From the NCBI GenBank assembly GCA_964016885.1, contig OZ024744.1, positions 37,138,001 to 37,202,000 of the forward strand: a stretch of 64,000 nt of DNA. Reading direction: 5' to 3'. Below the pieces are notes generated by a model, which saw nothing but the letters and a program-made list of their open reading frames with translations, did not search any database and had not been told where the DNA came from. Position numbers and translations under genes: made by a program. This DNA comes from Eledone cirrhosa. Taxonomy: Eukaryota. Below, piece after piece: positions 1-64,000 of the stretch (position 1 is its first letter; every line of letters begins with the position of its first letter).

Positions 1-1006
1 TTCTTTTTCCCGTGAGGGAGGGGTACAATATGACCTTGCTGGTTTTGCAAGGAGTCATATCGTGTTTCATAGCGAGGGATTCTGACTTGAACAACACCGA
101 AATGGTGCCGTACTGTCTGCCCCTCTCTATGTATTCGGTGTCTTCTCCGAAGCACCTCAGCGCCACTTCGACATCTTCTTGTGGGATTAAAGCTGCCCTT
201 TTGGTTTGTGCTGAGATGCATCTATAATGCACCGTTCTGCGCTCCACTGCCTCAATAGCTTCTACCGGGACAGTTAAGTTGGCCCTGGATTGCTTCTGCT
301 TGATGAGCTTCCATGCCTGGGCCAACTTTTCATCTTTGTTTGAGAGGTCCATGTTGAAGCATGGCCACTTTTTTTATGCTGCTGCTGCGAAAGTTTTCTT
401 CTTGTTTTCGTTGGGGGTGTTGTTGTCGTGGTCGTTGTTCTTGTTGGTGTTGTTGTTAGCACTGTCGCTGTTATCATTGTTGACTTTGTTGACACCGTTG
501 TTCTCGGTGCAGTTGGTATTGTTGCTGTTGGTGTTGTCGCCATTTTTTTCATGTTAGTAGTGTTGATATTGCTGTTGCATTTGTTATTTTTTTTTTATAT
601 CTGTATTTTCGTTGTCGCTGTTACTGTCATTTTTTTAAAAATGAGAGTTCTCATTGGTATCATTGGTGTCTTTGTTTACATTGTTTATGGTGGTGTTTGT
701 GTTATCAATTTGTGTTAATTTCGCTGTAGCGCTTCTATCAAATTCTACCTCGTTGTCGCACGACAGCCGACATATCGTTGGGGGGCGTGGCTCAGCCATG
801 TTTTTTTTTCTCCGTATATTTTTTAACATGTAAAAAAAAAAGTTCAAATATTTTGGCCAAAAGGCCCAAATATTATACTTTCCCCTTCACAGGGCAAAGT
901 CTAAGGGTTTATATCCCTTACACAACAATAAATATTTAACAACAAATAATTTTAACAGGCAAATAAACGACTTATTGGGAGCGAGCAAAATACGTCGGAT
1001 TAGACC
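1..1006 (-). mobile_element. L1/Tx1-clade LINE copy A: 5' UTR and ORF1 N-terminus (continues beyond the window start)
   Basis: Near-identical to about 5900-6917 of copy B (MAEPRPP..CRLSCDN start, Asn-rich segment, same 5' UTR). The 5' end abuts the (ATT)n tail of copy B. Confidence 0.9.

Positions 1007-1039
<33 letters not shown>
1007..1039. repeat. (TAA)n microsatellite joining the 3' end of Tx1 copy B to the 5' end of copy A
   Basis: Perfect TAA run. Confidence 0.95.
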
Positions 1040-1041
<2 letters not shown>

Positions 1042-1306
1042 TTTCATTTATTGGCCACAAGGGCCGACATATAGGGGACACTACAAAAGACTGGGACAAT
1101 GGGGTTTTACAGAAAAATCGAGTAAACAATATGAATAACAATAACAAAGTAACAATAAAGTAACAATAACATTACAACAAGAAGATAATTCCCCAATAGG
1201 GGGAATGACCAACTTGGGTTCGCTCAGATACCCCACCAGTCCTGAACGAACCGACGCTTCGAGAGCACCCTGGAAGGGCACCCCTCTCCTCTTCAACTCT
1301 ACCTAC

Positions 1307-4300
1307 CTATAGCCACATGACCAGAGTAGGCCCACTCACACGGGCCATTCTAGCCACATTCACCCACCTTTCAGCAAATGTACTGGGGGGGGGGGGCAGC
1401 ACTTCTCTCTCAACCCTCACCGTCCTTTCCAAGTGAAACTTGAAAAAGTTGATGAGGGATTGGCCGAAGAGAAAAGTGTCTGTCTTCAGTCCTTTCAACC
1501 TCGTCCACCATACAAACTCTTTCGCTACTGCCACCAGACAGGAAAATTGCCTGCTCTTCCTGGCCAAAATAAGGCGGCGGGTCGATCTTCACTATGGACT
1601 CGGTCGATAGCCGGATCCGTTCTACACGCGACAACAGCTGTTCAACATAACTCCACAAGTCAGTAATGCACGGACACTGGAAGAGTGCGTGCAGAACGGT
1701 TTCGTCGCTCTGCGCGAATCTCGGGCAGGTCCATCTGACAGCACTTCCGTGTCTGTAGAGTTTATCTCGAACCGGCAGTGCCCCCCGGTAGCACTGCCAA
1801 GCGGGGGATTTTTTGAAATTATCCATCGTCCCCGCCTCGAAAGTCCTCCGGTACAGACTGATTAGTTCTACTTCGTTGACTCCCAGAGCCTCTCCGAGTG
1901 CGTCGACGCACTTGCCCACCAATAATCCTCTATAGAACTCGAGAGTGGAAGTTCCACTTACCACATTGCCCGCCTGGCAGAGGGCAGTGAGTCACTGGCA
2001 ACATTCCAAATGCCAGTCACCCAGTCTCGGTCTCTTCTTGACCCAGGACTGCAACTCAGTCAAAGAAACGAGCCGCGGAAAGGCCCGTCTGATAAACGGG
2101 GACCACACCTTTTCACCGTTTAGGCAGAATATCTGGAGATACCGCAGCCTCAGCGCATGCCTGCGCATCATTAGCCATGGCATGCCCAGCCCTCCACGTA
2201 GAGGGTGCTGGCAGCATATGGACCGCCTCACCAACGGAACCTGACCCCTCCACAAGAATTTGAAGAGGAGCCGCTCCAAGATAGCGAGGCGCGAACGAGG
2301 GCAAGGGACGACAGTCAGACGGTAGTAGATGACGGACGCGATGTACGCGTTCGCCACCTCCGCCCGACCTTTCAGTGATAGCTTCATCCCAGCCCATTTC
2401 TGGGTGAGACTGACTACCCTGCCCGTCACCTCGTCCCAATTCTTATCCACCTGGAGGTCTGGCCCGAACCAAACCACTAGCAACTTTACCGGTCCGTCCA
2501 GCGCCTAACGACGCTGTTGGACGGCATGGACTTGCCTCTCCATGTGCCGATCTGCAAGCCCACCGACTTTTCCGGGTTAAGTTTCGCTCCAGTCAACCTT
2601 TCATATTCCTCCAATAAGTTGCCGACCACCTCGGTTTCTGAGGTGTCCGACACCATCACGATGATGTCGTCCGCATAAGCCGACACAGCCTTTCCGCGTC
2701 CCGGTTCGAGCGGGATACCCTGCAACATCTCCAGCCTCCGCAGTAAAGGCTCGAGAGTCAATACGTATAGAAGGCAGGAGAGAGGGCACCCTTGACGGAC
2801 CGATCGGGAGACCGTAAACGGTTCCAAGAGGTGGCCATTAATTTTTCTATCGAGCAGGTGCCGCTGTGCATTGCAGCGATCCAGCTTCTGAAGACGGGCC
2901 GAAACCAGCCGCCTTGAGGACAGCCTCCAGGTACCGATGGTCGACCCTATCGAATGCTTTCGATTGATCTAAATTGATCAGAGCCCCACCGAAGCCAGGT
3001 TTACACCCTACCCTCTCTATGATGTATCGCATTAGGTGGAGGTTGTCGTGTATGGACCTGGTTTGGATTGCGCAAGTTTGCGCCTCCCCAAGCAAATCCC
3101 CGACGACAAGCGCCAACCTCTTTGCTAACACCCTGGCCAAAATCTTGAACTCTGTGTTGAGCAGAGTTATGGGCCTGAAATTGTCTAATATGTCCCTCTT
3201 GTTATCGTCTTTCCTTATCAGCGTCACTACGCCCCGGCTCACAGAACTGGGAATACTCCCGTTTTGCTGCCAGATGCAGTAGAAGGCTTCGAGGAGATTG
3301 GAGAACAAGTCTGGCATATTTACGTAAAGCTCGTAGGGCAGACCATCCAAACCGGGTGACTTGCGCCTCATGCAGTCGACAAGGGCATCCTGAATCTCGT
3401 CTTTCGCAGCGCCCAGCGTCAGCCGTCGAGAGTTGCGGCAAGCCATCGAGGTAGGGACTGAAGTCCGGCCAACATCTCTGACCCGCCACCTCCCCCGAAC
3501 AACCGAGCAAAATGTTTGCGAAAGGCCTCACACATCCGCTTGGAATCGCTCAGCTCTTGTCCGTCTCGGTCCATCAAAGACCGCCTCTGCCACGCGGGCC
3601 CATCGAACACCTTTAGTTCCCTCGTTTCTCAGAGCACGCGCCTTAGCTCTGACAATGCAACCTTCGTGTTTTGCATTGAAGAAATGGTCTAATGCCATGC
3701 TCGCCGCTAGCACGTCAGTTGCAATGCCACTACCAATAGCCTCATCTAACTTATCTACCAAATCCCACTCCTTTCTATTTTTCTCTAACGCTACTTCTTT
3801 GCTAAACTCTGTCGACATTACTCTAATCTCTCTTTTGAGAGCCCCCCACCATCTGTTGTTGATGATCCCTCCTGTCAACTTTTTCTTAACTAAATTGTTG
3901 ACCTGGTCCCTGTAAGCCTTACGTGCCGGAAATGACATGTTTAGCTTCCAGCAACCCGGTCCTAACCTACGCGTCTTATCTAGGTCGACCATACAGATCA
4001 CAAACGTCTGATCTGAATAGGCTACCGTTTCAAAACGTGGACAGCTTACACTATTTATATCTATTTTCCTAATGTATATCATGTCTATATACGATCTAGA
4101 TGACACTATGCGGTTAGCCCAGGACCACACTGGCGCAATAGGGAAATCTAGTCGGTACCTCTCAGACAGGTGGAACAGGCTCATCAGGTTCTTGAGGCTT
4201 TTGCACCACCCTGCTCCTATCGGCTACTCCGACACAGTCCCAACGTGCGCCTAAGCTGCCGTTCCAGTCCCCCGCTAAAGGGCGAAACATACCCAGAAAG

Positions 4301-4683
4301 GCTTCCAGGCGTCTAAAGAAAAACGGCCGTCCTGCCCTAGTAGGAGCATAGACGGCCATCAGTCTAAAGGCCCGACCTTCATTATTGTTCACGTCCAGGA
4401 CCACCAACTTCCCGTCCGGGTCCCGGAAGATCGACCTTTCCTCGAGATCCAGGCCTTTCCTAAACAGCACTGCCACCCTGTCTCCCATTCCCGATCGGCT
4501 AACAGATGCAAAGATCTGATAGTCGTCGAAAATGGGGGCTAGTGCGCGCGTGTCGGAAATCCTGGTCTCGCTGACGGCAATTACATGCATTTCTAGAGAC
4601 CTGAGGTTATTGAGCATGTGACCCTGCTTCCAGGACGATCCCAGGCCTCGAACATTTAAACATCCTACTCTTAATACGGCCAT
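1307..4683 (-). pseudogene. Tx1 copy B ORF2 (APE endonuclease, reverse transcriptase, zinc finger), frameshifted
   Basis: LNVRGL, AVSET, GDWN, KSPGLDGLPYE, NFRPITLLN, DQSKAFDRVDH, RQGCPLS, AYADD and CPR..ET..HALFQC motifs spread over several ORF-track fragments. Confidence 0.95.
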
Positions 4684-4715
4684 GTTGGCAGGTTAAAAAG
4701 AGAGAAAGGAAAGGT

Positions 4716-6709
4716 TTACTTACCTTCCGGGCGCTTGTGAAGGTCGGGTTGTTCGACCTCCATAGTTGGTGGGGTTTCTTTTGGGAACCTCTTTAAAATT
4801 CTTGAAGTTGGTTTTACGTTCGGGGTTCCCACGTCCCGAGGAAAGCTGTCTCGTATTTCTTTGAATATGTCGAGCGACATTCGCACCAGAACCAAATCTT
4901 CCGGCACGCGAAATGTGCTCGATTTAAAAATTTCCCCCTCTTTTTCTATATTTTCAATTCGTGGTACGAGGGCCATCAGTTCCTTGTTGGCCCTCCTGAC
5001 GAGCACGAAGTTTTGTATGTTTTGTTGGTGTGATTTTATTTGTTTGCGTGGTTGTGGTGGTGATGGTTTTGGTGGTGTTGTTTCGGTTTGATCTGTGATT
5101 GTTTGAGTGTGGTGTCTGTGATTTCAGATGTTTGTGTGTATATTTGTTCTTGCGTCTGTTTGGGTTGTTTGCGTTTGGGGGATTCCGGTGATGGTGATGG
5201 TGGTGTTAATGTTAGTGTTATTGGAGAGATGTTTGCGTGGGTGGTGTCTGCGCTTTTTATTGTGGGTGCTTTTGTGCTTTGTTGAGTTTCTTTTTTCTTT
5301 TTGTGTTGAGTTTTTTGTATTTTGGGGTATTTTGGTTTTCCCTCATTTTAACTAATGGTAGATGAGGGGTCTGTGCCTGTAAGTGTTTCTGTATGCATGT
5401 TTATGGTTTTATCAGTGTGTGTATTTTGGGGGGGAGGGGTAATTTGGCAGCTTTCCTCGTTTCCCCCCCTGGTTAGTCAATGTTGGTGGTGGTCTTTCTA
5501 TTGGTGTTGTTGTTGTTTGTTTTGCCGGTGCTGGTGCTGGTTGTGGTCCTCGCCCCGGCGTCGGCAACAATGGAGCCTTTCGACCCCTTGGCTCTTTCAG
5601 CAGTTAAGGGCACAATGCTCGCAAATGTGTTTTTTCCCAACAAACAAAACACTGCGGCCCTTTGCCTTCGGTCTTAATATGAATGACCGTCCCATTCTGA
5701 AGGCGGATGTGGTCCGGGATTGTCTTCACATTCTTGGACCTGATCTGGAAAAGGATCTCCAGACCAACCCCAGATGAGTCCTCTCTGGCCGTTCTGGTCA
5801 CTTCTATAGGGGCGGTATCCGTCCCCTCCACAATCACACATCCCAGAAGCCACCACATGTCAAGTCTTGGTGGGATTCTTGGAATGCGGAGACGGGCCGT
5901 TCTTTTTCCTAGGTGGGTGGTACATTATGACCTTGCTGGTTTTGCAAGGAGTCATACCATGTTTCATAGCGAGGGCGTCTGACTTGAACAACACCGAAAT
6001 GGTGCCGTACTGTCTGCCCCTATCTATGTACTGGGTGTCTTCTCTGATGCACCTCAGCGCGACTTCGACATCTTCTTGTGGGATTAAAGCTGTCCTTTTG
6101 GTTTGTTCTGAGATGCATCTATAATGCAACATTCTGCGTTCCACTGCTTCAATAGCTTCTACCGGTACAGTTAAGTTGGCCCAGGTTTGCTCTTGATTGA
6201 TGAGTTTCCATGCCTGGGCCAACTTTTCATCTTTGTTTGAAAGGTCCATGTTTGAAAGGTCTTTGCTTGAAGAGTCCATGGCCTCTTTTTTGCTGCTGCC
6301 GCAGCGAAAGTGTTCTTGTTTTCGTTGGCAGTGTTGTTGTCGTGGTCGTTGTTCTTGTTGGTGTTGTTGTTAGCACTGTCGCTGTTATCATTGTTGTCTT
6401 TGTTGCCACCGTTGTTCTCGGTGCAGTTGGTATTGTTGCTGTTGGTGTTGTCGCTATTGGTTTTCATGGTGTTGATATTGCTGTTGTATTTGATATTTTT
6501 TTTTTGTTATCTGTATTTTCGTTGTCGCTGTTACTGTCATTTTTTTCAAAATTAGTGTTCTTATTGGTATCATTGGTGTCTTTGTTTACCTTGTTTATGG
6601 TGGTGTTTGTGTTATCAATTTGTGTTAATTTCGCTGTAACGCTCCTCTCAACTTCTACGTCGTTGTCGCACGACAGCCGACATATCGCTGGGGGGCGTGG
6701 CTCAGCCAT
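4716..6709 (-). pseudogene. Tx1 copy B ORF1 (nucleic-acid binding, CCHC knuckle), frameshifted
   Basis: Lies upstream of ORF2. CFVCWEKTHLRALC knuckle. C-terminus MEVEQPDLHKRPEGK is similar to copies C and D. Confidence 0.85.
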
Positions 6710-6953
6710 GTTTTTTTTTGTCCGTAAATTTTTTAACATGTAAAAAAAAAGGTTCAAATATTTGTTCCAAAAGGCCCAAATATTATACTTTCCCCTTCAC
6801 AGGGCAAAGTCTAAGGGTTTATATCCCTTACACAACAATAAATATTTAACAACAAATAATTTTAACAGGCAAATAAAGCGACTTATTGGGAGCGAGTAAA
6901 ATACGTCCGATTAGACCAATAATAATAATTATAATTATAATAATAATAATAAT

Positions 6954-7102
6954 TGTTTCTACTTTTGGCACAAGCCAGCAATTAGTTCATTACTGGTACT
7001 TTATTTTATGAAAGGCAAAGTTAACCTCCGCAGGATTTGAACTCAGACCATAAAGGGACGTAACTCTTTGCTGCAAAGCATGGCGTCCGACCCTCAACCG
7101 AT
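6954..7102 (-). mobile_element. tRNA-derived SINE with Meta-like central domain and (ATT)n tail
   Basis: B-box GAGTTCAAATCC, TTTGCCTTTCAT..AAAGTACCAG domain, CTTGTGCCAAAAGTAGAAAC tail. Many copies in the window. Confidence 0.8.
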
Positions 7103-7109
7103 ATAATGC

Positions 7110-7290
7110 TTTCTTTATTAACCACAAGGGTTTACACAAAGTGAGACATTAAGGTCAGTATAGGACAATACAGGACGGTACAAATGGGCATTTCTGCGTG
7201 TAAAAAACACAAAAACAGGGGATGTAACAAAAAAAGGAACAATGGAAAATTCCCCAATAGGGGGGGGGGGTGTAATAATAATAATAACAA
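7110..7290 (-). mobile_element. 5'-truncated Tx1 3' UTR fragment
   Basis: CCCTATTGGGGAATT and CCCTTGTGG..AATAAAG motifs shared with the other Tx1 3' UTRs. Confidence 0.65.
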
Positions 7291-8418
7291 CTGAATGAAT
7301 AAACAAAACCAAAAAGAAGAAATAAATCTGTTGTTTGTGAATAGTTATAGTCTGCAAATGTGTGTGTGAATCTAGCTATGTGTCTTTGAATGTGCATCTG
7401 TGTGTATGCGAGTGTGAATGTCTTTATAAGTATGTAAATGTGTGTGAAGAGCGAAAGGAGATAGAAAATTCAAATGAATAAATTCGTGTGTATTTCTTTT
7501 ACTATTTTAATTATTATATTTTTTTATTTTTCTATCGCTGAAATAAGAGCAGAGTGCTATTATGCCGCAAGCTGAAAATCATAACAGACATCTTGTCTTG
7601 AAATTATTATACTATCTGGGCGTAGAATATTCATATTTCTGTTTATTTACTTATTTATTGATTTATATTTATTTTATTTAGTTGTAGGATTATAATAGAA
7701 GGATTAAAAGAGATTAACTTTCAATACATTAAACCTCTTTCACTTCCTGTGATTATTGTAACCTGTTTTCTTTACGAAATAAATTGTAAATAAATTTACA
7801 TGACTTAATTTTAAATTGTTCTATTTTTCGTTTATTTGTTTTACCATTATTATTATTATTATTATTATTATTTTTTTTTTTTTTTTGTATTCGTATGTAT
7901 TTCGTTATCTTGTTTCTGTTTTACTTTAAGTTATTGGTTGTTTCATCTGGCTAAGATCGAATTTGTGAAGAAGTGGAAATGTGAATGGCTTTCTTGTGTA
8001 TGTGTGTGTGTGTGCGTGCGTGTGTGTGTGTGTGTGTGTGTGCGTGTGAGTGTGTGTGTGTGTGTTATATTTCGTTTATTTACTTGATAATATAAACAAA
8101 GAGATGAATCATTGAACCATCTTTTAATAATAACAAACAACTTCCTTATGCTGAACAATGTAAAGAAAACCATTAAATATAACACGTAAAACCATAAGCT
8201 AAAATCATTTTGTAGATGTAATCACACCCTCACTTTACTTCCCTTTCATATTGTTACAGCTCCTTAAAGATGACAAAAAGAAGGAGCTTCACTGTCTTTT
8301 AAGGCGGACATGATGAAACCGAATATATAATATTTAAGGAACAATGGAAACTATATTCCTCATGCATGCTTGCACTTATTATATATAATGTGTGTGTATA
8401 TATATATATATATATATA

Positions 8419-8800
8419 GGAAAAAGTATGACCCCGATGGCGGAGCTCAAGCCGTTGCGACAGCTATTTCTGGATTCCAGAATAGTGTCCAGAAATAGCC
8501 GTCGCAACGGCTTGAACTCTGCCGTCGGGGGTCATACTTTTTCCTATTTCCCACTCTACTACCCTAAGTATTGAGTACCCTGGTGCGTTATGGTCCATCT
8601 GGTTCCTTACCACAGTTCCTTCGTTATATATATATATATATATGGACACTATTCTGGAGTCCAGAAATAGCTGTCGCAACGGCTTGAGCTCTGCCGTCGG
8701 GATCCTGAATCTTTTTCTATTACCCACTCTATAACCCGAAGTATCGAGTATTCTGGTGCATTATGGTCCACCTGGTTCCTTACCACACTTCCTTCGTTAT
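8419..8800 (+). repeat. Two copies of a short (TA)n-embedded element; the first has a 5' inverted arm of about 55 bp
   Basis: Inverted arms at about 8419-8474 and 8488-8544. Direct copy at 8643-8798. Related copies at 51497-51626 and 60878-61112. Confidence 0.75.
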
Positions 8801-9535
8801 ATATATATATATATATATATTTATGTGTGCGTGTGTGGTGTAATTGTGTATGGTGTAAGTGTGTGTGTCAGTGCGTGTGTGTGTATCTGTATGTGTCTGT
8901 GTGTTTGTGTGTGTGTGTATATACATATATATAAAGAGATAAAGATAGATAGGTAGATACACATATGTGTGTGAGAGTAGCTGTGTGTATGTGTGCGTTT
9001 GTGCATACGTACGTGTGTGTATGTGTGTATGTATGAAAGATAGAGAAAGAGAGGGAAGTTCTATACTATGATGTCAAATCCTAGTTCAAATCACGTTTAC
9101 AAAGCTGCCCTTAACCTTCAAACACAGATCAGACTCCTTTTCTTAAGCATGTTAAACCAAGCATAAATTTATCCCGTTTATCTTGTATATGCACACACAC
9201 ACACGCACACTCACACTCACCCCCCCCCCCCCCCCACACACACACACACACATACACACACACACACACATACCCATACACACACACACTCACACTCACC
9301 CACACTCATACACACACTCACACACACACACACACACACACACATGTACACACACTGATATAAATACGTGGGTAAACGGCAATGGACTTAGTAAACTCAT
9401 TTAATTGTAATAAGCTTTTTACATTCACCTGTTTCGGAGATTGTCGCCTCAACAGTTTTCCGTACATACTATGTACACATACATAGATACATACATATAC
9501 ATATACAAATACACACACATACATACATACATACA

Positions 9536-9566
<31 letters not shown>

Positions 9567-10539
9567 CCACTTACCATATAATTTGGATAGAAACCAAAAC
9601 CAAATCTATTCAATGTCAACTTCAATTTTCTGCCAAACCAATAACTTTCAGAAAGCTAATTTCTGAATGCTAACACGATGCCATTTCTGTTCAAATAGTT
9701 ACACCCATACATAAATTGTTCTTTCTATTTTCAGCTCAAGTGAATTCGTTCCAAAGATCAAGTATGGAATACAGAATTCGTAATGCCAATTGTAACGATA
9801 CTATTAAATACCTGCATTTCCTAATACCGGTAAAATTAACCCTGGAATATATTATTACTTTCATGTACTTTAAATTCTAATATTTTACAGATTCCTTAGA
9901 TTACACTGGTCAACAAAATTTTGCTTTTCTCTCCTGCTGAACCTAAGTTTGAGACCTGTTCTTGAGTAATTTGGGACCGATGAGTTTTAAAATGACAATA
10001 CTTTTTTTCTATCATGTCAATTTTTTTCTTGGCCAACAAGGAAGGTATACAAAATATCTGTGATTCCTGTGTTTATCGGTTAGCCAAGCGAAAGACAAAC
10101 ATCAAAACCTGATGAGTTAGGGGAGAAATGGATGCCATATTTGAAATCAGCCAGCACCTCAAAATTAGCTAAAAACTAAACCTAAGTCACCAAAAAGTGT
10201 GTTGATCAGTATTATCAATCACTAAGTGTTGCTAGATTCGTATCAAAACTAGATAATTGTATAGAAGTATAAAATGCATACAGACAACCAGAAAGTTTGC
10301 GAGGTAGAGAAATTGCTTGGTATATATATACAATGTTAAGATATTTTCTTTTACTCTTTTACCTGTTCCAGCCATCCACCTGAGACCATGCTGGGGCACC
10401 ATTAAATGTGTAACGATCACGTTTCTCAACAAAAACGCTAAATGGATCTTGCCGTATGGAGATCCAAAGAATTAGCACCACCTTAAAGTATGTACATTTT
10501 TCTACATATATTTTGCTCTATATATGTGTAGAGATGTCA

Positions 10540-10735
10540 ACATGAATGGACCTGTTATTTTTATCTAAAGACATTTTTTCCAATTCCAACCCACCTCACC
10601 CTCAATCTCTCTTATCTGATGAAGGACTAGCGTCAGAAACGTTAGGACCCTCTTCCTGCTATATCAAGAGTTAACCTAATATATCCCTTCCATATACTGT
10701 ACCGATTGTGTTGTTATTTCTGTTTACCTTTTGCT
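10540..10735 (+). mobile_element. Short PLE-terminal-repeat-like element with degenerate minimal hammerhead
   Basis: CTGATGAAGGACTAGCGTCAGAAACGTT. Homologous to the minus-strand copies at 15465-15675 and 50760-50970. Confidence 0.65.
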
Positions 10736-10759
10736 CACACACACACACACACACACACA

Positions 10760-10854
<95 letters not shown>

Positions 10855-10858
<4 letters not shown>

Positions 10859-11352
10859 AGTATATGTTGGTTGTTTACCGACACCTCAGTATGCAGGTTG
10901 GTTTGTTTACTCCGGAGTAATGTAAAGTAATTAAGTCAAATATGTAAAATTTGACTTCGTTTATTATAAATTATAGATATACTGCATATTTCTTTTGAGA
11001 AACACACACACATATATTTTGGTGCCAGCCATCATTGGCTGTGACCTCTTCAGGCAGTCCGAATTGGTGTGGGAAAGACAGGTACACATGTTGTTGAAGT
11101 GTGTTTTGCTCCGTCAATACATCGATATGTCCAACTCCTGGTTCAGTTGTTATTCATCTGAGGAACTGGAATCAGAAGAATAACAACTCAACCAGGAGCT
11201 GGACATATCGATGTATTGACGAAGCAAAACACACTTCAACAACATGTGTACCTCTCTTTCCCACACCAATTTGGACTGCCTGAAGAGGTCACAGCTAATA
11301 ATGGGTGTCACCGAAATATATGTGTGTGTGTGTTTCTCAAAAGAAATATGCT
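10855..11352. mobile_element. Fold-back PLE-terminal-repeat insertion with hammerhead motifs in both arms
   Basis: Inverted arms of about 170 bp around 11160. CTGAAGA-GGTCACAG..GTCACC-GAAA at 11280-11316. Same family as 48556-49390. Confidence 0.75.
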
Positions 11353-11369
11353 TTTTCTCCGCTCTATAT

Positions 11370-11640
11370 AGCTCTATATAGCAACTGCAGATCCCGTACG
11401 GAGTGTCGACTTCGAAATAACTGCTTGGTCTCCGGTATCGTATACAAGTGCACCATTCATGCGGAAAACAGTAGAAAATATGTATACATAGGTGCAACCG
11501 GCGGATATTTTAAATCCCGTTTCTATAACCATGCTTGCTCCTTAAGACCTCGGCATAAAAGATCGCAAACATGTCTGTCTGAGCAGGTATGGTGGCTTAA
11601 GAACGGTAACATCAGCTTTCGAATGGAATGGGACGTCATA
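11370..11640 (+). pseudogene. Naiad-type PLE GIY-YIG endonuclease fragment
   Basis: NCR..EC.L..NCLVSGIVYKC...YVYIGAT..FKSRFYNH...LS..VWWLK. Confidence 0.85.
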
Positions 11641-11767
11641 GACGTGCGTATGTCTGTACATATAAGTGTGTATGTATGTGTGTACATCTATGTGTGTGTA
11701 TGTATATACGTGCATGTATGTGTATGTGTGTGTGTATATATATATGCATGTATGTGTGAGTATTTGT

Positions 11768-11824
<57 letters not shown>

Positions 11825-12389
11825 TGTGCATGTGTGTATATATACGTGGATCTACATATGTGTGTGTACACACTTATCTGCGTAAGCGGGCTCCTGTGTC
11901 TAGGTGTATGTATGGATATGTTCATGTCTGTGCGGGTCTGTATGTCTATGCCTGCCTGTCTATGTTGTTGATTTTTCTACATCTCACAATTATTTCTTCC
12001 CATCAATATTATCTACAACCACGCAATCCCCTTTTAAAAAAATTCTTTGACAAAAACATGAAGTGTCTTTACTGACACTGTAAACTACAAACCGTTGTTT
12101 CCTATTTATACCAAAGTAAGTATTTCACTGACCAATACACATTCTAAAACGCGCCCACACGTGCGGCCCTCCACACGGATCCTTAATTGTTAGCGCGCTC
12201 ACGTAAACACGCACATGAATATCGGTGAATACACACTCGCATTGCCGTCCCACCAAGTACACCAAAATACAAACATACGCCCACACAGAAACAAATAAGG
12301 CCAATGCCTATATATATATATATATACCTTCTCGGCCCATACACCACAATAAAAATATATCTTTTTCGCATCACCAGTCTAAATAAGTG

Positions 12390-12635
12390 AAGGCTTAGTG
12401 GTTAAAGCGTTGGGCTTGCAATCGAAAGGTTGTGAATTCAATTCTCGGACCGGGTGATGTGTTGTTTCCTTGAGCAAGGCACTTTATTTCACGTTGCTCC
12501 AGTTTACTCAGCTGTAGAAATGAGTACCGGCCTGCCCGTCCACCCAGTGTGATGGCGTTATCTTATGGCTAAAACAGCACGGCGTGCTGTGACCAGCGGC
12601 GCCGATTGGCGCCCGACAGACTGGTCGGTCAACGT
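12390..12635 (+). mobile_element. tRNA-derived CORE-type SINE
   Basis: A-box GGCTTAGTGG, B-box-like GAATTCAATTC, CORE-like TCCTTGAGCAAGGCACTT. Confidence 0.7.
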
Positions 12636-12799
12636 GATATATACATATAGAGAGAGAGAAGGAGGGAGGTTAATTTATTTGTTAATCGGGTGAATGAGTT
12701 CTAGATGTAAAGATAAGAGATACATACATCATCACACACATGCATATATGAATGAAATAAACACAGACCCCCCACCACACACACGTATATATATATTTA

Positions 12800-13083
12800 C
12801 AGTGTACCCCTGGCATTTGAACCCTGTTATTCGCGGAATTTTCCTTAGATCTTAATTTTTCGTGGAAACCACCGCATATTCGAGGAATCATAATTATCTT
12901 TCGCAATTTATACCTGGCTTTTTTCGTAGTAATATATATATTTTTAACATTAAATTATTAATAACAAGGTATTTTCTAGGCATTTTTTAATAGAACTCGT
13001 CCAATATTCTCTGTTTTTCACTGTTTTCACTCTTCACGGGTGCTCTAGCAACGTAACCTCCGCGAATACCGTGTGACAACTAC
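12800..13083. mobile_element. Possible degenerate Tc1/mariner (Tigger-like) MITE
   Basis: TA-CAGTGTACCCCTGG start. Inverted TATTCGCGGA / TCCGCGAATA near the two ends. TIRs are poor. Confidence 0.35.
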
Positions 13084-13730
13084 ATATTATCTGCATATCT
13101 GAGATTGGAGATTTTACCTTATTATATGCGGCGTTATCCAAACATAATCATCACGGTTGGAACCTCTCCGGCCTTCTGAGGCCGTTTTTCTTATTCAGTA
13201 ATATTCACATAATTTCTGCTATACAGGACAAAATCCTAGTCTATGATATATAACTGTTTGTAAAATATTTTGATGCGTTACACAACCTGCTTCGACTAAG
13301 CGGATTTGTTGCGTAAGCCTATCTATATGCACGCAAGTTTAAATAGAACTACTAACTAATAACTAATACGAAGTTATCCTGGTTGCAGATTAATAAATGA
13401 GAACAATCTGCCACCGTGTTTTGATTAAATGGATCTGATGGAAATTTCGAGAACTTTACTATAAAAAGGGCAAGCAGCTAGAATGGTCTGCCTTATTTGC
13501 ATAATGCGCCTAAGTTTGGTGACACAGTTCAGTGAATAATGAATAGTTATTCTAGAATAGTCTATATTTCTAGGGTCTAGGGAGGGTTATGCGGTAGATT
13601 TAGCAATAGACTTTTAATTAGATGTTAAAAGAAATCAGGAGTGGAACATAAACACTTTCAATTTTGAGAAATTATTCTTATGCCTGCACTTCAGTTGTTA
13701 TTGTGTCCTCATCAGAGAAAAGCTGCATCG

Positions 13731-13774
<44 letters not shown>

Positions 13775-13888
13775 CTTATATATAGAGAGAGACAGATACA
13801 TATGCATATGTATATATAAATAAATATATATGTATATATATATATATATACATATATACATATATATACATACATATACATATGTATG

Positions 13889-13940
<52 letters not shown>

Positions 13941-13956
13941 CATATGTATATGTATT

Positions 13957-13988
<32 letters not shown>

Positions 13989-14024
13989 CATATATATTTA
14001 TTTGTATATATTTATATATTTATT

Positions 14025-14076
<52 letters not shown>

Positions 14077-14079
<3 letters not shown>

Positions 14080-14365
14080 TAAAAAAACGAAAAATCAGTG
14101 ATGCATCTGGACTCAGTTTATTGCGTGTTACAATTGTTTCGCCGGCAGGTAGCTCGATACATGATCACTGTATGCAGATCCTTACAGTGATCATGTATCG
14201 AGCTCCCTGCCGGCGAAACAATTGTAACACGTAATAAACTGAGTCCAGATGCATCACTGATTTTTCGTGTTTTTTATACTATCCACACTCTACTCTGTAT
14301 GAATATTGAGTGCTAATTTTGGCATACCGCCTATGGAAGCACCCTAGCTACCATTATACACAAGT
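14077..14365 (+). repeat. Fold-back insertion in (TA)n: near-perfect hairpin with arms of about 95 bp, plus 3' tail
   Basis: Arms at 14077-14172 and 14183-14280. The right arm has the hammerhead 3' half GAAACAATTGTA followed by AATAAA. Confidence 0.8.
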
Positions 14366-14542
14366 ATATATATATATATATATATATACACGGGTGTGTA
14401 TGATTGTGTATAGAAGATTATATTAATTGTTTCTACTTTTAGCACAAGGCCACACACCCAGTACATTACTGGTACTTTATTTTATCGACCCGTAAGGAGA
14501 AAAGGCAAAGTTAACCTCGGCGGGATTTGTGTATAGAAGATT

Positions 14543-14835
14543 ATATTAATAAAAGGAATTCCAACTTTGTCTGATTTACTCGTTTTATTTACAATCCTTT
14601 AAAATTATAATGATATTATAATGAAATAATATGGTAGAATACAGTTGAAAATCGCAAACTTGTCTGTCACCACTGAATATGAACCTGAAGATTGCGAAAC
14701 ATGAAAGTACGTGTTCAATTAACACGTAACATTTAATATTCTACCATACTATTTCATTATAATATCATTATAAATTTAAAGGATTGTAAATAAAACGAAT
14801 AAATCAGGCAAAGTTGGAATTTCTTTTATTAATAT
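14543..14835. repeat. Inverted repeat with arms of about 100 bp
   Basis: 14543-14641 is the reverse complement of 14737-14835. Confidence 0.8.
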
Positions 14836-15289
14836 ATATATATATATGTATATATATATGTAGATAAATCTACCAAAATGTACGGTAGTGTCCAATCCGT
14901 ATGAAGAACTCAATGTAATCCGAATATCATGAAAAGTGAAGACGTATTAAAAAAAAAATGTTTTCCGATGAAAAATACAGGAAAACAGAGTCAAGATAAA
15001 TTAATAAAAATAATGAAGAAAAACAAAGAAACAGTTCCTTATATTATTTCATTATTTCTGAAGACAGCATATATATGTGAAGGTATGTATATTCCCTCTG
15101 ATAGTTTGTAAAATTTTTACATAGATCTATATGATATACATACCAACACAAACATATATCCTAGAAACGATCGTAATATGATGAATTTTTTAATATAAGG
15201 AACTGTTTCTTTGTTTTTATTCATTATTTTTATTAATTTATGTATATATATATATATTTATGTGTGTGTGTTTGTGTCGGGTTCAATCT

Positions 15290-15450
15290 GGGGTAACCAC
15301 AGAAAGTAAGATACTCAATATATAGAAGAGTATATAATGTTTAATATAGAAATGGCTTCTAAAGGACTAGAACTGTTTCATTCCTGATGATTTCCTTCGA
15401 ATGAAACAGTTCTAGTTCTATAGAAATCCTTTTTATATTAAACATTATAT
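15290..15450 (-). repeat. Short fold-back element in (TA)n
   Basis: Inverted arms at about 15331-15383 and 15399-15450. TACTC..TATTGAGTA hairpin near the 3' end. Confidence 0.6.
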
Positions 15451-15545
15451 ATATATATATATATGGTAAACAGAAATAACAACACCAGCGGTACAGTATA
15501 CGGAAGAAATATATTAGGTTAACGTTGGAAATATCAGGAATAGCG

Positions 15546-15581
15546 TCTTAACGTTTCGGACGCTAGTCCTTCATCAGAAGA
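15546..15581 (-). ncRNA. Minimal type I hammerhead ribozyme
   Basis: TCTT-CTGATGA-A-GGAC tagc GTCC-GAAA-CG-TT-AAGA. Palindromic loopless stem III. Confidence 0.8.
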
Positions 15582-15879
15582 AAGGATGAGAAGTAAGTTA
15601 GATTGAAGGGACGGGCGGCGTGGAATTGGAAAAAATATCTTTAGATAAAAGTAACAGGTACATTCATGTTGACATCTATATATATGTGTGTAAGTGTGTG
15701 TGTGTGTGTGTGTATGCGTGTCTGTATGTGTATGTATGTGTTTATAATCTTTTGGACATATATAATGTTTCTATAACAATATTCATCAGTACACGGAATA
15801 TTAGGGGTGACTATAGAAGTCGAGTTAAAACTGTTTTCAGTACAATCTTTCTTTGTCTACGGCTTTTAAATATTAATAA

Positions 15880-16060
15880 TTGTTTCTACTTTTGGCACAA
15901 GGCCAGCAATTAATTCAGTGTATTACTGGTACTTTATTTTATCGACCCCGTAAGGATGAAAGGCAAAGGTAACCTCTGCGGAATTTTAACTCAGATCGGA
16001 AAGGGCCGTAACTCTTCACTGCATAGCATGGCGTTCGACTCTCTACCGATAGTGCCAATA
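15880..16060 (-). mobile_element. Meta-like tRNA SINE
   Basis: GCCTTTCATCCTTACGGGGTCGATAAAATAAAGTACCAG domain and the shared tail. Confidence 0.8.
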
Positions 16061-16695
16061 CCCAATATTAAACAAACAAATCTTTATATTTCGCTGTATT
16101 TTAACATTACATTGGAAAATATCGTCAACAAACTTCTCCGATGATTTTATATCTTTAAAGATCCTTCCTCGTTGTAGGATTATATATGTTGAGGATATTG
16201 AAGTGCTGAGGAATCTAAACAGTCTTCAATCTTTTCGTCGCACTAATTACCACAAGAATATTACAGATATCACATTCGCAAGGATTAACTTATCGAGCTC
16301 GTGCTAAGTCTTAAGACCGTGGATAGCCACGTTGTGTGATCCTCTGTGTGTGAAAGGTAAGTGCTATCGTTTACTAAAGTAAACGATATCCTCATACCCA
16401 GTATGTAGTTAGAGATAGATAGAGAGAGATGGGGTGAGGGATCTATAGGTAATAGCTAGATATATAGATATATTTCTTTATTTACCATAAAGGCATAAAA
16501 TGAAGGGACAAATACAAAGGGGGAGTTTACATACAATCGAGTAAAAAGGGTATAAAATGAAAATAATCGAAAACAACCTCAAGGGGGGGGGGGGGGGCGT
16601 GATGGGGGTTGCATCCCCCCCCCCCCGAAAAAGTGTGCAATCCTTTGCCCGGGGAGCACATGGAGAAGGTGCTCCCCTCTCCTTCACTTCTTTAC

Positions 16696-19600
16696 CTACA
16701 GGATGGTATACAGAGAAGGCCCATTTACACGAGCCATTCTCGCCACTATCACCCACCTTTCATAAAACTGCCTGTGGCCAAGCACCTCTCTCTCCATTCT
16801 TATCCTTCTTCCGAAGTGATATCGGAAGAAGTAGACCAGACTATGGCCAGAGAGGAAGTTGCCTGACCTCAGACCTTTCAATCGTGTCCACCAAACAACC
16901 TCTTTCAACATGGCTATTACGCAGAGAAAAACCGCCTTTGCTTCCTTTGTGAAGAGGGGAGGTGGTTTGATTGTCATCACGGACTCGGCGGTCAATTGAA
17001 TCGGCGCCACCCGCGACAGCAGTCGTTCGGCGTAGCCCCACAATCAGCCACGCCCGGACATTGTACCAATGCGTGCGCAACGGTTTCTTCGTGACGCACG
17101 CATCTAGGGCAAATCTTTTTCGAGGGATCCCTGCCCGGGCGCCCGTGTCTGTAGAGCCTCTCTCGAACGGGTAGAGCCCCTCGGCAGCACTGCCAGGCTA
17201 GTGACTTCTGAAAGTTGTCCATTGGTCCCGGGCCGAAAGTCCTACCGAACAGGCTGGCCAGTTCGTCCTCTTCCATGTCCAGCGACTCTCCAAGGGTGTC
17301 ATCGCCCCTGCTAGCCACCAGCCCTCTATAGAATGATGAGGTGGATTCTCCACCGATGGCCTGTCCCGCTTGCCAGAGAGCCCTGAGCGCCTGAGCACAC
17401 TCAGTGTGACAGTCTCCCAGTTTTCCGGATCTTTGCTTGACCCAGGACTGCAACTCGGTGAGCGAGACGAGTCTCGGAAAGGAACGTTTCACGAACAGAG
17501 CCCATACCGGTTGACCAGTGAGGAATACCTGTAGGTGCCGTAGCCTTAATGCGTGCCTAAGCATCATCAACCACGGCATCCCCAGCCCTCCTTTCGAAGG
17601 TTGTTGGCAGCAGATGGATCTTCTCACCATAGGAGGGCGCTTCTTCCAAAGAAATTGGAAGAGCATGCGTTCCATGGTGGTGAGTGTTTCCTTAGGGCAA
17701 GGCACGACAGTCAGGCGGTAGTAAGTGACGGACGCTATGTAAATGTTCGCCACCTCCGTCCGGCCTTTTAGGGACAGCTTACACTTGGCCCATTTCTGGG
17801 TTAGTGCAAACACCTTGTTCGTAACCTCGTCCCAGTTCTTTTCCACCTGACCCCAAGCAACTTTACCGGGCCCTCCGTCCAGTCTCCGACGACACCGTCG
17901 GGAGGCATCGGTCTGCCGCTCCACGTTCCGAGTTGCAGCCCGATGGATTTTTCCCGGTTCAGTTTCGCTCCTGACAATCTTTCGTAATCCTCCAGTAAGG
18001 TACCGATCGCCTCGATCTCCGAGTCGGTCGATACCATTACTGTTACGTCATCGGCGCAGGCCGACACCGCTTTGCTCAATCCTGGTTCCAGGGGGATACT
18101 CTGCAACAACTCTAACTTCCTCATTAAAGGCTCGAGAGTCATACGTACAGAAGGGAGGAGAGAGGGCACCCCTGTCGAATGGATCGTGTGATTTCGAACT
18201 GCTTCGAAAGGTAGCCGTTCACCTTGATCCTAGAACAGATGTGGTTGCTATGTAAGGCAGTGATCCAGCCTCTGAAAACAGGACCGAACCCAGCCGCCGC
18301 TAGCACTGCATCCAGGTACACATGGTCGACCCTAACGAAGGCCTTAGACTGATCCAAGTTGAGCAGGCCCCACCGAAGCCGAGTTTGTTGCCAACCCTCT
18401 CTATGATGTATCGCATGAGGTGGAGGTTATCGTGAATGGACCTGGATGGGATAGCACATGTCTGTGCATCTCTCACCAGGCTACCCACGACAAGCGCCAA
18501 CCTCTTTGCTAACACCTTGGCCAAAATCTTTAACTCTGTGTTTAGCAGGGTTATGGGCCGAAAATTATTTATACTATCCCCCTTGTTCTCGTCCTTCCTC
18601 ACCAGCGAGACTACGCCCTTGGCTACAGAACAAGGAATTCTCCCGTTCTGCTGCCAATTGCAATAGACCGCTTCGAGGAGTTCGGAGAAGAAGACCGGCA
18701 TTGCTAAATAAAGTTCGTAAGGTATACCATCGAGACTTGGAGATTTGCGTCTGGTGCATTGGCTCAGCGCATCTCCGATCTCATCAGCCGAGATTGGTCC
18801 CTCGCAGGACTCTGCCTCTTCGCTCGAGAGACGCGGCAGGCCGTCGAGGTATGGACAGAAATCCACGTCCCCGCCCGGACCCTCGCCTCCCCCGAATAAT
18901 CGGACAAAGTGCCTTTGAAAGGCCTCGCACATCTGCTTAGGCTCCCGGATCACCCGTCCATCCTCGTCTTACAACGACCGGATGGTGGATCGATTTCCAC
19001 TCTTAGCTTCTGTCACGCGGGCCCAGCCAACGGCTTTGGCCCCCTCATTACCTAGAGCACGTATTTTACTTCGAATGACGCAGCCTTCGTGCTTTACATC
19101 GAAAAACTGGTTCAAGGCCGTCCTCGATGCCAGCACTCTGGCCACATCTTCGCTCTTGATTGCCTCTTCTAATTTACCTGTTAATTCTTTCTCGTTTCTA
19201 TTCCTATCGGCAGCTAACATCTTGCTATAACTTATTGATTCTGTTCTAATCTCTCTTTTGAGAGATGCCCACCATCGGTTGTTGACGTTTGCACCCGTCA
19301 ACCTCTCCTTAACTAATCTGCTAATCCGGTTTCTGTACGTCTCTTTTGCCGGTAAAGACAAATTAAGTTTCCAGTAACAGGGACCCTGTTTATGTGTTTT
19401 CTCGAGATTGACTACGCAGGTCACTAATTTGTGATCCGTATAGCCAACCATGCGCATTTCTGGACAGCTTAATATGTCCCTATCCTTACTTCTAACTAAG
19501 AATCTATCTAAGTACGATCTAGATTGACCACTGTGGTTTCTCCAAGTCCAGGTAGGCACAGTTGGAAAATCTAGTCGATATCTATCGACCAAGTTAAAAC

Positions 19601-20109
19601 GGTCGTTAACCCCTTGAGGCTGTTACACCCCCTCTATTAGGGCATGCTCCTGCATAGTCCCAACGTGCATCTAGGATGTCATTCCAATCCCCCGCTAGAA
19701 GCAGGGAACGCGACGTTCCCAGAAATGTCTCCAAACGCTGGAAGAAGTAGGGCCGTTCAGCTCCGAAAGGGGAGTAGGCGGCGACCAGTCTCAAGGCCGC
19801 ACCTTCACTACTGCAAACGTCTAGCACCAACAAACGACCCTCCGGGTCCGAGTGAACAACCTGTACGGCAAGACCCAGGTGTTTTTGCAGCAGTACGACA
19901 ACCCCACCTCCACCTCCAGGTTGACAGAGAGATGCATGCACCTCAAAGTCATCGAAGGTAGGGGCCAGCTACCGCACGACGCTGATCCGAGTCTCACAGA
20001 TAACCATTACATTTATACCACATGACCTGAGGTCATTTAGAAGCTTTGCTTAATTCCAAGTTGAGCCCAGGCCACGTGCATTCAAACATCCTACTCTTAA
20101 CACATCCAT
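16696..20109 (-). pseudogene. Tx1 copy C ORF2, frameshifted
   Basis: APE motifs (GDWN, SYLDRFL, TDH), RT motifs (NFRPITLLN, RQGCPLS, CADD) and CPRC..ET..HALVQC. Confidence 0.95.
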
Positions 20110-20142
20110 GTGGGAGGCAGTGCCAAAGGAGAGTGTAGAGAC

Positions 20143-21903
20143 CTACCTTTCTGCTTCCTGGGGTTCGGGTCGCACGACTTCCATGGGGTCGGGGGTGTTG
20201 GGTGAAGGGGTGTCTTGTGGTGGTGTGGGGTCGTCAGTGGGTGGTGGGGTTGGGGTGTTTGGAGTTGTGTTGGGGAGGGGAAGGGGAGGGGGAAAGCTTT
20301 TTAGTAGGACGCGGTTTATGGCTTTGACAGAGGGTGGTCCCACGTCCTCCTTAAAATCCTTTTTTAGTTTTTGGTAGAGGTTCATTGGGATCTTTATTAA
20401 TTTTAAATGTGGGTAGTTTTCTGAAGAAACAAAGTTTACACCTTCGGTTTGTACCGAAGGATTATTGTTTATGAGTTCATTTAATTTATTATTGTTTCTG
20501 TTGATGTAAGTATAGTGTAATGTCTTTTTTTCGGATGGTGTGAGTGTTTCGAAGAGGGGAGGGGCAGGTTTGGTTTTGTTTGTTGCTGGAGGGGTGTTTT
20601 GTGTTTTGTTGGATTGTGTTGACATTTGGGTGGGGGTTGTTTGGCCTTGTGTGTTTTGCACATGTTTTCTTTTTTTCCTTTTAATCTGTCTGAAGGACTC
20701 CGTTTCTTCCTCCGAATTCGTTGGGTTATCTTCAGTGTTGGAGGGAAGAGGTATGTTTGCTGGTAATGTTTCCGTGTTGGTTTTCTTTGTGGGGGAGATG
20801 GATGTCACTATGTTAGACTGTGTTGTGTGTTGTGGCTGCGGTGGTTGTGTTGTTTTATTGAGTGAGGGGTTGGGTGGGCCTGTATTTTGTTTTGGGGTAA
20901 TGTGTTGTGACTGTTTGTGTTGTGGTGGTGGTGTAGTTTTACTGAGGGACGGGTTGGGTGGGACTGAGTTTTGTTGTTTGTTTATATGTTGTGGTGGTGG
21001 TGGTGGAGCTGGTGTTGGTAGCAGGGTTTTCTTTTTGTTGAGTTGGGGACAAGCGGCCCTCAGGTGCCCTTTTCCTGCACAGATATGACAGGACGGCCTT
21101 CTCCCCTCCACGCTAATGTTTATATACCCGTGGCCCTCTAATAGGATTCTGTCGGGTATTTGGGCGATGTGTTCAGGCTTCATTTGCACTACAAGTTCTA
21201 TACCTGTTCCACTGAACGCATTGCCTGTGGTTTTCCCATTGGAAATCACGTTGTCATTCACTGGATCGATGAAGCCAGCTATGAGCCAGCAGTAGTCCAC
21301 ATCTGGCATCATTGCATCCAGCCTTATGCGTTGAGTTCTTTTATCCATATAAGATGGATAAAAGGTAAAATTTTTCGAACGAATCGGTGACAAAGCACAT
21401 TTTTTTGCCGCCGATTCGTTCTTCATAATAATCGCTAGGCTTCCATACAGTCTGTCTTTTCTTATGAAAGTGGTTTCATTAAGTACTTCTGTAAGTACTG
21501 TTTTGATTTCTGTTTGAGTTGGCTGTTCAGGTTTTTTTGAAATCTTGTTGATGGTGCGGAAAACGACCGTTCGACTTTCAATGTCTTTGGTGAGTTCTTG
21601 AGGCATTTTTACCGATAAAATACCATTCTCTCCTTCAGTTATATATTGTTTGGCGTCTGCAATTCTTTGTGCCACATCTGAAATATTTTCAGGTATATAT
21701 GTCAAAGATTTATTTGTTGTTTGTGCAAATGAAATATCATTGGTGTTGACTTTGTCGTCTGCTTTGCTTTCTGTTATGATGTTGTTTTCAAATGTTATTT
21801 TTGTGTTTGTCGTATCTTTGCTTGTGGTATTAATATTGTCATGCAATTTTTCAAATTTTTTTTTCGTTGTTGGAATCCATGTCCAGATTTGTGTTTTCGT
21901 CAT
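20143..21903 (-). CDS. Tx1 copy C ORF1, 586 aa open (true start probably further upstream)
   Basis: CHICAGKGHLRAAC knuckle, Pro/Thr/Gln-rich linker, IKRKKRK basic patch, directly upstream of ORF2. Confidence 0.85.
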   Translation of the reverse strand: MTKTQIWTWIPTTKKKFEKLHDNINTTSKDTTNTKITFENNIITESKADDKVNTNDISFAQTTNKSLTYIPENISDVAQRIADAKQYITEGENGILSVKMPQELTKDIESRTVVFRTINKISKKPEQPTQTEIKTVLTEVLNETTFIRKDRLYGSLAIIMKNESAAKKCALSPIRSKNFTFYPSYMDKRTQRIRLDAMMPDVDYCWLIAGFIDPVNDNVISNGKTTGNAFSGTGIELVVQMKPEHIAQIPDRILLEGHGYINISVEGRRPSCHICAGKGHLRAACPQLNKKKTLLPTPAPPPPPQHINKQQNSVPPNPSLSKTTPPPQHKQSQHITPKQNTGPPNPSLNKTTQPPQPQHTTQSNIVTSISPTKKTNTETLPANIPLPSNTEDNPTNSEEETESFRQIKRKKRKHVQNTQGQTTPTQMSTQSNKTQNTPPATNKTKPAPPLFETLTPSEKKTLHYTYINRNNNKLNELINNNPSVQTEGVNFVSSENYPHLKLIKIPMNLYQKLKKDFKEDVGPPSVKAINRVLLKSFPPPLPLPNTTPNTPTPPPTDDPTPPQDTPSPNTPDPMEVVRPEPQEAER

Positions 21904-22310
21904 TTTTCTCCGCAGATTCGTCTGTTTTTTTGTTTTTTTTCCTTCCTTCTCTATGACGTTAGTTGCGAAGGAAGGGGGGACTAAAGCGTGCGAGCTTACA
22001 ACTCTTACCGCTGTCCCCCCCCCCCACCACTATTTTCGTTAGCTTCGTTTAACATTTCTGTCAGACGATTGAAATTTGTTATGCCACAAAATTTTTTAAA
22101 AACAGGTTTTTCACCCCTAGGAGGGGTAAAGATGAGCTGACCCACCGCCTGACAGTTCAGACGGGGGGTCAAGCTACACAATAGTATCAAAATTAAAATT
22201 GAACTTACAAAATTTCCGCAATAAATTTGAACAAAACTTCTGCGCGAAGTGAATTACATCTACGCTGTAGAACAGACGACAGCTAGATTTATAGCTAGAT
22301 AGATAGATAG

Positions 22311-22526
22311 ATTTCTTTATTAGCCACAAGGGCGCAACAAGAAAGGGGACAATACAAAGACATGCCGGGGATTTTACATACAGTCGTGTAAAAAATATAA
22401 AAACAAACAATTTCAACAATCGAAATCCCCAATAGGGGGGGAGGCGCCACAAATGGGTTGTTTAATACCCCGTCGATAGAACAACCCTCAACTCAAGGAG
22501 CGTGTTGTGCAAGTGCTCCTTTCTTC
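22311..22526 (-). mobile_element. Tx1 3' UTR-only insertion between (GATA)n runs
   Basis: CCCTATTGGGGATT and CCCTTGTGGCTAATAAAGAAAT motifs. Confidence 0.8.

Positions 22527-22583
<57 letters not shown>
22527..22583. repeat. (GATA)n microsatellite
   Basis: Perfect run between Tx1 copies. Confidence 0.95.
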
Positions 22584-22584
<1 letters not shown>

Positions 22585-22788
22585 TGTTTCTTTTATTTGC
22601 CACCAGGGCATCAAAAGTGGGACAAGTACAATGGGGGGAGTTTACAAAACAAGGCGTCCTCAATAAGGAGGAGGCAATAACAATATATAAAAATAAAATA
22701 AAATATAACAAAAAATAAAATTCATAACAAAGTCCTTTTCTCAGGAGCACAGAGAATGGGTGCTCCCTTGGTCTTTCATCTTCCTCAC

Positions 22789-25700
22789 CTATAGTCTGAT
22801 GTAGAGTGAAGGCCCATTCACACGGGCCATTCTCGCCACTTTCACCCATCTTTCATAAAAACGGCTGGGGTGCAGCACTCTCTCTCCATCCTGATCCTTC
22901 TTCCGAAATGATATCGGAAGAAACGGACCAGTTGTTGGCCAGAGAGAAAGGTGTCTGACCTCAGTCCTTTCAGACGCGTCCACCATACAACCTCTTTCGT
23001 CATGGCTATTACGCACAGAAACAACGCCTCTTCTTCGTTTTTGAAGAGGGGAGGCGGCTTGATCGTTACAATAGACTCGGTGGTCAACCGGATCGGTCCC
23101 ACCCTTGACAGCAGTTGTTCGACATAGCCCCACAGATCGGCAATTCCCGAGCAGTGTACCAATGCGTGTGCAACGGTTTCCTCGTCGCACACGCATCTGG
23201 GACAGATCTTTTTCGAGGGGTCCCTACCCGGGCGCCCGTGTCTGTAGAGCCTTTCTCGAACGGGCAGAGCCCTTCTGTAGCATTGCCAGGCCAGGGACCT
23301 CTGGAAGTTATCCATGGGTCCTGGGCTGAATGTCCTACCGAACAGGTTGGCCAGTTCGTCTTCCTCCATGCCTAGGGTTTCTCCGAGGGCGTCGTCGCAC
23401 CTGCTAACCACCAGCCTTCTATAGAATGACGAGGTGGATTCTCCACTGACAGCCGGGTCCGCCTGCCAGAGAGCCGTGAGCGCCTGGGCACACTCGGTGT
23501 GCCAGGTGCCCAGTTTTCTCGGTCTTTGCTTGACCCAGGATTGCAGCTCGGTGAGTGAGACGAGTCTGGGAAAGGCTCGCCTCACAAACGGGGCCCACAC
23601 CGGTTGACCGGAGAGGAATACCTGAAGGTGCCGTAGCTTTAATGCGTGTTTACGTATCATTAGCCACGGCATCCCCAGCCCTCCTTTCGAAGGGTGTTGA
23701 CAGCACATGGATCTCCTCACCATAGGAGCCCGCTTCTTCCAAAGGAATTGGAAGAGTGCGCGCTCCATTTTGGCGAGCGTTTCCCTTGGGCAAGGCACAA
23801 CGATCAGGCGGTAGTGGATGACGGACGCTATATAAGTGTTCGCCACCTCTACCCGACCTTTCAGGGACAGTTTGCACTCGGCCCACTTCTGGGTCAGTGC
23901 AAACACCCTGTTCGTTACCTCACCCCAGTTCTTCTCCACCCGGAGGTCTGGTGCGAACCAGACCCCGGGCAACTTCACGAGGCCCTCCGTCCAGCGCCCG
24001 ACGTCGCCATCGGAGGGCATCGATCTACCCCTCCACGTGCCGAGTTGAAGACCGATCGACTTGTCCCGGTTCAGCTTAGCCCCTGTAAACCTTTCGTACT
24101 CCTCCAGTAAGGTGCCGATCGCCCCGATTTCCGAGGCCGTCGACACTATTACTGTTACGTCATCGGCGTAGGCTGACGCCGCTTTCCGCAATCCCGGTTC
24201 CAACGGGATGCCCTGCAACAACTCCAACTTCCGCAGCAGTGGCTCTAGAGTCACTACATACAGAAGGGAGGAGAGAGGGCGCCCCTGTCGGATGGACCGC
24301 GCGATTTCGAACGGCTCCGAGAGGTAGCCGTTCACCTTGACCCTAGAGCAGATGCGGCTGCTGTGCATGGCATTGATCCAGCCCTTGAAAAGGGGTCCGA
24401 AGCCAGCCGCCGCTAGCACCGCATCCAGGTAACCATGGTCGACCCTATCGAATGCCTTAGATTGATCAAAGTTGATCAGGGCCCCACCAAAGCCGGGTTC
24501 GTTCCCAACCCTCTCTATGATGTATCGCATGAGGTGGAGGTTGTCATGGATGGACCTGGACGGGATAGCACATGTCTGCGCATCTCCCACCAGGTTACCT
24601 ACGACAAGCGCCAACCTCTTTGCTAGCACCTTGGCTGTAACTCTGTATTTAGCAGAGTTATGGGCCTGAAATTATTTATATCGTCCCCCTTGTTCTCGTC
24701 CTTCCTCTCTAGCGTGACTATGCCCTTGGTCACAGCACAGGAAATTCTCCCGTTCTGTTGCCAGTTGCAGTAGACCGCCTCGAGGAGATCGGGGAACAAG
24801 TCCGGCATAGCTAGATATAGTTCGTATGGAAGACCATCGAGACCCGGGGATTTGCGTTTGCCGCATTGGCTCAGCACGTCCTCTATCTCAGCGGCTGAAA
24901 TCGGCTCCTCGCAGGACTTCGCCTCCCTGACCGAGAGACGCGACAGGCCGTCGAGGTATGGACCGAAGTCCACATCTCCAACCGGCTCCCCGCCCCTTCC
25001 GAACAATCCCGCAAAGTGCTTTTGAAAAGCCTCGCACATCTGCTTAGGTTCAAGGATCAGCCGTCCATCCTGGTCTCGCAAAGACCGGATAGTGGATCTG
25101 CTCCCTCTTTTGGCTTCTGTCACGCGGGCCCAGCTAACAGCTTTGGTCCCCTCGTTTCCCAGAGCACGTATTTTGCTTCGGAAGATGCAGCCTTCGTGTT
25201 TCGCGTCGAAGAACTGGCCCAGGGCCGTTCTCGACGCTAGCACTCTGGCCACGTCGCCGCTTCTAATTGCCTCTTCTACATTATCTACAACTCCCTTTCC
25301 TTCCTATTTCTATTGGAGGCTAACTCCTTACTAAATTCTATAGAGACTACTCTAATCTCTCTTTTAAGAGATCCCCACCACCTGCTGTTGACGATGGCGC
25401 TCGTCAACCGCTCCTTAACTAAAGTGCTAATCCGGTCCCCGTAAGCCTTACTTGCCGGTAAGGACAAGTTAGCTTCCAGTAACCGGGTCGCTGTCTATGA
25501 GTTCTGTCAAGGTTGACAATGCAGGTCACTAACTTGTGGTCTGAATAGCCAACCATGCGCATTTTTGGACAACTTAAAAAGTCATTATCCTTAATTCTAA
25601 CTAAGAACCTATCTAGGTACTACCTAGATGATCCGCTACGATTTGCCCAAGTCCAGGTTGGCGCAGTCGGAAAATCTAGTCGATATCTATCGGCCAGGTC

Positions 25701-26217
25701 AAATCGACCGATTAACCCTTTGAAGCTATTACACCCCTCTCTATCGGGACAGGCCTCTACGTAGTCCCAGCGTGCATCTAGGATACCATTCCAGTCCCCC
25801 ACTAATAGCAAAGAGCGGGACGTCCCTAGAAAAGTCTCCAGACGAAGGAAGAAGTGTGGCCGCATTGACCCGAAAGGGCCGTAGGCGGCTAACAACCTAA
25901 ACGCTCCGCCTTTACCACTGCCAAGGTCCAGAACCACTAGTCGACCCTCCGGGTCCAAACGGACCATCTGTGTTGCGAGACCCAGATGTTTTTTGCAGAA
26001 GAACGACAACCCCACCCCCACCTCCGGGCTGACAGAAAGATGCGTGCATCTCAAAGTCATCAAAGGTGGCGGCCAGCTGTTGCACGTTGCTGATCCGGGC
26101 CTCGCAAATAACCATCACATCTATATGTTGTGACCTGAGGTCATTTAGAAGCATTGCTTGCTTCCAAGTTGAACCCAGGCCAAGCACATTTAAACAGCCT
26201 ACTCTTAGCATGGCCAT
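22789..26217 (-). pseudogene. Tx1 copy D ORF2, frameshifted
   Basis: MAMLRVGCLNV start, GDWN, DQSKAFDRVDH, AYADD, CPRC motifs. Confidence 0.95.
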
Positions 26218-26241
26218 GTTGGTGGTGAAGAGAAAAGGCAC

Positions 26242-27990
26242 TTACCTCTCTGCGTCCCGGGTATCGGGCTGCACAATTTCCATTAGGGTGGGGGATGGGT
26301 TGTTGGGTGGGGTGGTGGTTTGTGGAGGTGTAGGGGCATCAGTGTGTTGTGTGGTTGGGGAGTTTGAGTTGTGTGGGTGTTTGGGGAGGGGGTGGGATAG
26401 TTTTTTAGGAGGACGCGGTTAATGGGCCCGACGCAGGGGGGACCCACGTCCTCTTTAAAGTTGTTTTTTTAAAGTTTTATAGGTGTCCTGTGGGGCCTTA
26501 ATCATTTTGAGGTGGGGAAATCCCCTGCCTGGGTGAAGTTAGGCCCTTGGGTTTTTATTAGATTGTTGTTGTACACAATGTTTAACAGTTTTTTTGTTTC
26601 TTGTGTTTATGTATGTGTATGCATGTTTTTTTTTTTGAGTGGTGTTTTTTGTTTGCTGTTGTTGTGAGCTCTTTTGTGTTGGTGTCAGTGCTATGTTTTG
26701 GGGAGGGGTTGTTTTCATTTGTGTGTCTGAGGTGTGTTTTCTTTTTTTTCTTTTGATTGTGTGGAAGTGCTCCTCCTCGTCTGACGACGAACTAGTGTCA
26801 TCTTCCGCGTTGGAGGGGAGGGGTATATTTTCGGGTTGTGTTTGCGGTGCGGGTTTTTGGAAATTGTTTTTTTTTTAGTGTGTGTGTGGGGGGGGGGGTT
26901 GGACATTGTTTTGTTTTGGTTTGAGCTGTGGTGGTTGTTTTTGTAGTGGTAGTTGTGGTGATTGTGTTGGTTGTGCAGTTGTTGGTGGTGTAGGCAGGAT
27001 TGGGGTTTTCTTATTGAGTTGGCGACAAACAGCCCTCAGGTGACATCTGGTTCCGCAGAGGTAACACGAGAGCCGCCTACCCTCAACGGTAATGTTGATG
27101 AAAGTTTGATCATCCAGTATGACGCGTTCAGGGATCTGGGCGATCCTTTCGGGCCTCATTTGAACTACAAGTTCGAGGCTCGTTCCACTGAACACGTCAC
27201 CCGATGCATTTCCCATGGACACCAGCGTGCCATCATCCAGGTCCAGGAAACCTGTCAAAACCCACCATATGTCCATAATCGGCAGGATGGTGTGGATTTT
27301 TATTTTTTGTGTTCTTCTACCCATGTACGTAGGGTAGAAGGTGTATGCGGTGGATGTGATTGGTTAGATGGACAGTTTCACTGCTGTATCCCTGTCCTTC
27401 ATGAGAATGGATAGACTCCCGTAGAGTCTATCCTTCTGAATGAAGGTGATGTCCTTCATGACGTCTTTCAAAACCAGTCTGTGATGGTGGAGCTGGTTTT
27501 TTGCTTTTATTCGAGATTGTCCTAAACATGACAGTGTTTAGGAGTCTCTGGCTTTTTAGTTCCGGGGGGGGGGGGGGGGTGGATCGTGAATGAACTATTT
27601 TCCCCGTACACTATATATTTTTTGACATCTGCCAGTAGCTCCTTCACTTTGGTTATATCTACTGGCAGATAGTCGAGGGTTTTCCTTGCCGTCTCGGCGA
27701 AGGAGAATTTTTTTTTGTTTGTGTTGCTGTTGTAGTTGGTGGTGTTGTTGTTATCATTGTTGTTGCTATCACAGTTATTGGGGTTGTTGTTGTTAGTGGT
27801 GTCCGTCGCATTGTTGTTGTTGTTGCTGTTGCTGGTGCCGCTGGTTCTTTGGTTTGTTGCCATGGCAACGTCAGGTTGTCGGTCAACAGGTGGAGAAAAT
27901 CCTTCCTCTGGCTGACCTTTCTTTTTGACCTCTGCTACTGTGACAGTGGAAGGGGGAAGCTGTAAGCTTATCTTCCCCTTTCCTCCTTCG
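26242..27990 (-). pseudogene. Tx1 copy D ORF1, frameshifted
   Basis: Homologous to copy C ORF1 (ELVVQM.PE.IAQIP.R, knuckle). Ends MEIVQPDTRDAER*. Confidence 0.8.
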
Positions 27991-28000
27991 AATTTTGGTG

Positions 28001-28001
<1 letters not shown>

Positions 28002-28084
<83 letters not shown>
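28002..28084. repeat. (GATA)n microsatellite
   Basis: Perfect run. Confidence 0.95.
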
Positions 28085-28085
<1 letters not shown>

Positions 28086-28550
28086 TTCTTTATTTGCAAC
28101 AGAGGCACAAAAGATGGGGACAAATACAAATATAAAGTTTTGAGTTTACATACAAGCGTATAAAAATAGAACTAATAAATAAATAACAAATAACAATTGA
28201 AATCCCCAATAGAGTGATGGCGTTACACATGGGTTGTACACACCCCGAAAAAATGTACAACCCTCATCTCCAGGAGCACGAAGAGCGAGCGCTCCTTTCT
28301 TCTATTCCACTTTTTCCTCAACATACAGGTTTATATAGAAGGAAGGCCCAACCACTCGGGCCATTCTTGCCACATTCACCCACCTTTCGTAAAATTTGCT
28401 GGGGTGCAGCACCTCTCTTTCCACTCTGATTCTTCTTCTAAAGTGATATTTGAAGAAGCGAACCAGTTGTTCGCCGGGGAGAAAGGAGTCTGACCTCAGC
28501 CCTTTCAGCCTCGTCCACCATATAACTTCTTTCACCATAGCCATTACACT
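28085..28550 (-). mobile_element. 5'-truncated Tx1 copy E (ORF2 end and 3' UTR)
   Basis: KEVIWWTRLKGLRSD..ERWVNVARMARV. (GATA)n at 28563-28583. Confidence 0.9.
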
Positions 28551-29499
28551 ACATTATATTACAGATAGATAGATAGATAGATAACATGATATGAGAATAC
28601 GCGTGGGAAAGAGAAAAATAAAAATAAATCTGGAAGGCAAATGTGCGAAAGTGAGAGCGTATATACGGACATAGATATACAAATTCTAGTCGGGTGTGCA
28701 GCATATAATTCTGCACTCATGACATGCACACGTATTGTATTTAAGTGATAGTGTTCCTAACCGTATGCATACGCATATACACGCACGCATAAATACACAC
28801 ACACAAGCACACACGCATACATACCTATATATAGGTGTGTGTGAGTTTATGTATGTTTGTATATTAATATATGTATGTATTTTTTATGTGTATGTATCTG
28901 TATTTATGTACATATATTCTGACGTACACATTCACACACATTTATATCTATGTACGTGCCAGCTTCTCTGATTTAATACACGACTGTCAGATGTATTTAC
29001 ATTTTTCCGTCCAACTACAGATGATTGTCCGTGAAATCCGAGAGAAAGAAACGTCCCCTAGGACAAGAAATATGTCATTTTTAATCTAATTTAAATTTCT
29101 TTCAATAAAAGCTGGCATATTTCAATGGAAAGAAATGTGCTTACTGCAGTTTTCGTTTTACACGAAATGAACTGCCTCTTCCATTTTTTTCCTTATTAAA
29201 AGTAAATGCACATTTATATTGCATACAAATGAGCATTTAGATTGCGTGGAAATGTGCATTTATATTACATGTAATTTTGCTCCACTATTTCATGTAAACC
29301 CTCACATACATATATATATAAGGAAAAGAAATCGAAAATGCAACTGGAGTCAATTTAAGAATATTTATTTATTTCCTGTACTGGTTTCACAGTTCTTATG
29401 TTTTTCAAAAGTAGAATTGAGATGGAGGGTTTGTGATTTTTCTCACATCTGTTTGGTGTTCGAAAGTTATTTCTTTTATATGTGGAAAGAGTGGCTCGA

Positions 29500-30080
29500 A
29501 TTGCTGGGTTTTTTTAATAATTTGGTTGGGTGATGACTGTCACGTAAATAGGTACAATAAATTTCGTGCCAGTTGGCGTTCCAAAGTTCTTCTTGTATTT
29601 TCCTTACAAAATGTGGCTCAAATTGTTGGTTTTTATAGGTGTAATTTGGTTGGTTGATGACTGTCACGTAAATAAGTACATCAAATTTAGCACCAGTTCG
29701 AGCTTGAGGGTTCTTTATTGTCATTTTCAGAGTCACATGATTGGCCATGTAATATAGGTGTCAGAAAAGGATGGTTTGTCGTAGAAAGTTTTGTGCTAAA
29801 CAAAAGGTAATGGTCAAGAAAAGGGAGTGGGAGAAATAGTTCTGGTTCAGTGAGAATGTCTGATGTCGTGCTGAGGTGTCAAAATTCAGACTTTCTATTG
29901 AAATAAATTGAATGTTTGTGTCGATAGTGGTGGCGGCGAAATTTGATGTACTTATTCATTGACAGTCATCAACCAAACAAATTACACTTATAAAAAACCC
30001 AACAAATTGAGCCTCATTTTTTAAGGCAAATACAATTAGAATTTTGGAACGTGAACTGGCGCGAAATTTATTATACTTAT
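29500..30080. repeat. Unit of about 125 bp present twice in tandem and once inverted; unclassified
   Basis: TAATTTGGTTGG.TGATGACTGTCACGTAAATA at about 29518 and 29642, with its reverse complement at about 29950-29985. Confidence 0.6.
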
Positions 30081-30309
30081 TTAGTTTCAAGTGAACCCGG
30101 TCGATCACGGCTATGATCAAAAGTATGATCTAGTCATGATCTTCACTCCCTTTTGTCATTCTGCTGATACATTCTATCATCTGTCTCGGACTACATTATC
30201 TAATGTGTTCTTGTATATTCTCTTGCCATTTTCGTTCTAAGTTCAGCCGAAATAAACTTCGGAGATCGAATTTTAGGTAGCGTTCAAATCCACTACCATT
30301 ATAATAATG

Positions 30310-30910
30310 ATTTCTACTATAGGCACAACGGCAACACGTTTGGGGAGGTGAAAGTTGATTAAACCAACCACAGTGTATGATTGATACTTTATTTTATCGA
30401 TCCCGTAAGGATGAAAAGCAAAGCTACCCATGGCGAGATTTGAGCTCAGGGCATAAAGGGTCGTAACTCTATACCACAAAACAGGAGGTGCGATGCTCTA
30501 ATGATAATTGTTTTTACTTTTGGCACAAGGCCAGCAATTACCCAGTGCAATACTGGTACTCGACCGCTGTAAAGATGAAAGGCAAAGTTAACCTCGGCGC
30601 GATTTGAACTCAGAATGGCAAGGGCAGTAACTCTATGCGTCAAAGCATAGTGTCCGACCCTCTACCGATACTGCCAATCCACCTGATAATGCCAATCTAG
30701 CTCCCTCACTACCGTAATAATGATAATTTCTAAATTAAGCATAAATCAATCAGTTTGATGGTGGGGGAGTTGACTAAATCTACCCCAGTGCATTACTAGT
30801 ACTTTATTTCATTAAGGCAAAACTAACCTTGATGGGATTTGAACTCAGACCGTAAAAGACTGTAGCTAAATGCTACAAAGCCCTTTGTCCGACATTCTAA
30901 CAATACTGTC
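30310..30910 (-). mobile_element. Three tandem Meta-like tRNA SINE copies
   Basis: Repeated GAAAGGCAAAGTTAACC..GATTTGAACTCAG blocks separated by ATT-rich tails. Confidence 0.75.
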
Positions 30911-31394
30911 AATATACCGGTCATAAAACATATATACTATATATATATATGAGATTCTCTTATCTTTGCTTTTAATTTCATCTATTTTTCGAGAAAATCT
31001 TTTTACCGTTGAAGGTTGAGAGAGTGTAATATTTCTCAATAATACTGCAGTGCTGTTCCGAAATTGCTTTATTCGCAGACATCTTTTTTTTCCATACCCA
31101 TCTATATATCGCAGTAGTAATTAAGCGCCACAATCGATTTTGATTTTTATCCATATATATTTCATACTTGTAACTGAATGAAGGATTCAGCCAACAAAAT
31201 TACTGAATATTTCTTTTTTTTTTCTTAATTAAATGTTTAGACGGAACAGCTGCAGTTACTAAACAATTTTATTGGTGTTAAAAGATTTCTACCTTAGGCT
31301 TTTAACGTTTGATGGTACCAATGTTAAACTTATCGAAAAGAAAATCTGTATTACATGAATGTATATAAGGTATGTATATATTCCACAGACACGT

Positions 31395-31630
31395 GTACCG
31401 TTAACGTAATTCTCAAGTGCAATCAACATGACAGAGTGTGACTAGGTGTCACGGTCGAAATTATAGGTAAAGTCAATCCGACGGGCTTCTGTGTAGTTGC
31501 CGTTTAAGGAATTTCACTCAAAAGGCTTGGATCAAGCCGGCGTTGTATACTTGCTGAAGGTGCCATAAACTGGGACTGAACGCAGGATTACAAATGCTGA
31601 GGCGAACCGCTTAAGTAATTGACAGCACAC
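31395..31630 (-). mobile_element. Degenerate tRNA-derived SINE of another family
   Basis: GTTCAGTCCCA B-box-like head. GTCACACTCTG..GAGAATTACGTTAACGGTAC tail. Confidence 0.45.
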
Positions 31631-31985
31631 ATACGCACACACACATTCTTATAAATAAATAAATTAATAAATAAATAAATAAATGTATATATTGTTATAC
31701 TTGGGGAGGGTCATATTGTTGTAATAATATTGCCAGAAATAATAACAGAACACATTCACTGTTTGGTTGGTTTTCACTTCTGTATCTTTTATATCTCAAT
31801 AGTTAATTATTTATTTGACAGTCAATGTCTATCATTGATTGACCAATGGTTAAACATACAGATATAAATATATATATATAGTCTATCAAAGTTCTTTCGT
31901 TGCACATCTGCAACATCATCAGTGGTACTATTATGTTTCCTCCCATTGTATTGTATTGTACTGTAATGTCTACGCGATTTTTATT

Positions 31986-32036
<51 letters not shown>

Positions 32037-32044
32037 TTCTTGTA

Positions 32045-32665
32045 TGTATGTATGCGCCGGGTCACTCTTGAGTGCTACTGGTAACATGTAACTCAGTACA
32101 ACCTGTCGCATGGACGGATCGTCAGCGACTAACCCGGCAACCCCACCAAGTTTACTTGGTGAGGAGAGTGATTTTGGACATCCTGCAGGACAAAAAGACA
32201 AAACCTGACAATGGGCGGAAGAACTCATAAGGGTCAACGGCCATACAAAAGTGTGTAAATATGTATATACACATGTACATATGTATATGTATATGTGTAT
32301 ATACATGGTTGCATGTGTATGAATATGCGCGGGGACATAGAAATAGTCAGGCTGGACACGCGATCGCGTGGTTAAACCACTGGGAGTGAAGGACCCCTAG
32401 CCTTTTTCAGGGCATTCTTCTAGGAGAAGGCAACTCAGGAAACTGGAATAACTCCGACATAAAACCTACGGCTCAGTAGTTACCGATGATGTTGATCTTT
32501 TCTTCTTTTCGGATTATAGCTACTGTCTCTGAGAGAGTGGGATTGGCTCAGTGCACAGTCTTTCCTCACTTTAAAAAAATCTTAACTCACAGGCATTGCA
32601 CGATAGAATTAATTAATAATTATTAATAATGGTATATCGTGCAATGGCCATACTCGATAACGAGG
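32045..32665 (+). mobile_element. Possible RTE-like LINE 5' UTR fragments
   Basis: GC-richer island containing CTAGGAGAAGGCAACTC. No ORF. Confidence 0.3.
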
Positions 32666-32998
32666 GGGCAGTCATCATGTATGTATGTGTATGTATGTGT
32701 ATATATGTGTATGTATGTATATACATATATGTCTGTTTACATGCCTTTATGTAATTGTATATATTTTTGTACGACAGTGTCTTCACGTACGGTTTGTGCG
32801 TGCGTGTGTATGTTTGTATGTGTATGTGTGTGTAAGTGTATATATATGTCTGTTTACATGCCTTTATATAATAGTATGTATTTTTGTACGGCAGTGTCTT
32901 TACCTACGACCTGTGCCTGTAGCCTCACGAAGTGAATCCAGTTCTATAGCCACATATTTACAAATATGTGTGTGTCTGTGTATCTAGATATGAATGTG

Positions 32999-33030
<32 letters not shown>

Positions 33031-33798
33031 AACACGTCCCCACCCCCAACAAATATACATACGTACATATCGAACAAAATCAGTGAAAGATAAATTCAGA
33101 TTGTTAAGAGCTAAACTTATAACACTAGCCTTTTTGGCTAGTTGGACAAATACTGTAGAACAAAATTAAGAAATACTATAAAAATTGACCAGAAGGAGAA
33201 AAATAATAAAACAAAATGTATAAAGTATGGTAATATATGAATGAAAAGAAAGTAAAAATGGCCGACTTCTAAAGGATGAATATTTCCATTGTAAGGATTC
33301 GATCACGTCAAGTTGAAATGAAATTCAAGAAAATAAAAAAATAGAGTGCTAACTGGCGCAGAAGCAAGGGCAATGTTTTTCTTTATTGCTATTGATATCA
33401 ACGAAGAGCATGCTTCAAGATAATAAAGAACATTGTGAAGCATGTCACTCTAGTTAATGCATGTACGTTTATATTAAACTAAATGTATGTAGACATAAAT
33501 TTGTGCAAACAAAAAAAGATAGTGTGTTATCACTTGATTAATAAGCCATCTCAGAAACTTATAGAGATTTTTATACCTAGGAGCCTGTTGACAACCTATT
33601 TGTTTTCATTTCATCAGTTTTTTTAACATTGGTATCAAAACTGAGAGTAGAAATACATCAATTTTTTACATTGTTTAACTATACTTATTCTCCATAGATG
33701 AACATTTGAATTATATCTATATCTACACCCGCTCTCTTTTGCTCTCTCTCTGTCTCTCTGCCTGTCTCTCTCTGTCTCTGTCTCTCTCTCTCTCTGTC

Positions 33799-33879
<81 letters not shown>

Positions 33880-34078
33880 ATATATATATATATATATATA
33901 TTAATATAAGGATAAAGAACATCATAACTACATGTGTTGCATCATAAAATATTAAATAATATATTACATATGTTTCACTGGTCAATCACCTCGAAGAACG
34001 ATCTATTATTGATCGAACCTGATTCTGAAATCGGAAAATCCACAGATATGCTTCAATATGTAAGCTAGTCTAGAGGGC

Positions 34079-34177
<99 letters not shown>

Positions 34178-34343
34178 TATCCATGAAACCTAAGGTAGTG
34201 TTATAAAATTTCGATCCACAAGAAATTAGGTTTGTTTGCTTCAATAGAAAGTTCATTTTCCTTCTTTTTAATTGTCACTAAATCACACACTCACACAGAT
34301 ACACACACGCACATACACACACACGCACACACGCGCGCACAAA

Positions 34344-34381
<38 letters not shown>

Positions 34382-34510
34382 TGTATATATATATATATAC
34401 CTTTTCTGCTTCATCTCTATTGGTGTAAAACAGTTGCTTTTAAGTCTGCGTAGATAGCTGTTAGAAAATCCGTAGTGCAAGATGCAGCGACCTCACCTTA
34501 AACTACAAAC

Positions 34511-34615
34511 TCTTTCTGACGAAGTGCAGTCTTTTATCTAATGCTTGTGATTGACCATAATCATAATATGCAATCAGCGCTTGTAGAGTAATGTTGTACT
34601 GAAACGTATTAAAGA
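34511..34615 (+). ncRNA. Type I hammerhead ribozyme with enlarged loop II
   Basis: TCTTT-CTGACGA-AGTGCA (66 nt) TGTACT-GAAA-CGTA-TT-AAAGA. Confidence 0.65.
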
Positions 34616-34866
34616 ATGGATTCTAATAACATTTTATCTCTTCTAACCTTCACTTCATGCCTAGTCGTTTATTTTTTCCTAGTACTATACCTTTAAATTT
34701 ATAATTATTCTGTGATTTTCCACTTGGATACTGTACATTGAACTCTCAAGTCGTACTATTACCGTACCTCCGGCAATGACTTTGTCGAGAAAAATACTTT
34801 GGTAAGCAATCTTGTTTACTTTGTTTGCACATTGATTCACAAACAAATTTTAACCTGATATAACTT

Positions 34867-34959
<93 letters not shown>

Positions 34960-35009
34960 AATAACGAAACGAAATTAAATTTCGCTTCGTTTGTAACTCA
35001 CTTTTGTAT

Positions 35010-35350
35010 ATATATGTCTCTCTCGTCTACGACTTCACAGAACTTATGTTCACCGAATTCAGTGACTAGACTCCTTCTTCCTCCCGTTTGCCCTGTGCGA
35101 AATTCTTTCCTTGTTCACATTTCGACTAGGTTTGATGGTCTTTATTCATCGATTTCTGGGACTTGACTCCTTCTTCCTCACTTTTCCTTGCATTACCATC
35201 TTTGATTGTTTACAGTCTCGCTCGTTCCCCTTATTTACGTGTCCCAACGACTTCCTTTAGCCGTTGCTCGCACCAACCAGAGGTATATGGTCTTTAAAGC
35301 GATGAAATAACAATGAAGGTTGGAAGATCACTGATGAAGGACTAAATTTA

Positions 35351-35353
<3 letters not shown>
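35010..35353 (+). repeat. Short (TA)n-embedded repeat; diverged inverted copy at 41749-42000
   Basis: Shared GTCTCGCTCG..TTACGTGTCCCAA..GCTCGCACCA..GAGGTATATG..GGTTGGAAGATCACTGATGA. Confidence 0.7.
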
Positions 35354-35393
<40 letters not shown>

Positions 35394-35433
35394 TGGTATA
35401 ATAATTTCACCCATCCTCCTCAATAAAGCCTTA

Positions 35434-37233
35434 ATGTTGGCCATGAGAGTGTCCAGCCTTACACGATCGCAGGTAGATATTATACTAGCAGCCCGTAAAA
35501 ACACGCCCAATAATTTCGACGTTACAATGGGTTCGAGTGATTCGGCCCAGGTTACTGATCTTGTTGGGTTGTTCCTCCTTAATGAAATATACGTTACCTT
35601 CCCGCACCTTATAGGCGGACTATATCGTGATGATGCATTGTTTGTAATTAACTCTAGCACCAACAATGTAGAACATAATAAGAAGAAGCTTTATAAGTTT
35701 TTTAAAAGCTACAACCTTTCGATCACGATAGATAGAAATGATAGAGCGGTTAACTTTTTAGATGTGACTTTGGACTTGGTCACTAATAGTTTTAAACCCT
35801 TCCATAAGCCTAATGAAATTCTTTCTTATGTTAGCCCCAACTCTAACCACCCTAAGTCTATGATAAACTCTATAATTAAGGGCGTATCTAATAGGATTTC
35901 CACACTCTCTAAGGGCATAGGAACATGTAATGAACATGCGGAGTACTACAATAATGCCCTAGCAAATTCAGGTCACTCTAGTAAAATACATTATAATAAT
36001 AGTAACCTTAGAAAGTCTCGGCTTACTCTTAATAATAATAACATTATATCACATAACATGGCCATGAATGGGAGTAGCAAATATAGTAACCGTAAAAATT
36101 ATATAGGTGTATCTGAACCCATCCATAAGTTAACCTACCGGACTCGTAATAGCAAATATAATACCTCTAGGAGACAAGTTGAACCCCCTGTGCGCTCACG
36201 CATTGGTGTTGGTTTTGCTGGATCTTATTCTAATAATGTTGCTCCTACTGATCCTATCACTGGCCCTAATCCTCTTGAAGGGATTCCGGACAGCAGCAGA
36301 TCTACTGGAGGTAGAAACTATAATAGACATAACGTAATTATGGCTGATTCTATGAATGTGGCTTCAACTAATCCTGCTAGTAACCCTAGTCTCGACGGTG
36401 GGACATTTGATAAAGGTAGGGTCGGTAAGAATAAAAATAGAAGGCGATTAAATACTTATTTCAACCCGCCATATAATCAGGATGTATCAACTAATATCCC
36501 TAGGTCTTTCTTCACTATCTTAGAGAAAAATTTCCGCCCTTCTCATATATACCATGGTATTTTTAATAAAAATGTTATTAAACTCTCATTCTCTACCACC
36601 CCTAATATTAGTTCTCATTTAGCTAGCACTAATAATAGGAAAATTAGGGATGGATTCTCCTCTCTACATACTACTAGTCTGAACAGATCTGACAATGCTT
36701 TACCACCGGAACAGTCCTTATCTAATAGAAGTTCTACGTGTAATACATCACCACTCGAGCCAACCAATAACACCCGGAAGTGCAATTGTAGAGTGAGTGT
36801 TAACTGCCCTTTAAACGGTAACAGCCTTTCTAAGAACATTGTCTACGCTTGCGAAGTTATAACTAATTCCTCTAATAGAACTTATATAGGATCTACTTCA
36901 AACACTTTTAAGACTAGGTTTAACTCTCATATCTCTAACTTCAAACATGTTAGGTTTAAGAATTCTACTTCTTTAACGCATTATATCTGGGATCTTAAGG
37001 GAGCTTATATACCATATAGCCTTAACTGGCGTTTAGTAGCACGCTCTAACCACCTTTCTACACATAGTAAGTTTTGTAATCTCTGTATACTCGAGACACA
37101 CTCTATAATTTTCTCTAGCGTATCCTTACTTAATAGAAAGTCTGAGATATTCTCTTCTTGCCCCCACGCCATTTCTAATTCTTACTTTTATTATAAACCC
37201 AAACGTTCTAGTAGTACAAATTGTACCCATTAG
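35434..37233 (+). CDS. PLE polyprotein C-terminal part: RT (YRDD), thumb, linker, GIY-YIG endonuclease
   Basis: FDVTMGS, GLYRDD, VNFLDVTLDL, SNHP, FNPPY, CNCR..CPLNG, NIVY..YIGST, CNLC, LLNRKSE. Lacks the RT N-terminus. Confidence 0.9.
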   Translation: MLAMRVSSLTRSQVDIILAARKNTPNNFDVTMGSSDSAQVTDLVGLFLLNEIYVTFPHLIGGLYRDDALFVINSSTNNVEHNKKKLYKFFKSYNLSITIDRNDRAVNFLDVTLDLVTNSFKPFHKPNEILSYVSPNSNHPKSMINSIIKGVSNRISTLSKGIGTCNEHAEYYNNALANSGHSSKIHYNNSNLRKSRLTLNNNNIISHNMAMNGSSKYSNRKNYIGVSEPIHKLTYRTRNSKYNTSRRQVEPPVRSRIGVGFAGSYSNNVAPTDPITGPNPLEGIPDSSRSTGGRNYNRHNVIMADSMNVASTNPASNPSLDGGTFDKGRVGKNKNRRRLNTYFNPPYNQDVSTNIPRSFFTILEKNFRPSHIYHGIFNKNVIKLSFSTTPNISSHLASTNNRKIRDGFSSLHTTSLNRSDNALPPEQSLSNRSSTCNTSPLEPTNNTRKCNCRVSVNCPLNGNSLSKNIVYACEVITNSSNRTYIGSTSNTFKTRFNSHISNFKHVRFKNSTSLTHYIWDLKGAYIPYSLNWRLVARSNHLSTHSKFCNLCILETHSIIFSSVSLLNRKSEIFSSCPHAISNSYFYYKPKRSSSTNCTH

Positions 37234-37439
37234 CAGATATATTCCATTACTTATTTTTTAGTTTAGGTTCTTTTGTTTGCCAACATTATTGTTATCATCA
37301 TTATTACCATTGGTTTTTCATGACTCTCCATTCTAGCTCTCATAATCATTTGGCTACTGTACCATATCTATGTTTTCACTATTACACCTTGTTAATATAT
37401 ATAAGATTACACACTTTACGCCATTTACTTTATTCTATT

Positions 37440-37830
37440 ATCTTTATTTTTATTTTTATTATTAATTTTATTTTTATTTTTATTTTTATTTTTATTTTTA
37501 ATTCTATTTTTATTTTTTATTTTTTATTTTTTATTTTTTATTTTTTATTTTTTATTTTTTATTTTTTATTTTTTATTTTTTATTTTTTATTTTTTATTTT
37601 TTATTTTTTATTTTTTATTTTTTATTTTTTATTTTTTATTTTTTATTTTTTATTTTTTATTTTTTATTTTTTATTTTTTATTTTTTATTTTTTATTTTTT
37701 ATTTTTTATTTTTTATTTTTTTTTTATTTTTTTATTTTTTATTTTTTATTTTTTATTTTTTTTTTTTTATTTTTTTTTTTTATTTTTTTTTTTTTATTTT
37801 TTTTTTTTATTTTTTTTTTTTTTTTTTATT
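37440..37830. repeat. (TTTTTA)n/(TTTTTTA)n microsatellite
   Basis: Direct reading. Confidence 0.9.
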
Positions 37831-38480
37831 CAGATTCATCTTTGGATAACCCCCCTTCCCCATCCCCCCATGCGCACATAAACTTATTGTCAACCCCTCC
37901 AGATTGACTATGATTATATTTAACCCCCCCCCTCTTTTACGCTCCGTTCTATTATTTATTATAGTATATCGACTATATTTTATGCCCCTTAGCACCCTTC
38001 ATATATTTCATCAATTCTGTCCCCATTAGCCTACCTTAATTCTACTTAAGTCAGTTTTTTAGATATCGTTATGTATATGATAGTAAAAAATTTCATTCCT
38101 TTTTGTAAACATTTGTAACGAAACATTAAAGTTTATAAACTTTAATGACTTAAACTACAGCTAATATTATACTACCTTATTGGATAGTTTTGATATTTTT
38201 AATATTAATTTATCAAATAGGGTTTTGAGTCAATTAAAATGATTGTTTTCCTTAGTGTTTACCTAACTTCTTAACCGCATGTGAGGCCTAAGTGTGTATA
38301 TATTTGCTTTTGTTTTGTAATTTCCGGTTGATTATATTTATTTATTTTATTCTATATTCTATTTACTATTCACTGTCTGGCTTTACTTACACATCCACAT
38401 ATGTCTGTCTACTAACCTTGTAATTATAAGTATTTATATATTATTTTATGTCAATTTATAATATATTATATTATATTGTA

Positions 38481-38662
38481 TTGTAATATTGATCCTTATT
38501 ACTTACTGTTCATTATATGTAACATTATGATATTTAAACTTTATATATCATGTAAGATGTCTGTATTTTTGTAATATTGTAATATTGATCCTTATTACTT
38601 ACTGTTCATTATATGTAACATTATGATATTTAGACTTTACATATCATGTAAGATGTCTGTAT
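38481..38662. repeat. Tandem duplication of about 90 bp
   Basis: TTGTAATATTGATCCTTATTAC...GATGTCTGTAT occurs twice. Confidence 0.85.
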
Positions 38663-39067
38663 ATTTTTTTATGCACCATCATAATTTTTTCTGTACCATT
38701 ATAGTGTTTTTTTGAGGATTATATAATTAATTTTTCCTCATTTACTCTGTAACCCAGTATGAATCGATTTGTATATATTGTTTATTGTAAATGTTAGTAC
38801 ACTGTTAACATATTATCATTATATTTTATTGTGACATCTATATTGTTTCTGTAAATTAACCGGGGATTATCTATTATATTATATTGAATTATATAATTTT
38901 ATTGTTTATTAGTTATTATATGTGTCTCTTGTAATTATATCATATTATTGCCTCATGTATATTGGGTAGATGTATTGGTATTATTTTCACTCTTATCATG
39001 CTTATTTTTATATTCAAACTTCTAATAAGGCTTAATTTGTGTAGTTGAACATAGATGTGCGTATTGT

Positions 39068-39109
<42 letters not shown>

Positions 39110-39412
39110 CATATATACATGTATATATTGTACCTTTTGATTTTTAATTGTAATTTTAATGTTGGTAAGGGTATATTATTATAATGTATTATGTTATATT
39201 ACATTGTGTTATATATAATTCCTGCTCTATATAACCACATTTGTTTAGATTTAGGTTAGTTGCTTTGGACTATATTTGTAATATGGTTCTTAATGTTATA
39301 TACATCCTTAGTTATTCTTATTATATATTTTTGCAAGACTTTAGTGTATGTACACTCCATATTCTTCGGAGCTTCCGGCTTGTATCTGCCGATATTACTT
39401 CTTGTTTTGATT

Positions 39413-39450
39413 GCCCTGATGAGTCCTTAATAGGACGAAACATTGTCGGC
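39413..39450 (+). ncRNA. Minimal type I hammerhead ribozyme of the Naiad element
   Basis: GCC-CTGATGA-GTCCT taat AGGAC-GAAA-CATTG-TC-GGC, then AATAAA. Confidence 0.9.
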
Positions 39451-39495
39451 TAATAAAAACTTTTGATGTATTAAAGGATTCTTTGTTTTACTCTC

Positions 39496-39611
<116 letters not shown>

Positions 39612-39784
39612 GTGAGAGGATAACAAGATATCGTTATTGGTAATCCAATTAGAGGCTGTGAGTACTTCTTATCATGGATAGTTTTAGCGTACGGCCTTGT
39701 ATGACTCAACAAGAGTTTTACGTAGATGACGAATTTATGATGTCACTTGTATTCCTATGTAAGTTTATCTTGGAGTAATAAAAT

Positions 39785-40999
39785 TGAAAAAGTGGAGAAT
39801 AACATGGTCATCAGTACAAAGAAGGAGGTTTATTTACAGTCTAACAGTTGTTTCATTGATAGAGTTGTCTAAAAATTGCTAAACACTGAAAGTAGTGCCA
39901 CTCAATTTAAAATACATGTTGGCCCCCATCATATTTTCAGAAGCTTTCAAAAAATATAAATATATGCGTAACCGGCAAATTTACAAATTCAAATTACAAC
40001 ATCAATAATGATATTAATAATAAAGAGATAGAGAGAAAAAAAAAGGAAGGGAGATAGATATAGTAAAGAGAGAAAGGAAGGGAAGAAGAAAGAATAATTT
40101 AGGCCTTAGCATTACTTTTGAACCCAACTCTAAAAGAGTCAACTTCTTGGATGTATCGTTCAACCTTAACTCAGGACTAATAGAACCCTTCCATAAGAAT
40201 AATGAAAATTTAGCTTACATTGATCATAACTCTAACCACCCTAGATACATAATTAACTCCATAGCACATAGAATGACTATGATTAACAAGAATCTTTCGA
40301 ATACAACAACTCTCGCCAATAAAATCTGGCAACTCAAGAATGCAAACATAGAATATGAAATCAGCTGGACAAAACTATCAAAAGCAAGGGCCTATCAAAT
40401 TGGTATGTCCCACTGCAGTCTCTGTAATATGGAACTTTTCCAAATTTTAAATTTCAACAAAATTCTTCTTAACAGTAAAATTGAACGAATTATTTTTTGT
40501 CGACATAAATCAGCAACGAAATTCGAGAACTTTAGACCAACTTAATTCCATCTTATCTATTCCATAACCCTGATTGTACCACTTGGATCTACTACGATAT
40601 CACATTATCAGCAGCATCTTCACCATTATAATTACCATAGAACAGCATCAACACTTCTTATATGTACATTCTTATTTTATATATCTCTATCTTTCACTCT
40701 CTATTTTTGTATTTCTCTCCCTAAACTTATTTTAGCACGGTCATTTTATCTTATCATATAATATATCTTAAAACTAGTTAATTTACTTTTAAAATAACCA
40801 ATACACACATAAATATATTTAACATTATCATATTTTCAACTTAATATCTATCCATATATTTAACAATTATCAAAAACTATTCTCAATAATCTTAACATGT
40901 TTAAATATTCTTCGTACATTTTTACTTCTTTTACATATTTATTTATTTTCGTCTTCACTTTTCACATATTATACTATTTTATATTACATTAGATGTAAT

Positions 41000-41046
<47 letters not shown>

Positions 41047-41688
41047 CTTATTTATTTATCTATCAATTTTTTATATATATTTTTTTATATATTTTTTCAT
41101 TTATTTCCTCCTATATTTCTATATATCTATCTTTAATTTTATTTACATTTATTCATGTATTAACGTTTATTCATCTATTTGCCCCTCTACCATCTTCTCT
41201 CTATCCTATTTCTACTTGTGTTTGTCTATCATACTCGTCTATTTGTCCCTCCACGTTCTTCTCTCTATCCTACGCTATCTCTACTTGTGTTTTTCTATAA
41301 TATTTTATACATTTTATTTTTAGCTGTAATAATTTCTCCTCCTTCTTCTTTCTCCATCTCATATTCTTTTTCCTTCTTCTTCTTTCTTCTTCCCTTCATT
41401 TCTCTCTTTATTATATCTATCTCCCTTCCTTTTTTTCTCTCTATATCTTTATTATTAATATTATTATTGATGTTGTAATTTGAATTTGTAAATTTGCGGT
41501 TACGTATATATTTATATTTTTTGACAGTTTCTGGAGATATGATGGGGCCAACATATATTTTAAATTGAGTGGCACTACTTTCAGTGTTTAACAATTTTTA
41601 GACAACTCTATCAGTGAAAAAATTGTTAGACTGTAAATAAATCTCCTTTTTCGTACTGTTGACCATGTTATTCTCTAGTTTTTCAATT
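39785..41688 (+). mobile_element. Internally deleted Naiad-type PLE with an inverted terminal copy of about 310 bp
   Basis: ORF 40147-40545 joins RT thumb (FLDV..SNHP) to the endonuclease C-terminus (IWQLK..CSLC..LLNSK..CRH). 39785-40094 is the reverse complement of 41380-41688. Confidence 0.8.
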
Positions 41689-41701
41689 ATATATATATAT
41701 G

Positions 41702-41751
<50 letters not shown>

Positions 41752-42346
41752 TAAAATTAGTCCGTCATCAGTGATCTTCCAACCGTCATTAGTATTTCTT
41801 CGCATTAAAGATCATATACCTCTCGCTGGTGCGAGCAATAATTAAAAAAAGTTATTGGGACACGTAAAATAGGGCGAAGCGAGCGAGACATGTAAACAAA
41901 AAGATATGGTAATGCAACGGATAGAGAGGAAGAGGAGTAACAAGTATGTGATATCTGTGAACTTAAGTTCTTTCAAATCATAGACGAGGAGAGATACATA
42001 CGTCCGAGCCGAGTGAGATGTAAACGAGAAAAGGATATTACACAGGTCAAGCGGGAGGAAGTGAGAGAGGGAGAGTAGCAGAGAGTGAGTGAGTGAAAGT
42101 GTGAGGAAGAGGCCAGCTGAGAGAGAGTGACTGGCAGATGGGGTAAAATAAAGGTGAGAGATACAGAGAAAGGGGAAGCAGTAAGAAAGAAACAGACAGG
42201 TCACAGCGGAGGAAAAAATATATATATATATATGAAAAATGGCGTGCTGCGTGTTGCAAATGGGATACATATAAATAAAATGAGTCCGTCATAAGTGATC
42301 TATATATATCACTGATGTATATATATCAGTGATCTATATATATCAG

Positions 42347-42397
<51 letters not shown>

Positions 42398-42469
42398 AGT
42401 AGATACATATATGCATATATATATCTAAACACATATATATATATATCTATATATATATATATACACATG

Positions 42470-42519
<50 letters not shown>

Positions 42520-42784
42520 CATATATATACATATATATATATGTGTGTGTGTGTAGATATATATATGCATATATATATCTACACACACACACACACATAT
42601 ATATATATATGTATATATATATAGGAGGAAGTTATAGTTCACTTAAAGCATTGTGTAATGAGGTATAAACGTGTGTATATGTATAATAAAGCCAAAACAA
42701 TGCAGGTATGGACATAGAATAAAGAATGCAAATGCAAAAGATATTGTTGACAATTAGTCTTTTACCTTAGATTTATTTAAATGT

Positions 42785-42819
42785 CCTTAATTTTCGAGAT
42801 AATAACTCTTCTTCAGAGG
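42785..42819 (-). ncRNA. Minimal type I hammerhead, intact core
   Basis: CCT-CTGAAGA-A-GAG ttattat CTC-GAAA-AT-TA-AGG. The copies at 44852-44886 and 47985-48019 (+) have CCGAAGA. Confidence 0.85.
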
Positions 42820-43145
42820 GAAGTAAAGCGGTTAAACTAGTGTTCTAAATAGCTTGCCAAGTCACGGAGACAGGAAATGGTATAGAGTATCTGTTCTATC
42901 TCTAATGTCAAAGAGTTAAGGTTAGGTGGATAAAGAGTAGTCTACATTTAACAGGGTTTTTTTGTACATGCCTGTTTAAATGTGTGGGGGAATGTGTGAG
43001 GTGTAAGTATGTGTGTGTGTGTGAGTGTGAGAAGATATGTCTATACGTAAATGTGGGGATAGATGTTATCTCGTGTTAGAACTGGTCTTTGTGTGTGTAT
43101 GTGTGTGTGTGAGAGAGAATAAGTGGAGGTGTAAGCGTGTGTGTG

Positions 43146-43248
<103 letters not shown>

Positions 43249-45019
43249 ATGTGCGTGCGTGTGTGTTTGTGGGAGGGGGTTTAAATATGGGGCTAGATGC
43301 TCTATCAAGTTATAAATTGGGTGTTGAGTCTATTATTGATTGGTGGTTATGTTTTGTCTATAATTAGTGCTTCCTTAATTCTAAGATTGCCGAGATTTCT
43401 TTGCTTAGTTTCAATCCGAAATGTTATGATTTTGTCGGTGTTTTTGCATTTAACTAGGTGTTTCTTAAATGAGGAAGCGTTAGTATTGAGGTGTTCTTTT
43501 ATTCTTATGTGGAGTGGTCTGGTGGTGCTACCTACGTAGAAGTTGCTGCATTTGTCACACTCTAGTCTGTATACGACGTAAGCCTAGTGGCATAGGTCTG
43601 TGTCGTTGATGGGGCAGTTGGCTAGTCTGCAGCAGTTATCATGTCTGGTGGAGTTTCTTTTGGTTAGCTGTCCGCGTAGAGAAGGACCTGAGTGGGCCAG
43701 TTGGATATCTAGTCCCTCTCGTCTGATGGCTCTGCGGATGGCTGTTGTTGTTTCGTCACTGAAGTGTGGGAGCTTCAGGAAGCAAGTGTTAGTGCCTCGG
43801 GTGTGGTGTACTCTGTTCTTTCTGGCACGGTTTGTGGTGGATGTCGTGTATCCGTTCAGTTTGCGTACTTCCAGGAAATGTGTGGTGTGTGTGCCTCGGT
43901 CTCTAGAGTCGGTGCATTTGTTCCGGATACGTGTTAGTTTGTTCCTTATGTATCCGAACTTAGCGCTGGCTGGGAGGGCCGATCTGAAATGTACGAACAG
44001 GTCCCTGCTGGCGGCTTTTTTATAGAAGCAGGTGGGATGTTGCCTTCCTCTGTTACCCTGCGTTGGAAGTCCAGTAGGGATAGGGATCCGCGGTCATCGG
44101 GTTGTTCCATGCTGAATTTTATACTGGCCCATCAACGACACAGACCTATGCCACCAGGCTTACGTCGTATACGGACTAGAGTGCGACAAATGCAGAAACT
44201 TCTACGTTGGTAGCACCACCAGACCACTCCACATAAGAATAAAAGAAAACCTCAAAACTAACGCTTCCTCATTTAAGAAACACCAAATTAAATGCAAAAA
44301 CACCGACAAAACCATAACAGTTAGGATAGAAACTAAGGAAAGAAACCTCGGCAATCTTAGAATTAAGAAAGCACTAATTATAGACAAAACACAACCACCA
44401 ATCAATAATAGACTAGAACTCAACACCCAATTTATAACTTGATAGATCTTCTAGCCCCATATTTACACACACCCCCTCCCACACACACACACACACGCAC
44501 ACAAACACGCACACACACACACACACACACACGCTTACACCTACACTTATTCTCACTCACACACACACACACACAAAGACCAGTTCTAACACGAGATAAC
44601 ATATATCCGCTACATTTACGTATAGACATAATTTCTCACACTCACACACACACACACACATACTTACACCTCACACATTCCCCCACACACTTAAACAGGC
44701 ATGTACAAAAAAAAAACTTTTAAAGGGAGACTACTCTTTATCCACCTAACCTTAACACTTTGACATTAGAGATAGAACAGATACTCTATACCATTTCCTG
44801 TCACCATGATTTGGCAAGCTATTTAGAACACTGGTTTATCCGATTTACTTCCCTCCGAAGAAGAGATATTATCTCGAAAATTAAGGACATTTAAATAAAT
44901 CTAAGGTAAAAGACTAATTGTCAACAATATCTTTTGCATTTGCATTCTTTATTCTATGTCCATACCTGCATTGTTTTGGCTTTATTATACATATACAAAC
45001 GTTTATACCTCATTACACA

Positions 45020-47584
45020 ATGCTTCAGGTGAACTATAACTTCCTCCTTTCCTTACTCCTGAGCCAGGCGCAGTTCACAACTGTATAGAAACTCTTCCAG
45101 CTATCTGAAAAGCGCGCCAAAGTCGACTGCCAAATAAACTTCCTAAAACGATGCCTGAATAACAACATCATCCCCAAAACTATCAAAAACTTGCACCTAC
45201 CAACATGCTTCAATTCACCAGGCCTCAAACGATCACTTAGCTACATACAAAAATTCTGCCTAAGAAAACTCCTACAACACCTATACCGCACGCTACAACA
45301 ACGCATACGGACTATTTCTGCCTTGTACCACAACTCGCTGAAACCCCAGAACCTCTGTCCAGAGTTTTCTCCGCCGCTATAGACATGTCATACCACCATC
45401 GCCGAAACTACGAGAAAATACGCCTAACGCAAACATTTCTCAAACTCAGCAAGGCTAACCGGCTTAACAACATCCCAACTCTAAGCACCACCAGAGGCGA
45501 ACAAGACGGTACCAACACCGAACCTAGCGGCGCCCCGACCAACAACACACCTGACGCAAAACACCTCGTCACAGATGACAGGATCCCTCTCCCGAGAGGA
45601 ATTAGGCCTCCTCAGCCTGGGTCCCAAGTTCATATTGAAACAGAGACTGGACGACAAAATATGGCTCGACATAGAAACGAATTTTTGTCGGTCTACCTCC
45701 CAATTAAAATGGATATAGACTCTCGGCAACAACACCACGAAACCTAACAAACCCAGATTCCCGATATACCAACTGGATCGCCCACTCTGTCCACCGCCTG
45801 CCAACCGCGAGCTTGAAGAAAGACTCTCGAGGCTAAAACATTCCGTATTTAACATCTTATGGAAACAGAAGAAGATAGCCCCAAACCTCTCCAGCACACA
45901 ACAACTCGACCTGAAGAACCTACGGAATAGGGAACTTATATAGTTACCATCCGACAAAGGTAAAGAGTTTTGCGTCATCTCCCAAGCCACATACAACAAC
46001 CTAGCCTTTGAACACCTAAGCGACAATGAATTATACACAAAGATCCCGGACATGACTGCAGCCCAGATCGTAAAACAGACCAACTCCATCTGGTTCGACA
46101 TCTGTAAGAGAAGACAACTCCGAAATAAAGTTAAGCTCAACTAGACCACTAGAAATAGCAGACTGCCCACTTTCTACCACCTCATCAAGACCCACAAGAA
46201 TAGTACTAAGACACAAATAAGACACATCGTCTCTAGCATAGAAAGACCCCTATACAAAATTTCCTGGCTCCTCTCCCAGATCCTCAAGCCTCTACTCTCC
46301 ACCTTTCCCGGGCAGGTCAGTAGCTCCGACGAAGTCATACGTAGACTACACCAACTCCAGCCAGAACAACTTAAACTAAATAGATACGCTTTTAGCCTCG
46401 ACGTTGTCTCCCTCTACACTACAGTTCCCGCTCATCCAGCTGTCGATTTATTGACGGACTGCGTGGTCGCAGAGGACATCCACTGCTACGGCCTCCTTCC
46501 GACGGACATACACCAGCTTTTGTCCTTCACAGTGGACAACACGTACTTCACCTTCCACCACCACACATACAGACAGACAACAGGATTACCCATGGGATCC
46601 ATCCTATCGGGCCTGCTGGCCATCACCTATATGAACCAGCTAGAATGCCGAGCCCTCAACACCTGCCATTCCCATACCTTCTTCACCCGATATGTAGATG
46701 ACATACTCATCCTTACATCATCCCGTGAGGAGGCGGATAAAATATACATGACATTCTCCAGCATGGACGCCAGTATAGAGTTCAGCATGGAACACCCCGA
46801 TGACCGAGGATCCCTATCCCTACTGGACTTCCAACTCAGGGTAACAGAGGAAGGCAACATCCACACTTACTTCTGTAAAAAAGCCGGCAGCAGGGACCTG
46901 TTCGTACATTTCAGATCGGCCCTCCAAGCCAGCGCTAAGTTCGGATACATAAGGAACAAACTAACACGTATCCGGAACAAATGCACCGACGCTAGAGACC
47001 GAGACACACACACCACACATTTACTGAACGGATACACGACTTCCACCACAAACCGTGCCAGAAAGAACAGAGGACACCGCACCCGAGGCACTAACACTTG
47101 CTTCCTGAAGCTCCCACATTTCAGTGACGAAACAACAACAGCCATCTGCACAACTATCAGACGAGAGGGACTAGATATCCAACTGGCCCACTCAGGTCCT
47201 TCTCTACGCGGACAGCTAACCAAAAGACACTCCACCAGACATGACAACCGCTGTAGGCTAGCCAACTTCCCCATCAACGACACAGACCTATGCCACCAGG
47301 CTTACGTCGTATACAGACTAGAGTGCGACAAATGCAGCAACATCTACGTAGGTAGCACCACCAGACCACTCCACATAAGAATAAAAGAACACCTCAATAC
47401 TAACGCCTCCTCATTTAAGAAACACCTAGTTAAATGCAAAAACACCGACTAAACCATAACAGTTAGGATAGAAACTAAGCAAAGAAACCTCGGCAATCTT
47501 AGAATTAAGGAAGCACTAATTATAGACAAAACACAACCACCAATCAATAATAGACTAGAACTCAACACCCAATTTATAACTTGA
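45020..47584 (+). pseudogene. PLE RT plus GIY-YIG ORF with stops and frameshifts
   Basis: FLKRCL..IIPK N-terminus, SLDVVSLYT, GLPMGS, RYVDD, VVY..C..C..YVGSTTRPLHIRIKEH. Confidence 0.92.
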
Positions 47585-48395
47585 TAGATCTTCTAGCCCC
47601 ATATTTACACACACACCCCACACACACACACGCACACACGCACACACACACACACACACTCACACGCTTACACCTCCACTTATTCTCTCTCTCACACACA
47701 CATACACACACAAAGACCAGTTCTAACACGAGATAACATGTACCCCCCACATTTACGTATAGACATATCTTATCACATTCTCACACACACACATACTTAC
47801 ACCTCACACATTCCCCCACACACTTAAACAGGCATGTACAAAAAAATAACTTTTAATGGGCGACTACTCTTTATCCACCTAACTTTAATTCTTTGACATT
47901 AGAGATAGAAAAGATACTCTATACCATTTCCTGTCAGCATGACTTGGCATGCTATTTAGAACACTGGTTTAACCGCTTTACTTCCCTCCGAAGAAGAGAT
48001 ATTATCTCGAAAATTAAGGACATTTAAATAAATCTAAGGTAAAAGACTAATTGTCAACAATATCTTTTGCATTTGCATTCTTTATTCTATGTCCATACCT
48101 GCATTGTTTTGGCTTTATTATACATATACAAACGTTTATATATATATATATATTAGAAATTGAGGTTCTTATACAAAATGAAAAATAACCGAGGTGTCCT
48201 ACACGAGTGAATGTATAAGGAAAAAAGATGAAATCGAAAATGCGACTGGAGTTTTTTTATATATAAAAAAAGACTCCAGTTGCCCTTTCGATTTCATCTT
48301 CTTTCCTTATATAAATATACATATGTGTGTGTGTGAGTGTGTGTGTGTGTGTGTGTTTGTGTGTTTGTGTGTGTGTCTTTGTGTGTTGTGTGTGT

Positions 48396-48472
<77 letters not shown>

Positions 48473-48482
48473 CATATATATA

Positions 48483-48555
<73 letters not shown>

Positions 48556-48560
<5 letters not shown>

Positions 48561-49388
48561 AGTATATTTTGGTTGTTTACCGACACCTCAGTATGCAGAT
48601 TGAAGCACTACGGAATAATGTAAAATAAAGTAATTAAGTTAAATATTTAAGATTTGGCTTAGTTTATTAAAGATGTACTGCTATATATATTTCGGTGACA
48701 GCCATCATTGGCTGTGACCTTTTCAGGCAGTTCGAATTCGTGTGGTAGAGACAGGTACACATGTTGTTAAAGTGTTTTACTCCGTCAATATTCCGATGTG
48801 TCCAGCTCCTGGTTGTGTTGTTATTTCTCTGAGGAACTGGAATCATATGAATTCGAACAAACGAATTTTGGCACCATACGACACTCTCGCCTCCCATTGG
48901 TCAGTTGTGAGAACATTCCTCACACAAAAGTCTATAAAAATTGTTCTTCTGAGGCAAGACAATCTGTTGTGGTTGTTTTTGTTAAGTACAGCTGACCTCC
49001 TGCCTTCTGTTTATTGGTGTTATGCGGTCAGCTGGCAGGTCAGCGTTAGTTCTACTGCTGCTGACTTTAGAAGAATGAGTGTGTGTGGGTTAGCATCAAT
49101 CCCACCACCATTTCACGTGGAGGGGGTGCCAAACAGATAATGGAACCAGATAAGGTAAAATAGGATAAAACAAATAATTAAATAATAAGGTACGATACAA
49201 TAAAATGAAGAAGAAAAAGTATTGACGGAGTAAAACACTTTAACAACATGTGTACCTGTCTCTACCACACCAATTCGGACTGCCTGAAGAGGTCACAACC
49301 AATGATGGCTGTCACCGAAATATATATAGCAGTACATCTTTAATAAACGAAGCCAACTCTTAAATATTTGACTTAATTACTTTATTTT

Positions 49389-49390
<2 letters not shown>
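48556..49390. mobile_element. Fold-back PLE-terminal-repeat insertion, same family as 10855-11352
   Basis: About 48620-48790 is the reverse complement of about 49220-49390. Hammerhead motifs in both arms. Confidence 0.75.
49279..49333 (+). ncRNA. Type I hammerhead ribozyme
   Basis: ACTGC-CTGAAGA-GGTCACAACC aatgat GGCTGTCACC-GAAA-TATATA-TA-GCAGT, then AATAAA. Confidence 0.85.
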
Positions 49391-49419
<29 letters not shown>

Positions 49420-49539
49420 CTAACTGTCTATAGTTAGTATTCTTTTCACCTTAGCGAATCGGGTCCCTTGCGATTTGAACACATATATCTATATATCTGT
49501 GTTCGTTTTTCTTTTATATTCTATTATATATATATATAT

Positions 49540-50310
49540 TCATTTAAGATTATATAGTGAGCCTTGTTATTCTGGAATTTCACCTGTTTATCACAGATTC
49601 ATCAGACAAGAATATTTCCATAGCAGCACAGTATAAATACAAAGACACTGGAGATAGGGGAGGGGAGATTTAATTAGGATGGAGTAATTCAGATAGGGTG
49701 AACAGTGTGGTGGTGACAGTAGGGGAAGAGGGGGAGGATAGGATTATGTGAAAAAGGTGATAATGGATGGCATTACGCTTACAATAGAACTTTAACTAGT
49801 GAATGCGAGGCAGGTGATGAATGTGAAGGTTGGTGTGTAGGGGATTAGTGAAAAGGTTGGGGAATTGGTAAGATAAATTGGTGGATGCAATATACATATT
49901 TATGCAATTACACATGTACATAAATGTATATACATGCAAACATATATACATACACACTGAATCCACATATGTAGGTGCTTACATATATATAAATAAATAT
50001 ATATGTATGCACACAAACGCACCTATACATATAAAAGCCATATAAGGAAAAATGTAAAAATATTATTAAAGATTTTGTCTATAGGGAGGAGGATAGTGTT
50101 TCCTCCCGAGAGTTCAAGATGTTAGTTGATAAGGCTATGATATATAGTGTTTCAGTGATACATGAGGCACATCGCGTGTTCATCCGGTTGTAGGCCTTCG
50201 CGTTTGCCACAATACTCCATTTGATGATGGGGTCTGTGATCACGCTGTCTTTCAGTTGCCAAATATAATTTGACAAAGATGTTGAATTCTGCACTCGCCA
50301 CTTATTGAAC
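49540..50310 (-). mobile_element. 5'-truncated Naiad-type PLE (endonuclease C-terminus and 3' region)
   Basis: NSTSLSNYIWQLK..IKWSIV..C..C.TE..ILNSREE, followed by a hammerhead. Confidence 0.8.
49563..49610 (-). ncRNA. Type I hammerhead ribozyme
   Basis: CTTGT-CTGATGA-ATCTGT gataa ACAGGT-GAAA-TTC ca GAA-TA-ACAAG. Confidence 0.9.
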
Positions 50311-50600
50311 GTACATCACATATATATCGTCAACTAACATGAATTGAAGAAAATCTCGATCGCTCGAGAATAGCTGTGAAAAACAGCTTTTGAAAATCGG
50401 GTCGAAATATCCCTTTAGACAGAAAAAGTGTCCAGCAGCCGCTATACAGAATCTGACTCTGTTGGAGAGGTACAGTTACATTCTCTGGAGCGGGTACTAT
50501 CCATTTTTTTTTACCAGTACGGGTGTTTCAAGCCTATTTTCTAAAGCCTTTCTTTCGCAGCTATTCTCCTGTGTTGGATCTCTCTCTCTCTCTCTCTCTA

Positions 50601-50676
<76 letters not shown>

Positions 50677-50759
50677 TCTCTCTCTCTCTCCTCTCCCCCC
50701 ATCTCTCTCTGTCTATATATATATATATATATATTTATATACAATGTATGTATGTAAAA

Positions 50760-50970
50760 GGTAAAAAAAAATAACAACACAAACGATACAGTATATGGAA
50801 GGAATATATTAGTTTAACGCTTGAAATAGCAGTAAGAGGGTCTTAACGTTTCGGACGCTAGTCCTTCGCCAGAAAAAAGAATGAGAAATTAGAAAGATTG
50901 AAGGGCCGGGCTAAACGGAATCGAAAAAAATGTGTTTAGAAAAAAATAACAGGTCCATTTATGTCGCTAT
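50760..50970 (-). mobile_element. Third copy of the short hammerhead element, core decayed to CTGGCGA
   Basis: Aligns by eye with 15465-15675. Confidence 0.7.
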
Positions 50971-52329
50971 TTCTTGGAAAACTGTTGGTACTGGCGTTTT
51001 GTGCATGATATTCTTTTTTTTAGAAAAGTGTATGATGGAGCGCGTCTACCTGAAATGGAAAAAAACCTTTTGTATATAGAGCTATATGTATGCGTGTGCG
51101 TATATATGTGTGTGTATATGTGTATGTGTGTGTGTATGTGTATTTTATTATACGTCCGTACGAAGCTAAGATGATGTGTGCGTGTATTTGTAAGTAAAAG
51201 AGAGTGTGTGGGTTGGCTTGTAAGTACGAAGCTGCGAGCAAAGGTATGTTAATATAAGAGTGTGTATGTGTATACAGAGCTGTGAAGGGAAAAGAAGAGG
51301 TGTGTGTGCGTATTTAGCTGTAGCAGTTGTAAGTGTATATGTTTCTGACCATAAAAGAGCCATAGGAATCTAGGGTTGAAAGTACAAGTGAGTCTATGAT
51401 AATGGACGGAGTAAATGTGACAGGGCAAAGGGTAGAGAAGTAAGCAGGAACGTATATGTATTATATATATAGAGAGAGAGAGAGAACAAAGACGCTGTGG
51501 TAAGATACCAGGTGGACTATAGTGTACTAGAGTACTCAATACTTAGGATAGTAGAGTGGGTAATAGCAAAAGAATCAGGACACCTGCGGCTAGGTTCCGG
51601 TCGTTTCGACAGCTAGATCCGAACTCATAGAAGGGAATGGATTTCGGATATGAAAACATCATTTTCGACTATTCCCTCGTCTTTAGATTGGATAACCTCG
51701 GAAACGTAACCTTATTACATAAAAATGATGTTTGATGATACGGCGTCACCGGTTACATCATTGAACAATCGCGTAGTCTCGATCATCATTGATATATCTA
51801 TCACAGCTTTTTAATACAGGACTCTTTAGCATCTATACCGAACTTCGTATTTTCTTTATTTCTATATTATATATGTGTGTGCGCGTGTGCACGCATGCTC
51901 GTGCGTGCGTGTGTGTGTGTGTGTGTGTGTGTATGTTGTATGTGTGTGTTGTGTGTGTGTTCACGTATGTATTTATGCATGTATGTAATTGTGTATGAAT
52001 GTAGAGGTAGGCAGACAGAAATAGATAGAAAAAGCGAGGTAGAGAAGGAGTGATATAGAAAAGGAAAGAGAAAGAGAATATTGCCAAATGTCCATTCATT
52101 TTTTAGTTACATTATATATTCAAATTAATATAAAATATATAAAAGAAAACATGGTAAATGTGGTTATGGAATACAACGGATCTTTAACATTAGAAAATTT
52201 AATAACGTAATTGTTAGATCAATATATATACTCGGTGTAAATATAGCTACCCTTCAGACATATTTGCTGCTGATTATTCTACAAACTACATTCATCTATT
52301 TAAAATTTACTATATAAGTAATTGGAAAT

Positions 52330-52435
52330 GGTGGCGAAGTGGCGGAGTCGTTAGAGCGCCGGATAGAATGCATTGAATACAAATTTCGTCGAGGTCAACT
52401 TTATTTCTTTTCACTTTCTTCGAGTACGATAAATA
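52330..52435 (+). mobile_element. Degenerate tRNA SINE head
   Basis: TGGCGGAGTCGTTAGAGCGCCGG A-box region, AAATTTCGTCGAGGTCAACTTT. Confidence 0.5.
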
Positions 52436-52575
52436 AATATATATATATATATATATATCCAGGGAGTGTAACGTGAAGTTACTGTAGGTTCGCCCAGGGG
52501 AGCACACGATGTTTGGGTTCACGTCAGTAGCGAGGTGTAGAGCTCGACAGATGCAATATAATATATATGTATATA

Positions 52576-52613
<38 letters not shown>

Positions 52614-53308
52614 GTTATAAGTTTGAAGAATAGTCAGACATTCTGACTGTTCTTTAAACTTATAATTTTATATACCTCTGATTGATAATTATTTACTTAA
52701 TTCATTCATTTATCGAGCCACACCGTTGAAGATAACCAATACCCATATATGTATTTGGGACTATGTTTAAACACACACACACACACACACACACAGACAC
52801 ACATATATATATATATATATAAATATATATATAATATAAGATCAAAATATGGTTAAAAGAGTTACATGTAATTTATTATGCGCATTTCAAAAACAAATAT
52901 CATCATGGGATGATATTTGCGTTCTCTTCAGATAAAATAGGGAGACATGATATGAAGCTTAAAAAAAACTTGCGAGCAGTGAAGTGTTAGATCAACATAT
53001 GAAAAATAAAGTAAGATGGATATATGAGATTGGAAAAAATAAGGAGGAGGGGGGGGGGAGGAAAAAGGTGAGGAAGAAAGAAAATAAAGGATGACGGGGG
53101 AGGAGTATAAGAAGGAAGGATGAGAGAGGAGGAGAAATGGGTGAGAGAGAGAGAGATAACCTTTAATACTGAGAAACACTCTCAGAGGAAATAAAAAAAA
53201 ACCGTTGTAAGATAATACATAATTTTAAAAAAAATTTGAAATTAAAAGTTAATGAGGTTTATGAATGGTGATGCTTATGATTATTGTGCTACAATAAAAC
53301 TCACCTCC

Positions 53309-53443
<135 letters not shown>

Positions 53444-53466
53444 GTGTGCGTGTGTGTACACATACA

Positions 53467-53517
<51 letters not shown>

Positions 53518-53554
53518 CTACAACCTCGGTTTATACCTAATATATATATTATAT

Positions 53555-53808
53555 ATAAATGTAATCTGAGTTTTTCGAATATTAATAATAACATTCGATT
53601 CATTTGCAATTATACAAGCAAGCCTCAATGCTATAGCCATGTCAGTAGAATGAACCCTTCATTCTAGCTCTTGTGTTCACATGCCAACACAAGAGCAAGA
53701 ATGAAGGGTTCATTCTACTGACATGGCTATAAAAATGAGGCTTGTTTGCATAATTGCAAACGAATCGAATGTTATTATTAATATTCGAAAAACTCAGATT
53801 ACATTTAT
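53555..53808. repeat. Hairpin with arms of about 120 bp and an 8-nt spacer, in (TA)n
   Basis: 53555-53677 is the reverse complement of 53686-53808. Confidence 0.85.
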
Positions 53809-53875
53809 TGTATACAGCCATATAGAGCGAACATTTTCTTTATATATATATGTATGTATATATATAAATATATAT

Positions 53876-53961
<86 letters not shown>

Positions 53962-53962
53962 G

Positions 53963-54010
<48 letters not shown>

Positions 54011-54799
54011 TACATATATATATATATACATATATCCCTCACATGCTCTCTCTCTATATATATATATCTCACGTAACACACACACTCTCTCTCTCTCTCT
54101 CTCTATCTCTATCTCTCTCTCTATCTATCTATCTATCTATCTCTGTTCCTAGATGAAATCGGCTATAGACACTTCTGGTTAGGGTTGATAGAGAAAAAAA
54201 GAAAGGGAGAAAGGCGGAAACTGACCGAGAAAGAAAAATGTGGGAAAGAAAGAGGGAGAAAAAATAAGAAAATATGCGTACGTGGACATAACCTTCTAGC
54301 CGGGTATGTAGATACACACTATATAGTTATATCACTCAGAGAGTTATTCGATAAATGATCAAAGAAAATTCGAATGTATGAAATTCGTCTTTAGTAAAGC
54401 TGATCTTACAGAAGAGTTAAGAATGTCACTGTCCAAATAGCAGTAGCCGTTGAATACCACTACACAGCACCTTACACATGTAAGAGTCATCAGACAAAAA
54501 GACTTGTGAATGAAATTTGGCAGGCAGATGGAATGGTTAATGTTCTTAAATCAGAGACTCAATACATCTCCCGCTTTGACATTAGCTGGCATTTGAATAC
54601 ATTCAACAAAGCTCTCTCAATTTGAAGTTATGCGTTTGACAATAATTTCCTGCTTTTCTCTTTCAAAAGCCCCACAAGGAATGATAAACACTGCCTGTCA
54701 TCCAGCGAAGAAAACATTAGTATCATAAAAGTCCAAATACACTCGTGAATTAGGACTAGAAACCTGATAATGTAACCAATTAAAATGCCAGTTATAATT

Positions 54800-55045
54800 A
54801 TCCCAGTGTATTACTGGTACTTTATCGACCCCGTAAGGATGAAAGGCAAAGTTAACCTCGGCGGGATTTGAACTCAGACCATAAAGGGACGTAACTCTAT
54901 GCTGCAAGGCATGGTGTCTGACCTTCTACCGATACTGCCAATCCATCGAGGCAAAGTTATCCTGGTGGGATTTGAACTCTGAACGTAAAGGGTCATAACT
55001 TCTATGCTGCAAAGCATGGTGTCTGACGCTCTACCGATACTGACT
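54800..55045 (-). mobile_element. Two tandem Meta-like SINE copies
   Basis: Same blocks as 6954-7102. Confidence 0.75.
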
Positions 55046-55959
55046 ATAAATATAATAATAACAACAATAATAAGAATAATGGTACAAAGCACCAGCTATT
55101 CACTGGAGCAATCACTGGCCCTGTGCCAAAAGTAGAAACAACCATTATCATCAGCATCACCACTATCAACAACGAATCATTATCATTTTCATTTTTCAGT
55201 GGTAGTGGTGGGATTTTTGTCATTGTAATGTTTGAATGTCTGACTTTTTTTTTTCCAAGGCCAGTGACATCGGGTACTAATGTTTTTATTGCTGCTGTTT
55301 TTGATTTTAGCTAAGTTAAGCTCGTAGCCATAACAGTGAAGTGGGTAGGGGCGTTGCGTTCAAAAATTTTGAATTTTGTCTTTCTTGTGTTTGTCTCTGT
55401 TTTCTGTTCAGTAGCTTTTCGCCTTGTTACTTATATTCAATATACAAGTTGACATCCTTCCTTAATATTTGAACTAAACATTTTGAGAGAGCCTAAAGAT
55501 ACAACAATTCTGATGGGATTGGTGGTGGCGGCGGTGATATTGCCGTTATTTGGCTGTTGTAGTTAATTGACGCAGAGGGGGCTTTATTCCTCTTGTAAAC
55601 TTTTTCTTTTTTGAATATATCATTTTCAACATAAAATTAAATATTTGAGTTTTATTCCCAGATATGTGGTCTTACCTGTTGAAGGTGAGGGTTGATGTCT
55701 TATGTCCCTTTTGCAATAGAAATTATTATATCACAAGTGTTTTATATATGTAATTTTTTTATATTTTTCTTTTTGTCTGTGTTCTGCTCAGTAGCTTTTT
55801 GTAGAGTAGAGATGAGGAGCAGTGTTGAACTCGGCAGGATTTGCGCTCAGACTATAAATGGTAGATGCCGTAAGGATGAAAGGCAAAGACCCCGTAAGAT
55901 AATGATAATGATTTATAAACAACAGTCACATTAAGAAAACATTAAAGACAGCGCAAAAA

Positions 55960-56147
55960 TAATTGTTTCCACGTTTGGCACAAGGCCAGAAATTACTCAG
56001 TGCATTACTGGTACTTTATTTTATCGACCCCGTAAGGATGAAAGGCAAAGTTAACCTCGGCGGGATTTTAACTCAGAATGGCAAGGGCCGTAACTCTATG
56101 CGTCAAAGCATGGCGTCCGACCCTCTACCATTACTGCCAATCCACTG
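55960..56147 (-). mobile_element. Meta-like tRNA SINE
   Basis: Complete head, Meta-like domain and tail. Confidence 0.8.
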
Positions 56148-56182
56148 ATAGATAAATTGTCTCGAAACTTCTTTTTTTCTTT

Positions 56183-57387
56183 TTTTCCCTTAGTGTTGTA
56201 GTTTATTTTCAATTTACGCTAAATAACTGGTGGTGGTGTAACCTTAAATTCACTAATCCTCTATATGAGCGTTTGCCAAACTTAAATAGTTCAATTAACA
56301 GTGAAAAGGAGGCTGGAACTTCTGTTCACCTAATTTAAATAGACCAACCTCATTCCAGATTTTATGCATCTGTTCCCTATAGTTTTTTTTTTCCATGGGA
56401 TCATTCTTCAGGTAACATTTCATGACAGTTTAATTCAATTCTTACGTCCATTTGGTTCTTGCCCCAATCCTTCTACTTCCTCTAACACCAGCAGTATTTG
56501 GATGGCAGCCAGGTCCCTGCTGCTGGGACATTGAGCCCTTGCTGGGTGAAGTTCCAGCACATGAAGTTCCAGCCTCCTTTTCACTGTGAATTGAACTATT
56601 TAAATTTGGCATTTAAACACTCATATAGAGGATTAGTGAATTTAAGGTTACACCACCACCAGTGTTTTAGCGTAAATTGAAAATAAACTACAACACTAAG
56701 GGAAAAGAGATAAAGGATATCCTAGATGAATTTAAGGTTACACCACCACCAGTGTGTTTAGCGTAAATTGAAAATAAATTACAACATTAAGGGAAAAGAG
56801 GTAAATGTTATCTAAGAGGAACTTAAGCAGCGCATTGTAGCAAAAGGTGCAAAGATTAAGCGATATGAGAATAGAGTTACACAGTATAGACAGAACCGCA
56901 TGTTTGACAACAACCAGATGTTTTTTTGAACAGCTTGAAGGAAAAGAAAGAGGCAATGACGTGATCCCTGAGGCTGAACAAACTAAGACATCCTGGAGAG
57001 GAATATACGAGCAGGATGTTGAAGATAATAGTCAGGCAGTGTGGATTGAGACAGTTCAAAAGGAGATTAGTGAACAAGCACACAAACAACCTGTTTTTAG
57101 TATCACAGCTGAAACTCTTAAAAAACAGGCCAAAAAAACTAATCAACTGGATATCACCAGGCCCAGATGGTGTGCAGGGGTATTGGATTAAAAATATAAC
57201 ATCCCTCCACCCAAAACTGACAACCATGTTCAATGACTGCTTGATGTCGGGTGAAGTACCAGAGTGGTTGACAAAAGGTACCATAGTTTTGGTTATAAAA
57301 GACCGAATCAAGGATAATGAGTTCATCAACTATAGGCCTATCATATGTCTGGCCGTAATGTGGAAACTGTTAAGAAGTATTGTGTAA
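56183..57387 (+). mobile_element. Rearranged R4/Dong-like non-LTR retrotransposon fragment
   Basis: Plus strand: SPGPDGVQGYWIK..PEWLTKG..NYRPIICL..MWKLL. Minus strand at about 56320-56470: KWT..N..VMKCY..P...YREQMHKIW N-terminal motif. The clade call is from memory of the motifs. Confidence 0.7.
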
Positions 57388-57389
57388 AA

Positions 57390-59212
57390 GCCCCGCTTTT
57401 TGGAACACTTCAAAAGGCATGCTTGCTGGGAACAGCAAGAACTTCCGATACGTCCTGAATATCTGAAGTCTCCTTGCAGCCTTTACCCCTCTTCGTTTGC
57501 CCTCGCTTTTAGAGGGTGAAGCTAAGGGTTTTTTTCCTTTTTATTTTTTTGTGGCAGACCGTTTACCACTTCCCTCACGCCTCATACTCCATATCGGATT
57601 CTGTGGCGTCAGGGAGGGGTATGAGCTCCACTGCTGTTGGTGGTGGTAGTGGAGCCCGCTCCGGCCATTTTGCCGCTGGTGTAGCTACTGCGACTGTTGG
57701 TGTTGCCGCCACTGCTGCCGCTGTTTTAATTGTCCCTGGCCTTAGTATGGGTGCCACGGACGTTGCCCTTCAATTCACCATGGAATGGTCTTCTACCTCT
57801 GTTGCCTGCCCTGCTCTTGGTAGCAGCGGATCCGGCGTCGGAAGGAGAGGGACCCTCTTCTTGTCTGTCTTCTGCGGGCAGAAGGCACTGAGGTGACCCT
57901 TCTGCCCACAGAGATAACACTTTGGGCGCCTTTCCTCCACGCTTATAGGGATCTGGAGTCCTTCTTCGAGGTCTATGATATCTGGGATGACCTCGATGCA
58001 CACCTGGTCAGTATGTATTAGCATTTGCATGCCTATTCCTGACCAGTTCTCTCTTCCCATTCTCTATATTTGCAGTATGGTGGTCTTCTTCTCGATTCCA
58101 GCCAGTACAGACGCAGCCAGCGAAGGTATGGACTCGTCGGGCGGGGCCTGGTTCACTTTGACCTTCACAATTTTCTGCCCGCAGTAGGAGGGCACCAAGA
58201 CTATCTCCTCACTTTTTAGGGTTTCCAAAGTGTGAGAATTCGCCTCTTGCGGGGAGACGAAAAGTACGCCTACTGTGACGTACGTTTGCCTCGGGTGATG
58301 TGGGTTTATCGCGCCCAGACTAAGGCCTTTTGGATTTGAGCCTCCGTGGCTCTCTCCGCCCGATGTAACATTTTGCTTACGGTGAGTAAATCACCGTGCG
58401 CAGCTGCTGGTCTTTGGAGAAATCGAGTGGAGGTTTCAGGGAAACTCTATTGTCATTTCTTGACACCATGGCTCTTGCGACTGCCATCTCCTCCCCCGTG
58501 ACTAGCACTGTCTCTATATTTCGGGCCTCACCTGCGAAAGAAGTGGCCCCTTTTTTAGCGGCACCATTATTGCTGCCACTACTGCTGCTACTGGTCTTGT
58601 TGTTGGTACTGTTGCTGTTGCTACTGATACAAATGTTGTTGTTGGTGTTGTTGCTGTTATCACTGTTGTAGTTTGTTGTGTTTTTGGTGCCACCGTTGTC
58701 GTTGTTTTCGGTGCAATTTGTATTGTTGCTGTTGGTGTTGTCGTTGTTTATTTTCTTGTTAGTGGTGTTAATATCGTTGTTGCATTTGTTGTCATTTTTT
58801 TTTCTGTTGTCTGTATTTTGGTTGTCGCTGTTATTGTTGTAGTTATTGGTGTGGTCATTTTTTTTAAAATTAGGGTTCTCAGTGTTGTCTTTGTTCACGT
58901 TGTCTGTGGTGTTGCTTTTTTATGAATTTCACTAACCCTCCTCTCAATTTTTACGCCATTGTCACATGACAGCAGACATATTGCTGGGGTGCTTGGCTCA
59001 GCCATGTCCTTTTTTTTTATTTTCAATAGTAAAATGTTAAAATTTTGGTCAAATATTTGGTCCAAAAGGCCAAAATATTATACTTTCCCCTTCACAGGGC
59101 AAAGTCCAAGGGTTTATATCCTTTACACAACAAGAACAATTTAACAAAAAATAATTATAACAGGTAAATAAGGCGACTTACTGGGAGCGAGCAAAAAGAC
59201 GTCCAAACAGAC
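57390..59212 (-). mobile_element. Tx1 copy F: 5' UTR and partial ORF1, 3' part missing
   Basis: 5' UTR matches copies A and B. CYLCGQKGHLSAFC knuckle. Confidence 0.85.
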
Positions 59213-59226
59213 TAATAATAATAATA

Positions 59227-59428
59227 ATTGTTTCTTATATAGGCACAAGGCCAGCACTTTAGGGGGAGGGGAAAGTCGATTAAATCGTCTGGCACTTTAT
59301 TTTATCGACCCCATAAGGATGAAAGGCAAATTTAATCTTGGCGGGATTTGAATTCAGAATGGCAAGGGCTGTAACTCTATGCTGGAAAGCATGGCATCCG
59401 ACCCTCTACCGATACTGCCATCCACCGC
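59227..59428 (-). mobile_element. Meta-like SINE whose (ATT)n tail abuts Tx1 copy F
   Basis: GCCTTTCATCCTTATGGGGTCGATAAAATAAAG domain. Confidence 0.8.
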
Positions 59429-59876
59429 AATAATAATGGTAATAATAACAAAAATATCAATAATAACTTACCAAATATGATAACAAAAGAAATGTCAATA
59501 AAGTACCGAAAATAACAAACTGGATCAATATCAATTTTGATTCGTTGGCTAATTCTAAATATCTTTTATACAAAGACACGAAAATAAATCATTACGCATA
59601 TATTCATGCATATATATATATATGCGTAATGAGTTATTATACATACATACATATATTGGGACTGCAAACTCTGCTAAGAGTATTGCAATCGCTTGTCAGA
59701 TTTCAGAAAATGGTACCCTTTTAGGCTACGGCCACCCACACGGGCCTGTAACATAATCTGAACAAGCAATACTTGTGCTTTGAAGGTTTTTTTTAAGTGG
59801 GGTAAGGCCTTGCACTCGACCAATCCCACTCTTTGAGTATCGAAATCACTCCCCGAAAAGGAGAACTGGTCAACAT

Positions 59877-59969
<93 letters not shown>

Positions 59970-60585
59970 GCAAGTAAGTTCAGTTCAGTGTTCTGCTATA
60001 CGTGTTCTGCTATACTTGCTGGTGTGCGTGTGTGTGTGGGGGGGGTGTATGTATGTGTGTGTATGGGGCTTGGTTAACCCAATATTCCCAATTTACATCG
60101 TCAAATTGAGATTTGACCAGTGTAGCATCTGTTGTTTTGTGAACTAACTTTCGGTGAATGCTGTGTTGGTACATTCTTATATTTGTTTTCTTATATTTGT
60201 TTTTTTTTTCTCTAACATCGCTTCGGTGTGTGTGAGAGTGTGTGTGTACCCACCCACACTAACTGTGACCTTTTATAATTCTACGAGTTTGATACTGTGT
60301 TGATGTGTGTATATATATGTATATAGTTTTTTCTTTGACCTCGAGCCGGTGTATGTGGGTGTGGAGTGTGTGTGTACCCATTCACATTAACTATATCCCT
60401 ACAGATTTGATTGATGTCCAGCGTCTTTTGAAGCGATAAAAATCTGAAAACTTTTATGACCTCAACTGAAGCTAATAGCAGTCGCCGTGTCTCTCACTGG
60501 TGTGTCACCATATGAGGGAATGAATTCTGAGAGAGAACATCGTTATTTTTCTCTCTCATATCAAGAATTCGAGGACAATTCATTT

Positions 60586-60659
60586 TCACCTGATGAGTTC
60601 AGTGATAATCGATCATGGCTTCACAATCGATCTATCTCTTCTTGAAACATGTGTCGTGA
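60586..60659 (+). ncRNA. Type I hammerhead ribozyme, solitary, with irregular stem II
   Basis: TCAC-CTGATGA-(47 nt)-GAAA-CATGTG-TC-GTGA. Confidence 0.7.
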
Positions 60660-60845
60660 TTAAATGATTGGAATTTTACCTTGCCTTCAGATTTTCATTT
60701 TGATACTTATACTCAGTTTTACATCATCTAGCTGTTCCCTTGAAGGGAATTGGAAATATACAAAAGCGTGGAGAACTTAATATTGCTAACATAAAGTTAT
60801 TGGACCATTTTACACAACCAATATTGCTCCTTACTATATAACAAC

Positions 60846-60877
<32 letters not shown>

Positions 60878-61112
60878 ACTAAGGAAATGTGGTAAGGAAC
60901 CAGGTGGACCATAACGCACCAAAGTACTCAATACTTGAGGTAGTAGAGTGGATAATAGGAACCAGTAAGACCCCGACAGCTGAGCTCAAGCCGTTTCGAC
61001 GGCTAATTCTGGACTAAAAGTCCAGAATGAAGCATTATAGCTAAAAAAGATTTAGTCCAGAATTAGCCGTCGAGACGGCTTGAGCTCAGCTGTCGGGGTC
61101 TTACTGGTTCCT
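60878..61112 (-). repeat. Fold-back copy of the 8419-8800 family
   Basis: Inverted arms at about 60956-61017 and 61052-61112. TA runs on both sides. Confidence 0.75.
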
Positions 61113-61156
61113 ATATATATATATATATGTATACATATATATATATATATACATAC

Positions 61157-61246
<90 letters not shown>

Positions 61247-61248
61247 AC

Positions 61249-61317
<69 letters not shown>

Positions 61318-61352
61318 AATATATATGTATGTATATATATATATATGTATAT

Positions 61353-64000
61353 ATACATTATGAAGAGAAAAGAAACATTTAGATATAATTAGTAATAAAA
61401 TGTATCATACCTAAACTGCTCCTAAATTCCTCGACTACGTAGTTTCGTGGCATAAACAAAAACAATATATCAAAGATACAGAGTCCTTGCGAGGTCTGCC
61501 AACTTATCAAGAGGATACCTCATTTTACTAGTCTCAAGAACGCGTCTACACGACGTGAGAAAGAATCCCAAAAGGCGGAGGGGGAGATAGTCACGCGATA
61601 TAACGGTCGAGAAACAGAGCTAAGCCTCTTATAACCACGAAGAAAATACCACGGAGGCGGAGGGGGTATTCATATCGAGGCCGTAGAAGAGGTAGTGAAG
61701 AAGGCGAGAAGTATGAGTAATGGAAGCTTTCCTGTTGTCCCCACACTTCAAAGATTGCTCGACCAGAGGGAGTTATTAATATATTTAGAAACACACAGAT
61801 ACATGCGGACACACACATATATACATGAATGCATCCGCACCCAACTGTGAGTTAAGGGTGCCAACTTCACCGATGTTGCTCAATGAATGACTGGGACAGA
61901 CCAATTCAGTTTGAACCAGACTGAACCAGTATCAGAGTTAAAAATACATTATGAAGAGAGAAGAAACATTTAGATATAATTAGTAATAAAATGTATCATA
62001 CCTAAACTGCTCCTAAATTCCTCGACTACGTAGTTTCGTGGCATAAACAAAAACAATATATCAAAGATATAGAGTCCTTGCGAGGTCTGCCAACTTATCA
62101 AGAGGATACCTCATTTTACTAGTCTCAAGAACGCGTCTACACGACGTGAGAAAGAATCCCAAAAGGCGGAGGTGGAGATAGTCACGCGATATAACGGTCG
62201 AGAAACAGAGCTAAGCCTCTTATAACCACGAAGAAAATACCACGGAGGCGGAGGGGGTATTCATATCGAGGCCGTAGAAGAGGTAGTGAAGAAGGCGAGA
62301 AGTATGAGTAATGGAAGCTTTCCAGTTGTCCCCACACTTCAAAGATTGCTCGACCAGAGGGAGTTATTAATATATTTAGAAACACACAGATACATGCGGA
62401 CACACACATATATACATGAATGCATCCGCACCCAACTGTGAGTTAAGGGTGCCAACTTCACCGATGTTGCTCAATGAATGACTGGGACAGACCAATTCAG
62501 TTTGAACCAGACTGAACCAGTATCAGAGTTAAAAATACATTATGAAGAGAGAAGAAACATTTAGATATAATTAGTAATAAAATGTATCATTCCGCCTCCG
62601 TGGTATTTTCTTCGTGGTTATAAGAGGCTTAGCTCTGTTTCTCGACCGTTATATCGCGTGACTATCTCCCCCTCCGCCTTTTGGGATTCTTTCTCACGTC
62701 GTGTAGACGCGTTCTTGAGACTAGTAAAATGAGGTATCCTCTTGATAAGTTGGCAGACCTCGCAAGGACTCTATATCTTTGATATATTGTTTTTGTTTAT
62801 GCCACGAAACTACGTAGTCGAGGAATTTAGGAGCAGTTTAGGTATGATACATTTTATTACTAATTATATCTAAATGTTTCTTCTCTCTTCATAATGTATT
62901 TTTAACTCTGATACTGGTTCAGTCTGGTTCAAACTGAATTGGTCTGTCCCAGTCATTCATTGAGCAACATCGGTGAAGTTGGCACCCTTAACTCACAGTT
63001 GGGTGCGGATGCATTCATGTATATATGTGTGTGTCCGCATGTATCTGTGTGTTTCTAAATATATTAATAACTCCCTCTGGTCGAGCAATCTTTGAAGTGT
63101 GGGGACAACTGGAAAGCTCCATTACTCATACTTCTCGCCTTCTTCACTACCTCTTCTACGGCCTCGATATGAATACCCCCTCCGCCTCCGTGGTATTTTC
63201 TTCGTGGTTATAAGAGGCTTAGCTCTGTTTCTCGACCGTTATATCGCGTGACTATCTCCCCCTCCGCCTTTCGGGATTCTTTCTCACGTCGTGTAGACGC
63301 GTTCTTGAGACTAGTAAAATGAGGTATCCTCTTGATAAGTTGGCAGACCTCGCAAGGACTCTATATCTTTGATATATTGTTTTTGTTTATGCCACGAAAC
63401 TACGTAGTCGAGGAATTTAGGAGCAGTTTAGGTATGATACATTTTATTACTAATTATATCTAAATGTTTCTTCTCTCTTCATAATGTATTTTTAACTCTG
63501 ATACTGGTTCAGTCTGGTTCAAACTGAATTGGTCTGTCCCAGTCATTCATTGAGCAACATCGGTGAAGTTGGCACCCTTAACTCACAGTTGGGTGCGGAT
63601 GCATTCATGTATATATGTGTGTGTCCGCATGTATCTGTGTGTTTCTAAATATATTAATAACTCCCTCTGGTCGAGCAATCTTTGAAGTGTGGGGACAACT
63701 GGAAAGCTTCCATTACTCATACTTCTCGCCTTCTTCACTACCTCTTCTACGGCCTCGATATGAATACCCCCTCCGCCTCCGTGGTATTTTCTTCGTGGTT
63801 ATTAGAGGCTTAGCTCTGTTTCTCGACCGTTATATCGCGTGACTATCTCCCCCTCCGCCTTTCGGGATTCTTTCTCACGTCGTGTAGACGCGTTCTTGAG
63901 ACTAGTAAAATGAGGTATCCTCTTGATAAGTTGGCAGACCTCGCAAGGACTCTATATCTTTGATATATTGTTTTTGTTTATGCCACGAAACTACGTAGTC
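61353..64000. repeat. 591-bp tandem array with an inversion at 62590/62591; one hammerhead per unit (retrozyme-like)
   Basis: Near-identical units. About 2.1 units on minus, then at least 2.4 units on plus running off the window. Confidence 0.92.
62737..62824 (+). ncRNA. Type I hammerhead with U3-A8 core variant; copies at 63327-63414 and 63918-64000 (+), 61428-61515 and 62019-62106 (-)
   Basis: TCCTC-TTGATAA-GtTGGCA (44 nt) TGCCAC-GAAA-CTACGTAG-TC-GAGGA. Confidence 0.8.

Follow-up and report, generated by a model that had tools for sequence, protein, structure and literature searches.

The closest described systems are found among copia-type LTR retrotransposons. In the parts of the published accounts on which we draw, an intron of ~3 kb in Drosophila copia spans the whole POL region, and its splicing sets the ratio of structural to enzymatic products (PMC5580714, PMC3735527); copia and the Gag RNAs of the plant Ty1/copia elements EVD and BARE1 are the precedent for splicing of a structural gene (PMC5580714), BARE keeps apart the RNA pools for translation and for copying, and U1 has a second role (PMC5580714, PMC3735527). 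Human L1 has functional LINE splice sites that change ORF content, in the SpIREs (PMC5860796) and SpORF2 (PMC2896524); as far as these accounts go, donors lie in the 5' UTR, 5' UTR/ORF1 sequence is removed, ORF2 is left and the genome contains spliced copies. HAL1 (half-L1), which has an ORF1-only product carrying the 3' end of the element, is a non-autonomous genomic family in the portion of the source consulted (PMC5753468).

The elements studied here resemble copia, EVD and BARE1 in placing a donor where the structural gene ends. However, each of those has LTRs and a single gag-pol ORF and needs a splice to stop Gag, whereas ORF1 here has its own stop; moreover, in contrast to copia, we deal with a LINE, which has no LTRs, its whole intron is predicted to be spanned by a helix, and the splice is a proposed one. 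Unlike in human L1, the proposed cut would remove ORF2, and no spliced genomic copies were found; unlike HAL1, the ORF1-only form would be RNA only. A literature search, mostly excluding subscription papers, Repbase reports and supplements, gave no report of ORF2 being spliced out in a LINE. LINE particles require ORF1p in large excess over ORF2p, which is usually accounted for by inefficient re-initiation on one bicistronic RNA.

The window, which is the whole stretch of 64,000 nucleotides of Eledone cirrhosa DNA analysed here, contains the following copies.

Copy A, directly behind copy B: 5' part of an element, cut by the window edge
1040..6917, minus strand: copy B, full-length LINE of L1/Tx1 type, ORFs broken, flanked by (ATT)n runs
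1307..4683, minus strand: copy B ORF2 (APE, RT, zf-RVT, domains read on intact relatives), frameshifted
16460..22200, minus strand: copy C, full-length, with 628 open codons in ORF1 (22029-20143), ORF2 broken, 3' end with AATAAA and then a TATC-like run
22590..27998, minus strand: copy D, full-length, frameshifts in both ORFs, then (TATC)n at 22584-22527
28086..28550, minus strand: copy E, 3' end only, 5'-truncated, with TAT as a copy-specific change of the family's TAG/GTTGA
57480..59220, minus strand: copy F, limited to the 5' UTR and the greater part of ORF1; donor and acceptor are present in its family

They belong to an L1/Tx1-type group with 10,509 3' ends counted genome-wide and elements of 5.4-5.9 kb, some also arranged as head-to-tail arrays. 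The Tx1 label is a provisional one based on architecture, and no named Tx1 reference stood among the 120 homologues listed. Pfam searches with the ORF2 of L140 and L112 identified Exo_endo_phos, RVT_1 and zf-RVT, that is, the APE endonuclease, reverse transcriptase and C-terminal zinc-binding region of the L1/Tx1 group; the nearest solved relative of ORF2 was L1 ORF2p (E 5e-57), with R2 at 3e-22. ORF1 contains a CX2CX4HX4C motif. A Pfam search of 3 ORF1s returned no domain, and the Atlas look-alikes of ORF1 (0.89-0.92) carry zf-CCHC, ZCCHC3 RNA-binding or RRM families, a type I ORF1 being an RRM plus a CCHC knuckle in the section of PMC5203782 that treats it. The 3' ends of 59 copies are followed by (TATC)n in 34, (ATT)n in 2 and other sequence in 21, while 2 lacked a recognisable poly(A) signal; the target-sequence preference of the Tx1 clade is thus seen for (TATC)n. 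Where a Ty1/copia element has LTRs, an integrase and a single gag-pol ORF, these have two ORFs, an APE endonuclease and a 3' end made of AATAAA and a microsatellite. Rfam and viral scans gave no match, and a metagenome scan gave 3 short, distant fragments. An APE-RT-zf-RVT ORF2 and an ORF1 with a putative CCHC knuckle are shared with Kibi, Koshi and the crocodilian Tx1 elements (PMC4494074) and with L1-Tx1 of Octopus vulgaris (PMC13282606), the target here differing from those of other microsatellite-targeting LINEs of the Tx1 clade in being (TATC)n or (ATT)n. The text available of PMC4494074 describes neither splice sites nor a helix in Tx1, and the main text available of PMC13282606 has 0 matches to 'splic' or 'intron'.

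A sequence-only reading of the window had proposed that ORF2 lies inside an intron running from a donor at the ORF1 end to an acceptor at the ORF2 stop, and that its removal rebuilds the end of ORF1. The features concerned are these (a slash marks a proposed splice boundary).

4718..4726, minus strand: copy B donor AAG/GTAAGT (GT 4723-4722), ORF1 phase 1, ORF1 stop TAA 4718-4716
4681..4723, minus strand: copy B spacer with donor, pyrimidine run and CCAACATG (ORF2 ATG 4683-4681), predicted 5' clamp strand
1263..1312, minus strand: copy B ORF2 stop and acceptor CTATAG/G (AG ends 1307), then a phase-1 stop; includes the purine-rich predicted 3' clamp strand
4723-1307, minus strand: proposed copy B intron, 3,417 nt
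20107..20149, minus strand: copy C donor AAG/GTAGGT (GT 20146-20145), phase 2, ORF1 stop TAG 20145-20143, spacer to ORF2 ATG 20109-20107
16652..16701, minus strand: copy C ORF2 stop and acceptor CTGTAG/GTAA (AG ends 16696), purine-rich strand; proposed intron 3,451 nt
26215..26248, minus strand: copy D donor GAG/GTAAGT (GT 26245-26244), phase 2, ORF1 stop TAA 26244-26242, spacer to ORF2 ATG 26217-26215
22745..22798, minus strand: copy D ORF2 end CAG/ACTATAG/GTGA, candidate acceptor AGs ending 22796 and 22789, purine-rich strand
To the AG at 22789, minus strand: proposed copy D intron, 3,457 nt

The strings quoted in that reading are all present on the minus strand: GAAG/GTAAGT at 4723 and CTATAG/GTAGGTAG at 1307 in copy B, AAG/GTAGGT at 20146 and CTGTAG/GTAA at 16696 in copy C, and GAG/GTAAGT at 26245 and CTATAG/GTGA at 22789 in copy D. 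The TAG at each proposed acceptor is the ORF2 stop, and the joined ends read AER-stop in C and D and PEGR-stop in B, as it had claimed. Since ORF2 is broken in all three of these copies, the splice signals matter at the level of the family.

At that level the donor is strongly conserved. GTAAGT is kept at the B-type donor in 19 of 20 loci and in 98 of the 100 D/G places listed, and the copy C donor in 30 of 30 C loci. The donor lies in phase 2 of ORF1 in copy C (627 open codons ahead of it), phase 1 in copy B (the window copy has 133 open codons and relatives have 406-640) and phase 2 in copy D (264 in a relative). Although GGTRRGT occurs only 2-4 times per element, it is found at the ORF1 end in every subfamily having an intact copy, a placement exceeding chance. 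By an approximate scoring matrix, the ORF1-end donor ranks first (9) or second (4) among 233-331 GT sites in all 13 subfamily representatives. Donors occur in phases 0, 1 and 2, with TAA, TAG or TGA inside them, and five donor positions are unchanged in 9/9 multi-copy families, as compared with 69 of 267 invariant fourfold sites in the same families' ORF2 (columns omit L205 and L206, likely chimeric, and L128 and L156, which have no ORF1 end). In the more distant family Z (40.8% identical in ORF2), AAG/GTAAGT stands one base after the ORF1 TAA in 32/32 distinct copies, and the 3' UTR holds pyrimidine-tract AGs. Because of this family-wide top rank and its retention in a 41%-identical relative, the ORF1-end donor is very likely a selected U1 site, and the claim of a conserved donor independent of frame holds across the subfamilies and family Z. 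Copy F, said to lack the junctions, is indeed truncated in the window, yet CAAG/GTAAGT and CTGTAG/ACTGA are present in its family.

One might argue that the motif is a functionless legacy of Arg/Gly-Lys codons followed by a stop, inherited by subfamilies of common ancestry (ORF2 70-94% identical); B2, B4, H and F do have an equally good donor, made by Gly-Lys codons, some 300 nt into ORF2. Yet other families have lost that internal look-alike, whereas at the ORF1 end the donor persists through three phases and three stop codons and, in family Z, lies outside any codon. Such an inherited-chance origin is unlikely, and we give it very little credence.

The acceptor signal is weaker than the donor. 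In copy C it is kept in 29/30 loci and ranks third of 256, whereas the terminal acceptor ranks 26-38 of about 260 AGs in the B, D and F families (28 of 260 in B). In copy D the TAG gives AER-stop as proposed, but a CAG 7 nt upstream outscores it (rank 9 versus 26 of 261) and would give AERL-stop. The TAT noted in copy E is real, yet its family reads CTGTAG/GTTGAGG. An AG is located at the ORF2 end or 7 nt upstream in all subfamilies but one, H, which has a fixed TAA and has lost the AG. Beyond the terminal TAG, translation would reach a stop within 3 residues in 7/10 subfamilies when in phase, against 5/20 off phase (Fisher test, 0.024), and in 10/10 against 10/20 when the AG at -7 is allowed (0.006), values that overstate independence because the subfamilies are related by descent; the count omits H, which has no AG, and B3 and B4, each a single damaged copy. 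The E lineage, phase 1 and nested among phase-2 families, is matched to GT TGA, and C and D have lost one base after TAG, matching phase 2. The claim that the stop is rebuilt across phases is thus supported for most subfamilies, including phase-1 E, but joining at TAG adds 28-79 residues in G, E2 and P, the -7 rescue in P and G depends on AAG or GAG, and H has TAA. No excess of synonymous conservation was found at the ORF2 end. A tandem stop guarding against ORF2 read-through was rejected, the conserved TGA being out of the ORF2 frame.

The donor may instead splice elsewhere, either removing a mini-intron of 42-62 nt so that ORF1 continues in frame into ORF2, or joining to an acceptor inside ORF2 or deeper in the 3' UTR. 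Such an in-frame AG follows the donor in 11/13 representatives, a pyrimidine tract and AG precede the ORF2 ATG in E, E2 and B4, and internal AGs near -630 and -950 score above the terminal AG in several families. However, AAGAGTAG supplies AGs in both phases, making the match a cheap one, P and Y have none, and in D and G the intron would measure 42 nt. Since ORF2 would remain encoded in a fused RNA, such RNA would be copied in cis, yet 0 of the 88 junctions available are fused, and in family Z the ORF1 stop upstream of the donor makes fusion impossible. These last two observations disfavour the fusion intron, and we regard splicing elsewhere as a whole as rather improbable.

A further feature, missed by the sequence-only reading, gives another reason to keep TAG/G and the TGA: base pairing is predicted between the ORF1-ORF2 spacer and the sequence following the ORF2 stop. 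The predicted helix is imperfect, of 25-40 bp, and closes ORF2 as one loop with donor and TAG/G at opposite ends. Cognate strands pair at -32.2 kcal/mol and non-cognate ones at -26.6 kcal/mol (0/20,000 permutations as good), and the cognate strand is the best partner along the element in 9/16 copies. In copy B the clamp reaches -33.5 kcal/mol and is the best partner among 557 windows (3/200 shuffles); in copy C it is weak (48/200 shuffles), and that of the D family is the weakest of 13 representatives, D's own strands ranking last of 13 as partners. The clamp formed in 0/3 full-length folds and in 7/9 ORF2-only fragments, where end effects favour pairing, and did not form in ORF2-only fragment folds of window copies C and D. 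Such a clamp could control the splice, but it could also explain TAG/G without any splicing.

A U1-binding donor may act without this splice, by protecting from early polyadenylation or retaining incomplete RNAs in the nucleus, with the clamp serving ORF2 translation or particle assembly by setting the ORF2 start beside its stop, and TAG/G and TGA as by-products of pairing. In most families the CC of CCAACATG is the pairing partner of TAG/G; in H the spacer changed together with the fixed TAA; and the helix could explain GTG/CAC and the TGA-to-TGG change of G. Donor-like motifs are also kept in the 5' UTR and, in distant relatives, after ORF2, AATAAA/ATTAAA hexamers lie within ORF1 of 12/13 representatives, and a splice-independent role of U1 is demonstrated for EVD in the part of the account consulted (PMC5580714). 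The phase-matched stops, however, are not predicted by U1 binding alone, nor is a stop after TAG kept in C and Y (no -7 AG) but lost in G (with a -7 AG), nor the exact coincidence of donor and ORF1 end in two lineages only 41% identical in ORF2. In general, too, splicing mostly makes use of a consensus donor that is free and has acceptors downstream, which counts against such a role. We consider U1 action without splicing the main alternative, though less likely than not.

The genomic copies speak for it as well, and against the splice. Gapped exact-pattern junction searches genome-wide for C, D, G, E, E2, B and B2 (F, H, P and Y left out; such patterns miss diverged copies) gave 0 precisely spliced copies, with 1,208 unspliced D/G donors matched as a control. 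The check that had been suggested, for copies with the ORF1 end fused exactly to the 3' UTR, thus came back empty, and genomic copies precisely without ORF2, as in HAL1 or the SpIREs, were not seen. One element, L047, is without 3.06 kb, its deletion ending away from the splice sites. Contigs, which show presence only (differences in ORF1/ORF2 depth were unused), came from four runs of unrecorded type from one study; they gave no 16695/20147 joint with copy C among 15 listed of 98 matches, one contig of run X4 passing unbroken across the copy C acceptor, and contigs of X4 alone gave no donor-acceptor joint with a G-family copy and part of an E-type copy among 15 listed of 30 matches. Protein searches for ORF1 ends with possible spliced tails returned no match at E<=0.001. 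On the side of the splice, an intron-shaped 5' UTR segment is retained in 23/23 B/F/H-type copies, with GTAAGT in 20, and genomic copies therefore seem to derive from unspliced RNA.

In the mechanism that we propose, clamp-regulated splicing would remove ORF2 and yield an ORF1-only mRNA, copia-style in a LINE; we give it an even chance. The donor would likely be used to splice ORF2 out of part of the RNA, and the clamp would likely hide the splice sites in the RNA remaining full-length. U1 may bind during transcription of ORF2; once the 3' strand emerges, commitment of the spliceosome would compete with formation of the helix. Spliced RNA would give ORF1p alone, without a 3.7 kb tail behind the stop, and unspliced RNA would give ORF2p and be the sole template for copying, so that no spliced genomic copies would be expected. 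Alternative splicing to an ORF1-only mRNA, as first suggested, thus draws on the conserved donor and phase-matched stops, but no spliced genomic copy was found and the rebuilding is not universal. The fuller design, an entire ORF2 within a retained spliceosomal intron, its ends clamped by a co-evolving long-range helix as a switch between ORF1-only RNA and full-length RNA, the latter alone being copied, and common to the 41%-identical relative, we advance more tentatively, at somewhat below even chances.

If true, a LINE would have reached the copia solution independently, excising ORF2 by splicing, and would illustrate how an intron can persist in an element whose own RNA is the template for its copies, the predicted helix being a concrete, mutable switch. 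Even if U1 acts here without splicing, a U1 site and an ORF2-spanning helix kept across 60% protein divergence are undescribed for LINEs in the papers found. Donor and clamp are both present in Z and both absent in W2, and the sister family of the 41%-identical relative has a TAATG stop-start, without donor or clamp.

Three of the LINE copies in the window (B, C and D) are full-length, represent three different subfamilies and have a broken ORF2; copy E is a 3' fragment and copies A and F are 5' parts. The six junction strings from which the sequence-only reading drew an intron around ORF2 were all found in B, C and D where it had placed them, and in each the TAG at the candidate 3' splice site (acceptor) is the ORF2 stop. 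In the intact relative L140, ORF1 (642 aa) carries a CCHC knuckle and ORF2 (~1,140 aa), whose best solved relative is L1 ORF2p, encodes APE, RT and zf-RVT domains; the closest named relative among the homologues listed is an Argonauta hians protein (71%), which points to a likely octopod host. The architecture fits a Tx1-type LINE, a provisional clade placement. The host genome (3.0 Gb) is rich in microsatellites and matches one 29-nt ORF2-end pattern at 10,509 places.

Around listed matches, 120 stretches were fetched, yielding 59 elements with both ends, which fall into 13 groups (ORF2 identity 70-94% where compared); 34 of the 59 3' ends run into (TATC)n. The candidate 5' splice site (donor) at the ORF1 end, GT(A/G)(A/G)GT, is present in every group having an undamaged copy. 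Relative to ORF1 it takes all three phases, namely 1 (B, B2, E, F), 2 (C, D, G, E2, P, H) and 0 (Y), the frames being assigned by the longest open reading frame together with the conserved ME motif; phase-2 donors contain TAA, TAG or TGA. Scored with a weight matrix, the donor ranks first in 9 and second in 4 of the 13 representatives, among 233-331 GT sites. Across 9 multi-copy families five donor positions are invariant, versus only 69 of 267 fourfold sites. The donor is present at 30/30 C loci and 19/20 B loci, sets chosen by similarity and hence biased towards agreement, and at 98 of 100 D/G places among the matches listed. It is very likely that the ORF1-end donor is under selection. That the motif arose by chance seems to us highly improbable, and an equally good donor inside ORF2, from Gly-Lys codons in four families, counsels against over-reading.

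The assignment of the acceptor is less certain than that of the donor. CT(A/G)TAG closes ORF2 in every group except H, where the stop is fixed as TAA, and among ~260 AGs the terminal acceptor places 1-7 in 8 of the 11 representatives scored and 26-38 in the other three, B, D and F. The suggestion that joining the donor to TAG would rebuild the ORF1 end fits the sequence of 7 of 10 subfamilies (B, B2, F, E, C, D and Y), with a stop at most three residues on, but not that of P, E2 and G, which would gain 28-79 extra residues, nor that of H, which has no AG there. In E, B2 and F the joined ORF1 would end in a different peptide from the unspliced one (EAKG* against EAKGE*, PEGW* against PEGK* and HDQD* against HDQGK*, respectively). 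Such early stops number 7/10 in phase versus 5/20 off phase (Fisher 0.024), as counted by hand with one E2 off-phase row judged by eye. P, E2 and G carry an AG 7 nt upstream of TAG (reading AAG or GAG in P and G) that gives SL* in phase 2; permitting it, the counts are 10/10 and 10/20 (0.006). On the tree, E shifted to phase 1, matching GT TGA, and the C/D lineage lost one base after TAG, matching phase 2; independent phase-match changes may thus number two or three.

A profile search built from homologues reached two distant families, Z and W2, in tandem LINE arrays of eukaryote type (L260-L297) within a record labelled bacterial, likely as host contamination. Family Z, with an ORF2 40.8% identical to that of L140, has TAA G|GTAAGT 13 nt upstream of the ORF2 ATG in 32/32 distinct copies, and this ORF1-end site outscores every other donor in 6 of the 7 copies scored. 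Because the ORF1 stop precedes the donor, ORF1 of Z would be whole after any splice and fusion of ORF1 to ORF2 is impossible. A mini-intron serving such a fusion, or a different acceptor, is thus an unlikely use of the donor: besides being impossible in Z, the fusion is seen at 0 of the 88 junctions collected. W2 (L260, L261; 39.6% identity) has a TAATG overlap and lacks the ORF1-end donor, as does L298 (27% to the search query). Present in one of two close families and absent in L298, the feature appears old yet not universal. Donor and acceptor pairs are also retained in 3' UTRs: W2 combines a donor at +40 with a strong acceptor at +183, and Z (L262-L297) has another donor close to the ORF2 stop, at +14, with pyrimidine-tract AGs at ~+50 and at +240 to +277 (pairs +14 to ~+50 or +250).

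Folding predictions place the donor-to-ATG spacer in a helix with the 50 nt that start just before the ORF2 stop, a clamp that would close ORF2 into a loop. Mean pairing energy is -32.2 kcal/mol for cognate and -26.6 kcal/mol for mixed strands (0 of 20,000 permutations equal the cognate value), and in 9/16 copies no other stretch of the element is a better partner than the cognate strand. When the strands are aligned in a fixed register, the stop's last G and the next base are predicted to pair with CC of CCAACATG; position +2 is T-A, T.G or C-G, and in H both strands are altered. The donor itself is predicted to be paired in H, P, F and Y, and weakly in B, C, D, E and G. In the window's C and D copies the clamp is weak (48/200 shuffles for C, 12/200 for D, whose strands come last among 13 partners); it appears in 7/9 folds of ORF2-only fragments and in 0/3 full-length folds. 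In Z the predicted 5' strand of the clamp spans the ORF1 end and the donor, and its best partner is the ORF2 end in 6/7 copies (0-2/200 shuffles, in a region picked afterwards); L269 shows one two-sided change; W2 lacks both donor and clamp (156/200 shuffles). The predicted helix could regulate the splice, or could alone conserve TAG|G and TGA. A local hairpin lies early in the 3' UTR (minus strand, 16680-16650, 22765-22735 and 1285-1255; e.g. GGGGAGCAC...GTGCTCCCC in C); as it overlaps the donor-pairing strand, hairpin and clamp may be mutually exclusive.

In the reading we favour, U1 would load at the ORF1 end and, once the 3' strand is transcribed, splicing would compete with clamping. ORF1p would then be supplied by the spliced RNA, and ORF2p by the clamped unspliced RNA, which would also be the one copied; we give this mechanism about even odds. 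Of the alternative splicing to an ORF1-only RNA proposed earlier, the donor, candidate acceptors and short tails are there in sequence, but a spliced copy is not: gapped-pattern searches of the genome covering C, D, G, E, E2, B and B2 matched no copy with the ORF1 end fused precisely to the 3' UTR, and the same kind of pattern found 1,208 unspliced D/G donors. A spliced RNA that is both abundant and freely mobilised is therefore less likely. The absence is softened by the cis preference known for L1 (PMC5860796) and by the persistence of an intron-shaped 60-nt segment (CA|GTAAGT, T-rich, AAG|G) in the 5' UTR of all 23 B/F/H-type copies seen, 20 with GTAAGT and two with internal deletions. In the window this segment lies at 6886-6827 (minus) and also in A and F; in A and B its GT is now AT. 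That the U1 site and clamp operate without a splice removing ORF2 is the main alternative, which we hold to be less likely. Large internal ORF2 deletions off the splice sites occur in L047 (3.06 kb missing; donor, spacer and ORF2 end kept) and in L208 and L212 of family F.

Splicing that yields both RNAs would work like that producing copia gag RNA, where the intron spans all of POL (PMC5580714, PMC3735527), but the present element does not belong to the LTR class. In human L1, splicing takes out the 5' UTR or ORF1, not ORF2 (PMC5860796, PMC2896524), and HAL1 is an ORF1-only family in the genome (PMC5753468). No report of ORF2 removal by splicing in a LINE was found in the literature searched.

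Family Y (L150, L171-L184, L258, L259) is young, its copies being 98-99% alike. Its ORF2 start is ATA in 15/15 top-scoring loci, and its ORF1, crossing the donor in phase 0, ends at a TAG overlapping this ATA; translation of ORF2 in Y would require initiation at a non-AUG codon, frameshifting or a factor supplied in trans. The LINE copies of the window are arranged head to tail in arrays at microsatellites, and further features are as follows.

22526-22310 and 7290-7110, minus strand: short pieces of 3' UTR from other subfamilies, lying stacked before and between the full copies.
35338-37233, plus strand: an open frame of 631 codons.
42600-48140: reverse transcriptase pieces, which we take to be Penelope-like, with inverted repeats of 300-530 bp (94-95% identity).
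61348-64000: a unit of ~591 bp in direct and inverted repeats (99-100% identity), continuing past the window end.
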